In this document: in pieces, positions 1 through 64,000 of the stretch
How the letters are laid out: each line of letters opens with the position of its first letter
Numbering within the stretch: position 1 is the first letter of the stretch
Source of the DNA: a bacterium
GTDB lineage: Bacteria > JADJOY01
Direction of reading: 5' to 3'
DNA: 64,000 nucleotides
Assembly: GCA_046331705.1 (NCBI GenBank)
Contig: JAXLQJ010000039.1
Location: 1 to 64,000, forward strand
Program-made: the position numbers and the translations under genes
Notes under the pieces: generated by a model
The model's database searches: none
Told to the model about the DNA's origin: nothing
What the model saw: the letters and a program-made list of their open reading frames with translations, nothing else

Positions 1-341
1 GCGCCGGCATACGCGACCTCCACGAACAGGATCGCCACCAGAAGCGGATGGGGCACGCCGTCGACGGCGAGGCTCACGACGCGCCCGAGCGCGAAGCCGC
101 CCATGAAGACCGCGAGCGCCGCCAGCGCCGTTCGAGCGTGCTCGGCGCGTCGGGCGCCGAGCTCGAAGAGCACCGCGAACGCAACGAAGAGGCCGCCGTA
201 AGCCGCGCGGATGATCGCGAGCTCGGTCACCGAGCGAAGGGTGACGCCGTAGACCGCGAGCACCGGCGACGGTACCGCGAGGTAGGCGAGGCCGATCGCG
301 CCGACCCCGACGGCCGCCGAACGCAGCACCGCCGTCCTCAT
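1..341 (-). CDS. DUF4345-like membrane protein (3' end runs off the window)
   Basis: Not in the ORF track. Manual translation from ATG 341 (ATGA overlap with the upstream stop) gives MRTAVLRSAAVGVGAIGLAYL...IRAAYGGLF...LGRVVSLAVDGVPHP, matching the RxxYGG and GRxxSxxxDGxP motifs of DUF4345. Confidence 0.75.
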   Translation of the reverse strand, partial: MRTAVLRSAAVGVGAIGLAYLAVPSPVLAVYGVTLRSVTELAIIRAAYGGLFVAFAVLFELGARRAEHARTALAALAVFMGGFALGRVVSLAVDGVPHPLLVAILFVEVAYAG

Positions 342-1261
342 CGCGCCTTCGCCGCGCCGTGGCACCACGGCGTCAGCAACCGCTCGGCGAAGCCGCCGGG
401 CCGAAGCACCGTCAGCCAGAGGATCGTCAGGCCGAGCGGCAATCCGAGGAAATAGCTGAGCACGTGCTTGGAGGTGTTGGCGGGAACCCGACCCAGGCCG
501 CGCGCCACGTGATCGCCCACGCCGAGCGTTGCGCCGACCAGGTTCGTCACCAGCGCGCAGAAGATCGCGGCGCCGAGCGCGATCACGAATACCCCGGCCA
601 GGTAGGACCGGAGCCATCGCCGCGCGTCGCGACGGAAATCCACGGACTGGCCCTCGGCGCGCAGCCCCGCGGCATGCCAGCGATACATCAGCACCGCGAA
701 CGGCGGCAGCAGATAGAGACCGTCCTCGTAGAGCGTGAACGCGACGCTGCTCACGAGAAAGCGCAGCGCGGCGCCGATCGTGCCCAGGATCGTCGCGCCG
801 GTTCCCACGCCTGCAGACCAGGCGGGCGAGCCCGGCAGCATGTCGCGGTCGTAGAAGAAGCGATCGAAGCCGAGACCGTCCCACCCGTACACCAAGATGA
901 AGAACATCCCGAAATAGCCCAGGAGCCAGTTCAGGTTGGCGAGGTAGTGCTTGCCGCGCGCCATCAGCTTGTGGCCCACCCAGAATCCCAGCAGCCCCTG
1001 AGTCACGTTGGTGATCCCGAACGCCAGCGTGAGGAACACCGGGATGGACGCGAGGTCCTCGGCCGCCTGCATCGTTTCCCAGCTCGGATGACGCAGGAGC
1101 AGCAGCATCCCCGTGGGCGCCCAGAACACCGCCAGAAACACCGCCGTCCAGAAACCGTGGCGGGTGTAGAAAGGCTTCGTCGTGGTCTTCAGCGTGCGAC
1201 CGGAAGCCACCGCCAAGCTGGCGCCGAAGCCGTACCCCCAGAACACATCGACCTGCACCAT
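338..1261 (-). CDS. conserved hypothetical multi-pass membrane protein (MVQVDVFW... family)
   Basis: 307-aa ORF with several hydrophobic helices, a WETMQ motif and coding-type codon usage; AGGAG just upstream. Confidence 0.8.
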   Translation of the reverse strand: MVQVDVFWGYGFGASLAVASGRTLKTTTKPFYTRHGFWTAVFLAVFWAPTGMLLLLRHPSWETMQAAEDLASIPVFLTLAFGITNVTQGLLGFWVGHKLMARGKHYLANLNWLLGYFGMFFILVYGWDGLGFDRFFYDRDMLPGSPAWSAGVGTGATILGTIGAALRFLVSSVAFTLYEDGLYLLPPFAVLMYRWHAAGLRAEGQSVDFRRDARRWLRSYLAGVFVIALGAAIFCALVTNLVGATLGVGDHVARGLGRVPANTSKHVLSYFLGLPLGLTILWLTVLRPGGFAERLLTPWCHGAAKAR

Positions 1262-1328
1262 CGAGCGTCTCCTTTCCGGTTCGCGTGGCCGCGTCGTCGT
1301 CGATGGGCGGCTTCGCGCGAGGATGTGC

Positions 1329-2327
1329 TCAGCGATGGCGGCGCGCGGCCGCCGTGCGGCGCGGGTTGCGGCGGTAGCTGGCCTTGCCCAGCGTTTCGAG
1401 CCCGAGCATGAGTCGCCCGACGGGATCGGCCAGCCGTGGGGGCGTGAACGACCAGTAGAAGTGCGACGGCTCGCTCACGCGGGGCTCGTGGATCGCGCCC
1501 GGCGTCACCTCGGCCACCGCCACTCCTTCCTCGGCGCCGAGCTGGGTGAGCACACGTCCTTCTCCGTCGCGGATCAGCGAACGGCCGTCGAACTCCCAGG
1601 AGACGCGCATCCAGGGCACGAGCGGCAGGGTCGTGGTCGAGTGGCTCGCGGTCTTGTTCACGAACACCACCGGCACACCGAGCGTGGTGGCGTAGTGCAG
1701 CGAGACCGTCGCCGTCTGCTCGCGCAGGCTCTCTTTGATCCACCGCCCCACGATCGGTAGCGGAGGTCGCGGTGACGGCGCCGAGTGCGGCATGACCAGC
1801 AGATCGGGGCGGTCGCGCGTCATCGCCCGCAGGAACCAGCAGGTCTGGTTGTCGTTGCAGATCCCGACGCCGATTCGTCCCAGCTCCGTCGAGACGATCT
1901 TCGAGGACTCGCGATCGGGCGTGAAGTACCAGCCCTCGAAGACCGGCAGCGACCCTTTGCGCACCCGCCCGGCGGGCTTCCCCGAGGGCGTCATGAGCGT
2001 GAACGTGTTGAAGAAGTCGCTGCCGTCGGTCTCCAGGTAGCCAGCACCCACGTGAATCCCGAGGCGCCTCGCCAGCTCGCGCAGCCAACTCTCGGTGGGG
2101 CCGTCCTGGCGCTCCGCTGCGTCCCAGATCGACTCCTCGAACACGTAGCCCGGGGCGAGGAACTCGGGGCACACGGCAAGCTGGGCGCCGCGCCGTGCGG
2201 CCTCCTCGACGTGCCGGGTCGCGTTGGCGAGGTTTGCCGCAGCAGCGCCGTTTCGGCTCTGCACCTGAACCGCTGCGACCTTCACGGTCGCTCGGCCCCG
2301 CCCCTTCGCCCGTGCTCTCGATCCCAC
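1329..2327 (-). CDS. carbon-nitrogen hydrolase (nitrilase/amidase superfamily)
   Basis: KVAAVQ start, CPEF (catalytic Glu), RKGSLP (Lys), GICND (Cys), FDGRSLI and GVAVAEV C-terminal strands. Confidence 0.9.
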   Translation of the reverse strand: MGSRARAKGRGRATVKVAAVQVQSRNGAAAANLANATRHVEEAARRGAQLAVCPEFLAPGYVFEESIWDAAERQDGPTESWLRELARRLGIHVGAGYLETDGSDFFNTFTLMTPSGKPAGRVRKGSLPVFEGWYFTPDRESSKIVSTELGRIGVGICNDNQTCWFLRAMTRDRPDLLVMPHSAPSPRPPLPIVGRWIKESLREQTATVSLHYATTLGVPVVFVNKTASHSTTTLPLVPWMRVSWEFDGRSLIRDGEGRVLTQLGAEEGVAVAEVTPGAIHEPRVSEPSHFYWSFTPPRLADPVGRLMLGLETLGKASYRRNPRRTAAARRHR

Positions 2328-2451
2328 GCCTCACCTCGTCTCGACGGCGCCATCGTTCAACCCGGCGCGGGCGAGGATTGAATCACGATCCGCCACGTGG
2401 TGCACCCAACGACGACGCATCGCCATCGGAAACGCTCCGCGAGCACCGAGC

Positions 2452-2981
2452 ATGCCCCTGACCTTGGGAGACGACATCGAGAGCATCGCGTCGCTCTTCA
2501 CGAGCCGCGCCCCGAGTTGGATCGCGTTCGACCTGATGAACGAGCCCCTGGATGCCAAGGTGACGAACGACCACGATGTCACGCGGGCAATCGGTTTCGA
2601 GTACGATCGATTCGGCCGCCTGCCCAGGAAGATCTGCCCGGCAAACGTCGATGGCACCGACGACGTCGCACGCCGCGAGTACGCCGCCAAACGCCGGCGC
2701 GTCGAGAAGCACGTTGAGACCATCGAGGCCACGGGATCGGCGACGCTCACGCTTCCGCCGCGGCGCAATACGAGGAGATGTCTCGGATGGAGCGCGAGCA
2801 TTCGAATGCGGACGACGAGATCCTCCCTTTGCACGCGAGGGTTCGGGTCTGGCATCCACGACCGCTCGCCATCAGCAAGGTCGAGAATCAGACCGTGCCG
2901 ATCGCCATGGATCGCGCCGCCCTCTCGCGCGGACTCGCGCGAACGTGTTCGTCCGACGATCGCGGCCCCGTCGACACGTAG
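2452..2981 (+). pseudogene. possible degraded or frameshifted gene remnant (YD-repeat-like FEYDRFGRL)
   Basis: Protein-like sequence in the 2452 frame until ~2755, then continues better in the 2778 frame; only one YD-like motif. Confidence 0.25.
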
Positions 2982-3081
2982 ACCCCTGCACGGGGCGAGC
3001 GGCGGGCGATCTGGCGACTGCCGCTAGGTCAGCCACGACACCAGTAGTGGGGAAGAGATGAAGGTCGATGGACGGTGGTGA

Positions 3082-4581
3082 ATGACCGAATTCCGTTTCT
3101 GGACGCTCTTGCGATGGATGCTGGCCGCAGGGCTCGTCGCCAGCTTGCAGGGCGATGCGATTGCTGCGTCGGCGAGCCCGAACACCTCATCGAGATCCAC
3201 GCTGAGCACCCTTGCTACAACCTCTTCTTGTGCTGCTCCCACGACGACCCCCTCCGGCGTGTGGCCCCAGAGACGGGCGGACGTGAAGCTGCGGGTGACG
3301 GACCAGGCTGACTGGCCCTACTCGCCATGGAATCCCCCGCTCGTTTCCCAGAGAGTTCGGGCGATCTTTCTTGCCGACGATGACGGAACACGCCGGGTGC
3401 AAGTCACCCCCGCGCAGGTGCTTCTCTGGGTCGCGGAAGCAAACCGGGTGTATCAGGCCTCGGGCATCCGTCTTCTCTTCGATGCAGCCGAGTCATCCGG
3501 GGACTGGGAGGAATTGAACAGTACGCTTCTCAACACGATGACCGGCACTGCGCATCCCGACTGGGCTCAGCAGATGTCGCTCGGGAACCAGATCGCGGCG
3601 CAGACTCCCGACGACATGGTGGTGTTCTTTCGATGGGGGCCCGATGCATTCCCGGCAGGGGGTGGGTTCTCCTGGACGGACTACAACTTCATCGTGATGC
3701 CCACCTTTGATACCGATGTCTGCGGACAACAGAACATCGGACTGCTGGCGCACGAGGTGGGTCACTATCTCGGTTTGCCTCATACATTTTCGCAGGTGTT
3801 TGGTTCCATCGGAGAAGCGGAATCGTTCTTCGTCTCTCACGGAGGCGATCCAGAGACGTTCAACGGGGACGGGAGAGATGAAACCGAGCCCGATCCGTTC
3901 GTCAGCACCTGGGACGTGCAGTGTGTGCTCGGTTCGATCACCTTGGATGGGGTCGTGTTCGACCTGCCACGCACCAACCTCATGTCCTACTACTATCCGA
4001 ACACGACGCTTGCGAAGTCTCAGACTTGGACTGCCCGTCAGGGGCTGTTGGTTCGGTTGAACGAACCCATGGCCAAGATCGTGGACGGGCAGGGCGGCGT
4101 CTTGGTGCAAGGAGAGAGCCGCGCCCCATCGGTGACGCAAGGCTCATGGGGCTTCCAGGCGATGGGATCCTTCTTGGGCCTCTGGAGCGAAGGCCACCAG
4201 TTGATCTGGCTGGACGGGGGAGTCGGATCCACGCTGACGACGAGCTTCGCGGTGCCTGCGCCCGGACGGTACGATGTCTACGGATCATTCACCGCAGCAC
4301 CGGACTTCGGCATCCACGTGCACTACATCAACGGACACGCGGCTGCTCCCGTCGATCTGTATTCGGCGATCGTTCTGGTCACGGGCCCCATCTACATGGG
4401 CACCTTCGAGCTAAGCGCGACCAACGAGTGGCGCGTCGAGATTGCCGGTAGCAACGGACGAGCGGACCCGCCGCGACACGGGTACGGTCTCGACTACATC
4501 CTCCTGGCACAGGCCGTTTCCGTCTTCTGCGACGACTTCGAGTCCGGCAATACATCGGCCTGGAGCGCGAAAGCGCCGTGA
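3082..4581 (+). CDS. secreted metzincin zinc metalloprotease (M43/pappalysin-like) with C-terminal beta-sandwich domain and F.DxFESG..SAWS tail
   Basis: Signal peptide; HEVGHYLGLPH (HExxHxxGxxH); NLMSYY Met-turn; beta-rich C-domain; ends VFCDDFESGNTSAWS; visibly lower GC than flanks. Confidence 0.88.
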   Translation: MTEFRFWTLLRWMLAAGLVASLQGDAIAASASPNTSSRSTLSTLATTSSCAAPTTTPSGVWPQRRADVKLRVTDQADWPYSPWNPPLVSQRVRAIFLADDDGTRRVQVTPAQVLLWVAEANRVYQASGIRLLFDAAESSGDWEELNSTLLNTMTGTAHPDWAQQMSLGNQIAAQTPDDMVVFFRWGPDAFPAGGGFSWTDYNFIVMPTFDTDVCGQQNIGLLAHEVGHYLGLPHTFSQVFGSIGEAESFFVSHGGDPETFNGDGRDETEPDPFVSTWDVQCVLGSITLDGVVFDLPRTNLMSYYYPNTTLAKSQTWTARQGLLVRLNEPMAKIVDGQGGVLVQGESRAPSVTQGSWGFQAMGSFLGLWSEGHQLIWLDGGVGSTLTTSFAVPAPGRYDVYGSFTAAPDFGIHVHYINGHAAAPVDLYSAIVLVTGPIYMGTFELSATNEWRVEIAGSNGRADPPRHGYGLDYILLAQAVSVFCDDFESGNTSAWSAKAP

Positions 4582-4726
4582 AGAGCGGCGCATCACCGGC
4601 GCGGCGATCTCGCCTTCGTAGGTCGAGCCACGGCTCGTACGAGCCGGCTCGAGCGTGTGCAGCGGAGCTCGGTCGACCGCTCGCCAGGTGACCGGGGTCC
4701 GCGCGCTGGAGCCGAATGGGCGGGGA

Positions 4727-5605
4727 TCACTCGACTTCGAGGTGCACGTGGTCGTCGTGTCGCGCGGCGCCACAGCCCTGAAACCGGATCTTGCTGGACG
4801 TGACGTCGAGTCGATCGCGGATGTGCGGCTCCAGCAAGATCGCTCGAATCCCAGGAAGCTCGACCACCGCCCGGACGAGCACGGCGGTTCGCTCGGCATC
4901 CAGGTCCCGCGAGCGCCACGAACGCTGGAGCCAGGGCAGATCCCAGCGAAGGTCGCGCCATCCTGCCGGGCATGCTGCCGTCCGCCCCGCAGGCATCCTC
5001 GCGTAGCCGAAGTATCCGATCGGCGAACCGCCCGGTGACGCTGGCGAACCGTCCGCGTGAAGGAAATAGAGCGCGAGGTCCAGCCGCCGCCCGTCACCGT
5101 GCGAGAGGTGCGGGAGCATGGGAAAGCCCGCACCCACCGGAAAGCCACCGTCGAGATAGTAGACGGCCGTTCCCGGACGAGCGCGCTCGACTTCTCGCGC
5201 GATGGCGACGGCGTCGTCCCGGAGCCGAGCGGCCACGAAGTTTCGGCCCGTCGCGCAGTAGAGCAACGACCTCGGCCGCAAGCTGCCGCGATCGAGACAC
5301 GGCAAGCGCACCCGGCCGCCGAGTCCCGCCAGCACTGGCGCCAACACGAACATCACCAGGCTGTAACTCGCAACAGCGGCCGCGACGAGCAGGTGCCAGC
5401 GTCCGTTGGAGCGAAGCAAGCGCGACGATCCCATGAGCGGCCACAGCGCGAATCCGCCGAGCTGCGTGAGCACCGTCAGTGTCGCGAACGCCATCAAGCC
5501 GGCGATCCGCGCGCTCCACGAGCGTGCCGCCAACGGACCGGCGAAGAGCGCCAACGCTGCGCGCGTCACCCGCCGAGTCCGTGGAGCTTCCGTCGGGGAG
5601 GTCAT
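4727..5605 (-). CDS. membrane-anchored LAS-type (MepA/M74-like) zinc peptidase, probable murein endopeptidase
   Basis: N-terminal TM helices; SHGDGRRLD (H-x6-D) and C-terminal RHDDHVH (HxH). Start at ATG 5605 assumed; ORF is open to 5716. Confidence 0.7.
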   Translation of the reverse strand: MTSPTEAPRTRRVTRAALALFAGPLAARSWSARIAGLMAFATLTVLTQLGGFALWPLMGSSRLLRSNGRWHLLVAAAVASYSLVMFVLAPVLAGLGGRVRLPCLDRGSLRPRSLLYCATGRNFVAARLRDDAVAIAREVERARPGTAVYYLDGGFPVGAGFPMLPHLSHGDGRRLDLALYFLHADGSPASPGGSPIGYFGYARMPAGRTAACPAGWRDLRWDLPWLQRSWRSRDLDAERTAVLVRAVVELPGIRAILLEPHIRDRLDVTSSKIRFQGCGAARHDDHVHLEVE

Positions 5606-5876
5606 CGCGAAGGCTGTGCCCTCGCGGGCTCGCTCGGCCTCGGCTGCTCCACCTCCACCATTGCGCGTGTGGAAACGATTCCCGTCCGCTGGTGGTGTCC
5701 CGGCTGGTGGTGTCATGGGAGTTTCAGGGATCGGCGCTGTCGTCCGTCGGAATGTCGGGATTCCAGTGCTTCGTCGAGCATCGCCCTCGGCCGGCCGCCC
5801 GTGACGCGGCGAGATCGGATCCGGCCTCGGTCGCTCGCTCGGCGTGCTCGGAGTCGGTGTACGTCGAATTCGACGC

Positions 5877-8072
5877 TCAGCGCGTCGTCGCGATCGGCAC
5901 GCGCACCTTCGCCGGCACGCTCTTGAACGCGGGCGTCTTCGACTTGGGGTCGAGGTGGCGCGGGACGAGGGCGTTCGCTTCGGGGTAGTACATCGCGAGG
6001 TTGCCGGGGCGGATGTCGGTGATGGCGGCTTCGACTTCCATTCGGCCAGTCTCGGTCTCGACGATGACGTTCTGGCCCTCTCGGATGCCGAGGCGGTCCG
6101 CGTCGGCTTGCGCGAGCATCACGACGTTCCGGTGCTTGTTGCCGCGGTAGAGGTCCTCTTCCTCGTAGACGACGGTATTGAACTGGCCCTCGGAGCGCAG
6201 GGTCATGAGGCGGAAGTCGCCGTCGCGGAAGGGAAGCTCGGGTAGCGGCGTGACGGCGAAGTGCGCGCGCCCGTCGGGCGTCGAGAATCTCGGTTCGTGG
6301 AAGGTTCGGCCGCGGATGACGAATTCCTTCTTGGTGCGGTCGATGTCGGCGATGGCGTCGAGCCCGGGAAGGACTTGCGCCATGGCTTCGCGCAGCGCCC
6401 GGTGACTGCGCAGCGCGGCCCAGTCGAATTTGCCGGCGGGCAGGATGCGCTCGGCGAGGGATGCGAGGATCTCGACCTCGGAGCGCATCTCGCCTTCGAC
6501 GGCCGGGGTGCCGCCTTCCGACAGGCGCACGTAGTTGAACATCGACTCCTGGGTGGTCGCTTGCGACTCCTCGTCGCGGGCGAGCGCGGGCAGCACGATC
6601 GACGTCTGCCCACGGCCGTGGATGTGGCCCTCGTTGAGCTTGGTGGTGATGGAGCAGGTGAGGGGGATGCGGCGCAGCGCCGCGCCGGCCCACGCGCGAT
6701 CGGGGTTGCTGGCGAAGAGGTTGCCGCCGAAGAGCAGTGCCGCGCTGATTCGTCCGGCCTCGGCGGCGACCATCGACGCGTAGGTGTCCTGGCCGGGCTC
6801 GCGCGGCACGGTGATGCCGTAGAGCTGCTCGAGCTTGGCGGCGAAGGCTTCCTTCACCGTGGGCGAGACGCCGCAGGTGCCCACTCCTTGCACGTTCGAG
6901 TGACCCCGGATGGGCACGAGCCCACTGCCGGGCCGACCGAGCCAGCCGCGCGCCAGCGCCAGGTTCGCCAGCGCCAGGATGTTGTCGACGCCGTGAACGT
7001 GATGGGTGAGGCCCATCGCCCACAGCATGAGCCCACGCTTGGCGCGCGCGAGCATCGCCACCGCGCGATCGATGTCGGCCCGCGCGAGGCCGCTCTCCGT
7101 GACCAGCGTGTCCCAGCTCGTGGCGCGCAGGTCGGCTTCGACGGCGTCCCATCCGGCGGTGCTCGAGGCGACGTATTCGCCGTCGACCCCGCCGGCCTCG
7201 ATCACGCCCTTGAGGAGCGCCTTGAAGACGGCGACGTCCGCGCCCACGTGCGGCATGAGGTAGAGATCGGAGATGGTCGACCCGACGAGCATCGACCACG
7301 GGTCGGAGGGCACGCGGAAGCGCATCAGCCCCAGCTCGCGGAGTGGATTCACGACGATCACGCGCCCGCCGCGGCGCCTGAGCTTCATGAGCTCGGTGAT
7401 CAGCCGCGGGTGGTTGCTCGCGGGGTTGGCGCCGGCGACCAGCGCCAGGTCGGCCTTCCCGAGATCGTCGAGCGTCACCGACGCGGTGCCCGAGCCCATC
7501 ACCTGGTGGAGCGCCACGCCCGACGCGGCGTGGCAGTAGTACGAGCAGTTGTGGATGTTCGGGGTACCGAAGGCACGCGCCACGAGCTGAAGCAGGAAGG
7601 CGGCTTCGTTGCTGGAGCGGCCCGACGCGTAGACGAACACTTCCTCGCGACGGGCAGCGCGAAACGCCGCGGCCGCGCGGTCGAGGGCCTCGTCCCAGGA
7701 GATGCGGCGGAAGTGGGTGTCGTGGGGCTCGGCGAGGATCGGGAAGCCGAGCCGCCCGAGACGTTCGCATTCGGCGGAGGTGAGCCGCGACATCGCGGCG
7801 ATCGAGGTCGAGCGGAAATAGCGCTCGTCGATCACGCCGGCCATGTCGCCGGCCTGCGCTTGGATGGACTTCTTGCAGACCGACGGGAAATGCCCGGTCT
7901 CGTTCACCATGCCGCCGGCCTGGCCGCCCATCCCGAGCGCGCACGTCTTGCACGCGTTGCGCGAGCGCAGGCGCTGGTAGAGCGGCAGCACGCCGCCGGC
8001 CTCGCGGCCTTTCTGGAAGATGTACGCGACGGCCTTGAGGCCGCCGCCGGAGCGAACGGAGGGTCGAGTCAT
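5877..8072 (-). CDS. FdhF/YdeP-family molybdopterin oxidoreductase
   Basis: YASGRSSNE, NCSYYCH, GANPASNHPR, WAMGLT, PIRGHSNVQG, TLRSEGQFNT, YYPEANALVP, SKTPAFKS. True start MTRPS at 8072; the upstream extension in the ORF track is out-of-frame read-through. Confidence 0.93.
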   Translation of the reverse strand: MTRPSVRSGGGLKAVAYIFQKGREAGGVLPLYQRLRSRNACKTCALGMGGQAGGMVNETGHFPSVCKKSIQAQAGDMAGVIDERYFRSTSIAAMSRLTSAECERLGRLGFPILAEPHDTHFRRISWDEALDRAAAAFRAARREEVFVYASGRSSNEAAFLLQLVARAFGTPNIHNCSYYCHAASGVALHQVMGSGTASVTLDDLGKADLALVAGANPASNHPRLITELMKLRRRGGRVIVVNPLRELGLMRFRVPSDPWSMLVGSTISDLYLMPHVGADVAVFKALLKGVIEAGGVDGEYVASSTAGWDAVEADLRATSWDTLVTESGLARADIDRAVAMLARAKRGLMLWAMGLTHHVHGVDNILALANLALARGWLGRPGSGLVPIRGHSNVQGVGTCGVSPTVKEAFAAKLEQLYGITVPREPGQDTYASMVAAEAGRISAALLFGGNLFASNPDRAWAGAALRRIPLTCSITTKLNEGHIHGRGQTSIVLPALARDEESQATTQESMFNYVRLSEGGTPAVEGEMRSEVEILASLAERILPAGKFDWAALRSHRALREAMAQVLPGLDAIADIDRTKKEFVIRGRTFHEPRFSTPDGRAHFAVTPLPELPFRDGDFRLMTLRSEGQFNTVVYEEEDLYRGNKHRNVVMLAQADADRLGIREGQNVIVETETGRMEVEAAITDIRPGNLAMYYPEANALVPRHLDPKSKTPAFKSVPAKVRVPIATTR

Positions 8073-9784
8073 GGCTGAGTCTCGTCGGGCCCATCGGCCC
8101 CGGGGACGTGCGTGGCGCGGATCGTATCCTCGTTCGGGCGCGAAGTCGGAGCGGACGGCTCGGCGCCCGCACGGCGCCGGAACGCGGCGAGCTGAGGGTT
8201 CGCTGGATCGAGATCGGGCGTGCAGATCGGTTCGAAGCGGGTCGTCAGCGCGGCCTCCAGCCACGCCATCGTGCCTCCGTCGTACGTCAGGCTCTCGCGG
8301 CTCAGCAGCACGAACGTCGTGCGCGGATCGTCCAGGGCTGCCGCGAGGCCCTGCGCACCGCGCGACTCGACGGTGCGAAACGGCGTCCACAGATCGTGGG
8401 ATGCGACGTCGACGCGCACCGAGCTCAAGGCGAGGACCGTCGCGGCATTCGCCTCCGGGTACGTCGCGAGGCAACGACTCGCCCGATCGTAGAGGACGCG
8501 TCGCTCGTCTTTCGGAACGTGGATCAGCGGTCCGAGGAGGCCGCCCGCGGCAGCGGCCACGAGCGGTGCGAAGGCGAGAAACGAATGGGTTCGGCGGTAT
8601 GGCAACGACCGCAGGATGCCGTCCTCGACGACCCAGGCCACGGCGACGAACGCGTAGCCTTCCAGAAAGCTCAGTGCCGTGCTGGTGAAGAGCAAGAAGC
8701 GTGGCTCGAGCCAGAAGGGCGCGACCAGAAACGCATAGACGAACGCGATCGCGGCCACCTGCAATCGTGCTTCGCGGCGGTCGCGGATGCACGCGACCAA
8801 GGCCAGCAACGCCACGGACGTGAGGATCTCCTCGTCGTGCGCGAGATTCGAGACCGCGCGCGCGACGAGCGCTGGGATCCTCGGGACGAACGACGCCAGC
8901 GAGGGCGTCGCCGCATCGGGAAAACGGGTCCAATCGCGTACGTCGGCGGCGCCGGAAAGGGCGAAGGCGAGGTTCTTCGCGTGCTCGCTCCAGAGTGGGT
9001 TGCTCGTCACCAGCGTGTTGGCCAGGAGCTGCGGCGCGGCACCGATCAGCGTGCCCAGCGCGAGCAGCGGCCAGTGGCGGAGTCGACCGCGACGATCGAG
9101 GAGCGACACGGCGGAGAGGCCCACGAGCACCAGCAGCGACTGGTGCCGAAACAGGAAACCGATCCCGATCGCCAGCCCGGCGAGCCACTGGCAGAGCGGC
9201 CGAGGCCGAAGAAAGAAGAAGACCGCCACGAGCTGCATCGTCGTCGCGGGCAGATCGGTGCCGCCGTTGGCGGCGTACGTCGCCACCCCGGGAACGATCG
9301 CGAGCGTGGCGAAGACGAAGGCGCGCGCCGACGTCAGCGGCCGCGTGATCTCGACGGCGGCCAAGCTCGCCAGCGTCGCGAATCCGACCGAGGCCACCTG
9401 GCTCACCGTGAGCACCGACGCGCGAAGTCGCGCTGCATTGCTCAGAATCGCGGCCCAGCCGAAGTTGTGGAACGGCGTCACCAGGGTGGTCGCATCGCGG
9501 ACGTCCATCCGCGCGGCCTGCGTGATCCACGAGTAGCCATCGCCGCCGATGACTCCGTAGGTCGATTTCGCGTACGCCCAGCCGATCGGAATCGTCAGCA
9601 GCACGAGCCAGGGACAAGCCATGGCCATGCGTTCCCAGAACGCGTCGGAGGCCGGATCCGCATGACGCGCCCAGGCGTCGCGCAACGAGCGAGCACCGGT
9701 GCGAAGGCTGCCGTGGCCGTGTCGACGAAGGCCCCACAGCGCGAGGACGACGATCGCGCTCCAGAATGGGAGTGTCGGACTCAC
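8069..9784 (-). CDS. polytopic membrane glycosyltransferase (GT-C / ArnT-PMT-like)
   Basis: About 11 TM segments, GGDGYSW loop after an early TM, TDLP motif, GFLFRH, EPRFLL, soluble C-terminal domain; GTG start inferred. Confidence 0.65.
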   Translation of the reverse strand: MSPTLPFWSAIVVLALWGLRRHGHGSLRTGARSLRDAWARHADPASDAFWERMAMACPWLVLLTIPIGWAYAKSTYGVIGGDGYSWITQAARMDVRDATTLVTPFHNFGWAAILSNAARLRASVLTVSQVASVGFATLASLAAVEITRPLTSARAFVFATLAIVPGVATYAANGGTDLPATTMQLVAVFFFLRPRPLCQWLAGLAIGIGFLFRHQSLLVLVGLSAVSLLDRRGRLRHWPLLALGTLIGAAPQLLANTLVTSNPLWSEHAKNLAFALSGAADVRDWTRFPDAATPSLASFVPRIPALVARAVSNLAHDEEILTSVALLALVACIRDRREARLQVAAIAFVYAFLVAPFWLEPRFLLFTSTALSFLEGYAFVAVAWVVEDGILRSLPYRRTHSFLAFAPLVAAAAGGLLGPLIHVPKDERRVLYDRASRCLATYPEANAATVLALSSVRVDVASHDLWTPFRTVESRGAQGLAAALDDPRTTFVLLSRESLTYDGGTMAWLEAALTTRFEPICTPDLDPANPQLAAFRRRAGAEPSAPTSRPNEDTIRATHVPGADGPDETQP

Positions 9785-9899
9785 GTCCGTCCCGAGTTCC
9801 GCATGCCCCGAGCTCGGACTCGTCGTTACGGTTCGTACGGTGGAGCCAGGCGTGCGGCGCGCGTCGGCGCGCGCGATCCGATCCCGCGCGGTGCGCTGC

Positions 9900-10583
9900 T
9901 CACGCCTCGCCGCCCATGGGCTGGGACACCTGCAGGAGCATCTGGCTGACGCGCTCGGTGGCGGCCTCGATGCGGCGCCGCACGTCGACCTCCTCGAGGA
10001 AGGATTGGCGCGGCTCGGCGTCGGTGAGCACGGCCGCGCCCACCAGATCGGCGAGCCGACCGGGATCGCGTTCCGCCGCCGCCGCCCGCGACAGCGGCCG
10101 CGCGCTGCTGTCGGGCATGGCCGTGGCGAGATCCAGCACCAGGCGCTGAAGCGTGATCGCCATCGAGCCCAGCTGCTCGCGGTCCTGCGCGTGCACGACG
10201 TCCGGGATCCGTGCCGCCTGGATCTCCCGATACGCACGCGTGGCCGGATGCTCGTCGAGCATGCGCACGCGGAAGAGCCCGCGTAGCAAGATGTTGAAGC
10301 GGCCGTTCGAGAGCTTCTCGTCCTTCTCGATGTAGCCGACGCCCATCACCGGGAAGATCGGTGGGCGACCCTCGTAGTTCGTCTCCCAGCCCGGAGCCAG
10401 CGTCGCCACCGCGAGCACGCGGTCGCCCGCCAAGCAGTCGGCGGTCATCTCGCGATAGCGCGGCTCGAAGACGTGAAGCGGCAGATAGCCGGCGGGTACC
10501 AGCACCGAGCCGGGGAGCGGAAAGATCTTGAGGCGCTCGAGGGCGGCGAGCGCGGCTTCGTGCTCCGGGTCTGGCTTTCCCAT
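9900..10583 (-). CDS. LON peptidase substrate-binding (N-terminal) domain protein
   Basis: IFPLPGSVLVP..LPLHVFEPRYREM..DCL and GRFNILLRG..RVR; no ATPase or protease domain. Confidence 0.9.
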   Translation of the reverse strand: MGKPDPEHEAALAALERLKIFPLPGSVLVPAGYLPLHVFEPRYREMTADCLAGDRVLAVATLAPGWETNYEGRPPIFPVMGVGYIEKDEKLSNGRFNILLRGLFRVRMLDEHPATRAYREIQAARIPDVVHAQDREQLGSMAITLQRLVLDLATAMPDSSARPLSRAAAAERDPGRLADLVGAAVLTDAEPRQSFLEEVDVRRRIEAATERVSQMLLQVSQPMGGEA

Positions 10584-10624
10584 GGCGAATCCGTCTCGTG
10601 CGAGTGCAGTCGGGCGAACGGCGC

Positions 10625-10698
10625 ATTCTAGGCGGGCTCCTCCAGCCGGGAAAAGGGGCGCCGTCCTTCGAGCGAGGTCGGAAAGGGTCCGATATACT
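10625..10698. promoter_or_regulatory. divergent sigma70-like -10 elements (TAGAAT on minus for lon-N; TATACT on plus for aceE)
   Basis: ATTCTA at 10625-10630 and TATACT at 10693-10698 in an otherwise GC-rich spacer; -35 elements are weak. Confidence 0.45.
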
Positions 10699-10748
10699 TC
10701 GCCGGGATCACCGATCCGCCGTTCGCTCGATCCCCGCCGCGACGCCAC

Positions 10749-13430
10749 ATGACGAGTCAACCGCCGACTCCACCCGCGCCGGACGAGGAAGCACTCGAGA
10801 CGCGCGAGTGGCTGGCGTCGTTCGCGGAAGTGATCCAGCGCGCGGGCCCACGCTTCGCCGCCGAGCTGCTCAACGCGCTGGAAGAGCAGGCGTATCGCGC
10901 CGGCGTCGCGATCCCGTTCTCGGCCAACACTCCCTACATCAACACGATCCCGCGCGATCAGCAGCCGCGCTTCCCGGGTAGCCGCGAGATCGAGCGGCGC
11001 ATCAAGAGCTACGTGCGCTGGAACGCGATGGCGATGGTGGTGCGCGCCAATCGCGAGGAACCGGGGATCGGTGGGCACATCTCCACGTATGCGTCCGCCG
11101 CCACGTTGCTCGAGATCGGTTTCAATCATTTCTTTCGCGCGGCGCACGACGACGATTCCGGCGATCAGGTCTTCTTCCAGGGCCACTCGGCGCCGGGAAT
11201 CTACGCGCGCGCGTTTCTGGAAGGTCGGCTGGGGCCGGAGCAGCTCGCGAGCTTCCGGCGCGAGCTACGGCGCGGTGGCGGCCTGTCGTCGTACCCGCAT
11301 CCCTGGCTGATGCCGGATTTCTGGCAATTCCCCACGGTGTCGATGGGGCTCTCGCCGATCCAGGCGATCTATCAGGCGCGCTTCAATCGCTACCTCGAGG
11401 ACCGCGGTCTCAAGGACACGTCGCGCTCGCACGTGTGGTGCTTCGTCGGCGACGGCGAGAGCGACGAGCCGGAGACCCTGGGCGCGATCACGCTCGCCGC
11501 TCGCGAGGCGCTCGACAATCTCATCTTCGTCGTGAACTGCAACCTGCAGCGTCTCGACGGACCCGTGCGCGGCAACGGCAAGATCATCCAGGAGCTGGAG
11601 GCGGCCTTTCGCGGTGCCGGCTGGAACGTGATCAAGGTGATCTGGGGCGGCGACTGGGATCCGCTCTTGGCCCGTGACGCCGACGGCGAGCTGGTGCGCC
11701 GCATGGGCGAGGTCGTGGACGGCGAGTACCAGAAGTACAGCGTGGAGCCGGGTGCCTACACCCGCGAGCATTTCTTCGGGGTTTCGCCAGCGCTGCGAGC
11801 GCTCGTCGAGGACATGACGGACGAGCAGATCCGCCGCATGAAGCGCGGTGGACACGATCCCGAAAAGGTTTACGCGGCGTTCGACGCCGCCACGCGCCAC
11901 ACCGGCGCGCCGACGGTGATCCTCGCGAAGACCGTGAAGGGTTACGGCCTCGGGGAGGCCGGCGAGGGCCGCAACATCACCCATCAACAGAAGAAGCTGA
12001 ACGAAGAGGAGCTGCGCGAGTTTCGCACCCGCTTCGGCATCCCGATCTCCGACGAGGACGTCGCCAAGGCACCGTTCTATCGACCGCCCGACTCGAGCCC
12101 GGAGATGCACTATCTCCGCGAGCGCCGTGAAGCGCTGGGCGGCTATCTGCCTCGGCGTCGGGTCGCCGCGCCGCCGCTCGAGCCGCCGCCGCCGTCGCTC
12201 TTCACCGAGTTTCACGAGGGCACCAACGGCCGGGACGTCGCCACGACCATGGCCTTCGTGAAGATCCTGGCGAAGCTCCTGCGCGACAAGACGCTCGGCA
12301 AGCTGGTGGTGCCGATCGTGCCCGACGAGGCGCGCACCTTCGGCATGGAGTCGCTCTTTCGACAATGCGGCATCTATTCGCACGTCGGCCAGAAATACGA
12401 CCCCGTCGATTCCGACAGCCTGCTCTATTACCGCGAGGCCCGCGACGGGCAGATCCTCGAAGAGGGGATCACCGAGGCCGGCTCGATGGCGTCCTTCATC
12501 GCGGCGGGAACCGCGTACGCCACCCACGGCGTCAACACCATCCCGTTCTTCATCTTCTACTCGATGTTCGGCTTGCAGCGGATCGGCGACTCGATCTGGG
12601 CGGCCGGTGACATGCGCTGCCGGGGCTTCCTGATCGGCGGCACCTCCGGGCGCACCACGCTCGCCGGCGAGGGGCTCCAGCACCAGGACGGACACAGCCA
12701 CCTGCTCGCGTACGCGGTGCCCAACCTCGTGACCTACGACCCGGCGTTCGCGTACGAGATCGCCGTGATCGTCGAGGACGGCATTCGGCGCATGTACGTC
12801 GATCAGGAGAGCGTCTTCTACTACGTCACCGTCACCAACGAGCCCTATCCGATGCCGCCGATGCCCGAAGGCGCGCGCGACGGCATCTTGAAGGGCATGT
12901 ATCTGTTCCGGCCGGCGGCGAACGGTGCGAACGGCCGGCGCGCGCAGCTCTTGGGTAGCGGCGCGATCTTGAAGGAAGTGCTGGAGGCGCAGGTGATCCT
13001 GGCCGAGCGCTATCAAGTGGCGGCGGACGTGTGGAGCGTGACGAGCTGGAAGGAGCTGCGTCGCGAGGCGCTCGCCACCGAACGCTGGAACCTCCTTCAT
13101 CCGGCGGACTCGGCGCGTCGGCCCTACGTGAGCGAGTGCCTGGGATCGCGTCCCGGTCCGATCGTGGCCGCATCCGACTACGTGAAGGCGTTGCCGGACT
13201 CGCTCTCGCGGTGGGCGCCGCGTCCGATCGTATCCCTCGGCACCGACGGCTTCGGGCGCAGCGACGGGCGCCGCGCGCTGCGCGATTTCTTCGAGGTCGA
13301 CGCGCGCTGGATCACCGTCGCCACGTTGAGCGCGTTGCTGCGCGATGGCCAGGTACCGTTCGAGACCGTCGCCAAGGCCATCAACGATCTCGGCATCGAC
13401 CCGTCCAAGCCCGATCCGGTGACGACGTGA
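10749..13430 (+). CDS. aceE: pyruvate dehydrogenase E1, homodimeric
   Basis: ETREW, TPYINTIP, GGHISTYAS, QFPTVSMGL, GDGESDEPE...VNCNLQRLDGPV (TPP binding), GEGLQHQDGHS. Confidence 0.98.
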   Translation: MTSQPPTPPAPDEEALETREWLASFAEVIQRAGPRFAAELLNALEEQAYRAGVAIPFSANTPYINTIPRDQQPRFPGSREIERRIKSYVRWNAMAMVVRANREEPGIGGHISTYASAATLLEIGFNHFFRAAHDDDSGDQVFFQGHSAPGIYARAFLEGRLGPEQLASFRRELRRGGGLSSYPHPWLMPDFWQFPTVSMGLSPIQAIYQARFNRYLEDRGLKDTSRSHVWCFVGDGESDEPETLGAITLAAREALDNLIFVVNCNLQRLDGPVRGNGKIIQELEAAFRGAGWNVIKVIWGGDWDPLLARDADGELVRRMGEVVDGEYQKYSVEPGAYTREHFFGVSPALRALVEDMTDEQIRRMKRGGHDPEKVYAAFDAATRHTGAPTVILAKTVKGYGLGEAGEGRNITHQQKKLNEEELREFRTRFGIPISDEDVAKAPFYRPPDSSPEMHYLRERREALGGYLPRRRVAAPPLEPPPPSLFTEFHEGTNGRDVATTMAFVKILAKLLRDKTLGKLVVPIVPDEARTFGMESLFRQCGIYSHVGQKYDPVDSDSLLYYREARDGQILEEGITEAGSMASFIAAGTAYATHGVNTIPFFIFYSMFGLQRIGDSIWAAGDMRCRGFLIGGTSGRTTLAGEGLQHQDGHSHLLAYAVPNLVTYDPAFAYEIAVIVEDGIRRMYVDQESVFYYVTVTNEPYPMPPMPEGARDGILKGMYLFRPAANGANGRRAQLLGSGAILKEVLEAQVILAERYQVAADVWSVTSWKELRREALATERWNLLHPADSARRPYVSECLGSRPGPIVAASDYVKALPDSLSRWAPRPIVSLGTDGFGRSDGRRALRDFFEVDARWITVATLSALLRDGQVPFETVAKAINDLGIDPSKPDPVTT

Positions 13431-13581
13431 CCGAGGGGCTCACCGGAAGCGCCGCCCGCGCGCTTGGCCGTCGATCTGGGAGCTGCGGTTTGCGCGCAGC
13501 AGCCATCCCTCCGTTGACCGCGCGACAGGCAGGCGCTCCGACCGCCTCGGTCCGCACATGGAACTTCCCGGAGACGTTCGC

Positions 13582-15000
13582 ATGCCCATCGAAGTGAAGC
13601 TCCCCGAGCTGGGCGAGAACGTCACCTCCGGCCAGGTGGTGCGCGTTCTGGTCGCGGTCGGCGACACGATCGAGAAGGACCAATCGATCCTCGAGTTGGA
13701 GACCGACAAGGCCGCCATCGAGGTCCCCGCGAGCGTGGCGGGCGTCGTGAAGGCCGTCCACGTCCGCGTGGGTGACGTCGTGCAGGTTGGCCAGCCGCTG
13801 CTGACGCTGGATGGGGCCGAGCTTGCAGCGCCTTCGGCCGCCAAGCCGATCGCGCCCGTCGCGACTCCAGCGCCCCCGCCGCCGCCCCCGCGGTCCGCGC
13901 CGCCCCCACCCCCGGCATCACCTCCGCCCGCGGCACCGCCGCCGCCCGTCGCAGCGCCTGCGCCTCCTCCATCGCCGCCCGATGCCGCAGCGGCGCCCCC
14001 GGCGGTCGCATCGCCCATGACGGTGGTGCCCGCGCCCGTGGTGCCAGCCACGAGTGCCGCGCCGCCGCGCGTCGTGCCCGCGGCGCCCTCGGTGCGGCTC
14101 CTGGCGCGCGAGCTCGGGATCGACGTGAACGAGGTGGCTGGCTCGGGGCCGGCGGGCCGTGTCTCGCACGAGGACGTGAAGGCTCACGCGCGCCGCCTGT
14201 TGACCCGTGGCGTCGCGGCGCCACGCGCGGCGCCGACCGCCGCCGACGCAGCGAGCGCCACGGGCGCGCCAGCGCTTCCCGATTTCACCGAGTGGGGCGA
14301 GGTCGAGCGCCGCAGCATGAGCAACGTGCGGCGCCTCACCGCCGAGCGCATGAGCAAGGCGTGGTCGGTGATCCCGCAGGTGACCCAATTCGACCACGCC
14401 GACGTGACCGAGCTGGAGACGCTGCGTCGGCGCTTCGTCGAGGCGCACAAGGCGCGGGGAATCCGCCTCACGCTCACACCGATCATTCTCAAGGCCGCGT
14501 CCGTGGCGTTGATCGAGATGCCCGAGCTCAACGCCAGCCTGGACATGGACCGGCAGGAGATCGTGCTGAAGAAGTACCGCCACATCGCGGTGGCGGTGGA
14601 CACCGAGCGCGGGCTGCTCGCGCCCGTGGTGCGCGATGTCGACAAGAAGACCGTGCTGGCGCTGGCCCTCGAGGTCGAGGACATCGCCCGGCGCGCCCGC
14701 GACAAGAAGATCCAGGTCAGCGAGCTGCGCGGCGCCACGTTCACCGTCACCAACCTGGGCGGGATCGGCGGCACCGCCTTCTCGCCGATCGTGAATCATC
14801 CCGAGGTGGCGGTGCTCGGAGTCGCGCGTAGCGAATGGGCGCCGCGCTTCCAGAGCGGCGCCTTCGTGCCGAGGCTCATGTTGCCGCTCGCGCTTTCCTA
14901 CGATCACCGCTTGGTCGACGGTGCCGACGGTGCCAGGTTCCTGCGTCGGGTGGCGGCGCTCCTCGAAGATCCGCTCACACTGCTCCTCGATCCAGCGTGA
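13582..15000 (+). CDS. aceF: dihydrolipoamide acetyltransferase (PDH E2), single lipoyl domain
   Basis: Lipoyl ELETDKAAIEVP; Pro/Ala linker; E3-binding AAPSVRLLARELGID..GSGPAGRV; catalytic YDHRLVDGA. Confidence 0.96.
   Translation: MPIEVKLPELGENVTSGQVVRVLVAVGDTIEKDQSILELETDKAAIEVPASVAGVVKAVHVRVGDVVQVGQPLLTLDGAELAAPSAAKPIAPVATPAPPPPPPRSAPPPPPASPPPAAPPPPVAAPAPPPSPPDAAAAPPAVASPMTVVPAPVVPATSAAPPRVVPAAPSVRLLARELGIDVNEVAGSGPAGRVSHEDVKAHARRLLTRGVAAPRAAPTAADAASATGAPALPDFTEWGEVERRSMSNVRRLTAERMSKAWSVIPQVTQFDHADVTELETLRRRFVEAHKARGIRLTLTPIILKAASVALIEMPELNASLDMDRQEIVLKKYRHIAVAVDTERGLLAPVVRDVDKKTVLALALEVEDIARRARDKKIQVSELRGATFTVTNLGGIGGTAFSPIVNHPEVAVLGVARSEWAPRFQSGAFVPRLMLPLALSYDHRLVDGADGARFLRRVAALLEDPLTLLLDPA
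13825..14075 (+). repeat. low-complexity Pro/Ala linker coding region within E2
   Basis: APPPPPPRSAPPPPPASPPPAAPPPP encoded by CCG/CCC runs. Confidence 0.8.
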
Positions 15001-15049
15001 GCGGCCGAGCCCGCACCGCCGCCACGACACGAAAGCGACGCAGCCGACC

Positions 15050-16495
15050 ATGAGCACCGAGCGCGTGGACGTGGTGGTGATCGGCGGCGGGCCGGGCGGC
15101 TACGCCGCCGCGTTTCGCGCCGCGGACCTGGGCCTCGCCGTCGCGCTCATCGACGCCGATCCGCGCCTCGGCGGCGTGTGCGTCAATCGCGGCTGCATCC
15201 CGTCGAAGGCGCTCTTGCACCAGGCGGCGCTGATTCATGCGACGCGCGAGGCCGGATCGCACGGTGTGAGCTTCGCCGCTCCCTCGATCGACCTCGAGCG
15301 CCTGCGCGCCTGGAAGGACGACGTCGTCGCCAAGCTCGGCAACGGAGTCGGCGACCACGCGCGGCGCCGCAAGGTGCGCTACCTGCGGGCGCGTGGGCGT
15401 TTCGTCTCGTCGAGCGAGGTGGAGATCGAGCCGCTGGCGGGCGACGAGACCGTCGCTCGAGGGCGGTTGGGCTTCGGCCACGCGATCGTGGCGACGGGCT
15501 CGCTGCCTGTCCTTCCGCGGATCTTCCAGGTGGGCGACCCGCGCGTGATGGATTCGACGGGCGGCTTGGAGCTGGCGGACGTTCCCGCGCGGTTGCTGGT
15601 CGTCGGCGGCGGTTACATCGGCCTCGAGCTGGGCACGGTGTACGCGGCGCTCGGCTCGGCGGTGAGCGTGGTCGAGAAGCTCGACGGGCTGCTGCCCGGC
15701 GTCGATCGAGACCTGGTGCGCGTGCTCGAGAAGAAGGTCGCGGCGATCTTCGCGTCGGTGCAGCCATCCACCGAGGTCGTGGCGATCGACCCTCGCCGTG
15801 AAGGCATCGGCGTTCGGCTGAAGCGCGCCGACGGCACGGCCGTCGAGGATGTCTTCGATCGGGTGTTGGTGGCCGTGGGTCGCCGACCGAACGCCGAGGG
15901 GCTCGGCCTCGAGACCACCGCGGTCGCTCGCGACGAGCGCGGTTTCATCCGCGTCGACGAGCAGCGGCGCAGCGCCGACCCGCGCATCTACGCCATCGGC
16001 GACGTCGCGGGCGAGCCGATGCTCGCCCACAAGGCGGCGCACGAGGGGAAGGTGGCCGCGGAGGCGATCGCCGGGCATCCGGCCGCCTTCGATCCCCGCG
16101 CGATTCCCGCCGTGGTCTTCACCGACCCCGAGATCGCGTGGTGCGGCCTCACCGAGAGCCAGGCCAAGCGCGACGGACGCGCGGTGGAAGTGCTGCGCAT
16201 GCCGTGGGGCGGCTGGGGCAGGGCGCTCACCCTCGGGCGTCCCGACGGCGCGACCAAGCTCGTGGTCGACCCCGAGACCGAGCAGGTGCTCGGCATGGGT
16301 GTCGTGGGCGCGGGAGCGGGCGAGCTCATCGCGGAGGGTTGCCTCGCCATCGAGATGGGCGCCGTGGTTCGGGACTTGGCGGAGACCATCCATCCCCACC
16401 CGACGCTTTCGGAGACGGTGTCCGAGGTCGCGGAGTCCTTCTTCGGCACCGCCACCCACTTCGTCCGTCCCCGCCGCGATCGACCGAAGGTCTAG
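15050..16495 (+). CDS. lpdA: dihydrolipoyl dehydrogenase (E3)
   Basis: GGGPGGY, LGGVCVNRGCIPSK, GGGYIGLE, MLAHKA, IHPHPTLSE. Confidence 0.97.
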   Translation: MSTERVDVVVIGGGPGGYAAAFRAADLGLAVALIDADPRLGGVCVNRGCIPSKALLHQAALIHATREAGSHGVSFAAPSIDLERLRAWKDDVVAKLGNGVGDHARRRKVRYLRARGRFVSSSEVEIEPLAGDETVARGRLGFGHAIVATGSLPVLPRIFQVGDPRVMDSTGGLELADVPARLLVVGGGYIGLELGTVYAALGSAVSVVEKLDGLLPGVDRDLVRVLEKKVAAIFASVQPSTEVVAIDPRREGIGVRLKRADGTAVEDVFDRVLVAVGRRPNAEGLGLETTAVARDERGFIRVDEQRRSADPRIYAIGDVAGEPMLAHKAAHEGKVAAEAIAGHPAAFDPRAIPAVVFTDPEIAWCGLTESQAKRDGRAVEVLRMPWGGWGRALTLGRPDGATKLVVDPETEQVLGMGVVGAGAGELIAEGCLAIEMGAVVRDLAETIHPHPTLSETVSEVAESFFGTATHFVRPRRDRPKV

Positions 16496-16627
16496 GAGCC
16501 CGTTGCCCGTTGGGCTTCGCAGCGCGCCAGGCTCCTCGCACCAGGTTCGCTCGGGGGGCGGGTCCAGACCCCGCTTCTCGATCGTCTCCGTGGCTTTCGG
16601 GGGCCGAGACAAGGCCCGAGACCGCGG

Positions 16628-16657
16628 TTGAAGGCGAAAACGGCGCTGTGTTACCGT
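16628..16657 (+). promoter_or_regulatory. putative sigma70 promoter for the TPR-DUF4388-phoH operon
   Basis: TTGAAG-18 nt-TACCGT with a TGn extension. Confidence 0.4.
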
Positions 16658-16779
16658 CCGGCGCGCGTCCGCGCGCCCACGCGTCGCGGATTCCCTCGCG
16701 ATTTCAGGGGGAAAGCGCCGTCTCCGCTGGCGGAGGCGAGGCACGAGAAGAGGGTAGGATCTCTCGCCGCGTGAAGCCG

Positions 16780-18861
16780 ATGGCCCCGATCGACGGTGCC
16801 CCCGCGATCGTCCGAGCGAAGGCCCAGCGGCGCCGGCTCGCGCTGAACCGACGAGCGTTTCCCTCGATCGTGGTGCTCGCGCTGGCGCTCGTCGGCGTCG
16901 GGCGGGGCGCCGCACAGACGGAGGGCACGCACGATCTGCCGACGCTCACGGGCGACGCGCTGCTCGAATCGCCCGAGTCGCGCCCGCCGTTCGTCGAGCC
17001 CGCGAAGCCCCGCCAACCCCCGGCGTGGCGCGGGGTGGGCGCCTTGCCGCGGGCACCGGCAGACGTCCGGATCGAGATCGAGAAGCTCTGGGATCGGCGC
17101 CGGCAAGCCCTCAGCGAGGCATCGCCCACGGCGGACTCGCTGCTCGACAAGATCTACGATCTGGCGCTCGGCAGCGGTCAGCAGCAGCTGCCGGTGCTGG
17201 CGGCGGCGCTGCTGCGCGAGGCGGCCGCCGACCTCGATCGCGGCGATCTCGAGCAAGCCGACGCCCGCGTGCAGGCCGCGCGCCGCGTGGCACCCGAGCT
17301 GCCGCAGACCCGCTTCGCGCGCGCCGAGGTCTTGCTGCGCAGTGGGCCCGAGCACTGGAACGAGGCGCTGCGCGAGCTGAGCGACGGCCTCGAGGTTCTC
17401 GAGGGCAGCCTCGCGGAGCGCACGCGCTTCCAGGCGACGGCGCTCTTCTACGCGACGCTCGTCGGTCTCGCCATCGTGGTGATCTTCCCGCTCATCGTGG
17501 TCTGCCGTCATCGCCGGCGGCTCACGCACGCGCTCGAGCATCGCTTGCCGAGCTGGTGGTCGCGCACCTTGCTCGTGACGGCCTGGCTCCCCGTGCTGGC
17601 GGCGATGCTCAGGCTTCACATCGGCCTCGGTTGGATGGCGCTGGTGTTGCTGGTGGGGGTCTGGCTCGCCGGTGACGGCCGCGAGCGGATCGTGGGCGCG
17701 TTGCTGGGGCTCTTGCTGGTGCTCGCTCCGTGGGCGGTGACGGCGCTCGCCGATCGCATCACGGTGCACCGCCTGGCGCTCGAGGACCCGGTGGTGCGCG
17801 CGCAGACCGAGAGCTACGCGCCCGCGCTCGTCGAGGCGTTGGTGGCCGAGGTGAAGGCGCGAGGCGAGTCCGTCGAGCCGCTCGCCGCGTTGGCGTTGCT
17901 GACGCAGCGCGCGGGTCAGCTCGACTTCGCGGAGGCGGCCTGGCGACGGGTGTTGTCGCTCGATCCCGATGCCGCGTGGGTGCACAACAACCTGGGCATC
18001 GTGCTCTTCCACGCCGGCCACGAGCAGGAGGCGATGGCCGAGCTGCGCCGCGCGATCGACCTCGATCCGAGCCTCGCGGAGGCGCATCTCAACGAGAGCC
18101 AGGTGTTGCGCCAGAACTTCGTGCTGATGCCGAGCCAGGACGCGTTCGCGCGCGCGCAAGCGATCGATCCGCTGCGCGTGAACGCGTTCCACGTCACGAG
18201 CGCCCGCGGTCTCAATCGCTTCCTGCTCGACGCGCCGCTGCCGCGGGCGCGGCTCGAGGCGCGGCTCACGGCCGATCCCCAGGCTCGCGCACGGCTCGCC
18301 GACTCGTTGTGGAGCTCGCTGGTGCGCGGCGTGCCGCGCAGCGCCTTTCCCGTGCTCGTGATCGTCCTGGGGCTCGTCACCACGTTCGCCATCCGTCGCA
18401 GCGCGACCTCGGCGCCGGTGCCGCCGGCCTGCTCGCGCTGCGGCGCACCGTTCTGCGCCGTGTGCGGAGTGCGCGCGGCGATGGGTTCCGAGTGCGAGGG
18501 CTGTCTGTCGCTGGCGCTCGGCAACCCGATCCTCGACCCGGTGTTCAAGCAGGAGCGGCGCCAGACCGTGGAGCGCGAACGGCGCAAGCTGCGCTGGTGG
18601 GCGCGCGCGCTCGGCCTCGTCTTGCCTGGCGGTGGCCACGTGCTGATGGGACGCACGCTCGGCGGCTTCGCGATCCTGGCCCTCGCGATCACCGGCGCCC
18701 TGGTCGCGTTGCTCGGCTCGGGCATCGTTCCGCCCACCGCGGCCGTGTGGGGCGGGCCGGTGGCGCTGGGATCGCACGTGATCGTGGCGGCGCTCGCCGC
18801 GCTGTGGCTGATCGCCAACCTGCATCTCTTCGTGGCGTCGAGCCGCGATCTCAAGGTGTGA
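16780..18861 (+). CDS. TPR-repeat membrane protein with C-terminal Cys-rich zinc-finger and TM segments
   Basis: Signal-like N-terminus, TPR motifs (AWVHNNLGIVL, AEAHLN), TM bundle, CSRC..FCAVC...CEGC, LPGGGH; start uncertain. Confidence 0.85.
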   Translation: MAPIDGAPAIVRAKAQRRRLALNRRAFPSIVVLALALVGVGRGAAQTEGTHDLPTLTGDALLESPESRPPFVEPAKPRQPPAWRGVGALPRAPADVRIEIEKLWDRRRQALSEASPTADSLLDKIYDLALGSGQQQLPVLAAALLREAAADLDRGDLEQADARVQAARRVAPELPQTRFARAEVLLRSGPEHWNEALRELSDGLEVLEGSLAERTRFQATALFYATLVGLAIVVIFPLIVVCRHRRRLTHALEHRLPSWWSRTLLVTAWLPVLAAMLRLHIGLGWMALVLLVGVWLAGDGRERIVGALLGLLLVLAPWAVTALADRITVHRLALEDPVVRAQTESYAPALVEALVAEVKARGESVEPLAALALLTQRAGQLDFAEAAWRRVLSLDPDAAWVHNNLGIVLFHAGHEQEAMAELRRAIDLDPSLAEAHLNESQVLRQNFVLMPSQDAFARAQAIDPLRVNAFHVTSARGLNRFLLDAPLPRARLEARLTADPQARARLADSLWSSLVRGVPRSAFPVLVIVLGLVTTFAIRRSATSAPVPPACSRCGAPFCAVCGVRAAMGSECEGCLSLALGNPILDPVFKQERRQTVERERRKLRWWARALGLVLPGGGHVLMGRTLGGFAILALAITGALVALLGSGIVPPTAAVWGGPVALGSHVIVAALAALWLIANLHLFVASSRDLKV

Positions 18862-18862
18862 C

Positions 18863-20008
18863 GTGTCGATCCGAGGCGAGCTCACCGAGCTGGACGTGCC
18901 TGGGCTGATGCAGCTCATCGCCACCCACGGCAAGACCGGCACGCTCGCGGTGCAGGATCCCGACGACCACGAGGTCCACGTGCTCTTCGAGGCGGGCGAC
19001 ATCGTGGGAGCGCTGGTGCCGGAGCGCGGCGAGGCGCATCGGGTGGGCGAGCTGCTCGTCAAGGCCGAGGTGCTGGCACCCGAGGATCTCGAGTGGGCGC
19101 TCCGCGAGCAGAAGCTGCGCGGGGTGCGGCTCGGCGATCTGCTGGTCGCCGAAGGCAAGATCGCCAAGCAAGACCTCGCCGACATCCTGCGCGTCCAGAT
19201 CTACGAGACCGTGTTCCGGGTCTTCACCTGGCGGCAGGGCAAGTTCGAGTTCCGCGCCGGCGCGCCCGAGTTCGAGCGTGGCCTGGTGGGGCCGATCAAG
19301 ACCGACCATCTGCTGATGGACAGCTTCCGGATGGTCGACGAGTGGCCCCAGATCAAGAAATGGGTGCCGAGCTTCGACCGCATCGTCGAGAAGACCGAGA
19401 TCGGCGAGAAGGTGCGGCGTCCGCTCACGCCCCGCGGCGGCGAGCCGGGGGGCGGTCTCAGCGACGCCGAATGGCTGATGCTCGATCTCGCCGCCGAGCA
19501 CCTGAGCGTGCAGCGCGCCATCTACCGCTCGCGCATCGGCGAGTTCGAGGCGTGCAAGGCGCTCAAGGGCTTGCAGGAGAAGGGGCTGGTCCGGCTCGTG
19601 GTCGCGGGCGAGGCCCTCACCAAGCGCTTGATCGTCGGCCAGCGGCGGATCCTGAACGCGGGCGTGGCGCTCGCGGCCCTCAACGTCGGGCTCATCCTCG
19701 CGTTCCTCGTGACGGCGGGGGCGCTGCTCGCGCCGGTGCTGGCCGAGACCGGCGCCGGGCGTGCGCTCGAGCTGGTGCTGGGTCCGGACGAGGAGGGGCT
19801 CGCCCGTGCGATCGTCGATGGACGCGCGCGAGCGGTGACCGAGGCGCTGGCGCTCTACAAGGCCGAGCACGGGAAGTTCCCCGACGACTTGACCGCGCTG
19901 GTTCGCGATGGGCTCGCGTCGGGGATCGACCTCGAGCTCGCGCAGCGCAGCTATCGTTATGCCGGCCCCGAGGCCGGCGCGCTGGTCCCGAACCCGCCGG
20001 GCTCGTGA
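18863..20008 (+). CDS. DUF4388 (PatA-N-like) protein with MshEN-like tandem motif, TM helix and GspG-like C-terminus
   Basis: RGELTELDVPGLMQLI...KTGTL, W..GKFEF, LLMD..R..DEW; C-terminal ALALYKAEHGKFPDDLTALV..G. Confidence 0.85.
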   Translation: MSIRGELTELDVPGLMQLIATHGKTGTLAVQDPDDHEVHVLFEAGDIVGALVPERGEAHRVGELLVKAEVLAPEDLEWALREQKLRGVRLGDLLVAEGKIAKQDLADILRVQIYETVFRVFTWRQGKFEFRAGAPEFERGLVGPIKTDHLLMDSFRMVDEWPQIKKWVPSFDRIVEKTEIGEKVRRPLTPRGGEPGGGLSDAEWLMLDLAAEHLSVQRAIYRSRIGEFEACKALKGLQEKGLVRLVVAGEALTKRLIVGQRRILNAGVALAALNVGLILAFLVTAGALLAPVLAETGAGRALELVLGPDEEGLARAIVDGRARAVTEALALYKAEHGKFPDDLTALVRDGLASGIDLELAQRSYRYAGPEAGALVPNPPGS

Positions 20009-20030
20009 TCATGGCGAGCGAGCAACTTCC

Positions 20031-21058
<1,028 letters not shown>

Positions 21059-21062
<4 letters not shown>

Positions 21063-21511
21063 GACGAGTCCGCGAGCGGGTGCTGATCACCAACCAGGCC
21101 ACCGAGGAGCGCCTCGATCTGCGCGAGCTCGAGCGATTCCTCGCGCGTGTGCTCCGGGCGCTCGGATCTCCGCCCGGCGAGCTCTCGGTGCTGATCGTGG
21201 ACGATGCACGCATGCGCGAGCTCAACCGCGAGCATCTGGGTCGGGATCGCACCACCAACGTGCTCTCGTTCCCGCAGGACGACTCCGGCCAGCCGGGCTC
21301 GCGGATGCTCGGCGACGTGGTGCTCGCGCCGCGCACGATCCGCCGTCAGGCGCTCAACGCCGGACGCGATCCGGACCGCGAGCGCGACCACGCGTTGGTG
21401 CACGCGGTGCTGCACCTGCTGGGCTACGACCACGTCGGCTCGCGTCGCGAGCGCGAGCGGATGCGCGCCCGCGAGCGCGAGGTGCTGGCGCTCGTCGGCG
21501 ATCGGGAATGA
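21059..21511 (+). CDS. ybeY: rRNA maturation endoribonuclease YbeY
   Basis: MRELN..., TNVLSFP, LGDVVL, HAVLHLLGYDH; GTGA overlap with phoH. Confidence 0.95.
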
Positions 21512-21524
21512 GCGGCGCGCCGCG

Positions 21525-22703
21525 ATGAGCCCGGATCGCCGTGCGGACTCGCGGCTGCGCGTGGCGCTCGTGCACCGGGTGTTCGCGCACGTCGGCGGCA
21601 GCGAGCTCGACCTGATCCAGGTCGGTCGCTACCTCGCCGAGCACGGCCACGACGTCCACGTCCATTGCGCGCGCTATCGAAGCCCGCCCGAGCCGTGGTT
21701 CACGGCCCACCGGCTTCCCGACTCACGGCTGGGGCGCATGCGTCGCTACCGTCGACTGCTCGCGGGGGCGCGGCGCGTCGCGGATGCCGACTTCGACGTG
21801 GTGGTCGGCTTCGGCCGCACCCTCGGCCAGGACCTCTATCGCTGCGAAGGCGGCACCCACCTCGATTATCTCGAGGTCGTGGCGCGGCTCGCGGGCAAGC
21901 CGCTCCGGCCGACCCGTTACGACCGCCTCATCCTCGACGTCGAGCGCCGCCTCTTCACCACCGAGGCGCCGTTTCGCGTGGTGTCGCTCTCGACGTTGGT
22001 GCGCGACGAGATCCACCGGGTCTACGGCTTTCCCAAGGAGCGCATCGAGGTGGTGACCAACGGCGTCGATCTCGAGCGTTTCCATCCACGCAATCGCGAG
22101 CGCCATCGGCAGGCGGTACGCGACGAGCTCGGGATCCCGTTGGATGCCCGGGTGGCGCTCTTCGTCGGGATCGGCTGGGATCGCAAGGGGCTCGCGCCGA
22201 TCCTGGAGGCGTTGGCGGCTCGGCCGGCGTGGCACGGGATCGTGGCGGGGCGGGATCGCGAGGAGCGCCGCTTCACGGGGCTCGCCGAGCGGCTGGGGCT
22301 GCGCGGCCGGGTCCACTTCGTGGGGCCCCGCGCCGACATCGAGCGCCATTACGCCGCGGCGGACGTGCTCGCGCTCGCGTCTTACCAGGAGGCGTTCGGC
22401 AACGTGGTGCTGGAGGCGCTCGCGAGCGGCGTGCCGGTGGTCGCCACCCGCTCGGTGGGTGCCGTCGATCTGCTCGAGGGTGCGCTCGCGGCCGGCATCG
22501 TCGAGGGCGACGCCGCCGGCGAGACGGTGGGTGCCGCGCTGGACGCGCTCGCGGCGCGCGCGTCCCAGGCGGATCTGGTGGCCGCGAGTCGCGCCGCTGC
22601 GGAGCCCCACGGCGTCGATGCCATGGGCCGCCGCATGGAGTCGGTGATCCGCGCCGTCGCCGCCGAAAAGCGCGAAGCTCGGGGCTCCGTCCATCGGCAG
22701 TGA
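21525..22703 (+). CDS. glycosyltransferase family 4 (WaaG/WabG-like, probably LPS core)
   Basis: GGSE, YRCEGGTH..YL, NGVDLERF, RKGL, EAFGNVVLEALASGVPVV. Confidence 0.9.
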   Translation: MSPDRRADSRLRVALVHRVFAHVGGSELDLIQVGRYLAEHGHDVHVHCARYRSPPEPWFTAHRLPDSRLGRMRRYRRLLAGARRVADADFDVVVGFGRTLGQDLYRCEGGTHLDYLEVVARLAGKPLRPTRYDRLILDVERRLFTTEAPFRVVSLSTLVRDEIHRVYGFPKERIEVVTNGVDLERFHPRNRERHRQAVRDELGIPLDARVALFVGIGWDRKGLAPILEALAARPAWHGIVAGRDREERRFTGLAERLGLRGRVHFVGPRADIERHYAAADVLALASYQEAFGNVVLEALASGVPVVATRSVGAVDLLEGALAAGIVEGDAAGETVGAALDALAARASQADLVAASRAAAEPHGVDAMGRRMESVIRAVAAEKREARGSVHRQ

Positions 22704-22728
22704 CACCCGTCGCGGGCCCGTCGCGGCT

Positions 22729-22757
22729 TTGACGGGCCTCCGGCGGGTGGGTATCTT
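22729..22757 (+). promoter_or_regulatory. sigma70 promoter for def
   Basis: TTGACG-17 nt-TATCTT, followed by GAGG before the GTG start. Confidence 0.65.
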
Positions 22758-22784
22758 GCGCCGGCTCTTTCGAGGAAAACGCAC

Positions 22785-23345
22785 GTGTCCGCACGCGAAA
22801 TCGTCAAATACCCCGCTCCGGTACTCGCCACTCCGGCCGCGCTCGTCACCGAGATCGGCGCCGACATCCAGGCGCTCTTCGACGATCTGGTCGCGACCAT
22901 GTTCGCCGAGAACGGCGTCGGGGTGGCGGCACCGCAGATCGGCGTGGGCCTGCGCGCGATCGTCATCGACGCCAACGTCGAGAATCGCGGCGAGCGCATT
23001 CTCAAGCTCGTGAACCCGGAGATCACGGCCGCCGAGGGCGAGGTCATCTGGCCCGAGGGTTGCCTGAGCATCCCGGGACTGGTGCTGGACGTGAAGCGCC
23101 ACGGCCACGTCGAGGTCACCGCGCTCGACGAGACCGGCCGCGAGGTGAGAGTCGAAGGGTCGTCGCTCTTGGGAGTGGCGCTTCAGCACGAGATCGACCA
23201 CCTCGACGGCAAGCTCATGCTCGACCGCGTGAGCCCCATGAAGCGCGCGTTCTGGCGGAAGAAGATCGCCAAGCACGGCTATCCCGTCGAGATGGGCGGC
23301 GGCGAGCGCGACGATCGCAAGGAAAACAAGCGCGCCCTCGGCTGA
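22785..23345 (+). CDS. def: peptide deformylase
   Basis: GVGVAAPQ, EGCLS, QHEIDHLDG. Confidence 0.96.
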   Translation: MSAREIVKYPAPVLATPAALVTEIGADIQALFDDLVATMFAENGVGVAAPQIGVGLRAIVIDANVENRGERILKLVNPEITAAEGEVIWPEGCLSIPGLVLDVKRHGHVEVTALDETGREVRVEGSSLLGVALQHEIDHLDGKLMLDRVSPMKRAFWRKKIAKHGYPVEMGGGERDDRKENKRALG

Positions 23346-23559
23346 GCGTTCTCCGTGAGCGGTGGGTAGCCGATCTCGCTCGGCCGCGCCGGGGGGCGGA
23401 GATCGACGGCGTGCGCTTGCCTCGGCGCGGCGCTCCATCGAAGCTCCCGGCCAACACCACGGTTCGGCTTGCTGACGCGCCCTGCGCGAGCTTCGGCTCG
23501 CGGTCTCGGGCGACTCCCACGTTCACGCGGCCTGGCCTCGGCACGGGAGCCTTGGCTCG

Positions 23560-24237
23560 ATGACTTCCATTCCGGATCGCCGCCCCACCTTCGACGAGCG
23601 CCGCTTGACGTGGCGAAACGAAGCGCGCGCGCGCCGCTACGATCACCGCTACCAGTCGCTCTCCGGCCGTCTCTCCAACCGTCGCGTGCTGCAGACCTAC
23701 GCCAACGCGATCCGGCGAGAGGCTCCCCAGGGCTGGCTGCTCGACTGCCCGACCGGCACCGGCCGGCTGCTTCCCGCGCTGCTCGGCAGCGCGTCGCGGA
23801 TCCTGGGCGGCGACATCGCCCCCGAGATGATGAAGGTCGCCCGCGACCAGTTCCCCGTGGACGGCAAGCTCAGGGGCTACGTCGGGATGGACATCGAGCG
23901 CTTGCCGTTCCGCGACGGTGCGCTGGGCGCCGTCTGCGTCGCGCGGCTCACGCAGCATTGCGACGGGGCCGAACGGGTGCGCATCCTCACCGAGCTCGGG
24001 CGCGTCACCAACGGCCCGATCTTCGTGAGCTACTACCACCGCTACACGTTCAAGTACTTCTCGCGCTGGCTGCGTGGAAGCCTGGGGTTGCGCAAAGGGC
24101 GGCTCCAGGGCGTGAGCTTCGCCGAGCTGCGCGCCGACGCCCGCGCGGCGGGGCTCGAGATCGCCGACGTCCGCTGGGTGTTCCCGGTGCTGTCGACGAA
24201 CTGGCTCGTCACGTTCCGCCGGCCCCGCGGCGGCTGA
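23560..24237 (+). CDS. class I SAM-dependent methyltransferase
   Basis: LLDCPTGTGR motif I, GGDIAPEM, DIERLPFRDG, RILTELGRV. Confidence 0.9.
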   Translation: MTSIPDRRPTFDERRLTWRNEARARRYDHRYQSLSGRLSNRRVLQTYANAIRREAPQGWLLDCPTGTGRLLPALLGSASRILGGDIAPEMMKVARDQFPVDGKLRGYVGMDIERLPFRDGALGAVCVARLTQHCDGAERVRILTELGRVTNGPIFVSYYHRYTFKYFSRWLRGSLGLRKGRLQGVSFAELRADARAAGLEIADVRWVFPVLSTNWLVTFRRPRGG

Positions 24238-24293
24238 GGCGAGCGCGTCACGCGCGGCGGCACGTCCTGGCGTACGCCGGCGAGTCGCGCCCG

Positions 24294-24722
24294 CTACAGC
24301 GTGCGATAGGGCACGAGCAGGAAGTAGATGGCGACGCCGGTGACCGACACGTAGAGCCACAGCGGCAACGTCACTCGCGCCCAGCGGCGGTGCCGAGCGA
24401 GATCGCCCTTCCAGGCGCGATACACCACCACCAGGATCATCGGCACGATCACCGCCGCGAGCGGCGTGTGCGTGAGCAGGATCGCGAAGTACACGGTGCG
24501 AAGCCAGCCCTCGCCGCCGTAGTGGGTGGTGCCGGTTCGTGCGTGGTAGGTCAGGTACGAGATCAGGAAGACCGTGCTGAGCGCGAGCGCCCCGATCATG
24601 CAGGCGCGATGCGTCGCCACGTTCTTGCGGCGGATCTGGATCCAGCCGATCGTCGCCAGCACGGCGCTCGACGCGTTGAGCACGGCGTTGAGCGCGGGGA
24701 GGTTCGCGACGAGGCTGCTCAT
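24294..24722 (-). CDS. DUF420 membrane protein (cytochrome oxidase assembly associated)
   Basis: LPALNAVLN, HRACM, FLISYLTYH, YFAILLTH, HRRWARVTLPLWLYVSVTGVAIY. Confidence 0.93.
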   Translation of the reverse strand: MSSLVANLPALNAVLNASSAVLATIGWIQIRRKNVATHRACMIGALALSTVFLISYLTYHARTGTTHYGGEGWLRTVYFAILLTHTPLAAVIVPMILVVVYRAWKGDLARHRRWARVTLPLWLYVSVTGVAIYFLLVPYRTL

Positions 24723-25525
24723 GCGTGGATCCACGGGCTCTTGCGCGCCATCACGACCCCGCCCGCGAAGAGCGCCGCCGTCGTGAGCAGCGTGATCGCG
24801 ATCGAGATCCCGAACGGCGGCACGCCCAAGTCGGCGAGGCTGAGCGTGGGGTAGAGCACGGCGCGCAGCGCGCCCACGGCGTACGTGAGCGGATTCGCTC
24901 GCATCAGCGCGCCCAGCCACGGCGAGGCACCCGCCGCGGGGAAGAGCGCGCCGGAGAGCAGCCAGAGCGGGATCAGGAAGAGGTTCATGATCGCGTGGAA
25001 GCCGGTCGTGGTCTCCATGCGCCACGCGATCAGGAAGCCGAGCGAGGTGAGCTGGAACGCGGTCACCGTCGCCACCGCGAGCGATTTCAGCACGATGCCC
25101 GGGCAGACGTGGATGCCGCTGAGCGGGCTCATCGCGAGCACGATGATCGCCTGAAGCACCGCCACGGAGGTGCCTCCCAGCACCTTGCCCAGGACGACGG
25201 CCGAACGCGGCACCGGCGCCACCAGCACGCCCTGCAGAAAACCGGCGCGCCGGTCCTCGATGATCGAGATGGTCGAGAAGACGGCGGTGAAGAGCAGGAT
25301 CAAGACCAGCGTGCCGGGGAAGAAGTACTCGAGGTAGGTCATGCCGTGCGAGGCGGAGCCGGGGCCCATCGACTCGGGGCGAAACGAGCTTCGCAGCCCG
25401 GATCCGATCAGCACCCAGAACACCAGCGGGGTCCCGATCGTGCCCAGGATGCGGTGCTTCTGGCGCACGAAATGCGTGAGCTCGCGCACCAGCAACGTCC
25501 ACGCGGGCAGCCAAATGCGACTCAT
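24719..25525 (-). CDS. ABC-2 type transporter permease
   Basis: YLEYFFPG, EDRRAGFLQGVLVAPVPR, LSGALFP, NPLTYAV; 6 TM. Confidence 0.92.
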   Translation of the reverse strand: MSRIWLPAWTLLVRELTHFVRQKHRILGTIGTPLVFWVLIGSGLRSSFRPESMGPGSASHGMTYLEYFFPGTLVLILLFTAVFSTISIIEDRRAGFLQGVLVAPVPRSAVVLGKVLGGTSVAVLQAIIVLAMSPLSGIHVCPGIVLKSLAVATVTAFQLTSLGFLIAWRMETTTGFHAIMNLFLIPLWLLSGALFPAAGASPWLGALMRANPLTYAVGALRAVLYPTLSLADLGVPPFGISIAITLLTTAALFAGGVVMARKSPWIHA

Positions 25526-26490
25526 CCGTTCGCCTCCGCGCGCCCGTCCGACGCGGTGGCGTCGGCCTCCCACAGCGTTCGTCCGGTGACGTGGATGAAC
25601 ACGTCCTCGAGCGTGGGCTGGCCGACGGTCACGGCGCGGATCTCGTCGGGGAAGGCGCGCATGAGCTCCGCCACGAACGCAGCACCGTCCGGGCGCTCGA
25701 TGCGAACGCCGCGGTGAAGCGCGGTCGCCGCGCATCCGAAGCGCGCGTTGATGCGCTCGGTGAGGTCGGTGGCGTCGTGGCCTTCGACGGTCACGACCTC
25801 GCCGCGGATCGAGCGCTTGAGCGCCGCCGGCGCGTCGAGGGCCACGAGCTTGCCGCGGTCGAGGATGCCGACCCGGTCGCAGCGCTCCGCCTCGTCGAGG
25901 ATGTGCGTGGTGAGCAGGATGGTGACCCCGGTCTGATCGCGAAGCTCGAGGAGCTGCCGCCAGAGATCACGCCGCGCGCCCGGGTCCAGCCCCGTGGACG
26001 GCTCGTCGAGCAGCAGCACTCGCGGCCGGTGGAGCAGGCTCTTCGCGAGCTCCACCCTGCGCCGTTGCCCGCCCGAGAGGTGCTCGACCCGGTCGGCGCC
26101 ACGATCGGCGAGCGTCACCAGCGCCAGCACCTCGCCGATGCGGGTGGCCAACGCCTTGCCCGAGAGCCCGTAGAGATGACCGGCGTGCCAGAGGTTCTCG
26201 CGCACCGACAGCTTCACGTCGAGGCTCGGCGACTGGAACACCACGCCCAGCTCGCGCCGCACCGCCTCCGGCGCGCGCATCACGTCGTGGCCGCTGATGG
26301 TGGCGCGACCGCCGGTGGCTGGAAACGACGTCGTGAGCACCCGGAAGAGCGTGGTCTTGCCGCTGCCGTTCGGGCCGAGGAGCGCGAACACCTCCTTGCT
26401 CCCGACCGTGAACGAGACGGGGCCCAACGCGCGACGCGTGGTGTAGTCGACGACCAGCTCGTCGATCGAGATCGCAGCGACTTCGTTCAT
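25522..26490 (-). CDS. ABC transporter ATP-binding protein (DrrA-like)
   Basis: GPNGSGKT, LSGGQRRR, LLLDEP, TTH, QPTLEDVF. Confidence 0.95.
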   Translation of the reverse strand: MNEVAAISIDELVVDYTTRRALGPVSFTVGSKEVFALLGPNGSGKTTLFRVLTTSFPATGGRATISGHDVMRAPEAVRRELGVVFQSPSLDVKLSVRENLWHAGHLYGLSGKALATRIGEVLALVTLADRGADRVEHLSGGQRRRVELAKSLLHRPRVLLLDEPSTGLDPGARRDLWRQLLELRDQTGVTILLTTHILDEAERCDRVGILDRGKLVALDAPAALKRSIRGEVVTVEGHDATDLTERINARFGCAATALHRGVRIERPDGAAFVAELMRAFPDEIRAVTVGQPTLEDVFIHVTGRTLWEADATASDGRAEANG

Positions 26491-26512
26491 CGGCCTTTCT
26501 TTCGACGCGCGC

Positions 26513-27412
26513 TCACACGGCCTTGTCGATCGCCAGCACCGTGAGGTCGAGCGTGAGCGCGAGATACGACCAGATCAGCACGGCGCGGGCGGTCTCCGCG
26601 TTGGCGTCCTTCGCGAAGCGTGCGCCCGCGATCACCACCGCCACGCCGCTCGCGGCCGCGCTCGCGAAGTACCACAGCCCGGCGAGACCGATCACCGAGG
26701 GCACCAAGCTGACGGCGAGCAGCGCGACACAGTTGACCAGCACCTGGCGCCCGGTGCTGCGCCCATCGGGCTCGACGACGGGGAGGAGCTGGCACCCGGC
26801 GCGCGCGTAGTCGGTGCGGTAGAGGTACGCGATCGCCAGGCTATGGGGCACTTGCCAGAAGAAGAGGATCGCGAAGAGCGCCGCGCCGGCCACACCCACG
26901 TCTTGTCCGGCGGCGGTCCAGCCGATCACGGGGGGCAGCGCGCCCGGCACGCACCCGGCCACCGTCGCGAGCGGGGTGCGCGTCTTGAGCGGCGTGTAAG
27001 CGAACAGGTACGTCACGACCGTGAGCGCGGCGATGCCCGCGGCGAGCGGGTTGGTCGCGAACCACAGCACCGCGAGACCGGCGATGGTGAGCGTGACCCC
27101 GAATGCCAGCCCTTCGGGCGGGGCGACTCGGCCCTCGGGCAACGGGCGCGTGCGGGTGCGGTGCATGAGCGCGTCGGTCTCGCGCTCGATGAATTGATTG
27201 AGCGCCTGACTGCCCGCGGCGCAGAGCGCCGTGCCGCCCAGCGCGGCCACCAGCGCCGGCCACATCACCGGCCCCGCGAGCGCCACGTAGTAGCCCACCA
27301 GCGTGGTGAGCAGCACCAGCAGCACCAGCCGCGGTTTGGTGAGCTCGAAGAAGTCCGCGGCGCGTCGGGCGCGCGCCACGCTGCCCATGCCGGTCTCGGC
27401 GACCGCCGTCAT
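26513..27412 (-). CDS. ctaB: heme o synthase (protoheme IX farnesyltransferase)
   Basis: ELTKPRL, NQFIERETDALMHRTRTRPLPEGR, YTPLK, PGALPPVIGW, WQVPH, DYARAG. Confidence 0.95.
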   Translation of the reverse strand: MTAVAETGMGSVARARRAADFFELTKPRLVLLVLLTTLVGYYVALAGPVMWPALVAALGGTALCAAGSQALNQFIERETDALMHRTRTRPLPEGRVAPPEGLAFGVTLTIAGLAVLWFATNPLAAGIAALTVVTYLFAYTPLKTRTPLATVAGCVPGALPPVIGWTAAGQDVGVAGAALFAILFFWQVPHSLAIAYLYRTDYARAGCQLLPVVEPDGRSTGRQVLVNCVALLAVSLVPSVIGLAGLWYFASAAASGVAVVIAGARFAKDANAETARAVLIWSYLALTLDLTVLAIDKAV

Positions 27413-28368
27413 GCGCCGATTCCCGCGCCCGCCGGCGCACCGGCCGCGGCACTGGCGTGAGCGAGATCGAGGGCGCCGCGCAGACCGCGAAACACGAGCA
27501 GCGTCGCGGCCATCGCGGTGGCGAACACCACCGCGCCGTTCACCTGGTGCGCCACGGTCACGAGCACCGCCGGCCACGGCGCGAGCTCGGGAACGGGCGC
27601 CATGAACTTCGCGGCGTACGCGAAGAAGCCGAGCGCCACTTGCAGCCACGTGAGCTGCATGAGCGCGAACGCCATCCGCGTTCCGGGAGCGGTCCGCGAC
27701 GCCGCATTGGTGCGGTAGCGCAGCGCGACCACCAGCGTGATCACCAACACCGCTCCGCCGAGGTGGACGAAGACCGTACCCATGAGGTGGCGCAGCCGCG
27801 CGCCGAGCAGGATCTGCGCATAGATCGCGATCGTGGTCACCAGCGCCAGCCGCTCGGCGCCCTGTCCGCGTGCGCGATCCAGCGGATCGGCGAGCGCCTC
27901 GGCCCACATCTCGGTGGTGCTGAGCGCCATCACGATCATCAGCGCGAAGAACGAATGCGCGAACGAACCGTGAACCAGCGCCAGCACGCGCTCGTTCTCG
28001 ATGACCCTGAGCCCACCGAGAACGCCCTGGATCACCACCGCGACCACGGCGACGCACGCCAGCACCCGCATCCAGCGGCGCGAATCGCAGCGCCACACCG
28101 CCACCGCCAGCGCCACCGTGAGCATGCCCACCAGCGAACCGAGCAGCCGGTGCGCGTGCTCGAACGCGATCGGCCCGATCCAACGGCTGATCGGGAACGT
28201 GAACATGTTGTAGCCGTAGGTCGTGGGCCAGTCGGGGACCGCCATCCCCGCGCCCTTGCTCGTGACGAGCCCGCCAGCGGTGAGCAGCACCGCGGTGGTC
28301 GCCGCGGTGGCCCGCGCGAGGTAGCGCACGGACCGGCTGGTCGTGCTCGCGGTGGGCGGGTTCGTCAT
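27409..28368 (-). CDS. ctaA: heme A synthase (COX15/CtaA family)
   Basis: GGLVT..GAGMAVPDWP, FEHAHR, QGVLGG, conserved His residues (VHG, VHL, AHQ). Confidence 0.92.
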   Translation of the reverse strand: MTNPPTASTTSRSVRYLARATAATTAVLLTAGGLVTSKGAGMAVPDWPTTYGYNMFTFPISRWIGPIAFEHAHRLLGSLVGMLTVALAVAVWRCDSRRWMRVLACVAVVAVVIQGVLGGLRVIENERVLALVHGSFAHSFFALMIVMALSTTEMWAEALADPLDRARGQGAERLALVTTIAIYAQILLGARLRHLMGTVFVHLGGAVLVITLVVALRYRTNAASRTAPGTRMAFALMQLTWLQVALGFFAYAAKFMAPVPELAPWPAVLVTVAHQVNGAVVFATAMAATLLVFRGLRGALDLAHASAAAGAPAGAGIGA

Positions 28369-28419
28369 GGTCGATCGCTCAACGACCCGCCGTGGTCGCC
28401 GGATTCGGTCACGCGACCG

Positions 28420-28878
28420 TCACTCGACGATGGCGCTCGTGGCCGCGGGCTCCTCGTCGGTGGGCAAGCTCGCCGCGTCTCCGGCGGTCGTCCCGGCGGC
28501 AGCCTCGTCGGGCGCCGTCGCGATCTCGCCGTCGGCCGCTGCGTTCTCTTCCGTCGTGCCCTCGTCCGCCGATTTCGCGTCCTCGGCGTCCTTCCCGTGG
28601 TCGTCGGCGTCCTTGGCGGCAGCCTTGTCGTCGTCGGCGAGGGCCGCCAGCCGAACCGGCCCGGCGTGTTGCCGGCTCAAGGTGCCACCCGCGAGCGCGA
28701 ACACCAGTGCGCCGGTCAGCAGCGTCCAGGTGAGCTCGAGCCGTGCCACGCGGCCCCGAACCGGCTCGTGCGCCGCGCCTCGGCGCGCCACCAGCACGAC
28801 TCCCATGGAACAGGCGGCGAATGCCCCCAGCACGGTCCAATAGAGCGGGATCACGGCGGAATCGAGGCTGGCGCTCAC
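28420..28878 (-). CDS. hypothetical two-TM protein resembling the cytochrome c oxidase subunit II N-terminus, with an acidic disordered tail
   Basis: TM1, loop, RLELTWTLL (compare CoxII LExxWT), then D/E/A-rich tail; no CuA motif. GTG start inferred; ORF is open to 29016. Confidence 0.55.
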   Translation of the reverse strand: MSASLDSAVIPLYWTVLGAFAACSMGVVLVARRGAAHEPVRGRVARLELTWTLLTGALVFALAGGTLSRQHAGPVRLAALADDDKAAAKDADDHGKDAEDAKSADEGTTEENAAADGEIATAPDEAAAGTTAGDAASLPTDEEPAATSAIVE

Positions 28879-29089
28879 GTTCGGTAGACCCTCGGTGGAA
28901 CCGCTCGATCGGCGGGTGCGCTGTTCGGATACGGGCGAGATGCGAGAGGGCGGCTCGGGGACGGGTGGGGCAACCGCATTCGAGCTGCGCGCGATCGGTG
29001 TCCGCGCCTGCGGCAATATGCGGAACCCCCGCGGCCCATGTCAACGCGGCGCGCCACGCGCCACGTCGCGCGCGGGGCGGTCCGAACGG

Positions 29090-29785
29090 TCAGCTGCGGA
29101 CGCGGGCGAGCGTGGCCTGGATGTGGGTCGTGGCGATCGCCGCCAGCTCACCGGCGAGAGCGAAATTGCCCTCGATCCGCAGCGCTCCGCCCAGCATGAG
29201 CGCTTGAAGGTTCGCGGGGCGGCCCGCGCCGCTCAGCGATTGGAAGTCGAGCCAGCTCATGGAGAACGTGGTGTCCGGCGGGTTGCGCGCGGCACCGCCG
29301 CCGAAATGGATGCCGAGGCGCCAGTCGCGGCCCTGGAAGTGGCGAATCGAGACCACCAGCGTGCCGTCGATGCGGCGCAGCCGCTCGCGCGAGGCGGCGT
29401 CGAGCGGCACCACCGGCGCGGGTGTGCGGCTCGCCTCCGCGACGAGCGCGCTGGGTCCGCCCAGCTCGCCGCGCAGGAACGCGGCCCAGTCGTCCACGGT
29501 CTGGAAGACCTGCACGTCGATGCGGCGCGACGAATGGCCTCGCTCCACCGTCAGCGCATGGTCGTCGAATCCGAGCACCCACACGCCACCGCCAGCGCCG
29601 GTCAGCTCGACGCGCACCGAGAGGTCGTAGCCGGGAGGCGCCGCGGCGCGCTCGAGCCCTTCGGCGTAGCGCTCCACGAGGAACGCTTCGAAGAAGTCGC
29701 GCGGCTTGATGGTCGCGAGATCGTGGGAGCGGCGCGCGGCACGCTTGCGCGCTGGCTTCTTGTGAGCAGGAGGGCGAGAGGTCAT
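29090..29785 (-). CDS. SCP2 sterol/lipid-binding domain protein (tandem SCP2-like)
   Basis: LTGAGGGVW..., PDTTFSMS..DF..L and ALMLGGALRIEGN..LA SCP2 signature. Confidence 0.75.
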   Translation of the reverse strand: MTSRPPAHKKPARKRAARRSHDLATIKPRDFFEAFLVERYAEGLERAAAPPGYDLSVRVELTGAGGGVWVLGFDDHALTVERGHSSRRIDVQVFQTVDDWAAFLRGELGGPSALVAEASRTPAPVVPLDAASRERLRRIDGTLVVSIRHFQGRDWRLGIHFGGGAARNPPDTTFSMSWLDFQSLSGAGRPANLQALMLGGALRIEGNFALAGELAAIATTHIQATLARVRS

Positions 29786-29935
29786 GTGAGGCTCGTGTTC
29801 GAGAGGCGGCACGTCCCGGTGCCTCGGCGGCGCCGTCGCGGGGCCTTCTGGTAACACGAAGGAAGAGGCGCGGCCATCCTCGCATGGCGCGCCTCGATCG
29901 ACGGCGCGTCGCCGCGGGATGCGCGTGCGGCCGCG

Positions 29936-30253
29936 TCAGACCCAGCCGACTCGCGCGCGCAGCAACCGCGCCACCCGCAGCGGCAGCTCGTGCGGATGCG
30001 GGGCGTGCGTCGCGCGCCGTGGCGGTGGGCGCGTGCCGGGCGCCTCGTGGTCGAGGTCCGGCTCGTGCTCGGCAGGATCGGCGGTGGTGGAGGCGGCGCG
30101 GACGTCGACGACCGAGTCCGCGAAGCTCACCGCCGAGCACTCGACCCAGTAGCCCGAGCGGCACAGCGATAGATCCTGGAGCCCAGCCACCAACGTCTCG
30201 CGCGTCGCGCGACAGAATGGATGGACCCCATCAAGCAAGTGCGGACACTTCAT
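29936..30253 (-). CDS. small Cys-rich hypothetical protein
   Basis: MKCPHL...FCRA...LCRSGYWVEC, four spaced Cys; GAGGGG RBS before ATG 30253. Confidence 0.6.
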   Translation of the reverse strand: MKCPHLLDGVHPFCRATRETLVAGLQDLSLCRSGYWVECSAVSFADSVVDVRAASTTADPAEHEPDLDHEAPGTRPPPRRATHAPHPHELPLRVARLLRARVGWV

Positions 30254-30540
30254 GGTGGTCCCCTCGCCGGGTTCGGATGACGACCAGATTCCGCGCACGT
30301 TTCGTGCCAGCGACAGGATCGCCGCGCGAACGGGCGCGCAGATCCTCGCGCGCGTGCTGAATGCCGCCGCGCGTGTGAAACAATTGCGGTCATCCGTAGG
30401 ACCACCAAGCGCAACGCCAGCGTCCCGTCGCTGGCACGCATCATGCCTCGCATTCTCTCCACGGTTCACGGCACGGGAGAGTCAAGCTCGCGATGATCAC
30501 GGACAACTTGAATGCGGGTGTCGCGCACGGATGGGGTCGG

Positions 30541-31791
30541 ATGCCGACGGGAGCGGGTGGAATCGTCGCGGTGGTGCTGGCGGGCGGTGAAGGGCGAAGG
30601 CTCTTGCCGCTCACCCAGCGCCGCGCCAAGCCCGCCATGCCGTTCGCCGGGAAGTACCGGCTCATCGACTTCGTGCTCACCAATCTGGTGCACTCGAACA
30701 TCCTGCGCATTCACGTCCTGACGCAGTACCAGCCCTACTCGCTGATCCGCCATCTCGCGCGGGGCTGGACCTTCTCGTCCCACCTCGGTCAGTACTGCGA
30801 GATCATTCCGGCGGCCTCGGGCGAGGGGCGGGGCTGGTATCAGGGATCCGCCGACGCGCTCTTCCAGAACCTGGCGCGCTTCGAGCGCGACCGGCCGCGG
30901 ATCGTGGCGGTGTTCGGATCCGACCACATCTACCGGATGGACCTCCGGCCGATGATCGAGGAGCACGTCGAGTCCGGCGCCGACGCCACCGTGAGCGTGC
31001 TGCCGTATCCGATCGGCGAAGCCCATCAATTCGGCTGCCTGGAGGTCGACGCCAACATGCGCGTGGCGCGGTTCGTCGAGAAGCCGCCGAGCCCACCGCC
31101 GTTTCACGCCGACCCGTCGAAGGCGCTGGTCTCGATGGGGAACTACCTGTTCAACTTCGACGTGATGCGCGAGGTGCTCCACCTCGACCACCTCAACCCG
31201 GACAGCCGCCACGACATCGGCGGCGACATCCTCCCCGCCTACTTCAACCAGCTCCACATCCACGCGTACGACTTCTCGAAGAACCGCTGCCCCGGCATCA
31301 CCGACGCGGAGGTGGGGTACTGGCGTGACGTCGGCACGATCGGATCGTATTGGCGCGCCTCGATGGATCTGGTGGCGGTGTCGCCGATCTTCAACATGTA
31401 CAACTACGAGTGGCCGCTGCTGACGGCGCGCACGGACCACCCGCCGGCCAAGTTCGTGTTCTCGGATCGGGATTCGAACCGGCTGGGTGTGGCCACCGAC
31501 TCGATCGTGAGCGACGGCTGCGTGGTCTCGGGCGGACACATCGACCGCTGCGTCCTCGGTCCGCGCGTGCGGGTCAACTCCTACGCCACCGTGAGCGAGT
31601 GCGTGATCTTCGAAGGCGTCGAGATCGGCCGGCGCTGTCGCATCCGGCGCACGATCGTCGACAAGGAAGTGAAGATCCCCGCCGATACCACCATCGGCTG
31701 GGACGAGCAGCACGACGTCGCGCGAGGCATCGTCATCGGCGACGACGGCATCCGCGTCGTGCCGCCGGGTGTGCGGTTCGACGGGGCGTGA
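30541..31791 (+). CDS. glgC: glucose-1-phosphate adenylyltransferase
   Basis: LAGGEGRRL.PLT..RAKPAMPFAGKYRLIDF, WYQGSADA, DHIYRMD, FVEKP, SMGNY, YWRDVGT, beta-helix C-terminus. Confidence 0.97.
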   Translation: MPTGAGGIVAVVLAGGEGRRLLPLTQRRAKPAMPFAGKYRLIDFVLTNLVHSNILRIHVLTQYQPYSLIRHLARGWTFSSHLGQYCEIIPAASGEGRGWYQGSADALFQNLARFERDRPRIVAVFGSDHIYRMDLRPMIEEHVESGADATVSVLPYPIGEAHQFGCLEVDANMRVARFVEKPPSPPPFHADPSKALVSMGNYLFNFDVMREVLHLDHLNPDSRHDIGGDILPAYFNQLHIHAYDFSKNRCPGITDAEVGYWRDVGTIGSYWRASMDLVAVSPIFNMYNYEWPLLTARTDHPPAKFVFSDRDSNRLGVATDSIVSDGCVVSGGHIDRCVLGPRVRVNSYATVSECVIFEGVEIGRRCRIRRTIVDKEVKIPADTTIGWDEQHDVARGIVIGDDGIRVVPPGVRFDGA

Positions 31792-31827
31792 GCGGCCGGC
31801 CCGGCCGCCGCTCCTCGGCGCCGGGCG

Positions 31828-33954
31828 TCAGAACCGTTCCTGCGGGAACCACTCGGGGAAGCCGCGGAAGCCCTCGCAGCGGAAGAGCCGCTGCGTGCCG
31901 AGCCATTGGTTGTCGCTCGGGTCCCGGTAGGCCGGCAGCTCGCGGCAGTCCTCGAACGCGAACGCCACTCCCGGGTGGATCCCGCCACTGCCCCCCACGT
32001 AGAGGGCCGCGGCGCCGGCGGGGACCGTCGCGAGGTCGTTCCACAGGTCGTATTGCTCGTAGCGCCGGTCGAGGCGCACCGAGTACACACGTGGGTGCCC
32101 CGGCACGTAGAACGCGAGCTCGCTCGCTTTCGCGTACTGGTTGACGAAGACGAGCGGGGCGGCGCCCTCGGCTCGCCAGGCTTCGAGGACGCGACCGACG
32201 TGTAGCCCGAAGCCGCGCCAACCCCTGAGCCGCGCGGTCGGGTCGAGCCGCCCGGGTAGCCCCTCGAAGAAGTCTTGCGCCAGCCCCGCGCTACCCATCA
32301 GCGCGCTCACCATCAGGCTCGCGGCCACACAGGCTGCGGCGAGGCGCCGCATGGCCTGTCGCCGCCGGCCCCGCAGCGCCGGGATGGCCTGGTCGAGCAC
32401 CCAGCCGGCGCTCACCCCCGCAGCGAGGTAGGCCGGAACCGCCCAATTCGCCTGCACCTTGGCCTGGCCGGACTTGAGGGTGAAGAACGCGAGGATCGGC
32501 GCCGAGGTGGCGAACAGCAGCACATGGCCCGGATCGCGGGTCTGCCAAGCGGCTCGACCGGAGCGCGCCATGCCCAAGCCGAGCAGCACCGCGACCCACG
32601 GCGTGAGCACGCCGATCTGCGAGCCCACGAACTCGAGCAGCTGGCCCACGTCGAAGCCCGCGCCCTTGCCGACGCCAGCCAGCTTGCCGACGTGCGCGGT
32701 GGTGACCCAGCCGTGCCGCGCGTTCCAGATCCACACCGGCAGCGTCAGCGCCGCGGCCACCGCCCCGCAGAGGTAGGGGCCGGGGCGGCGCAGCTGCGCG
32801 CGCAGCGCGGGCACGACCAGCAGCGCGCCGATCACGCACGGCGCCAGCACGCCCGCCGTGTACTTGAAGAGGAAGGCGACACCGGTGGCGAGGCCCGCTG
32901 CGAGCCAAGCGCGCGTGGATCCGGTTCGAAACGCGCGCTCGAGCGCCACCAGCGCCAGCGCCCAGCAGGCCGCGAACGGCGGATCGATGGTCGCGAGCAT
33001 CCCGCCCGCGGTGAACAGCGGCGAGAGCCTGAGCGTGACCAGCCCGAGCACCGCCGCGCGATCGCTACCGGTGATGCGCCGCGCGAGCACGAACATCGCC
33101 AGCGCCAGCACGGTGCTCGCGAGCACCGCGGACATGCGGATGCCGGCGGGCGACGATCCGAAGAGCGCGGTGGTCGCGCGGATCAGATACGCGATCCCCG
33201 GCCCCTTGCTGTAGTACGAGAGATCGAGGCGCCGCGACCACTCCCAGTAGTGCGCCTCGTCGGGGGCCAGATCGAGTCCGCCGCGCGTGATCGCGATCAC
33301 GTTGAACGCCGTGTTGGCCGCCAGCAGCACCGCGCCCGCCGCCAGCCAGCGACGCTCACCGAGGGCTCGCCACCCGCGCACCGCCGCGCCGCGGATCGCA
33401 TGCGCCAGGCGATTGAGCCTCCGCCGCGGCGCGCCGCGCGCCAGCTCGAAGCCCACCAGCCCGAACGCCGCCCCGAGCACCAGCCCGCCGATCACGTCCA
33501 GCGGGAAATGGACCCCTTGGTAGACCCGCGTCAGCGCGGTCACCACCGCCACCGCCGCGAGCGGAAGCGCGAGCGCGGGGTGGGCGAGCGACACCACGGT
33601 CACCGCCGCCGACGTGTTCACGGCGTGTGAGGACGGAAACGACGCGGAGACCGGACAGCGGCCGGCGCGCAGCACCACGTCGTCGAGCACCTGGCAGGGG
33701 CGCTCGCGCGCGAAGAGCCGCTTCACCACGAAGCGATTCGTGGGGTCGCTGATCGCGACCACCAAGCCCGCGAGCAGCAGGGTGCGGCGCCACTTCGCGC
33801 CGCCGAGGGTCGCGAGCAGGATCGCGCCGACGATCAGCCACGGCACCATGCGGTGCGCGTCGGCGAGCGCGAGCAGGATCGTGTCGATTCGCTCGCCCAG
33901 GCCGCCCTGGTTGATCCAGCGGAACGTGAGATCGTCGAACGGCAGTGGCGTCAC
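31828..33954 (-). CDS. fusion of PAP2 phosphatase and ArnT/GT39-like glycosyltransferase
   Basis: PAP2 motifs K..F.RERP, SFPSSH, TRVYQGVHFPLD; then DEAHYWEW..LDLSYYSKGP, FKYT, WIWNA, QANW. Confidence 0.9.
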   Translation of the reverse strand: MTPLPFDDLTFRWINQGGLGERIDTILLALADAHRMVPWLIVGAILLATLGGAKWRRTLLLAGLVVAISDPTNRFVVKRLFARERPCQVLDDVVLRAGRCPVSASFPSSHAVNTSAAVTVVSLAHPALALPLAAVAVVTALTRVYQGVHFPLDVIGGLVLGAAFGLVGFELARGAPRRRLNRLAHAIRGAAVRGWRALGERRWLAAGAVLLAANTAFNVIAITRGGLDLAPDEAHYWEWSRRLDLSYYSKGPGIAYLIRATTALFGSSPAGIRMSAVLASTVLALAMFVLARRITGSDRAAVLGLVTLRLSPLFTAGGMLATIDPPFAACWALALVALERAFRTGSTRAWLAAGLATGVAFLFKYTAGVLAPCVIGALLVVPALRAQLRRPGPYLCGAVAAALTLPVWIWNARHGWVTTAHVGKLAGVGKGAGFDVGQLLEFVGSQIGVLTPWVAVLLGLGMARSGRAAWQTRDPGHVLLFATSAPILAFFTLKSGQAKVQANWAVPAYLAAGVSAGWVLDQAIPALRGRRRQAMRRLAAACVAASLMVSALMGSAGLAQDFFEGLPGRLDPTARLRGWRGFGLHVGRVLEAWRAEGAAPLVFVNQYAKASELAFYVPGHPRVYSVRLDRRYEQYDLWNDLATVPAGAAALYVGGSGGIHPGVAFAFEDCRELPAYRDPSDNQWLGTQRLFRCEGFRGFPEWFPQERF

Positions 33955-34014
33955 GTGAGGTCCACGGCGAGCGCGTGCTCGGCCAGTCGGCTCGCGCCCC
34001 CGATCGGCGCGCGG

Positions 34015-35178
34015 TCAGTCGGCCAGGATCAGCTTCGCGAGAGTCTGGAGCTGCATGAAGCTCGTGCCCTCGTAGATCTTTCCGATCTTGGCGTCTCGAT
34101 AGAGCTTCTCCGCGGGGAATTCCTTGGTGAAGCCGGCGCCGCCGAAGACCTCCACGGCGCGGGACGCGACGCGCTCGGCGACCTGCGAGGCGTGGTACTT
34201 GGCCATCGCCGCCTCGCGCGCGAAGGGGGCGCCCGCCTCGCGCAGCCGCGCCGCGTTGTAGACCATGAGCCGCGCGGACTCGACCTCGATGGCGAGCTCC
34301 GCGAGCCAGAACTGCATCGCTTGATTGGCGGCGATCGGCCGGCCGAACTGCTCGCGGGTCTTGGCGTACGCGACGGCGTTCTCGAAGGCCCCCTGAGCGA
34401 GCCCCACGAGCTGCGCGCCGATGCCGATTCGCCCCTCGTTCAAGAGCTCGATCGCCACCTTGTAGCCGCGTCCCACGTCGCCGAGCACCTGCGCGCGCGG
34501 CACGAAGCAGCCGTCCAGCAGCAGCTCGCAGGTGCTGGAGGCGCGGATGCCGAGCTTGTCCTCGGCCTTGCCCACGGTCAGCCCCTCGCTCTCGCGTGGC
34601 ACCAGAAAGGCGCTGATGCCCTTGTAGCCCGCCTCGGGATCGACGGTGGCGAAGATCAGGAAGAGCCCGGATTCGCGGGCGTTCGTGACCCACATCTTGC
34701 GGCCTTCGAGCCGGAAGCCGCCGTCCACCGGGTGGGCGCGACAGCGCAGCGCGAACGCGTCCGAACCACTACCCGACTCGCTCAGGCAATACGAGCCGGG
34801 ACGGTCGCCGGCGAGCCTGGGCAGGAAGCGGCTGCGCTGGGCCTCGTCGCCGTAACGCAAGAGCGCCGTCGTCAGCAGCGTGTTCTGCACGTCCACCAGC
34901 ACGCCCACGGCAGGATCGACCCGCGAGATCTCCTCCACCGCCAGGATCGACATGAAGAAGCTCGCGCCAGCGCCGCCCAGCTCCGTGGGCACCTCGATGC
35001 CCATCAGACCCATCTCGAAGAGCCCCGCGAGCACCGCCGGGTCGAGGCGTGCCTCGCGATCCATCGCCGCCGAACGCGGGCGAATGACGCGCTCGGCGAA
35101 GTCGCGCACCGAGCGGCGGAAGAGCGACTCCTCGTCGCTGAGCAACGTGAGGGGCGGGCGGGCGTGTGCGGAGGTCAT
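34015..35178 (-). CDS. acyl-CoA dehydrogenase (short/branched-chain type)
   Basis: YCLSESGSGSDA, GRKMWVTN, KLGIRASSTC, LNEGRIGI, REQFG, IYEGT. Confidence 0.96.
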   Translation of the reverse strand: MTSAHARPPLTLLSDEESLFRRSVRDFAERVIRPRSAAMDREARLDPAVLAGLFEMGLMGIEVPTELGGAGASFFMSILAVEEISRVDPAVGVLVDVQNTLLTTALLRYGDEAQRSRFLPRLAGDRPGSYCLSESGSGSDAFALRCRAHPVDGGFRLEGRKMWVTNARESGLFLIFATVDPEAGYKGISAFLVPRESEGLTVGKAEDKLGIRASSTCELLLDGCFVPRAQVLGDVGRGYKVAIELLNEGRIGIGAQLVGLAQGAFENAVAYAKTREQFGRPIAANQAMQFWLAELAIEVESARLMVYNAARLREAGAPFAREAAMAKYHASQVAERVASRAVEVFGGAGFTKEFPAEKLYRDAKIGKIYEGTSFMQLQTLAKLILAD

Positions 35179-35282
35179 GGCTCGGATCCGGGCTGTGTCG
35201 GACGCGACGGCCGCGTCCGCGAAGAAGGTACCGAAACGACCAGGGGCGCGAGTCTACCCCGCGCACCTCCCCGTGCCAGCCG

Positions 35283-36197
35283 TCAGCGCGGATCGTCCGT
35301 GGCCGGTTCGCGCGTGAGCCGCTCGTAGAGACCGTCCAGTCCCTGGTCTTCGCGGATCTCGGCGACCTGACCGTCCCCCAGCTCGATGACGATCCACTCG
35401 CCGTCCGCTCGCTCCGCGACGTCCATCGTGAAGAACGGGCTCGGTATCCGCGCCGCGATCGAGTCGAACGGCTCGCTCGGCGGTGGTTCGCCGCTCGCCG
35501 ATTCGCGCCAGTAGTGCCCGCCTGCGAGTGGAGCGGCGCTCCAGTACACGAGGCGGTACTCGCGAGCCAACGGCATGGCGCTCTTTGGGTGGCGCCCAGC
35601 GGGCCGAAGCTCGACGAACTCTCGAAACACGAACCCGCCCTCGAGCGAATCGCCGCGCAACGCGATGAAGCTGTCGAGCACGCGCTCGACCGCGTCGAGA
35701 TCGTCTGCGCACGGGATGTAGCAGGCCTCCTCCCATGCGTGTTTCTCCGACTTCACGTAATCCTTGAGCACCAGCGGACGATTGCCGAACGGCGCCAGTA
35801 ACAGCGCCAGCTCGGCGCGCGCTGGCCGGGTCGTGCTCGCGGTCCACACGCTCCGTGGCGTGTGCTCGGCGATGGCGGAATGGCTCGCGGGCAGGTGGTG
35901 GCAGAAGCGGTATGCCCCGGGCGACGTGACGAGCGTCGTTCCGCGTGCGGCGAGCGCTGCATGCAGCCGCTCGTACGCGGCGGCGGAGAGCATCCATCCG
36001 CGATAGATCGCGGACTCGGACGCTGCTGTCGGCGGGATGCGGCGAACCGCGCGCTCCGCTTCGTCGGCCGAGCCGAGGAGGTCCGTGTTCACGATACCCA
36101 CGCTTGCTCCACTGGCGCGCGCCAGCTCGACCTCGCGGGCGAAGGCTTCGTCGGGCTGCGAGCGATCGATCGAGTCGGAAGGGAAGAGCACGCGCAT
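35283..36197 (-). CDS. ATP-grasp domain protein (R2K clade / DUF4343-like)
   Basis: IYRGWML, Y..CHHLP, KDYVKSEKH.W, EYR, SPFFTMDVA, W.VIELGDGQV. Confidence 0.85.
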   Translation of the reverse strand: MRVLFPSDSIDRSQPDEAFAREVELARASGASVGIVNTDLLGSADEAERAVRRIPPTAASESAIYRGWMLSAAAYERLHAALAARGTTLVTSPGAYRFCHHLPASHSAIAEHTPRSVWTASTTRPARAELALLLAPFGNRPLVLKDYVKSEKHAWEEACYIPCADDLDAVERVLDSFIALRGDSLEGGFVFREFVELRPAGRHPKSAMPLAREYRLVYWSAAPLAGGHYWRESASGEPPPSEPFDSIAARIPSPFFTMDVAERADGEWIVIELGDGQVAEIREDQGLDGLYERLTREPATDDPR

Positions 36198-36212
36198 GGT
36201 GGTGGGCTCGCG

Positions 36213-37859
36213 TTACGGATTCGAATGGGTGGCGGTCTCATCCCCGGCGGCTACGGTGGGGCAGGCGGTTTCGAGAGAGCGGCGCAGGGGCTCGAGCTGC
36301 CCCATGCGCTGGGAGCCGGGGAAGTCGTCGATGGGGCGGCCGAAGAGCGAGCGGCCCGCATGGCGGGCTTGGGCGAGCACGACGTCGAGCTCGGCGCGCG
36401 CGCGGTCGCATTGGCCGCGGGCGGCGAGCGCGAACACGAGGCCGTCGCGGTAGCCCCACCAATCGCGGACCTCGAGCGCGGCGCGATAGAAGATCTCGGC
36501 CTCGCTCGGCTCGCCTGCGGCGGAGCGTGCGGCGCCGATGGCGGCGAGCTGGTCGGCGGTGCCACCCGTGAGCGCGATCGGCAGCCACGGCCTGGCGCGC
36601 GCGCCGTGGGGCAGGAACGGGAGATCTGCATACGTCCCAGGCGAGCCCAGGATTCCAGCGACCAAGGCGACGGCGACGATCACGCTCGGAACGCGCTGAC
36701 CGCGACTGGGCGGCGGCGCTGGCCGCGCGAATCCCGGCGTGAGCCCCGCGGCGAGCAGCCGGTCGTAGAGCTCGGGGTGGCCAGTCGTCTGGCCCAGGAC
36801 GGCGGGAATCTCCGCGTCCACGTAGAGCCGCAAGAGCGCCGACGCGTAGACCCCGGCGCTCTCGACGGTCTCGACCGCCAGCCGGTCGGCGCGCTCTTCG
36901 AGGCGCCGGCGCAGCTGCTGCATCGGTAGCAGCGCGATCACGACGGCGGTGGCCAGGATCACCGCCAGCGCGAACGAGAAGCTCGCGGCCACGGGCCGCA
37001 AGAGCGCGAGCGGTAGCAGCAGCAGCGTCGCCGCGAGGCGGACGAAGCGCACGCCGCGCGATTCCGACAGGTGCCCCAGCTCGTGTGCGATGACCGCTTC
37101 GAGCTGACTCTCGGTGAGGAGCGCGAGTGCCCGGGTCGAGATCAACACTGCGCGCGCCCACGGCAGCGCGGCCGCCGAGCCGATCTCCGAGCGAAGCTCG
37201 TACGTGGCGGGCGCCGCCATTCCCACGGTGCCGGCCACCCGAGCGACCGCTTCGACCGCGCGCGGCGAGGGCGGCCCGATCAGCCCGAAGAGACGCGCGA
37301 CGCGAATCGCCGCGCCGAAGTGGAGCCCCACCAAGCCCGCGGCCGTCGCGGCGACCGCGGCGCCGGTCGCCGGGCCGAAGTCCGCTGGCATGGCGAGCGC
37401 CGCGAGCACGATCAGCAACACGTGCGGATACCAGAACAGCCAGCGCTCGACGAGCGTGCGCGCCGTGGTCACGAAGCTCGTGGGCCGCTTGCGGGCGCGC
37501 TCGACGACTTGGTGGTAGACGAGCGTGATTGCCGTCAGCGACGCGAGCGGGGCGAGCACCCGCGGCACCGCGGCGGGCACCGCGGAGAGCGCGTACGGCA
37601 GCTCGAACATCGCGATGGCGATCCCGAGCGGCGCGATCGTCGAGAGCTGGCTCAGGTTCACCCGCGCCGGCCACGTGAGCCGCGCCCGCTCGGTCCAGTG
37701 CAGCCCGTCGAGGCCCGGCGGGCGCCGTCCCCAGGCCATCCACACGGACGCTCGTGCCAGAAGCCACGAGTTAGCGAACGCCAGCACGATCGCCGCCGGC
37801 GCCGGTGTCCACCGCACCCACGCCGGCATCGTCGCCTGCACCTGGTCGAGGGCGGTCAT
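36213..37859 (-). CDS. M48-family (HtpX/Ste24-like) membrane zinc metalloprotease with TPR-like C-terminus
   Basis: TM segments, AVIAHELGH, EERAD, HPELYDR; start 37859 inferred. Confidence 0.85.
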   Translation of the reverse strand: MTALDQVQATMPAWVRWTPAPAAIVLAFANSWLLARASVWMAWGRRPPGLDGLHWTERARLTWPARVNLSQLSTIAPLGIAIAMFELPYALSAVPAAVPRVLAPLASLTAITLVYHQVVERARKRPTSFVTTARTLVERWLFWYPHVLLIVLAALAMPADFGPATGAAVAATAAGLVGLHFGAAIRVARLFGLIGPPSPRAVEAVARVAGTVGMAAPATYELRSEIGSAAALPWARAVLISTRALALLTESQLEAVIAHELGHLSESRGVRFVRLAATLLLLPLALLRPVAASFSFALAVILATAVVIALLPMQQLRRRLEERADRLAVETVESAGVYASALLRLYVDAEIPAVLGQTTGHPELYDRLLAAGLTPGFARPAPPPSRGQRVPSVIVAVALVAGILGSPGTYADLPFLPHGARARPWLPIALTGGTADQLAAIGAARSAAGEPSEAEIFYRAALEVRDWWGYRDGLVFALAARGQCDRARAELDVVLAQARHAGRSLFGRPIDDFPGSQRMGQLEPLRRSLETACPTVAAGDETATHSNP

Positions 37860-37933
37860 GAGCGGTGCGGTGAGCGCGTGGACAGGGGCAGGGGGCGTGA
37901 CTACATTCCGCCGACTCGCGAAGGAGAGCACGA

Positions 37934-38884
37934 ATGGAAGCGGTACGAAACGTGGTGATCGTGGGCTCGGGATGCGCGGGCTTCACCGCGGCGCTCTACA
38001 CGGCGCGCGGTGGGTTGCAGCCGCTCATCATCGAAGGCGGGAAGGTGGCGCCGGGAGGGCTCCTGACCACCACCACGGAGGTCGAGAACTTCCCCGGCTT
38101 TCCCGAGGGGATCATGGGACCGGAGCTGATGGAGCGGATGCGCGCGCAGGTCACGCGCTTCGGCACCGAGTTCATGACCGCCACGGTCACCAAGGTGGAG
38201 ACGCACGCGCGCCCGTTCCGCCTCCACACCGACACCGGCGAGGTGATCCAGACGCGCACGCTCATCATCGCCACCGGCTCGGCGCCGCGCCTGCTCGGCA
38301 TCGAAGGCGAGCAGGAGCTGACCGGCAAGGGTGTGAGCACGTGCGCCACCTGCGATGGCTTCTTCTATCGCGGCAAGACCGTGGTGGTGGTGGGCGGCGG
38401 CGACTCGGCGATGGAAGAGGCGCTCTACCTGGCCGGTCTCGCGTCCAAGCTGATCCTGGTGCACCGGCGCGATTCGTTCCGCGCGTCCAAGATCATGCAG
38501 GAGCGCGTGCTCGCGAACCCCAAGATCGAGGTTCGCTGGGACTCGGCGGTGGTCGAGGTCCTCGGCCGCGAGAAGAACGATCTCGAAGGTGTGGTGATCC
38601 AGAACCTCAAGACCGGCGCACGCGAGACGGTGACCTCGCCGGGGATCGGGCTCTTCGTGGCGATCGGCCACACGCCCGTCACGGAGTTCCTGGGCGGCGC
38701 GATCGACACGGACGAGCAGGGCTACATCCGGGTCAAGGACCCCACCAGCGAGACCAACGTCCCCGGCATCTTCGCCGCGGGCGACGTGATGGACCCGCGC
38801 TACCGCCAGGCGGTCACCGCCGCCGGCTCGGGCTGCCGCGCCGCCATCGACGCCGAACGCTTCCTCCAGCGCGAAGGGCATTAG
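37934..38884 (+). CDS. trxB: thioredoxin-disulfide reductase
   Basis: GSGCAG, VENFPGF, GVSTCATCDG, GGGDSAMEE, HRRD, FAAGDV.D..YRQAVTAAG. Confidence 0.97.
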   Translation: MEAVRNVVIVGSGCAGFTAALYTARGGLQPLIIEGGKVAPGGLLTTTTEVENFPGFPEGIMGPELMERMRAQVTRFGTEFMTATVTKVETHARPFRLHTDTGEVIQTRTLIIATGSAPRLLGIEGEQELTGKGVSTCATCDGFFYRGKTVVVVGGGDSAMEEALYLAGLASKLILVHRRDSFRASKIMQERVLANPKIEVRWDSAVVEVLGREKNDLEGVVIQNLKTGARETVTSPGIGLFVAIGHTPVTEFLGGAIDTDEQGYIRVKDPTSETNVPGIFAAGDVMDPRYRQAVTAAGSGCRAAIDAERFLQREGH

Positions 38885-38958
38885 TTCTGCGCGGTCTCTT
38901 CAGGGCCGCGGCTCGTCGCGGAGCGCCATCTGCCGGGCGGGTCGAGAGTCGAGCGGGA

Positions 38959-40323
38959 GTGATCAGGCGAGCGCTGGCACCGTCGGTGTTGCTCGCGGTG
39001 CTCGCGGCCGTGACGGCGCGAGCCGAGGAACCGCTGCGCGCCGCGGTCGGACCGTTCTCGCCACCCGCGAAGGCTGGGTTCCGGGTGGGGATGGCGAAGG
39101 TCGACATGACGCCCGATCTGTCGCAGATCGCGGTGTCGCTCAACGGCTATGGGGATCGAGACGACGCGCTGGCGACGGCGGTGCTCGACCCGGTTTACGC
39201 GCGCGCCCTCGTGGTGGTGGATGCGCACGGCGGCCTGGCCGCCATCGTGGCCGCGGATCTTTGCTACGTGACGACCGAGCTACGCGACCTTGCGCTCGCG
39301 GAGCTCGGCGAGGACGGCTTCGACGGGCGGAACTTCCTCCTCGCCGCGACGCATACCCATTCGAGCTTTTCCGGTTACGACGGCAGCCGAGTCGCGAAGC
39401 TCTTCATGGGCGAGTTCCACGAGGAGGTCCTGATTCGGACGGCGCACGCGATCGCACGCGCGGTGCGCGACGCGAAGGCGCAGGCTCGGCCCGCGGTGAT
39501 GAGCGTCGCACGCGCGTGGCTTTCGGGTTTCAACCGCAGCCGGCTCGATCCCAGCTTCGACCACGCTCGGGGACGCAGCCTCGCGGCCTCGGCGGATCCG
39601 CGATTCGCCCTCAACCAACGTGCGGTGCTCGTTCGGTTCCAGGCGGAGGACGGCACGAACATCGGCGCGGTGACTCAGTTCTCGGCCCACCCGACCGTGC
39701 TGTCGCCCAAGAATCTCGCGATCTCGGCGGACTACCCCGGTGTGCTCTGCCGCCGGCTCGAAGGAGCACTCGGGCCGGGAAGCGTCGCGCTCTTCCTGAA
39801 CGGCAGCCTGGGTGACCTGGCACCGACACCGGATTGGGCGGAGTCGGGGGACATCGAGGTCAAGCGGATGGAGGCGTACGGCAACGGGCTCGCCGACGCT
39901 TTCCTCGGCATGATGCCCGCGTTGGTGCCGACGGACGACACGCGTCTCCGCGCCAACTCCGTGCGGCTGCCGTTCGAGAATCTCGTCGTCAACGTGTTCG
40001 GCGGCGTGACGTTGCCGGGCTTTCTCACCGGCTTGGTCACGACCCGCGACGAGCTGACCGTCCAAGCGATGGCCCTCGGCCGGCTGGTCTTGCTCGCCAT
40101 CCCTGGCGAGGCGACGACGCGCGCGGGGACGCAACTCGAGACGGTGTGCGAGAACGGCGACGAGTGCATCGTCGTCGCTCCGGCGAACGCCTACGTCGGC
40201 TACATCGTGACCCGCGACGAGTACGAGCTGGACAGGTACGAGGCCGACTCGTGCTTCTTCGGGCCCGACGCCGCCGCATGGGCGAGATCGGCCATCGAGA
40301 CCGCGTATCGCGGGCTCCAGTAG
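38959..40323 (+). CDS. secreted neutral/alkaline ceramidase-like hydrolase
   Basis: Signal peptide, RVGMAKVDMTP, LNGYG, DPVYARAL, ATHTHS, AHPT, ISADYPG, IPGE, Y.GYIVT..EY...YE. Confidence 0.85.
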   Translation: MIRRALAPSVLLAVLAAVTARAEEPLRAAVGPFSPPAKAGFRVGMAKVDMTPDLSQIAVSLNGYGDRDDALATAVLDPVYARALVVVDAHGGLAAIVAADLCYVTTELRDLALAELGEDGFDGRNFLLAATHTHSSFSGYDGSRVAKLFMGEFHEEVLIRTAHAIARAVRDAKAQARPAVMSVARAWLSGFNRSRLDPSFDHARGRSLAASADPRFALNQRAVLVRFQAEDGTNIGAVTQFSAHPTVLSPKNLAISADYPGVLCRRLEGALGPGSVALFLNGSLGDLAPTPDWAESGDIEVKRMEAYGNGLADAFLGMMPALVPTDDTRLRANSVRLPFENLVVNVFGGVTLPGFLTGLVTTRDELTVQAMALGRLVLLAIPGEATTRAGTQLETVCENGDECIVVAPANAYVGYIVTRDEYELDRYEADSCFFGPDAAAWARSAIETAYRGLQ

Positions 40324-40344
40324 GCGAAGCGGCGATCCGGGAAG

Positions 40345-40575
40345 GCAGCGCTCTCGCACCAACCCGTCGCGCTCCTCGGCGACGGGATCCGCGGCAGGGA
40401 TGCCGAGATCGACCGGCGTGTGCTTTCCCAGGCGCTCGACGAACTCGGCCTGCTCGACTTCCCGGCGAACGGCTTCCAGTACCACGTCGCTCATCGTGCG
40501 GCCGCGACGGTGAGCGAGCGCTTGCAAGCGCCGGTGGATCGACTCGGGGACGTTCTTCACCTGGAGATTCGCCAT
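40345..40575 (-). pseudogene. orphan FitA/VapB-like ribbon-helix-helix antitoxin; stop codon and toxin missing
   Basis: MANLQVKNVPESIHRRLQALAHRRGRTMSDVVL RHH signature; frame has no stop and runs antisense into the ceramidase gene; end coordinate approximate. Confidence 0.7.
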
Positions 40576-40687
40576 GGCATGAGACTGTCGCAAGCCATTC
40601 TCATGCTCGCGACCATCGTCCCTTCGTGCGCGGCGAGGCTTCGAGATCGCAGGGGCGAGCGCCAGCTCGCCCGGCGTTCCCGCCCGA

Positions 40688-42131
40688 CTACGCGCGGCCG
40701 CCATGCGTTCGATCCTGAAGATGGTCCACAGCCCACGACCACAGAATCCGCTCGCCGCGCCACTCGGGAATGATCGTGCGCGCGGCGATACCCAATCCCG
40801 CGTCCTGCTGCTCGCGCTCCACCTCGGCGAGTGCCTTCAGAAGCTCGTCTCCACCCAGCTCGGCACCCTGGAGCCGAAACCCATCCCCGCGCACGAACGC
40901 CGTACCGAAATCCGTCGCCGCGATCCGCCACCCGCCCTCGTGCACCAGCACGTGATGCCGCCGGCAGAGCAGTAGCAAATTGGAGAGCCTCGTCTCGCCT
41001 CCATCCGCCCAGTGCCGAACGTGATGCGCGTCGACGAACCGACTCTGCTTGCAACCTGGAAACGCACACGTCCGATCCCGCGCCTTGAGCGCCCGCCGGA
41101 TCGCCGGTGGAATCTGCCGCGTGCGCCGCCCCACGCTCAGAATCTCGCCGTCCTCGCTTTCGTGAACACACACCCGGCTGCAATCACACGCGATTCTTCG
41201 CACCGTCTCGGGAGCGAGCACCGTTCCATCGGCCAGCTCCGCCGGCGGTCCATCGCCATCGTGGGGTAGGGCGCTTTCATTCACATAAACACTGACTTCG
41301 TAACGATCGCCACCATCCACCGCCGCCGGCCCGTGCGCGAGCATCGTTTCGGCGAGCACCATCAATGCGTCCGCGTTTCGAGCCTCGCGCCGCGCTGGAT
41401 CCTCTTCCGGCACCCAGCGACTCTCCACGGGAGACTCCGCCGGTGTCGCTAGCTCGGAAGCCCCCGCCGACTCTCCTGATGGGAGAGTCCTCCCTCCGCA
41501 GCGAGTCGCGCGCGGAGTCGAACAAGCCTTTAGAAAGGCGCTCCTCTTCGGCGGCCGGTAGCCGTCCCTCGAACACGAACCGTGCCATCCGCGTACTTCC
41601 AGTAACGAAACGAGCGCGCCGCGCCTCGCTCTCCGCCGCCAACTCGGTTCGCCCGTTGCCGCTCGCAGCGCCGCCGATGAAGCCGGACCAGCTTGTCCAA
41701 GTGCGCCGCCGTGCCGAACCGCGCTGCGCCCACCAGCGAGCTCCTCGTTCTCGGCGGTAGCCACGCGCGCGTCATCGCACGCACCTTCGAGTAACCGACC
41801 TGCACCCGCGCCATCGCCGCCGCGATCTTCGGCAACGTGACCAACGCCTGTGCCACCCACTGCCTTCTCGTGAGCCGTGCCCATGGCGATGCCGCGCACC
41901 TCACGTTGAGCCACTGCACGCCGTCGACCGAATCCCATCGCCGGCCCACGGCCGCCGCCGATCGAACTCCGCCAACAACACCAGAAACCGATACTCGACC
42001 GCGCTCAGCCGCGCCGCCAGCGTGGTGAGATCCGCCGCCAGCTCGTCGTCCGAGCGTCTCGCGAAGGGAGACGCGGTGGAGTTCGGCGCAGGCAGCGGCT
42101 CTTCGGGGAGGGAATTTGCATGAGTGATCAT
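40688..42131 (-). pseudogene. DUF222 + HNH endonuclease (13E12-repeat-like) with multiple frameshifts in the 5' half
   Basis: Fragments in three frames: L.LLAEFDRR..W; WLNVRC..AQAL..LPKIAAAM..YSKVRAMTR; intact 3' part RRIACD..VGRRTR..RDRTCAFPGC..AHHVRHWADGG.T.L.NL.LLCRRHH..VH. Confidence 0.88.
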
Positions 42132-42140
42132 ATGTTCACT
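42123..42140. promoter_or_regulatory. SOS/LexA-box-like palindrome over the DUF222-HNH start codon
   Basis: AGTGATCATATGTTCACT, an 18-bp palindrome with one mismatch; core is one base from GAAC-N4-GTTC. Confidence 0.5.
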
Positions 42141-42340
42141 ATGACGCATCCAGCGAAATCCCCCAACTCGCGCACCGAAATCATCCCGTCACACAGGTCG
42201 GTCGCATGCTTGGGCGAACCCCGTCCGCCGAGCCCAGGCCGAGGGCAGCTCCGCCCACGAGCGTGGCGGTTGCTCCGGCGACCGCTGGTCGCGTGGCCCG
42301 CGCCGCGCTCAGGCAAATGCTTCGATCGCCGGTCGCGCCG

Positions 42341-42835
42341 TCATCCCCCTCGATTCCCGCGCCGCTCACTCTCTGGTTCGCCGAGTGCCGCTGGCACGCG
42401 CTCCTCGCGCTGCTCGTCGTAGCGCGGGATCACCCGCTCGTAGGGCTGCACCATGAGCGGCGACGAGATGAGGTAATCGGCCGATGCGCGATTGCACGCC
42501 ACCGGCACGTTGTAGACGACGCAGATGCGCAACAGCGCCTTGACGTCCACGTCATGCGGCTGCGACTCGAGCGGATCCCAGAAGAAGACCAGGATGTCGA
42601 GCCGCCCCTCCGCGATCATCGCCCCGAGCTGCAGATCCCCACCCAGCGGCCCCGACTTGAGGCGCTCGACTGGCAGGCCGAGCTGCTCGCGCAACAGGCT
42701 GCCGGTCGTGCCCGTGGCGAAAAGCTCGTGCTGCTCGAGAAGCGCTTGGTTGTAGCGAGCCCACTCGATGATCTCCTGCTTCTTGTGATCGTGCGCCACC
42801 AGCGCGATACGCCGACGTTCTCGAAGAGCGGACAC
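42341..42835 (-). CDS. mgsA: methylglyoxal synthase
   Basis: IALVAHDHKK, ATGTTG, SGPLGGDLQLGA, FFWDPL..QPHDVDVKALLR. Confidence 0.96.
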   Translation of the reverse strand: MSALRERRRIALVAHDHKKQEIIEWARYNQALLEQHELFATGTTGSLLREQLGLPVERLKSGPLGGDLQLGAMIAEGRLDILVFFWDPLESQPHDVDVKALLRICVVYNVPVACNRASADYLISSPLMVQPYERVIPRYDEQREERVPAALGEPESERRGNRGG

Positions 42836-43422
42836 GCGCGGACCCCCGATACGCGCTCGCGTCACGAACCGCGGCGCGAGCTGAGCACGAGCCCAACCTA
42901 TCCGCCGCGCGCCAACCCCCGGTGGCAATCCGGTGACGACCCGCGCGCGCCGGCGGCCGACGCGGCGAGAGCCGCGTCCGGCTCGTCCGCGGAATCCGCG
43001 ACTCGCCCGTCCAAGAGGCCCACTGGCGGAGCGCCTGCCTCCGCTCTTGAGCACGGCTCACCGGCAACATCTTCCACGAGCTTCGCCAACACGACGAGGT
43101 CGGCACCTCGATGGTCTTCATCCGAGTCCTCGATCTCGACCACGCCGCCACTCGCCGCCCGATCGACGACTCGACATCCCGAGCCCGAGCGCTCCCGTCC
43201 GGCCCCTCGCGCGCCCCGGATATCCCCGGTCCAGACAACCGCCCGAGCGACGCAGCCGCAGCCGAGATTCTCCAATGAGAACCGACGAGAATCCCCTCGA
43301 CCCGCCCGTCGCTGCCGCGCTAGGCTGCAAGCAAAGTGGTCAAGCTGAATCCCCCTAGTTCACCCGAACCAATTCCTCCTAGTTCAGGCCATTTCACGTT
43401 GGGCCCAGAAGAAGCAGAGCAG

Positions 43423-43839
43423 ATGAAGCCGCGAATCACAGTCATCACCATCGGTGTCAACGACCTCGAAGCATCATTGCGCTTCTATCGTGAAGGACTA
43501 GGCTTTTCTACCGAAGGCGTCATCGGCAAGGAGTTTGAGTATGGGGCAGTTGTGTTCATCCAGCTTCAGCCTGGTTTGCGTCTGGCTTTGTGGCCCCGCA
43601 AGAGCATCGGGCATGACACTGGGCTTGCGGTAGGTTCCGCCAACCCCACGGAAATGACGCTAGGCCATAACGTCTCATCAAAAGCGGAAGCCGACGCTGT
43701 CCTGGCAACAGCAAGAGCCGCAGGCGCCGTCATCGTCAAGGCCGCGCACGACACTTTTTGGGGCGGCTATTCTGGCTACTTCCAAGATCCAGACGGCCAT
43801 CTTTGGGAGGTTGTCTGGAACCCTCAATGGTCAGAGTAA
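43423..43839 (+). CDS. VOC/glyoxalase-family protein
   Basis: ITIGVNDLEASLRFY..GLGF, TLGHNV, FWGGYSGYFQDPDGHLWEVVWNP; markedly AT-richer codons. Confidence 0.93.
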   Translation: MKPRITVITIGVNDLEASLRFYREGLGFSTEGVIGKEFEYGAVVFIQLQPGLRLALWPRKSIGHDTGLAVGSANPTEMTLGHNVSSKAEADAVLATARAAGAVIVKAAHDTFWGGYSGYFQDPDGHLWEVVWNPQWSE

Positions 43840-43845
43840 ACATCA

Positions 43846-43908
43846 GCCCCAACAACGCGTTCAACACGGACTGGCAAAAGCGCCGCTTCGCTCTGCTTTT
43901 GCCCGTCG
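43846..43908 (+). mobile_element. truncated attC site (left half plus central hairpin)
   Basis: GCCCCAAC (R''-like)-AACGCGTTCAAC-ACGGACT-GGCAAAAGC...GCTTTTGCC-CGTC right after the VOC stop; L'/R' missing. Confidence 0.7.
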
Positions 43909-44084
43909 ACCCATTCGGAACGTTCTGGCTGAATTCGAGATCGGATCAGCCCCGACATCACCTGGCGCCCGCTGACGCAATGCTCGCAATCCGCGAGCAC
44001 CGGTCGCATTCCGCGCCGCGGCACCCCTGGAGCTGCCGGACGGATACCTACCCGCCGCTGCGGAATCTCTGCGCTGCGCGGTAT

Positions 44085-44116
44085 GCCATTGACTTACTCG
44101 GTCAATGGCCTACGAT
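44085..44116 (+). promoter_or_regulatory. TA promoter (TTGACT-16 nt-TACGAT) overlapped by a perfect 9-bp inverted-repeat operator
   Basis: GCCATTGAC-N7-GTCAATGGC at 44085-44109; -10 at 44111-44116. Confidence 0.8.
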
Positions 44117-44122
44117 GGGGAG

Positions 44123-44416
44123 GTGCGATTCACGTTCAACCCCGCCAAGAGCGAGCAGAATCGCAAGAAGCATGGCATCTCGTTCAAGGAAGCCGAGTCA
44201 CTCTTCACGAGCGGTGCGCCGTATCTCGACATCTACGACGAGGCGCATTCCGAGACGGAAGACCGCTTCCTTGCGATCGGTCCGACTGATCCTGGAATCA
44301 TCGCCGTCGTGTACACCGAGCGGGATGGGGACACCATCCGGATCATCAGTGCCCGTCGCGCGACGAGCACGGAGAAGGAACTGTATCGCCAGTACGTCGG
44401 AGGAAAACGGACATGA
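44123..44416 (+). CDS. brnT: BrnT-family toxin (RelE-like ribonuclease)
   Basis: RFTFNPAKSEQNRKKHGISF.EA..LF, HSETEDRF..IG, VVYTER...IRIISARRA...E...Y; GTG start. Confidence 0.93.
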   Translation: MRFTFNPAKSEQNRKKHGISFKEAESLFTSGAPYLDIYDEAHSETEDRFLAIGPTDPGIIAVVYTERDGDTIRIISARRATSTEKELYRQYVGGKRT

Positions 44417-44718
44417 CGAAACCGGACTTGACGGACATCCCCGAGATCACGGCGGAGCAGTTCGCTCGCGCCATTCCGGCACGCGTCAGGCGGCGTCTCG
44501 TTGACGGCAAGATCGAGTCCGGGGACGACGTCGTAGCGCTCCGTCGGTTTGTCGGACTTTCGCAAACGCAGTTCGCGGAAGCGATGGGCATCAGCGTTCA
44601 TACCCTGCGGAATTGGGAGCAGGGTCGTCGACGCCCGGACGGACCAGCAATCGGCCTGCTCCGGATCGCCGCTCGGCACCCTCGAATCATCCGCGAGAAC
44701 GTCAAGAATGCTGCGTGA
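44413..44718 (+). CDS. antitoxin with BrnA-like N-terminus and Xre/HigA-type HTH C-terminus
   Basis: DIPEITAEQFARA plus LSQTQFAEAMGISVHTLRNWEQGRRRPDGPA; ATGA overlap with toxin. Confidence 0.88.
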   Translation: MTKPDLTDIPEITAEQFARAIPARVRRRLVDGKIESGDDVVALRRFVGLSQTQFAEAMGISVHTLRNWEQGRRRPDGPAIGLLRIAARHPRIIRENVKNAA

Positions 44719-44807
44719 AGCCCGTCCAGCTCGTCGCTGCGCCCGCCGGCACTCGGGACGCACGGGATCGATCGCGTGGTCATCCGGGGCCGCAGGTGAC
44801 GTTGGGG
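44712..44807 (+). mobile_element. degenerate attC-like hairpin
   Basis: TCCAGCT..CTGCGCCCG ... CGGGGCCGCAGGTGA pairing around a central CACGGGATCGATCGCGTG palindrome, ending GTTGGGG; no intact R'' box. Confidence 0.4.
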
Positions 44808-44823
44808 TTCGCGGAGCGAGGCC

Positions 44824-45064
44824 ATGCTCTCCGAGATGGTTGAGAGCCTAACAAGGGGAGTTGTCGAGTTCGTTCTCGAGGCCGTTCTCGGTGTTACGGG
44901 TGACCTCGTGCTTCTGATCTTGGCGCTGGGCCGTTACCAGCCTTCTGGGAGGCTCGGCATCGGGCCGCGACGACGAGTGTGCTCCTGAACGTGCTGAGGA
45001 TCGGCATCGGGGGGGCGTCCGGATCGCCGGAATCGGTGCTCTCGCGCGACCCCTGAGTGCGTGA
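44824..45064 (+). pseudogene. small membrane-protein ORF (54 aa to 44988), probably a frameshifted cassette gene
   Basis: GGAGCGAGG RBS; MLSEMVESLTRGVVEFVLEAVLGVTGDLVLLILALGRYQP...; second hydrophobic stretch GVRIAGIGALARPLSA lies beyond the stop. Confidence 0.45.
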
Positions 45065-45154
45065 CTCCGTTTGCGCTGCCCTCGCGAAAGCGGGTTCGCG
45101 TCGTGCTCGGGAGCTGTAGTGGTTGCGGGGCGCGTGTGGCGCGATGGGGCGCGG

Positions 45155-45499
45155 TCAGGATCGCGGGCGGGCGGCGTATTTGAGGACGCGGACTTTTTCG
45201 ATGGTGACGAGGCCTTCGACGACCATCTCGTCCAGGATGGCGGTGAGGGCGGGTAGGCGCTCGTCGGATTCGACGATCTCGAGGACGATGGGTAGGTCGG
45301 TGGAGAGCTCGAGCAGCCGAGTGGTGTGAAGCATGCTGTGGGCGCCGAAGCCGGCGATGCCGCGAGTGACGGTGGCGCCGGCGAAGCCTTCTTTGCGTAG
45401 GCGTTCGAGCAGCGCGGTGTAGAGCGCCTTGCCGTGCCATTGGTCGCTCTCGCCGATGAAGACGCGCACCAGGTGTTGCTCGCCGGTCAGCACGCGCAT
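45155..45499 (-). CDS. DUF190 (PII-like) protein
   Basis: RVFIGESDQWHGKALY, AGATVTRGIAGFG, LSTDLPIVLEIV, GLVTIEKV; GGAGG RBS. Confidence 0.93.
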   Translation of the reverse strand: MRVLTGEQHLVRVFIGESDQWHGKALYTALLERLRKEGFAGATVTRGIAGFGAHSMLHTTRLLELSTDLPIVLEIVESDERLPALTAILDEMVVEGLVTIEKVRVLKYAARPRS

Positions 45500-45534
45500 G
45501 GGTGTCGTCCTCCTCGTCGTTCGCGACTCGAAGC

Positions 45535-45921
45535 TCAGGTTCCGGCGAGGGCTCGGCCCGCTGCCAGACCCGCGACGCCGGCGGCCAGGCAGACGAGCAG
45601 GGTCACCGTGAGATTCACGGTGGCGAGCCGCCACTCGCCGTCCATCATCAGTCCGAGCGTCTCGTAGTTGAAGGTGGAGTAGGTGGTGAGGCCGCCCATG
45701 ATGCCGGTGGTCAGGAAAAGTCGGGTGTTGGGCGAGATCGCGGCGGTGGTGAGCCCGAGCTGCATGATGAGGCCGATCAGGAACGAGCCCACCACGTTGA
45801 CGGTCAGCGTGCCGAACGGGAAGCCGGTTCCCAGCAAGCGCGCCATCCCGAGGGACACGAGGTAGCGAGCGCCGCCGCCCAGCGCGCTTCCCAGGCACAC
45901 CAGCGCGAGACGGAGGAGCAC
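45535..45921 (-). CDS. crcB: fluoride efflux channel Fluc/CrcB
   Basis: GSALGGGARY, FPFGTLTVNVVGSF, TGIMGGLTTYSTFNYE. Confidence 0.96.
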   Translation of the reverse strand: MLLRLALVCLGSALGGGARYLVSLGMARLLGTGFPFGTLTVNVVGSFLIGLIMQLGLTTAAISPNTRLFLTTGIMGGLTTYSTFNYETLGLMMDGEWRLATVNLTVTLLVCLAAGVAGLAAGRALAGT

Positions 45922-45933
45922 GGCGATCCTCGA

Positions 45934-46764
45934 TCAGTGCAGGTGGCCGGTGGCGGCGGCCGCGCAGATCGCCGCACCCGCGATCACGCGGTAGACGACG
46001 AAGAGCCGGAACGTGTGGGTCTTCACGTGGCGGAGGAACCACGCCACGACCAGGCCGGCGGTGAGCGCGGCGGTCACGAAGCCCACGGCCAGCACGCTCC
46101 ACTGTTCGCCGGTGAGCGGGACGCGGTGCTTGAGCAGCGAGTAGCCGGCGGCGGCGAACATCGTGGGGATGCTGAGCAGGAAGCTGAAGTCGGTGGCGGC
46201 GGTGCGGCTCAGGCCGCCGAGCAGCCCGCCCATGATCGTCGCACCCGAGCGCGACACGCCGGGCACCAGGCTCACCACCTGCGCCACGCCGATGCCGAGC
46301 GCTTGCGTGGGCGTGGTGTCGTCGATGACCGGGGTATGGGCGCGATCCTTGGTGAACCGCTCGATCACCTCGATGGCGATGGCGCCGAGAATGAGCGCGA
46401 GGCCGATCGGCATCGCGTGCTCCATGAGCGCGTCGATCTGCTTCTTGAGCGTCACGCCCGCGATGGCCGAGGGCACGAAGGCGAGCCCGACCAAGATCAA
46501 CGGGTGCCGGAGCTTCTCCGCGATGCCGCCGCGGGTGAAGAGGCCGGTCACGAATCGCGTCAGCGTGCGTCCGTAGAGCAGCACCACGGCGAGGATCGCG
46601 CCGAGCTGGATGACGATGGTGAAGAGCCGCCAGAACGGGTCTTCGTCGAGCGACAGGCCGAGCATCTGCTCGAAGACCAGCATGTGGCCGGTGCTCGAGA
46701 CCGGCAGGAACTCGGTGATCCCTTCCACGATCCCGATCAGGACCGCCAGCAGGTAGGCATTCAT
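45934..46764 (-). CDS. uppP: undecaprenyl-diphosphate phosphatase (UppP/BacA)
   Basis: GIVEGITEFLPVSSTGH, IQLGAILAV, PGVSRSGATI, FSFLLSIP, F..YR. Confidence 0.96.
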   Translation of the reverse strand: MNAYLLAVLIGIVEGITEFLPVSSTGHMLVFEQMLGLSLDEDPFWRLFTIVIQLGAILAVVLLYGRTLTRFVTGLFTRGGIAEKLRHPLILVGLAFVPSAIAGVTLKKQIDALMEHAMPIGLALILGAIAIEVIERFTKDRAHTPVIDDTTPTQALGIGVAQVVSLVPGVSRSGATIMGGLLGGLSRTAATDFSFLLSIPTMFAAAGYSLLKHRVPLTGEQWSVLAVGFVTAALTAGLVVAWFLRHVKTHTFRLFVVYRVIAGAAICAAAATGHLH

Positions 46765-46863
46765 CGGTGTGGCTTCCTCACGCCGAGCCCCTCCTGCCCG
46801 GCCAGCGAAAGCGCGCGAACATGGCCCGCCGTGCCGCGATCGGGCAAGGCGCTCGCGGCCCCA

Positions 46864-48480
46864 TCACGCCGAGCTGGGCGTGGTGAGAAGGCGCGGGAAG
46901 AGCAAGCGATCCATGAGCGTCGCGCGCAGGCTCGCGAGAGGTCTGAGCGGCGAGCGCCACCAGCGCTCCAGGAAATAGCGCGCGGTGCCGAGCGCCAGGA
47001 GCGGGCGCGTGGCGAGCAGGCGGGCCGCGTTCCGGCCCAGCACGCCGAGCGCCTCGCTCATGAAGCGGTCGCGCAGGTCGAGCAGCTCGTCGGCGCGGAA
47101 CTCCGCGGTGGTGATGTGCGCGAACGGGTGGGTGTGCGCGGCGATGCTCTTCCTGCTGGCGGCGCTGGCGAGCGGCTCGGTGAGGTAGCCGGCGGCGGTC
47201 GCGAGCTCGTGGACGCGGGTGCCGACGTGCGGCTCCACCACGTTCACGTGCGGCACCACGCCGAAGTCGGCGAGCAAGAAGCGCGCGAAGTCGAGGGTGC
47301 GCTGCAGGGTGGCGCGGGTCTCGCCGGGCATGCCGAGCAAGTAGAAGGCGTGGACGTCGAGGCCGACCTTGCGGCACGCGCGCGCCGCGGCCACCACGGC
47401 CTCGAGGTCGAGGCGCTTGTCGACGATTCGCTCGAGCACCTCCGGATCGCCCGACTCGACGCCCAGGATCATGTAGGTGCAGCCCGCTTCCTTCGCGAGC
47501 GCCACCAGGTCCTCGTCCAGATCGTCGGCTCGCACTCCGTTGGGCGTGTCCCAGGTGAGGCCGGGAAGCTCGCGACGGAAACCTTCCAGGATCGCGCGGA
47601 AGCGAGCGCGGTTGACCGTCACGTTGTCGTCGTTGATGTGCAGATGGCGAACGTCGTAGCGCGAGCGCAGGAAGCGCACGTGCTCGATGACGTAGTCGGG
47701 GCTGTGGGCGCGAAACGCGTGGCCCGCGAGCCGTGGTGCGTCGCAGAACGTACAGCGATACGGGCACCCGCGACTCGTGATGAGCGAGACGCGACGGTTC
47801 GAGCCGGGCCTTCCGAACGCGAACTTGCTCGCGAATCCCCGCGCGAAGAGCTCGAAATAGCGCTCCAGGTCGAGCTGGTGATAGGCGGGGAAGGGCAGCG
47901 AGTCGACGTCGGCGACGCGCGCGGCCGGCGCCCCGTGGACGATCGCGCCGTCGCGCCAGAAGACCGCGCCGGCGATCGAGTCGAGCGCGTCGCCACGGGT
48001 GAGCGCGCCCACCAGCTCGGCGAAGCTGGTCTCGCCCTCGCCGCGGAACGCGACCTCCACGGCGGGCTCGGCGGCGAGGATCGACTCGGGATCGTTGGTG
48101 GCGTGGGGCCCTCCCACCACCACCCGCGCCGTGGGCGCCGCCTCCCGCGCCAGCCGCGCGGCGTCCAGCGCGAACGGCAGATGGTCGGTGAACGGGTTGT
48201 TGATGCCGATCACGTCGGGCCGTGCCGCGGCGATCCGCGCGCGCATCCGCTCGGAGGATGCGCCGAAGTGGATCGTGGCGCCGGGTCGCGCAGTCGCGGC
48301 GAGGTCGGGTTCGGCGAGCGCGTCGAAGACCTCGACGTCGATGTCGTGCCGCTCGAGGACGGCGGCGAGGTAGAGCGGCCCGAGCGGCAGCTCGAGGCGC
48401 GGCCCGTCGGGGAACGGGCGATTGCGGAAGACCGCGGGCGGCCGCAGCAGCAGGACGCGGGGTCGGCGGCGACGCGACAT
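46864..48480 (-). CDS. B12-binding radical SAM protein (class B-like)
   Basis: PLGPLYLAAVL, VVVGGPHAT, GEGE, TSRGCPYRCTFC, DDN, GVESG, GMPGET. Confidence 0.93.
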   Translation of the reverse strand: MSRRRRPRVLLLRPPAVFRNRPFPDGPRLELPLGPLYLAAVLERHDIDVEVFDALAEPDLAATARPGATIHFGASSERMRARIAAARPDVIGINNPFTDHLPFALDAARLAREAAPTARVVVGGPHATNDPESILAAEPAVEVAFRGEGETSFAELVGALTRGDALDSIAGAVFWRDGAIVHGAPAARVADVDSLPFPAYHQLDLERYFELFARGFASKFAFGRPGSNRRVSLITSRGCPYRCTFCDAPRLAGHAFRAHSPDYVIEHVRFLRSRYDVRHLHINDDNVTVNRARFRAILEGFRRELPGLTWDTPNGVRADDLDEDLVALAKEAGCTYMILGVESGDPEVLERIVDKRLDLEAVVAAARACRKVGLDVHAFYLLGMPGETRATLQRTLDFARFLLADFGVVPHVNVVEPHVGTRVHELATAAGYLTEPLASAASRKSIAAHTHPFAHITTAEFRADELLDLRDRFMSEALGVLGRNAARLLATRPLLALGTARYFLERWWRSPLRPLASLRATLMDRLLFPRLLTTPSSA

Positions 48481-48736
48481 CGGGGTGCGGCGGGATCGCT
48501 GCGATTGGGGCGCCCGCAGGCTAGCACGCGAGCCGCACCCTCCGTTCGCGCGCTCGCCCGGGAATTGCGGGCGAAAGACGCGCTTCGCGGCAGCGATCGC
48601 GGGCGTGGGAGAGCGCGCCGCGCCCCTCCGACGCAGTCGTGCGATTGCAGATCGCTTCGCCTTTGGTAGGATTCCACGTCCTGGCCGTCGTTCGGGCCAT
48701 CGCCTCGCCGCACCCGATCTCCACGCCGACGCGCAC

Positions 48737-49573
48737 GTGACCTTTCGAGTCCGCTTCTGGGGCGTGCGCGGCTCCGTCCCGACGCCCGGCACGGGGACCG
48801 TGCGCTTCGGCGGCAACACGTCGTGCGTCGAGGTGCGCGCCGGCGAGCGCGTGCTGATCCTCGACTCCGGTACCGGCGTGGTCGGGCTGGGCCGCACCCT
48901 CGACCCGCGCCGCGCGCTGGAGGTGGACTTCCTGATGAGCCACCTCCACTGGGACCACATCCAGGGATTTCCGTTCTTCGATCCGGCGTTTCGCTCGGAC
49001 GCGCTGTTGCGCATCCACGGCAACACCAAGTTCGCGGAGAGCTTCGAGGAAGCGTTCGCCGCGCAGATGGGCGGCGTCTATCACCCCGTCCCGTTCCGCT
49101 CGCTGCCCGCGAAGATCGAGTTCGTGGACGTGAGCCACGGTCAGAAGCTCGATCTCGACGCGCACGTCGCCGTCACGATGGCGGACCTGGATCATCCCGG
49201 CGGCTCCATCGGCTACCGGATCGACTACCGCGGCCGCTCGATCGTCTACGCCACCGACCACGAGCACTTCACGTTCGTGGACCCGCGGCTGATCGCGCTG
49301 GCGCGCGGCGCCGACATCCTCATCTACGACGCCATGTACACCGAGGACGAATACCTCGGGAACGTGGGCTTTCACCGGGTGGGATGGGGCCATTCCACCT
49401 GGCAATACGGCGTGCGGACGGCGCTGGAGGCGGGCGCCAAGCAGCTGGTGCTCTTCCATCACGATCCCGGCCACGACGACCCGTGCCTGGAGGCGATCGA
49501 GCGCGAGGCGCGGTTGCGCTTCCCCAACACCACCGTGGCGTGGGAAGGGCTCGAGATCGACCTGAGCGTGTGA
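48737..49573 (+). CDS. MBL-fold metallo-hydrolase (phosphodiesterase-like)
   Basis: FWGVRGSVP..FGGNTSCVE, DSGTG, SHLHWDHIQG, HPG, TDHE, DAMY, WGHS, FHHDP. Confidence 0.93.
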   Translation: MTFRVRFWGVRGSVPTPGTGTVRFGGNTSCVEVRAGERVLILDSGTGVVGLGRTLDPRRALEVDFLMSHLHWDHIQGFPFFDPAFRSDALLRIHGNTKFAESFEEAFAAQMGGVYHPVPFRSLPAKIEFVDVSHGQKLDLDAHVAVTMADLDHPGGSIGYRIDYRGRSIVYATDHEHFTFVDPRLIALARGADILIYDAMYTEDEYLGNVGFHRVGWGHSTWQYGVRTALEAGAKQLVLFHHDPGHDDPCLEAIEREARLRFPNTTVAWEGLEIDLSV

Positions 49574-50829
49574 GCCCGTCCCCGTCGCCCGCCAAAGCGC
49601 TGTTCTTGCCGTACGACGTGCTGTCGTCGGTGACGCGTCAGCTCGAGCTCGCTCAGGAGTTGCGCAGCCGCCGCTACGAGGTGCTCTTCGCCGGCGAGGG
49701 GCCGTTCCTCGATCTCGTCGTCGAGGCCGGCTTTCCCGTCGAGCCGCTGCCGAACCTGCGCGCCGAGCGTTTGCTCAAGCACCTGCGCCTCTTGCGCGAG
49801 AGCTTGAGCGGATTCGGCCGCGTGGCGGCGGGCATCTGGCGCGAGCTCGACCTGGCGCAATACCTCGATCGCGAGCTCGAGCTCGTGCGTCGGTTTCGCC
49901 CGCACGTGGTGCTCAGCGAGGAGCGCCCCACCGCGCAGCTCTCGGCCCACATCGAGGGGATCGCGCACGTCTCGCTCCGCAACGCGTACCGCACGGCCTA
50001 CTCGTCGCTGCCGATGCTGGATCTCTCGGGAAGCTTCCTGCGGCGGCTCCACCCCGATCCCGTGGTGGTGCAGAACGAGATCATCCGCTGGCTGGGAGCG
50101 CCGTTCTTCTGGCGACTGCGCTCGATCGCGCGCAGCCGTGGGCTCCCCCAACCGCTGCGTTACGCCGATTACGTCGAGGGGGACGATCTCTCGTTGCTGT
50201 GCGACGTGCCCGAGTTCTCGCCCACGCGGGTGCTGCCGGAGCGGTACGCGGTGATCGGCCCGCTCTTCTGGGACCCGCTCTGGCCCGACCCGCCGTGGCT
50301 CGACGACCTCCCGCCCGATCGCTCCACGGTCTACGTGTCGCTGGGATCCAGCGGCACACCCGCGCTCTTTCGAGCGCTCGCCGACGCATTGCGCGCCGAG
50401 GGCGCGACGCTGGCGATCGCCACCGGCCGGCAGATCGCATCCGACGAGCTTCCCCGCGGCGCGGGGGTGTGGACGGCGGAGCTGGTGCGCGCCACGCGGG
50501 TGCTCGAGCGCGTGGGCTTGTGTGTGTGTCACGGCGGCAATGGCACGGTCTATCAAGCGCTCTCGCGCGGCGTGCCGTTGATCTGTGTGCCGACCCACCT
50601 CGAGCAGCGCTTCAACGCGCGGCGCGTCACCGAGCTGGGGCTCGGGCTGGACTTGGGACTCGATCAGCTCCTCGCCGATCCGACCGTGCTGGCGGCGGCG
50701 GTGTGCACGATCCGCGGTGATGCCGGGTTTCGCGAGCGCGCGGCGGCGTGGCAGCGGCGGATCGCCGAGCTCGACGCGCCGGCGGCGGCCGCCGACGCGA
50801 TCGGCGCCTTACTCGCCGCCCGACGCTGA
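49570..50829 (+). CDS. GT1-family glycosyltransferase (phenolic-glycolipid rhamnosyltransferase-like)
   Basis: LLCDVPEFSP...IGPLFW.P..P.WL..L..DR..VYVSLGSSG, CHGGNGTVYQALSRGVP, EQRFNA; GTGA overlap with the MBL gene. Confidence 0.85.
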   Translation: MSPSPSPAKALFLPYDVLSSVTRQLELAQELRSRRYEVLFAGEGPFLDLVVEAGFPVEPLPNLRAERLLKHLRLLRESLSGFGRVAAGIWRELDLAQYLDRELELVRRFRPHVVLSEERPTAQLSAHIEGIAHVSLRNAYRTAYSSLPMLDLSGSFLRRLHPDPVVVQNEIIRWLGAPFFWRLRSIARSRGLPQPLRYADYVEGDDLSLLCDVPEFSPTRVLPERYAVIGPLFWDPLWPDPPWLDDLPPDRSTVYVSLGSSGTPALFRALADALRAEGATLAIATGRQIASDELPRGAGVWTAELVRATRVLERVGLCVCHGGNGTVYQALSRGVPLICVPTHLEQRFNARRVTELGLGLDLGLDQLLADPTVLAAAVCTIRGDAGFRERAAAWQRRIAELDAPAAAADAIGALLAARR

Positions 50830-51918
50830 CGCGGCGACCGTGCGGCCGGTGGCGCGGTAGAGCTTGCAGCAGCGCGCGCAGCCGGGGTACGAGCCGCCGG
50901 CGCGATCGAGCGCCGTGCGCAGCTTGCGCATGTCCGGCGCGTTCCAGAGCGCCGCGAGCGAGGCGGTGCGCACGTTGCCGACGCGGCGCTGGATGAACTG
51001 ACAGAACACCACGTCGCCGTTCGCCAGCACGCGCACGTCCGTCCACGGGTAATGGCAGCGGGCACGGATGGTGGTGCTGCCGTCGCCGTACCAGCTCGCC
51101 AGCTCGGCGCGCGAGAGGTCCGGTTTCACCCAGACCGGGATGCCGTTCGCCGCCGGAAGCACCGCCGGCTCGGTGAAGCCGCGGGGCGGTGCGTCGGGCG
51201 CGGCGAGGCCGGGGTCGGGCTCGCCGGTATGGCGCGTCCATGCGGCGGCGTGACGCGCGCGCAGCGCCGGCGTGAAGAGGGTGGGGTGCTGAAAGGTGAC
51301 GCCGTCGAGGGCCAGACGGCGGGCCAGCGCCAGCGCGCCCTCGCCGTCGGCGTGCGGCAGCACGCAGTTGAGGAGCATGCGGGTGCCGTTGCGGTGGCGT
51401 GCCGCGTATTCGAGACCGGCGCGCTCGGCTTCGCCCGTGTCGGTGCCCGCGTCGAGCGAATGCGGCGAGATCAGCAGGAAGCTCGGCTTCGCCTCCAGCA
51501 AGCGGCGGCCACGCTCTCCGGCGAGTAGCAGCCCGTTGGTGTTGAGGCCGACGCGCACGCCGCGCGCCCGTGCGTGGGCGACGAGCTCCGGCAGGTCGGC
51601 GCGAATCAGCGGCTCGCCGCCGGTGAGGTAGAGTCCTGCGCCGAGCCGCGCCGCTTCCTCGACGATCGCGAGGGCCTCGCCGGTGGCGAGCTCGTCGCCG
51701 CCGCCGTTGAGCGCGTCGGGCTGCAGGAAGCAGAACGCACAGTCGAGGTTGCAGCGATTGGTGATCTCCCACGTGATGGCGAGCGGCCGCGCCGCGAGGC
51801 CGCGACCGAAGCGATGCTCGAACGGCAACGTGAGCGCGCGCGCCACGGCGCGCGGCAGCGGAACGCTGCCCACGGTGGCGAGATGCGCGAGCTTCGAGAC
51901 GAGCGTGCTCACGAGCAT
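50809..51918 (-). CDS. radical SAM / SPASM-Twitch domain protein
   Basis: EITNRCNLDCAFC, TGGEPL, NTNG, CHYPW....NGDVVFC, GNV...W, CARCC. Confidence 0.9.
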   Translation of the reverse strand: MLVSTLVSKLAHLATVGSVPLPRAVARALTLPFEHRFGRGLAARPLAITWEITNRCNLDCAFCFLQPDALNGGGDELATGEALAIVEEAARLGAGLYLTGGEPLIRADLPELVAHARARGVRVGLNTNGLLLAGERGRRLLEAKPSFLLISPHSLDAGTDTGEAERAGLEYAARHRNGTRMLLNCVLPHADGEGALALARRLALDGVTFQHPTLFTPALRARHAAAWTRHTGEPDPGLAAPDAPPRGFTEPAVLPAANGIPVWVKPDLSRAELASWYGDGSTTIRARCHYPWTDVRVLANGDVVFCQFIQRRVGNVRTASLAALWNAPDMRKLRTALDRAGGSYPGCARCCKLYRATGRTVAASASGGE

Positions 51919-51960
51919 CGAGAGGCGGCCACCCGCGCGATCGGGGCGGCCCGGCACCAC

Positions 51961-54102
51961 ATGGACGTGACGCGCGTGACGCGAGGGGGAAAGGTCGCGC
52001 GAGTCTACCACGCTGCCCTCGCGTGCCTGCTCGCGCTGGCGGCGATCGCGGGTTGCCTCGCGGGTGGGCGGCGGGGCGCGCCGCCGCTTCGGATCGCGTC
52101 GTGGCGGCTCGGCGCGGACGCGGCGAGCGAGGCGCAGGCCGAGCGGGTGGCGGCGGTCGACCCCGCGCGCGGCGTGATTCGCGATCCCGATGCGATCCTC
52201 GCGCGCGACGATCGGTGGGCGGTGCTCGAGGCTCCCGCGCGCTCCGAAGGCCCGGATCCGTGGGCGTCGGCGCCGCAGCTGGTGGTCGACTTCGGTCGCG
52301 AGGTGGTGCGCCAGGCGGCGCTTCGCATTCGGCCCGGCTCGGTGGGGCGCATCGAGGTCGCGCTCGGCGAGTCGCGTGGTGAGCTGGACTCGACTCGCGA
52401 CGGCGAGGAGTTCCCGCGCCGATTCGAGCTGGATGCGGCGGACGGCGAGTGGTGGTCCGCGCCGGTGACGGGCTTTCGCTTCGCGCGGGTGCGGGTGCGG
52501 CGCAGCGACGAACGGCCCGCGCGGGTCGAGATCGACGTGCTGCGCGGCACGGGCGGTGGTCAGGCGGCGCTCGCGGCGCCGCCGGCGGGCGAGTTCACGT
52601 GCTCCGACTCGGGCCTCGACCGTTCCTGGCAGGCGGGCGCCGAGACGGCGCGGCTCTGCCTCTCGGCGGACGCCGAGCCGCTGCTCCTGGACGGCGCCAA
52701 GCGCGACCGCGCGGTGTGGTCGGCCGACGTGGCGATCGCCGCGCGCGCTCTCTATGCCTCGAGCGACGACGTGACGCCGGTGGCGCGCTCGCTCGAGCGG
52801 CTCGCCGAGCTGCGCGGCGACGAGCCGTCGAGCGCGCAGCCGGTGGCCGCCACCGACCACCGCGGCGGGCGATTGGAGCTGGTCGAGTACGGCGGCTGGT
52901 GGCTGATCGCGGTGCGCGATTACTGGCGCGAGACCGGCGACGACGACTTCGTGCGGCGGCTCTTCGCCAAGATCGCCGCTCAGGCCGCGTGGACGCTGGG
53001 GCGCGTGGAGGCCGACGGCTTCGTCCACAAGCGCGCCGACGAGCTCGAGTGGTGCTACTCGTTGCACCGCGTCGGGGCGCTGGCGTACGTGAACGCGGTG
53101 CTGAGCGACGGGCTCGCCGCCGCCGCCGAGCTCGGACGCGCGGTGGGCGAGAGGGAGTGCGCGGCGGAGTGGGAGCTTGCCGCGATCCGGATGCGCGGCG
53201 CGGTGCTGGCGCGGCTGTGGGATCCGGTGGGTGGCCGCTTCGCCACCTCGACCGACGACGACGGACGATTCTCCCTGGACGCCAACGTGCTGCCGCTCTG
53301 GCTCGATTGGCTGCCCGAGGACGATGGCGACCGTGTGCTCGCCGCGATCGAGCGCAGGCTCTGGCTCCCGTGGGGGCCGGTCAACGTCGATCGCCCGCAT
53401 GCGCGCGCCGACGGCCCCGAGCACGACGGCCGGGTATGGCCGTTTCTCGCGTATTTCGAGGCGGACGCGCGGCTTCGCCCCGGCCGCGACTCCGCCGCCG
53501 GCTTCGAGCTGCTGCGCCGCACCTGGGGCCACATGCTCGCTCACGAGCCGGGCAACACGTTCTGGGAGTGGATCGGGCCGGACGGCAATCCCGAGATCGC
53601 GCGCGCCAGCCTGGCGCACGCGTGGTCCGCGGGCGTGACCACGGTGCTCAGCGAGCGGGTCCTCGGCATCCGCGCGGTGGCGCCGCGCACGTTCGAGGTG
53701 GCGCCGGTGGTCGGTTCGCTCACCCAAGGCGCGGGCGTGCGGCCAACGACGTGGGGACCGATTCGCGCGAGCTTCCGCCACGAGCCGCGGACCGGTCGTC
53801 TGGATCTGGTCGTCGAGATGCCCGCCGCGACGAGCGTCTCGCGGTTCCTCTTGCCGGCCCGGGAAGGATCGCGGGTGCGCCTCGGTGGACGCGAGCTGGG
53901 CGTGGCCACGGAAACCAGCCGGGCCGTCGAGTTGCCCGTGGTCGTCGAGCGCAAGCGCGGCTACGTCGTGGTCGAAGCCCCGCCGTCGCTCGAGTACCGC
54001 TTCGAGGTGCGCGCGGCGGCGGGCGCCCCGCCGGCCAGGCCCGATCCCGCATCCGCGCCCGAGCTCGAGGCGCGACGAAACGCGCGACGACAACTAGGTT
54101 GA
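51961..54102 (+). CDS. alpha-L-rhamnosidase-like (GH78, six-hairpin) lipoprotein
   Basis: Lipobox-like LAAIAG-C; VVDFGRE, GFRF, GEFTCSD..L...W, DGAKRDR.VW..D, TFWE, SLAHAWSAG, PT.WGPI. Confidence 0.87.
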   Translation: MDVTRVTRGGKVARVYHAALACLLALAAIAGCLAGGRRGAPPLRIASWRLGADAASEAQAERVAAVDPARGVIRDPDAILARDDRWAVLEAPARSEGPDPWASAPQLVVDFGREVVRQAALRIRPGSVGRIEVALGESRGELDSTRDGEEFPRRFELDAADGEWWSAPVTGFRFARVRVRRSDERPARVEIDVLRGTGGGQAALAAPPAGEFTCSDSGLDRSWQAGAETARLCLSADAEPLLLDGAKRDRAVWSADVAIAARALYASSDDVTPVARSLERLAELRGDEPSSAQPVAATDHRGGRLELVEYGGWWLIAVRDYWRETGDDDFVRRLFAKIAAQAAWTLGRVEADGFVHKRADELEWCYSLHRVGALAYVNAVLSDGLAAAAELGRAVGERECAAEWELAAIRMRGAVLARLWDPVGGRFATSTDDDGRFSLDANVLPLWLDWLPEDDGDRVLAAIERRLWLPWGPVNVDRPHARADGPEHDGRVWPFLAYFEADARLRPGRDSAAGFELLRRTWGHMLAHEPGNTFWEWIGPDGNPEIARASLAHAWSAGVTTVLSERVLGIRAVAPRTFEVAPVVGSLTQGAGVRPTTWGPIRASFRHEPRTGRLDLVVEMPAATSVSRFLLPAREGSRVRLGGRELGVATETSRAVELPVVVERKRGYVVVEAPPSLEYRFEVRAAAGAPPARPDPASAPELEARRNARRQLG

Positions 54103-54137
54103 GCGTCTCCCCGTCGCACGCCGCGAACGATTGGCCG

Positions 54138-55517
54138 ATGCCGAAGCCGAAGATCCGCCGGGTGTTGCTGCTCAACCCGCCCGGTGCGCGGCGTTATCTG
54201 CGCGACGTCTACTGCAGTCACAGCTCGAAGGGGACGTACCTCTATCACCCGCTCGATCTCGTGGCGCAGGCGGCGATGCTGGGGCCGCGCTTCGAGCTCT
54301 TCTTCCTGGACGCGATCGCCGAGCGCCTCGGCGTCGAGGAAGCGCGCGATCGAATCCTGGCCGTGGCGCCGGATGCGATCGTGTTCCTGTCGGGCGCGGT
54401 GTCGTACGCCGAGGACGTGGCGTTCCTTGCCGACCTCAAGCGCCGCGATCCGGCGCTCACGCTGGTGGGCATGGGCGACGTGTTCCTGTGGGAGGCCGAG
54501 CGCTTCCTGGCCACCCATCCGTGGATCGATGCCGCGCTGCCGGATTTCGTGAGCGCCGCGCTGGCGCCGGCGCTCCTCGAGGGCACGGCGCGTGGCGTGA
54601 TCGGCACGGATCCTTTCGCCCGCGGCGCCGGCAAGTCGTTCGCGTACGGGGCTCCGCCGTACGATCTCTTGCCGATGGACGCCTACCGATTGCCGTTCGG
54701 CAAGCCCGAGCGATTCGGTTCGTTGCTCACGAGCTTCGGGTGCCCGTTTCACTGCACGTACTGCAACACGGCGGAGATGCCGTACCGTCTCCGCGACCTC
54801 GACGGCGTCTTCGAGGAGCTCGCGTATCTGCGTGCGCGCGGGGTGCGGAAGATCTACGTCCGCGATCCCACGTTCGCGCTCAACCCCCGCTACACGAAGG
54901 CCTTGCTCGATCGCTTGATCGACGAGCGCTGGGACATCGCGTGGAATTGCTTCCTGCGCGCCGACCGCGTCGATGCGCCGCTGCTGGCGCGAATGAAGCA
55001 GGCGGGCTGCTACCTGGTGATGTTCGGCATCGAGACCGCGAGCGACGAGCTCAACGCACGCTCGCGCAAGGACATCACGGTGGCGGAGATTCGCGCCGGC
55101 GTCGCGGCGGCCAAGGCCGCTGGCCTCGAGGTGCTCGGGACGTTCGTCCTCGGCATGCCGGGCGAGACGCGGCGCACCGCCGAGGAGACCATCGATCTCG
55201 CCACCGAGCTCGACCTCGACTACGCGTCGTTCAACGTCGCCACGCCGCGCATCGGCTCCCAGCTGCGCGATCAGCTGGCCCTCGGCAGCGTGCTGGACTC
55301 CGGCGCCGAGGGAATGGACGGGTCGAACCAGATCCCGCGGCTGGGCGACGAGGTGCTCACGCCCGAGCAGGTGTGGCGTCTTCGCAATCGCGCGGTGTGG
55401 AGCTTCTACGGCCGGCCGAGCTACCTCGCCCGGCGTGCCCGCGAGGCGCTGCGCGACGGCGGCCTCGTGATCGGCGCCCGCAACGCCTTGAGCCTGTTCG
55501 GCTCGGCGTTGCGCTGA
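54138..55517 (+). CDS. B12-binding radical SAM protein
   Basis: VLLLNPP, RDVYCSHSSKG.Y..PLDL, TSFGCPFHCTYC, DPTF, FGIET, GMPGET, FY.RPSY. Confidence 0.9.
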   Translation: MPKPKIRRVLLLNPPGARRYLRDVYCSHSSKGTYLYHPLDLVAQAAMLGPRFELFFLDAIAERLGVEEARDRILAVAPDAIVFLSGAVSYAEDVAFLADLKRRDPALTLVGMGDVFLWEAERFLATHPWIDAALPDFVSAALAPALLEGTARGVIGTDPFARGAGKSFAYGAPPYDLLPMDAYRLPFGKPERFGSLLTSFGCPFHCTYCNTAEMPYRLRDLDGVFEELAYLRARGVRKIYVRDPTFALNPRYTKALLDRLIDERWDIAWNCFLRADRVDAPLLARMKQAGCYLVMFGIETASDELNARSRKDITVAEIRAGVAAAKAAGLEVLGTFVLGMPGETRRTAEETIDLATELDLDYASFNVATPRIGSQLRDQLALGSVLDSGAEGMDGSNQIPRLGDEVLTPEQVWRLRNRAVWSFYGRPSYLARRAREALRDGGLVIGARNALSLFGSALR

Positions 55518-55549
55518 CGCGCGTGCGACCGGCACCGCGCCGGGCGGCA

Positions 55550-56047
55550 TCAGCCGAGAATGGCGAGCGCCGCGTCGATCGCGAGCTCGATGATCACCCA
55601 GCCGAGGTCGCCGGCGTCGACGGTGGGACGGGCGGACGCGATTCGCGCCACGCGCCTCGTGGTCGGGTGCAGTCGTCGCGTCGAGGGCGCGTCCGCTGCG
55701 TCGACGTTCGGCGCCGCGCCCGGCCGTAGCGGCAGCCGCGCGAGCTCGTCGCGATCGAACCACACGAGCTGACACCGCTTGCAGAGGTCGAGCTCGAGCG
55801 GACCCTCGCCGGCGATCGGCACGTCGGCGACGCGCATCTGGGCGCGGCAGGCGGGACATCCCCGAGCGTTCGTCGGCAGCGACGCCCGCCGCCAGATCTC
55901 GACGAGTGCCGCGCCTTCGTGCCTCGAGCGCAGACCCGCGAGGGTGACGGCGACGCCCTCGCAGCGTTCGCAGCGAAACGCGAGCACCCGCCCGGCGCGT
56001 CGCTCCGCCAGCGCGATGGCGCAGGCGGGGCAGTCGAGGGGCTTCAA
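55550..56047 (-). CDS. tandem zf-TFIIB-like zinc-ribbon protein
   Basis: CPAC..CERC..CPAC..LDLCKRCQLVWFDRDEL; TTG start. Confidence 0.8.
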   Translation of the reverse strand: MKPLDCPACAIALAERRAGRVLAFRCERCEGVAVTLAGLRSRHEGAALVEIWRRASLPTNARGCPACRAQMRVADVPIAGEGPLELDLCKRCQLVWFDRDELARLPLRPGAAPNVDAADAPSTRRLHPTTRRVARIASARPTVDAGDLGWVIIELAIDAALAILG

Positions 56048-56079
56048 GGGCGGCCTCCGCGGCTCGCGATCCGCGCTGC

Positions 56080-56595
56080 TCAGCCGACGAAGAAGTCCGC
56101 CAGCTTGCCGAGGAGCGCGGCCGTCTTCTCCATGCCTTCGGCGGTGGCCGCGCGCTGATTCTCGTCACGGATCCGGTCGGCCCACATCGACGCCAGCGCC
56201 TGCGCGTAGGCGGCCTTGGCCTCGGGAGGAAGCTGAGCGGGCGTCGCGCTCTCGGTCCGCGGGCGCGCCGGAATGCGGTCGAGATCCCCGGGGTCGAGCC
56301 AGGCGAGCTGACAGCGCGTGCAGACGTCGACGCTCAGCTCGCCGTCGGCGAGCTCGGCGCTCGCACGGGCGGCCGTCTGGTTGCACATCGCGCACGATCG
56401 ACCCGCAGCTGCTTGGGCGGCGCGCGCCGCTCCCCACAGATGGGAGACGATCACCGTGTCGCGCTCGCGGCGCAGCAGCGAGATCGGCACGGCCGAGCCG
56501 CCGCAACCCTCGCACCGCCAGACTCGACTCTCGTGTCGCCGCTCGACGCGAAGCGAAGTGCGGCAGCACGGGCAGCGCGCGGCGGTGGACTCCAT
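56080..56595 (-). CDS. tandem zf-TFIIB-like zinc-ribbon protein (paralog)
   Basis: CPCC..CEGC..CAMC..VDVCTRCQLAWLDPGDL; TGATG overlap with the upstream radical SAM gene. Confidence 0.82.
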   Translation of the reverse strand: MESTAARCPCCRTSLRVERRHESRVWRCEGCGGSAVPISLLRRERDTVIVSHLWGAARAAQAAAGRSCAMCNQTAARASAELADGELSVDVCTRCQLAWLDPGDLDRIPARPRTESATPAQLPPEAKAAYAQALASMWADRIRDENQRAATAEGMEKTAALLGKLADFFVG

Positions 56596-58436
56596 CACTC
56601 CCCGAGCGCCGTGGCGAACTGGACCCCCGCCGCGAGGTGGCTCTCGGCGGCGCCCGCCACCGGCGCGAGTCGCTTGGCGGCCCGTTCTTGATCGATGCGC
56701 ATCGCCTCGAAGGCGGGCATGTACTTGGCGTGGGAGACCTTGGGAGTGGTGGGGGAGACGGTCTGGCCGCGCTCGGCCATGAGCCGGAGCAGCTCGGCGG
56801 CGCGCTCGGGCGTGAGCACGGGATCCGCCTCGACACGGTGGTACTCGCGCAAGGCCAGCGTCCACGCGCCGCGAACGCCGCCACCCGCGCCGAAGACCGG
56901 ATGACGCGCGCCGGGGTTGGCGGCGGTCATGAGCGCCTCGAAGAACGTGGCGACGGCGCGGCCGGCGCGGCGCCACGCGGGCAGCTTCTTTCCGGTCGGT
57001 GGGCGCAGCGGGCGCAGCAAGAGCTGGGTTCCCACCCGCACGTAGCGCATGAGCTCGTCCCACGACTCGATGCGGGTGAGCATCCAGAACGCGTAGCGCG
57101 GGCGCCCGTAGAAGCGGAAATACGCGCGCCGCGCGAGCCGCTCGAGCTCGGGGCGCGTGAGCTCGGTCCAGGGAGTGGGCAAGAGGTGCTCGTCGAGCGT
57201 GCCGCGCATGTACTCGCGCCAGTAGTCGATGCCGGTGCCCTCGATCACGTACTTCTGCTCGAGCTCGGTGTGCGGCTTGATGATCGCGATCTGGTACTGG
57301 GCGTATGCGAGCGGCAGCGTGAGCGAGAAGTCGATGGTCTTCTTGGCGCTCGCCATCGTGTCGCCGGGGGCGCCGACGATGAAGAAGCCGAGGCCCATGA
57401 TGCCGGCCTCCTTCACGCACGCCAGCGTCCGCCGGATGTGGCTGGTGGCCTTCTGGCCCTTCTTCATCGCGGCCAGCACCTCGTCGTCGCCGGACTCGAC
57501 GCCGAAGAAGATGCGCCTGCAGCCGCCTTCGGCGAGCGTCTGGATCAGCTCCTCGTCGGGCTCGCGGTCGGTGCGGTGGAACGACAGCGAGTCGACCCGC
57601 GAGCGGCACGACCAGATGACGTCGAGGTTCCGGCGCTTCACCTCGCGGGCGAACTCGAGCACGCGATCGCGGTCGTGGAGCATGAGCGGATCGAACCAGT
57701 CGATCTCGTGGATGCCCAGCGCGATGCAGTCCTCGACCTCGGCGATGAGCTGCTCGGGCGTGCGCGCATCGAATCCCGAGTTCCGCATGCAGCAGAAGGA
57801 GCACGGATATGGGCAGCCGATCTCCGACATGCCGATGGTGAAGTTCTTTCGTTGCGAGACGTGCGAGAAATAGAGGTGATTCGGGTAGATCGAACGATCC
57901 GGGATGGGGAACTCGGAGAACGGGACCTTGCGACCCGGATGCGTGCGCGTGAGCTCGCCGCGCTCGCGGTAGACCAAGTCGGCGACCTTGTCGTAGCCGT
58001 CACCACGCTCGAACGCGGGCAGGAACTCGGGCAGGAAGCTGATCGACTCGCCGGCGCACAGGAAGTCGTAGCAGCCGTGCGACATGATCTCTTCGGGATA
58101 GACCTTGGCTTCGTATCCGCCCGTGAGCGTGGGCAGGCCGGTGACTTCCTTGAAGCGCTTCGCCCACCGCACGGCGAAGCGAAAGGTCTGTGCCGCGTGC
58201 GAGGAGAACGCCACCAGGTCCGGGTTCCATTCCTGGACCTGCTTCATCACCTCTTCGACGCCCCAGCGGCGCGCCAAGCCGTCGAAGAGCTTCACCTCCC
58301 AGCCGCATTGGTTCGCGACCCGGGCGGCCCAGCCGAATCCGAGATGCGGGAACAACCCGAACTCGTCGTCCACGCTGGGCAGATTCTCGTTGAAGATCTG
58401 CGTGTGGAACGTGGGATAGACGAACGCCAGACGCAT
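56595..58436 (-). CDS. B12-binding radical SAM protein with C-terminal extension
   Basis: FVYP, PHLG, TGG, GES, IGCPYPCSFC, FGVESG, GAPGDT, FYGRPRY; AGGAG RBS. Confidence 0.92.
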   Translation of the reverse strand: MRLAFVYPTFHTQIFNENLPSVDDEFGLFPHLGFGWAARVANQCGWEVKLFDGLARRWGVEEVMKQVQEWNPDLVAFSSHAAQTFRFAVRWAKRFKEVTGLPTLTGGYEAKVYPEEIMSHGCYDFLCAGESISFLPEFLPAFERGDGYDKVADLVYRERGELTRTHPGRKVPFSEFPIPDRSIYPNHLYFSHVSQRKNFTIGMSEIGCPYPCSFCCMRNSGFDARTPEQLIAEVEDCIALGIHEIDWFDPLMLHDRDRVLEFAREVKRRNLDVIWSCRSRVDSLSFHRTDREPDEELIQTLAEGGCRRIFFGVESGDDEVLAAMKKGQKATSHIRRTLACVKEAGIMGLGFFIVGAPGDTMASAKKTIDFSLTLPLAYAQYQIAIIKPHTELEQKYVIEGTGIDYWREYMRGTLDEHLLPTPWTELTRPELERLARRAYFRFYGRPRYAFWMLTRIESWDELMRYVRVGTQLLLRPLRPPTGKKLPAWRRAGRAVATFFEALMTAANPGARHPVFGAGGGVRGAWTLALREYHRVEADPVLTPERAAELLRLMAERGQTVSPTTPKVSHAKYMPAFEAMRIDQERAAKRLAPVAGAAESHLAAGVQFATALGE

Positions 58437-58458
58437 GACGGAACGCTCTCCTGAGGGG

Positions 58459-58489
58459 GCTGACGCGACGCAAGCTCGTCGCGTTCAGC
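58459..58489 (-). promoter_or_regulatory. strong hairpin just upstream of the RBS of the 56595-58436 gene
   Basis: GCTGA-CGCGACG-caagct-CGTCGCG-T-TCAGC; no U-tract. Confidence 0.55.
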
Positions 58490-58729
58490 GCTCCGCGCCG
58501 CGCGAAGGATCCGAGCGGGAGGCGCGGCTGCGCCGAGCCCGATCGCTCGCGGGAATGACCACGTGGACAGGCGACCGTTCGAGCGGGGTGATGGAAGCGA
58601 TCCGACCGCGAGGTGGACGTCCCACCGGGGTGTGTCGGGGCTGCCTATCGGGTTCCTGAATCACTCGACCGTCGCGCTGGGTTTCGCACGCTCGAGGTCC
58701 GCGCGGGGGACGTGCGCGCACCCGAGCGC

Positions 58730-58759
58730 ACGGTACCACGCGATTTTCGAGAGGGTCAA
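58730..58759 (-). promoter_or_regulatory. putative sigma70 promoter (TTGACC-18 nt-TACCGT, extended TG)
   Basis: Reverse complement of GGTCAA (58754-58759) and ACGGTA (58730-58735). Confidence 0.55.
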
Positions 58760-58783
58760 ACCAACGAAGACACCAACGAAGAC
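58760..58783. repeat. perfect 12-bp tandem direct repeat ACCAACGAAGAC x2 abutting the -35 element
   Basis: Read directly from the sequence. Confidence 0.9.
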
Positions 58784-58927
58784 ATCGGACCGTCGCCCTG
58801 TCGCGCGTGCCGCCGACATGCCGGAACGACCACGTTGCGCGTGCTCCGCGTCCTTCCGTCGCCGCGCGGCTGGGCTCGCGAGCGAGGCTCGCACCCGCGG
58901 CGCGCCAGCGCGCGGGGGCCGAATTCC

Positions 58928-58957
58928 TTGACGGCGCGAGAGGTGGGTTCGTACGTT
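58928..58957 (+). promoter_or_regulatory. putative sigma70 promoter for the rSAM-rSAM-GT4-GT4 operon
   Basis: TTGACG-18 nt-TACGTT. Confidence 0.5.
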
Positions 58958-59004
58958 AGCCGGCGTTCTCACCCCCCACGAGAACCCGTCAGCCCATCGC
59001 CACG

Positions 59005-60075
59005 ATGATCGACTTCGCGGGCCTCCGCGAGAACCTGAAGCTGAGAGCACGAGCCGAGGCCGCGTGGCGGAAGGTCGTGCCGCGCCCGCAGCAGGTGCAC
59101 ATCAGCATCACCGATCGCTGCAATCTGAGCTGCGAGCATTGCGACATCTGGATGAAGCCGGTGCCCGGCGAGGTGCCGGTCGAGCGCTGGCGCGAGGTCG
59201 TCGACGAATGCCTGGAGTGGCTCGGCCCCTTCACGCTGAAGATCGTGGGCGGAGAGCCGCTCCTGAAGGAGGGCGTGGTCGAGCTGATCGGCCACGCGAA
59301 ATCGCGCGGTTGTCGCGTCGGGCTCTCGACCAACGCGATCCCGCTGTCGAGCCCCGAGCGCGCTCAGCAGATGATCGACACCGGGCTCGACGAGATCCAC
59401 ATCTCGCTCGAGAGCTACACGCCCGACCATCACGACCAGATCCGCAAGCGCGTCGGCGCGCACGCGCGCACGGTCAAGGCCATCGGCGAGCTCTCCCGTC
59501 GCCGCACCCATCTGCAGATCAGCCTCGCCACGGTGGTGTGTCAGCAGAACCTGGACGAGCTCACCAAGATGGTGGACTTCGTCCGCGACAACGGCCTCTA
59601 CACCGTGAACTTCCAGCCGCTCTACGCCAACTTCGGACGGCCGTTCGACCCGCGCTGGTACGAGACCAGCCCCTATTTCCCGCAAGACATCGACAAGCTC
59701 GACGCCATCCTGGATCGCCTCTCCGAGATCCGCACCACCGAGTGGCTGGTGGGCAACACCGTCAACCAGCTGCGCATGATGAAGGTCTATTTCCGCAACC
59801 CCAACGCCGACGACCAGGTGGTGTGCAAGGCGGGCGACGACGACATCGCGTTCGACCCGTACGGCAATCTCAAGATGTGCTTCTGGCTCGACCCGGTCGG
59901 GAACATCCGCGAGGAAGGGCCGAAGAGCGCGTACTGGTCGCAAGAGGGGCGCGAGCGCCGTCAGCAGGTTCGGACCTGCACGCGGAACTGCAATCTGCTC
60001 AACTGCAACTTCGACCGCGAACGCTTCGGCGAGGCGTTCTGGACGCGCTTGGGCATCGGCGGCGCGCGCAGCTGA
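59005..60075 (+). CDS. radical SAM / SPASM-Twitch domain protein
   Basis: ITDRCNLSCEHC, GGEPL, STN, HDQIR, CKAG....DPYGNLKMC, GNI, CTRNCNLLNC. Confidence 0.92.
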   Translation: MIDFAGLRENLKLRARAEAAWRKVVPRPQQVHISITDRCNLSCEHCDIWMKPVPGEVPVERWREVVDECLEWLGPFTLKIVGGEPLLKEGVVELIGHAKSRGCRVGLSTNAIPLSSPERAQQMIDTGLDEIHISLESYTPDHHDQIRKRVGAHARTVKAIGELSRRRTHLQISLATVVCQQNLDELTKMVDFVRDNGLYTVNFQPLYANFGRPFDPRWYETSPYFPQDIDKLDAILDRLSEIRTTEWLVGNTVNQLRMMKVYFRNPNADDQVVCKAGDDDIAFDPYGNLKMCFWLDPVGNIREEGPKSAYWSQEGRERRQQVRTCTRNCNLLNCNFDRERFGEAFWTRLGIGGARS

Positions 60076-60094
60076 GTCCGCGGAGCCCTCATCC

Positions 60095-61096
60095 GTGCAG
60101 CAAGCGTTGGCGCGTCGCGTCTCCTACTGGCTCAACTGGCCCCTCGTTCCGCCCTCCAAGCTGATCCTGTTGCTCACCCACCGCTGTCCGGTGGCGTGCG
60201 AGTTCTGTTCCACGCATCGTTGGGCCGCGGCACGACCGCGCGAGCTCACGCTGGTCGAGCTCGAGGCGCGGCTCGCCGAAGCCGCGAGCTGGGGCATCCG
60301 CGAGGTGCTCTTCTCGGGCGGCGAGCCGCTGCTGCGGCGGACGGACGTGCTGGCGCTGACGCGCGCGGCGCGCGCGCTGGGGATGATCCCCACGCTCATC
60401 ACCAGCGGAGCGGTGGGCGGAACGGCGACCCTGGAAGCGCTCGTCGAGGCGGGAATGGCGAGCTTCATGGTGTCGCTGGACGGCAACTGCGCCGAGACCC
60501 ACGATCGTCTGCGCGGCCGGGTCGGCTCGTTCGACGAGGCGATCGCGTGGCTGGCGGGAGCGGTCGAGCTTCGCGAACGCCTCGGCGCGCCGGCGTTGCC
60601 GTACACCGTCTACGTCCAGACGGTGGTCACGCGGGAGAACGTGGCCGAGATCGTGGCGCTGGCCGAGCGGGTTCGGGAGCTCGGCGTGGATGCGATCCTC
60701 TTCCAGGGCCTGGCGCCCGACGCCTATCTCGCCGCGCATCCCTTCGACGCGCGCGCCCTCGCCGCGCTCGCCGAGGCGATCGAGCGGCTGGCGCGCATCG
60801 AGCCGCGCTCGCTGGTGATGAACCCCGACGGCTACTTGCGCGAGCTGCTCGGCTTCTACGGCGAGCGCGATCGGATCCAGCCCAAGCGCTGCCCCGCGGG
60901 ATTCGACACGTTGGTGCTCGCTCCCGACGGATCGGTGAGCACCTGCCGCGAGTCGTTCACGCGCGAGATCCTGGGCGAGGGTGGCGAGCCGCTCACCCTT
61001 CGCGAGGCGTGGACCCATCGACGCTTCCAGGCCGCGCGCCGTACGATGCGCGTCTGCAAGGAGCCGTGCACGATCAACTGCTGGTACTCGTCGTGA
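60095..61096 (+). CDS. radical SAM / SPASM-Twitch domain protein
   Basis: THRCPVACEFC, SGGEPL, SLDG...THDRLRG, CPAG....PDGSVSTC, CKEPCTINC. Confidence 0.92.
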   Translation: MQQALARRVSYWLNWPLVPPSKLILLLTHRCPVACEFCSTHRWAAARPRELTLVELEARLAEAASWGIREVLFSGGEPLLRRTDVLALTRAARALGMIPTLITSGAVGGTATLEALVEAGMASFMVSLDGNCAETHDRLRGRVGSFDEAIAWLAGAVELRERLGAPALPYTVYVQTVVTRENVAEIVALAERVRELGVDAILFQGLAPDAYLAAHPFDARALAALAEAIERLARIEPRSLVMNPDGYLRELLGFYGERDRIQPKRCPAGFDTLVLAPDGSVSTCRESFTREILGEGGEPLTLREAWTHRRFQAARRTMRVCKEPCTINCWYSS

Positions 61097-61146
61097 GTCG
61101 CGCGGCGGGTCCGCAGCACCGACGAACGTAGCCCTCGACCACCGGC

Positions 61147-62292
61147 ATGCGCATCGCGCTCGTCCACGACGCGGGGAGCGAGCGAGGCGGAATCGAGACC
61201 TATCTCGACCTCGTCGCGGCCGGGCTCGGCCAGCGGGGGCACACCGTGTGGCGCGCCGACCCGCGGACCGCGTTGGCGGCGCGCGGGGGAATCGCCGCGG
61301 ACGCGGCATCCGCGCCTGGCGAGATCGACGTCGTGCACGTCCATCGGCTCGAGGATCCCGAGGCGATCACCGAGATCGCGCGCCGCGTCCCCGCCGTGTG
61401 GTCGATTCACGATCACCGCCCGTTCTGCCCGGGGGCGAACCGCCTGCGGAGCGACGGGAGCGCGTGCGTCCGTGCTGCCGGCGCTCCGTGCGCGCTCGAG
61501 GGCATCCTCGGGCGCTGCTCGGGGCTCGCGCGCTGGCCGCGCGCCACGGTGCGGCGCGTGTCGGACTGGTCGCGCTACCGGGCGGCGCTGGCGAGTCGCG
61601 CTCCGTGCGTGGTCGCCTCGGCGTTCATGCGCGACGTCGCCGCGAGTCAGGGGCACGCCGCGCGCGATCTCGTCGTGCTGCCGTATCCGGTGGTGCCGCC
61701 GGCGGAGATCGGGCGGACGGCGGCGGACGCGCGGGGAGTGCTCTTCGCGGGGCGGCTCGTCGAGCCCGACAAAGGCCTCGCGCTCCTGGTCGACGTGCTC
61801 GCGCGCTTGCCGCCCACGATCCGCGCCGTGGTCGCCGGCGGAGGTTCGGCGCGGCGCTGGCTAGAGGCGCGTCTCGCCGAAGCCGCGCTCGGCGCGCGAG
61901 TCGAGCTCGTGGGCTGGCTCGATCGCGACGCCTTGGCGCATCGACTGAGCGATGCCGCGGTGGTGGTCATGACGTCGGCGTGGCCCGAGCCTTCGGGGTT
62001 GGTGGGCCTCGAGGCGCTGGCGCACGGGCGCCCGGTGGTGGCGACCGACGTCGGTGGGATCGGAGAGTGGCTCGCGGAAGGTGTGGTCGGGCACCGGGTA
62101 CCGCCCGGCGATCCTGTTGCGATGGCGGATCGAATCCGGGTGCTGCTCGGGGATCCGGCGCGTCGTGAGGCCATGGGCCGCGCGGGGCGTGCGTGGATGC
62201 TCGCGCATCGCTCGCTCGCGGGCCACGTGAGGGCGCTCGAAGGGCTCTACGCTCGCGTGGCTCACCGGACCCGGGAGGCGAGGAGCGCATGA
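61147..62292 (+). CDS. glycosyltransferase family 4 with Cys-rich insertion
   Basis: GGIETY, HDHRPFCP...C..C..C, FAGRL...KG, WPEPSGLVGLEALAHGRPVV. Confidence 0.92.
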   Translation: MRIALVHDAGSERGGIETYLDLVAAGLGQRGHTVWRADPRTALAARGGIAADAASAPGEIDVVHVHRLEDPEAITEIARRVPAVWSIHDHRPFCPGANRLRSDGSACVRAAGAPCALEGILGRCSGLARWPRATVRRVSDWSRYRAALASRAPCVVASAFMRDVAASQGHAARDLVVLPYPVVPPAEIGRTAADARGVLFAGRLVEPDKGLALLVDVLARLPPTIRAVVAGGGSARRWLEARLAEAALGARVELVGWLDRDALAHRLSDAAVVVMTSAWPEPSGLVGLEALAHGRPVVATDVGGIGEWLAEGVVGHRVPPGDPVAMADRIRVLLGDPARREAMGRAGRAWMLAHRSLAGHVRALEGLYARVAHRTREARSA

Positions 62293-63560
62293 GGATCGCG
62301 CTCGTCGGCGTGCTGCCGCCGCTGCGCTCGGGGATCGCCGATCACACCGTGGAGCTCGCCCGCGCGCTCGGCACGCGCAACGAGGTCCAGCTCTACGTCG
62401 AGGATGCCGGCGGCGTCGCCACGCCGGCCGGGCTTCGCGAAGCGCGCGCGGCGAGCGATCTTCCGCGCCGGCGGCACGAGCACGACGTCGTGCTCTACCA
62501 GGTGGGCAATCACGCAGCGCACGGGTTCGTCTACGAGCTGGCGCGCGAAGTCCGCGGTGTCCTCGACCTGCACGATGCCACGCTCCACGACTTGGTCGCG
62601 TCGCGCTACCTGGGGCGCCCGCTCGCGTTCGCGCGCGAGCTGGCGCGGAACGAGGGGTTGGTGCGGATGCTGCCGCGGCTGTTGGCGTTCGATCCCGAGA
62701 CCCGGATCGGCGCGGCGCGCTGGCTCGACCGCGCGCGCTTCCGGGTGAGCGCGCATTCGGATCGGCGCGCGCTCTTCCCCCTGCGCTACGCGCTCATCCG
62801 AGCGGCGCGAGCAGTCGTGGTCCACAGCGTTCACCTCGAGCAGAGCCTCAGGCTCGAGTGCCCGAGGACCCCGGTCGTCCACGTCCCGCACGGAGTCCGC
62901 GACGACCTGCCGCCGCAGGATCGGCGCGCCGCGCGCGCGGAGCTCGGTCTCGCCCGCCTCGGCGTGGGCGACGAGACCACGGTCGTTCTCAGCTTCGGGC
63001 TGATCCAGGCGCACAAGCGCATCACCGTCGCGCTCGACGCCGTGCGGCGCGCGCGTGCCGGTGGCCTCGACCTGCACTACGTGCTGGTCGGCCCGCGCTC
63101 GCCGGATCTCGATCTCGACGCCGCCATCGCCGCGCGCGACCTCGCCGCCGCGGTGCACGTCGTCGACGATTTCCCGCCCATCGAGCGGGTGGCGCTCTGG
63201 ATCTGCGCCGCCGACCTCGGCCTCAACCTGCGCGGCCCCTCGAGCGGCGGCACCTCGGGTGCGCTGCTCAAGATGATGGCGCTCGGTCTGCCGACCATCG
63301 TCACCGCGGTCCCGGAGCTCACGCACCTGCCGCCCGACTCGGTGCACTTCGTGGCGACCGGCGCGCGCGAAGCTCACGACGTGGCGCTGGCGATCGAGCG
63401 ATGGGCCCGCTCGCCCGAGCAACGGGATCGGGTGGCCGCGCGTGCCCGAGCAGCCATTCGAGACGGCGGATTCGGCTGGCCGGTCTGCGCGGAACGCTAC
63501 CAGCGCGCGCTCGCCGCGGTGGTCGAGGGCGAACGCGTTTCCAGCTTCCATGGCTCGTGA
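62289..63560 (+). CDS. glycosyltransferase family 4
   Basis: PPLRSGIADH, YQVGNH..H, LHD..LH, SFGLI..HKR, NLR.P..GGTSGALL; ATGA overlap. Confidence 0.9.
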   Translation: MRIALVGVLPPLRSGIADHTVELARALGTRNEVQLYVEDAGGVATPAGLREARAASDLPRRRHEHDVVLYQVGNHAAHGFVYELAREVRGVLDLHDATLHDLVASRYLGRPLAFARELARNEGLVRMLPRLLAFDPETRIGAARWLDRARFRVSAHSDRRALFPLRYALIRAARAVVVHSVHLEQSLRLECPRTPVVHVPHGVRDDLPPQDRRAARAELGLARLGVGDETTVVLSFGLIQAHKRITVALDAVRRARAGGLDLHYVLVGPRSPDLDLDAAIAARDLAAAVHVVDDFPPIERVALWICAADLGLNLRGPSSGGTSGALLKMMALGLPTIVTAVPELTHLPPDSVHFVATGAREAHDVALAIERWARSPEQRDRVAARARAAIRDGGFGWPVCAERYQRALAAVVEGERVSSFHGS

Positions 63561-63631
63561 GCCCTCTGCTAGAATCGGCCGGCCCGTCAGGGATTCGAGG
63601 ATCGTGTCGGCGACGGAAGAGGCGTAGCGAG

Positions 63632-63820
63632 ATGCCCGATCGAGTGGCTGAGCAAGCCCCCCTCAAGAAGCCCTCGCTGTTCGAGGAGTTCGTCTGGTTC
63701 CTCAAGCACGAGAAGAAGTGGTGGCTGAGCTTCATCGTCGCGATCTTGGTGGTGCTCGCGGCGTTCATCTTCTTGACCGAGAACAACGCCGTGATGCCGT
63801 TCATCTACACGATCTTCTGA
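63632..63820 (+). CDS. DUF5989-family small membrane protein
   Basis: EF..FLK..KKWWL..I...L.......PFIYTIF; TGC-TAGAAT extended -10 at 63567-63575. Confidence 0.88.
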   Translation: MPDRVAEQAPLKKPSLFEEFVWFLKHEKKWWLSFIVAILVVLAAFIFLTENNAVMPFIYTIF

Positions 63821-64000
63821 TCTTCGCGAGACGGCGGCGTCGCGCGCGTGCCACGCGGCGGCGCCCCGGATCGTGACCGTTCGTGGCGGGCGCCGGTTCC
63901 CACCCCCTTTCGCCGGTGCGACGTGACCCGGTCCACGGCAGGCGCCGATGGCCGGAAGGGAAGTAGGCCTGGGTCGTGGTCACGCTGATGGGCGGCCCCA
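63801..64000 (-). CDS. possible 3' end of a gene entering from the right edge
   Basis: Open frame ...GPPISVTTTQAYFPSGHRRLPWTG... to a stop at 63801; too short to assign. Confidence 0.3.
   Translation of the reverse strand, partial: GPPISVTTTQAYFPSGHRRLPWTGSRRTGERGWEPAPATNGHDPGRRRVARARRRRLAKIRRSCR

Follow-up and report, generated by a model that had tools for sequence, protein, structure and literature searches.

What does a locus make in which six radical SAM genes stand among glycosyltransferases (GTs), and is it one system or a chance aggregation? The locus lies in a 64,000-nt window, the whole stretch of DNA analysed here, from an uncultured wastewater bacterium (genome G000). A first-pass annotation of the window had proposed that the enzymes C-methylate and oxidise the sugars of a surface glycan or glycolipid.

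Extent and gene content of the locus

As shown in Table 1, the inventory of the first-pass annotation (three B12-type and three SPASM/Twitch-type radical SAM genes, GTs, a glycoside hydrolase (GH), an MBL hydrolase, zinc-ribbon proteins, DUF5989 and uppP) was present in the Pfam matches and translations, and 15 of the 15 genes that it named were intact (46864-63820). The cluster runs past the window end, from window position 46864 to contig base 66321 (about 19.5 kb); this extension brings one more GT4, the third, together with a PpgS-like GT2 and DUF2304. To the right of DUF2304 are housekeeping genes (xerC/D-like, CCA-adding, trpS and scpA); the left-flank neighbour, uppP/BacA, is single copy in G000 (one tblastn match). 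Pfam showed the 19.5 kb to be free of unrelated intervening genes. The genes are densely packed with four start/stop overlaps, in which the starts of B12rSAM2, GT1, Zn2 and GT4b overlap the stops of the GH78-like gene, MBL, B12rSAM3 and GT4a, respectively. The cluster holds five GTs, compared with 87 GT-like loci in 8.17 Mb.

As the annotation had stated, no PKS, NRPS, terpene cyclase or RRE/PqqD domain was found in the cluster by Pfam domain search. The same search found no lipid-synthesis genes, nucleotide-sugar genes, priming phosphoglycosyltransferase, flippase, exporter (Wzx/Wzm-Wzt) or Wzy polymerase; the closest ABC-2 pair is 20 kb away.

Table 1. Features of the locus. Coordinates are window positions; those above 64000 are contig bases beyond the window.
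Feature	Coordinates	Strand	Description and matches
uppP/BacA	45934..46764	-	Undecaprenyl-diphosphate phosphatase, left-flank neighbour; Pfam BacA E 3.1e-73
B12rSAM1	46864..48480	-	B12-binding + radical SAM, class-B type, 538 aa; PF02310 1.4e-21, PF04055 6.7e-24; start chosen
MBL	48737..49573	+	MBL-fold metallo-hydrolase, RNase Z-like, ~278 aa, start uncertain; PF12706 3.9e-19; PDB RNase Z 2.5e-11
GT1	49570..50829	+	GT1-family GT, macrolide/natural-product type, 419 aa; PF06722, PF04101, PF00201
SPASM1	50809..51873	-	Radical SAM with SPASM-type C-terminus, ~354 aa; PF04055 1.3e-16, PF13186 3.3e-11
GH78-like	51883..54102 (start perhaps 51961)	+	Predicted lipoprotein, alpha-L-rhamnosidase-type six-hairpin; PF17389 7.1e-13
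B12rSAM2	54099..55517	+	Class-B-like radical SAM, 472 aa; PF04055 4.6e-20
Zn1	55550..56047	-	Double zinc-ribbon with hydrophobic tail; PF13453 2.9e-12
Zn2	56080..56595	-	Double zinc-ribbon; PF13453 3e-08
B12rSAM3	56595..58436	-	B12-binding + radical SAM, class-B type, 613 aa; PF02310 1.2e-12, PF04055 8.1e-19
Non-coding block	58650..58770		Conserved; in 568-bp divergent intergenic region
rSAM4	59005..60075	+	Radical SAM with twitch/SPASM-like Cys-rich C-terminus, 356 aa; PF04055 2.3e-22
SPASM5	60095..61096	+	Radical SAM with SPASM-like C-terminus, 333 aa; PF04055 1.7e-21; PF13186 20.3 bits (cut-off 21.5)
GT4a	61147..62292	+	381 aa; PF00534 1.5e-28; 53-67% identity in relatives
GT4b	62289..63560	+	Divergent GT4, 423 aa; PF13692 6.3e-09; 58-71% identity in relatives
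DUF5989	63632..63820	+	Small membrane protein, 62 aa; PF19451 9.8e-15; 90-95% identity in relatives
GT4c	63948..65171 (5' end, 63948..64000, in window)	+	PF00534 2.7e-37
GT2	65168-65986		PpgS-like, beyond window; PF00535 2e-19
DUF2304	65983-66321		Beyond window; PF10066 2.2e-21

The GH78-like protein matched alpha-L-rhamnosidase (8IWD, 6e-26), and a hydrophobic stretch followed by Cys was found in 4/4 orthologues examined, in line with its earlier description as a lipoprotein; it is probably exported. Of all the cluster's products it evolves fastest, with 42% identity to G005. GT1 scored 84.2 bits with the MGT family TIGR01426 (cut-off 260) and matched CalG4 (8.2e-18) and OleD (5.9e-17) in the PDB, and no close relative was found in four genomes tried. 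MBL homologues of 35-39% identity occur in two Myxococcota genomes without GT1 or radical SAM neighbours. The GT2 scored 116.2 bits with PpgS (cut-off 370) and also gave AglJ, dolichyl-phosphate hexose transferase and ArnC-type matches. Zn1 and Zn2 are paralogues (34% identity). Orthologues of Zn2 (46-52% identity) occur in G003, G004 and G005, each with one PF13453 zinc-ribbon gene; G002 has none.

The non-coding block is unique in the genome and nearly invariant in five genomes, with variable flanks, and one RNA-library contig spans 58592-58726. It showed no conserved reading frame in the five genomes, no Rfam match and no stable consensus fold, the relatives' coordinates in that last comparison being partly off. 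It is probably a promoter/operator or a leader.

The six radical SAM proteins

Reading of the translations confirmed one intact CxxxCxxC motif in each of the six proteins. Three are of class-B type and three have a Cys-rich, SPASM/twitch-like C-terminus. The annotation had called all of the former B12-binding; PF02310 was detected in two, and the N-terminal domain of the third, B12rSAM2, was unrecognised by Pfam, with no PF02310 match there, though it aligned full-length with B12rSAM1 (residues 1-492 of B12rSAM1 against the G005 orthologue). Likewise, three SPASM/Twitch enzymes had been claimed, and only SPASM1 passed the PF13186 cut-off. SPASM5 fell just below it, and for rSAM4 the domain was found in homologues only, along with five invariant C-terminal Cys.

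None of the six reached an NCBIfam family cut-off, placing them outside the characterised families (HpnJ/HpnP, BchE, Ahb/NirJ) against which the annotation had proposed to check them. The best family scores of the B12-type enzymes were all far under cut-off: Sden_1168 P-methyltransferase (201.9 bits, cut-off 575) and HpnJ (162.4, cut-off 577.6) for B12rSAM1, HpnJ (115.2, same cut-off) and PhpK (106.8) for B12rSAM2, and AprD4 (110.8, cut-off 500) for B12rSAM3. SPASM1 scored at most 81.7 bits (cut-off 525), and SPASM5 97 bits with PqqE (cut-off 381). On these scores HpnJ, BchE, NirJ/Ahb and PqqE were rejected as identities.

Among solved structures, AprD4 was the nearest relative of both B12rSAM1 (6FD2, 1.9e-25) and B12rSAM3 (1.5e-29), and SPASM5 matched PqqE (1.1e-18) and BlsE (2.3e-14). 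The AF2 model of rSAM4 (pLDDT 84.8) had BlsE (7VOB, E 2.7e-16) as its predicted best fold match, which SkfB almost equalled; SuiB was also among the best matches. AprD4 is a sugar diol-dehydratase, BlsE a sugar decarboxylase, SkfB a peptide maturase and HpnJ a ring-contraction enzyme. Because the nearest solved relatives are AprD4 and BlsE, the C-methylation and oxidation of the first-pass annotation are unsupported as specific reactions, and methylation would be only one of several options for the B12-type enzymes. The link to sugars itself is supported by these sugar-acting relatives, by archaeal glycan loci encoding rSAM4 relatives and by GT4-radical SAM/SPASM fusions (see below).

The resemblance to SkfB and SuiB also suits a different substrate, namely a proteusin-like or sactipeptide-like RiPP, or a Cys-rich (zinc-ribbon) protein, modified by the radical SAMs and glycosylated by the GTs. 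Matches to ApyD (148.7 bits), a RiPP C-methyltransferase (105.6 bits), StsB, PqqE and mycofactocin maturases point the same way, but every RiPP-family score was far under cut-off. The largest intergenic region of the cluster has no conserved small ORF, and the zinc-ribbon gene number varies from 0 to 2 among relatives. Besides the lack of a separate PqqD/RRE domain, no fused RRE fits these proteins, since their cores begin at residues 31-40; SPASM1, whose motif begins at residue 40, has no room for an N-terminal one. This maturation reading is already weakened, and we regard it as improbable.

Radical SAM enzymes such as Tes, GrsA/B and HpnP/R act on lipid chains, and glycolipids are often made by GT1 and GT4 enzymes. 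The six enzymes could likewise methylate, cyclise or C-C couple acyl or isoprenoid chains, with the GTs adding only a glycolipid head group. GDGT-MAS was present among the PDB matches, and weak matches were seen to Tes (58 bits), a ladderane-type B12 lipid radical SAM family (96.5 bits) and HpnR (88 bits). These scores are, however, far under cut-off, the cluster is devoid of lipid-synthesis genes, and the top solved relatives are sugar enzymes. The genome, 95.7% complete, yielded neither a squalene-hopene cyclase nor an HpnJ above cut-off. Chemistry on the lipid part seems quite unlikely.

Clustering and conservation

The 142 Radical_SAM matches of G000, which holds ten radical SAM clusters, were placed at random 2000 times, a chain being defined by spacings of at most 5 kb. 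Chains of six or more genes arose in only 3/2000 placements, so the close grouping of the six genes is not chance. Radical SAM neighbour pairs numbered 50, compared with a random mean of 11.3 and a maximum of 23. GTs are interleaved in other radical SAM clusters of this genome as well (C13, C79, C47 and C7).

The phylum comprises only six closely related genomes. The whole cluster is syntenic in four relatives with long enough contigs; this synteny is established among close kin only. G003 has 17 of 18 query genes in the same order, and the order is also kept in G002, G004 and G005, whose contigs are shorter (GT4c, GT2 and DUF2304 being syntenic in G002, G003 and G004). Gene order is held across two genera, uppP included (G003 and G005). 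In the relatives examined the genes are not scattered; scattering was what the annotation had said would mark a chance aggregation. As in surface-glycan loci, GTs and GH diverged fastest (42-71% identity) and radical SAM genes slowest (72-95%). The best-conserved gene, rSAM4, is single copy (89-92% in the phylum) and forms a distinct family in other phyla (36-44%). B12rSAM3 shows 88-95% identity across the phylum, and its next relatives (66%, 46% and 39% or less) are mostly of 460-490 aa; its C-terminal extension of about 140 aa is confined to near relatives.

Beyond the phylum, radical SAM cassettes recur, not the whole cluster, and no other sub-block co-occurred in the loci examined. The nearest rSAM4 relatives there (43-49% identity) lie in two archaeal loci. 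The first (L101) encodes three stand-alone GT4s, Wzm, Wzt with Wzt_C, a B12-radical SAM, a GT2 and a 937-aa GT4-radical SAM/SPASM fusion; the second (L102) encodes a GT4, a B12-radical SAM, more radical SAM/SPASM genes and a carbamoyltransferase. GT4-type domains were also found in 13/52 longer SPASM5 homologues. A GT was detectable near an rSAM4 relative in 1/74 genome loci outside the phylum (L101) and, among 39 listed metagenome loci of at least 6 kb, only at L130. Most rSAM4 relatives are of a Myxococcota type that lies amid other radical SAM/SPASM genes with almost no GTs. Among such loci of at least 12 kb, 28/71 had an ABC-2 exporter, a setting that also suits the RiPP proposal, and 19/71 had DegT.

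Recurrence of cassettes alone would also be expected of a composite, in which at least two independent modules lie side by side in this small phylum alone. GT1, MBL and radical SAMs might attach sugar to a small lipophilic molecule and tailor it, rSAM4, SPASM5 and the GT4s might be a separate module for a glycan, and GT4c, GT2 and DUF2304 might be a housekeeping polyprenyl-phosphate-sugar unit. The genes of the cluster fall into six or more transcription units, whose direction alternates, and conservation is uneven (86-95% identity for GT4c, DUF5989 and DUF2304 versus 53-71% for GT4a and GT4b). Furthermore, the relatives of GT1 are natural-product GTs using small aglycones, and in a genome so rich in radical SAMs neighbouring modules could each contribute some. 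The rarity of six-gene chains, the uninterrupted 19.5 kb, the order maintained with uppP in two genera and the translational coupling of GH/B12rSAM2, MBL/GT1 and B12rSAM3/Zn2 argue against it. We consider a composite possible but rather doubtful.

A candidate envelope glycoconjugate pathway

The reading that we prefer, with about even confidence, is that the genes from 46864 to 66321 belong to a single biosynthetic cluster, whose product would be a lipid-anchored glycoconjugate of the envelope, polyprenyl-linked or a glycolipid. Counted in its favour were the five GTs, six-gene chain, tight packing, synteny, fusions, archaeal glycan loci, GTs in other radical SAM clusters of the genome, fast divergence of GTs and GH, sugar-acting relatives, PpgS/AglJ/ArnC-like GT2, adjacent uppP, lipoprotein GH and lack of an RRE. 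Counted against it were the absent priming, export, polymerase and nucleotide-sugar genes, alternating units, kin-only synteny, GT-poor rSAM4 neighbourhoods, lone MBL relatives, lack of a close GT1 relative and near-equality of SkfB and BlsE.

We infer the substrate, the order of the steps and each individual reaction as follows. At the cytoplasmic face, the GT4s and GT1 would lengthen the sugar chain carried by a lipid acceptor. Each of the six radical SAMs would abstract H from a sugar C-H of the growing or nucleotide-activated sugar, leading to non-redox-neutral edits such as deoxygenation/dehydration, decarboxylation or oxidation, epimerisation, C-methylation or ring rearrangement. The PpgS-like GT2 and DUF2304 may supply a polyprenyl-phosphate sugar for decoration outside the membrane, and the GH78-like lipoprotein may trim or remodel the product after export. 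HpnI/K/J and calditol synthase are precedents in which a radical SAM follows a GT and modifies a lipid-linked sugar (PMC13459092). The conserved cluster most likely builds a lipid-anchored sugar chain of the cell surface and edits it through reactions that have so far not been reported for molecules of this kind.

Gene content and surroundings of the cluster

The source genome is a metagenome-assembled genome of 8.17 Mb with 70% GC and a completeness of 95.67%, and the window sits on a contig of 71,264 bases. Because high GC yields many false ORFs, genes were called from third-position GC and candidate starts together with Pfam and NCBIfam scans. The gene cluster singled out in the first-pass annotation was confirmed and slightly extended, to about 19.5 kb; all but the last 2.5 kb had been seen before.

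Features of the cluster and the adjoining uppP gene in contig positions (B12rSAM, class-B-type radical SAM gene; SPASM1, rSAM4 and SPASM5, radical SAM genes with a Cys-rich SPASM- or twitch-like C-terminus; GT, glycosyltransferase)
Feature	Position	Strand	Remark
uppP	45934-46764	-	
B12rSAM1	46864-48480	-	
MBL-fold protein	48737-49573	+	
GT1	49570-50829	+	
SPASM1	50809-51873	-	
GH78-like protein (GH)	51883-54102	+	
B12rSAM2	54099-55517	+	
Zinc-ribbon protein Zn1	55550-56047	-	
Zinc-ribbon protein Zn2	56080-56595	-	
B12rSAM3	56595-58436	-	
Intergenic region			568 bp, between B12rSAM3 and rSAM4
rSAM4	59005-60075	+	
SPASM5	60095-61096	+	
GT4a	61147-62292	+	
GT4b	62289-63560	+	
DUF5989	63632-63820	+	
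GT4c	63948-65171		past window end
GT2	65168-65986		outside window
DUF2304	65983-66321		outside window

Each of the six radical SAM proteins carries one CxxxCxxC motif, and rSAM4, SPASM5, GT4a and GT4b follow one another without interruption. To the left of the locus lie crcB and DUF190 along with a toxin-antitoxin pair and housekeeping genes; to the right, DUF2304 is followed by xerC/D-like, CCA-adding, trpS and scpA genes. Pfam searches found no priming phosphoglycosyltransferase, flippase, exporter, polymerase or chain terminator among the 18 genes. The nearest exporter, an ABC-2 permease and ABC ATPase pair (24719-26490, minus strand), lies about 20 kb from the cluster. Between 40000 and 46000, just left of uppP, the GC content falls to 0.65-0.68 as against 0.70-0.75. 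Encoded there are an HNH/DUF222 protein (40688-41938), a toxin of BrnT type paired with an antitoxin of MqsA/HTH type (44105-44718) and a glyoxalase-family protein, besides crcB/DUF190; the stretch may be inserted DNA.

In the region between the divergent B12rSAM3 and rSAM4 lies a noncoding block (58650-58770, about 110 nt) that hardly varies among five genomes and is unique in the source genome. It had no Rfam match and no conserved ORF in the five genomes; its consensus fold is -3.3 kcal/mol without covariation, a weak test since the relatives' coordinates were partly off. Within 44000-64000, an Rfam scan at E ≤ 1 gave a chance snoRNA match alone and no cobalamin or SAM riboswitch. A sigma-70 promoter scan gave 0 sites, and terminator-like sites were no commoner than in shuffles. 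Short contigs from RNA libraries (three metatranscriptome runs, two studies; neither strand nor level is given, and uncovered parts are uninformative) fell on MBL, GH, B12rSAM2, Zn2, B12rSAM3, rSAM4 and SPASM5, and one on the left part of the conserved block. Because DNA carry-over is possible, they are a hint of expression only. Metagenomes of activated sludge, wastewater and digesters, from at least nine studies, contained near-identical DNA.

Comparison with characterised families and systems

The first-pass annotation had seen in the locus a candidate for an undescribed system, and the six radical SAM genes do stand outside characterised families. No NCBIfam match of the six proteins came near its curated cut-off, all lying far under it, so the objection that they belong to known families does not apply. 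B12rSAM1 scored best with the Sden_1168 P-methyltransferase family (201.9 bits, cut-off 575). Against BchE (TIGR02026, cut-off 481.35), B12rSAM1 to B12rSAM3 reached 132.7, 59.7 and 62.2 bits. The best score with the NirJ/AhbC/AhbD families (TIGR04051, TIGR04055, TIGR04545 and TIGR04546, cut-offs 500-650) was 89.4 bits, for rSAM4 with AhbD; SPASM1 gave 79.5 bits with NirJ2. SPASM5 scored 97 bits with PqqE (TIGR02109, cut-off 381.35), and the top scores of SPASM1 and rSAM4 were 81.7 bits (cut-off 525) and 94.8 bits (cut-off 395).

B12rSAM1 and B12rSAM3 have the domain architecture of class B enzymes, with PF02310 ahead of a radical SAM core that carries CxxxCxxC. B12rSAM2 has the core, with PF02310 undetected and an N-terminus homologous to that of B12rSAM1. 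A CobQ above its cut-off is encoded in the source genome, which makes a cobalamin supply plausible. SPASM1 carries PF13186 at 3.3e-11 and SPASM5 scored 20.3 bits against a cut-off of 21.5, while the rSAM4 family has five invariant C-terminal Cys across 26 members, PF13186 being recorded on some homologues.

How radical SAM enzymes tailor sugars is understood for a handful of antibiotics and for two lipid head groups. By sequence, the closest solved structure to B12rSAM1 (1.9e-25) and B12rSAM3 (1.5e-29) is AprD4 (PDB 6FD2), which acts on an aminoglycoside sugar in apramycin biosynthesis and likewise joins a B12-like N-terminal domain to a radical SAM core. However, the two proteins reached only 100.8 and 110.8 bits against the family cut-off of 500, and the AprD3-like reductase partner and aminoglycoside genes are absent here. 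NCBIfam names the AprD4 family radical SAM diol-dehydratase. C-methylation by the B12-type enzymes, as had been suggested earlier, is possible, but no test favoured it, the closest solved relative belonging to a diol-dehydratase family and not to the methylases.

For rSAM4, the AlphaFold model (pLDDT 84.8) had BlsE (7VOB) as its best fold match, full-length, with an E value of 2.7e-16 and TM scores of 0.68/0.73; SkfB, a peptide maturase, followed closely, then MoaA, SuiB, anSME and DesII. BlsE was also matched by sequence by rSAM4, SPASM5 and SPASM1. It is a twitch-type cytosylglucuronate decarboxylase with a sugar-acid substrate, but rSAM4 is only 21% identical to it, and SPASM5 scored 66 bits with the BlsE family (TIGR04466) against a cut-off of 400.

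Like the hopanoid side-chain pathway, the cluster has HpnJ-like genes, HpnJ (TIGR03471, cut-off 577.6) being among the best NCBIfam matches of all three B12-type genes (162.4, 115.2 and 99.3 bits for B12rSAM1 to B12rSAM3). In contrast to that pathway, it lacks HpnH, HpnG and HpnK and has six radical SAM genes and five glycosyltransferases. The best HpnJ-like score in the source genome was 262.3 bits, on contig C79 and below the cut-off, and no squalene-hopene cyclase (TIGR01507) was matched at E ≤ 1e-10 in this 95.67% complete assembly. The hopanoid pathway was rejected on these two grounds. In a passage of PMC13459092, HpnI/HpnK and then HpnJ are described as a case in which a hexose placed on a lipid by a glycosyltransferase is rearranged by a radical SAM enzyme, and the calditol synthase Cds as a second case of a lipid-bound, glycosyltransferase-placed sugar reworked in this way. 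Radical SAM chemistry on the lipid chains, instead of on the sugars, appears improbable to us.

Proteusin-type RiPP clusters also bring together several B12-type and other radical SAM genes, and RiPP C-methyltransferase families were among the weak NCBIfam matches here. However, those scores are far under the cut-offs, and the cluster shows no precursor, RRE or leader peptidase: comparison of 5 genomes showed no conserved ORF in the 568-bp intergenic region, and neither PF05402 (RRE/PqqD) nor a leader peptidase was found in the cluster with Pfam. The radical SAM cores start at residues 31-40. These points count against a peptide or protein substrate, which we consider quite unlikely.

The glycan side of the cluster resembles envelope polysaccharide loci in part. 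Like Wzm/Wzt ABC-dependent glycan loci, it has GT4s, a GT2 and adjacency to polyprenyl-phosphate recycling (uppP); the archaeal locus with the nearest rSAM4 relative from outside the phylum is of that kind. Unlike Wzm/Wzt or Wzx/Wzy loci, it is without Wzm/Wzt, priming enzyme, polymerase or chain terminator. GT2 had PpgS (NF058614) as its best NCBIfam match (116.2 bits, cut-off 370), with AglJ, dolichyl-phosphate hexose transferase and ArnC next in rank. From these matches it would be most like a polyprenyl-phosphate sugar synthase in its working, and not itself a PpgS. Like PpgS with its small membrane partner, GT2 precedes a small DUF2304 membrane protein; the mycobacterial partner presumably belongs to DUF2304 as well. 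A fusion of a PAP2 phosphatase with a PMT_2 (GT-C, ArnT-like) membrane glycosyltransferase (31828-33954, minus strand) lies in the window 13 kb from the cluster, and judged from its domains it could use the polyprenyl-phosphate sugar of the GT2/DUF2304 pair, 30 kb off. GT1 matches the natural-product glycosyltransferases CalG4 and OleD (PDB). The GH protein carries the six-hairpin domain PF17389 (49 bits, cut-off 24.5) and matches solved alpha-L-rhamnosidases in the PDB at 6e-26 to 3.6e-17, and each of the four orthologues read shows a signal-like hydrophobic segment that closes with Cys; GH is a protein with the GH78 domain, predicted to be of the rhamnosidase type.

Distribution of the locus and of its radical SAM families

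The source genome has 142 Radical_SAM and 85 B12-binding matches in its 8.17 Mb. More than half of the former (78/142) lie within 5 kb of another, and groups of at least three number ten. With six genes the present locus shares the top rank; other groups are found at C7:97835-106772 (six), C28:86448-95046 (five) and C46:16701-21736 (five). When 142 points were placed at random on the contigs 2000 times, a chain of at least six arose in three placements, and neighbour pairs had a mean of 11.3 and a maximum of 23 as against 50 observed. Chance aggregation, the alternative raised with the first-pass annotation, does not account for this: the grouping is real, yet one of many in this organism. Glycosyltransferases are interleaved in other radical SAM clusters of the genome too.

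The phylum is represented in the genome collection by six species in two genera. In G003, a relative of the source genome, 17 of 18 query genes (uppP and 17 cluster genes) are collinear, Zn1 being the one missing. The order is identical in G002, G004 and G005, the last from the other genus, as far as their shorter contigs extend. Zinc-ribbon genes number 0 in G002 and 1 each in G003, G004 and G005. B12rSAM3 and rSAM4 are 88-89% identical to their G005 counterparts and the remaining radical SAM genes 72-79%; the values drop to 53-58% for GT4a and GT4b and to 42% for GH. Because these genomes are close kin, the synteny says that the genes were kept and is not proof of required togetherness. It is possible, if rather doubtful, that the locus is a composite of independent modules.

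rSAM4 is single-copy and belongs to a small, distinct family with 91 homologues at E ≤ 1e-10, three of them at 73-77% identity and the next at 44% or lower. Scanning the genomes of 185,579 species gave 132 relatives, of which 80 were kept, and a metagenome scan gave 80 more. The two closest beyond the phylum are archaeal (43-49% identity), and both lie in sugar loci. The locus labelled Woesearchaeota has GT4, GT4, Wzm, Wzt with Wzt_C, a 937-residue GT4-radical SAM/SPASM fusion, the rSAM4 relative, GT4, a B12-radical SAM gene and GT2. The other (L102, Methanobacteriota) has the rSAM4 relative, GT4, a radical SAM/SPASM gene, a B12-radical SAM gene, further radical SAM/SPASM genes and a carbamoyltransferase. 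For each radical SAM gene of L102 the source genome has a relative at 34-49% identity; these relatives are distributed over three clusters, namely C7:104073-107818 (syntenic) with C7:115828, C13:74160, and the present locus. The C7:104073-107818 block (radical SAM/SPASM, B12-radical SAM, and a split radical SAM with a SPASM piece) is collinear with L102 at 34-44% identity. At C13:74160-77610, radical SAM, GT4 and radical SAM occur in the same succession as in the archaeal GT4-radical SAM fusion.

GT4-type domains are present on 13/52 of the longer SPASM5 homologues. Taken with the archaeal loci and the other clusters of the source genome, this suggests that the radical SAM families form a set combined in varied ways, often with glycosyltransferases. 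A metagenome contig carries six consecutive radical SAM genes and a GT4 (L130:6807-14309). PMC4267127 mentions a plasmid block in Brachyspira in which genes for a radical SAM protein and a glycosyltransferase occur together.

Most rSAM4 relatives are labelled Myxococcota, Deltaproteobacteria or proteobacteria, labels that are partly unreliable, and their setting differs from that of the archaeal loci. Directly upstream stands a second radical SAM/SPASM gene, the opposite strand has one or two more, and there is often also an ABC ATPase paired with an ABC-2 permease, as well as a sugar aminotransferase of the DegT type. By tblastn, loci of at least 12 kb had the ABC ATPase in 28/71 and DegT in 19/71; radical SAM paralogues cross-match in such a count. 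At L110:4140-8407 and in many loci of this type, a conserved cassette combines two uncharacterised proteins (430 and 243 aa), the ABC-2 exporter, DegT and a prepilin peptidase with three or four radical SAM/SPASM genes, of which one is divided into a radical SAM and a SPASM part. No description of this cassette was found in the literature searched. A glycosyltransferase near the rSAM4 relative was found only in the Woesearchaeota-labelled locus among 74 genome loci and only in L130 among the 39 metagenome loci of at least 6 kb listed, and divergent glycosyltransferases may escape these queries. The metagenome scan with the rSAM4 alignment gave almost only Myxococcota-type loci and L130; additional members of the phylum with long flanks were absent from it.

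The other genes added little. MBL relatives in two Myxococcota genomes shared no neighbours, GT1 had no close relative in four genomes tried, and a relative of B12rSAM3 in genome G018 (36% identity) had no other cluster gene on its 12-kb contig. B12rSAM3 comes from a very large family (32106 representatives at E ≤ 0.001, 1067 at ≤ 1e-30), and a protein atlas search with B12rSAM3 returned generic B12-radical SAM clusters only.

Putative function and significance

The first-pass annotation had envisaged radical C-methylation and oxidation of the sugars of a surface glycan or glycolipid, with periplasmic trimming. This was borne out in part: the placing outside known families and the link to sugars, the latter through the archaeal loci and GT4 fusions, speak for it, but the specific chemistry, C-methylation and oxidation, drew no such backing. 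The odds seem to us about even that the cluster builds a lipid-carried sugar chain that is edited by the radical SAM enzymes, decorated through GT2/DUF2304 and trimmed by GH. A short sugar chain would be assembled on a lipid carrier by the GT4s and GT1 at the inner membrane face, and particular sugars in it would be altered by hydrogen abstraction by the six radical SAM enzymes. The GT2/DUF2304 pair would supply a polyprenyl-phosphate sugar for decoration at the outer face, and the lipoprotein GH would trim the product. The gene layout, the grouping beyond chance, the conservation, the standing outside known families and the recurrence of radical SAM/GT cassettes and fusions were observed, whereas substrate class, topology and all the individual reactions of this route are inferred.

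The locus is a well-conserved instance of a recurring and apparently uncharacterised kind and not a one-off. Searches of full-text literature, most subscription journals lying outside their scope, found no description of radical SAM tailoring of sugars in cell-envelope glycans or of radical-SAM-rich glycan clusters, and no mention of DUF5989. More tentatively, and with less than even confidence, the six enzymes may belong to a mix-and-match radical SAM toolkit of Archaea, Myxococcota and this phylum that edits lipid-linked envelope sugars by C-H chemistry, giving sugars new to cell-surface glycans. Deoxygenation, C-methylation, epimerisation, decarboxylation and ring contraction are the reactions that we propose for it. 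To our knowledge, such sugar chemistry has so far come only from antibiotics, hopanoids and calditol.

The locus offers a compact, intact and conserved test set. If the enzymes edit lipid-linked sugars, they would bring new monosaccharide chemistry, antigen diversity and biocatalysts for the C-H functionalisation of carbohydrates, and would account for the dozens to more than 100 such genes in some uncultured lineages. If the toolkit reading is true, the 142 radical SAM and 85 B12-domain genes of this organism would reflect a radical-based diversification of the cell surface under the low oxygen of sludge.
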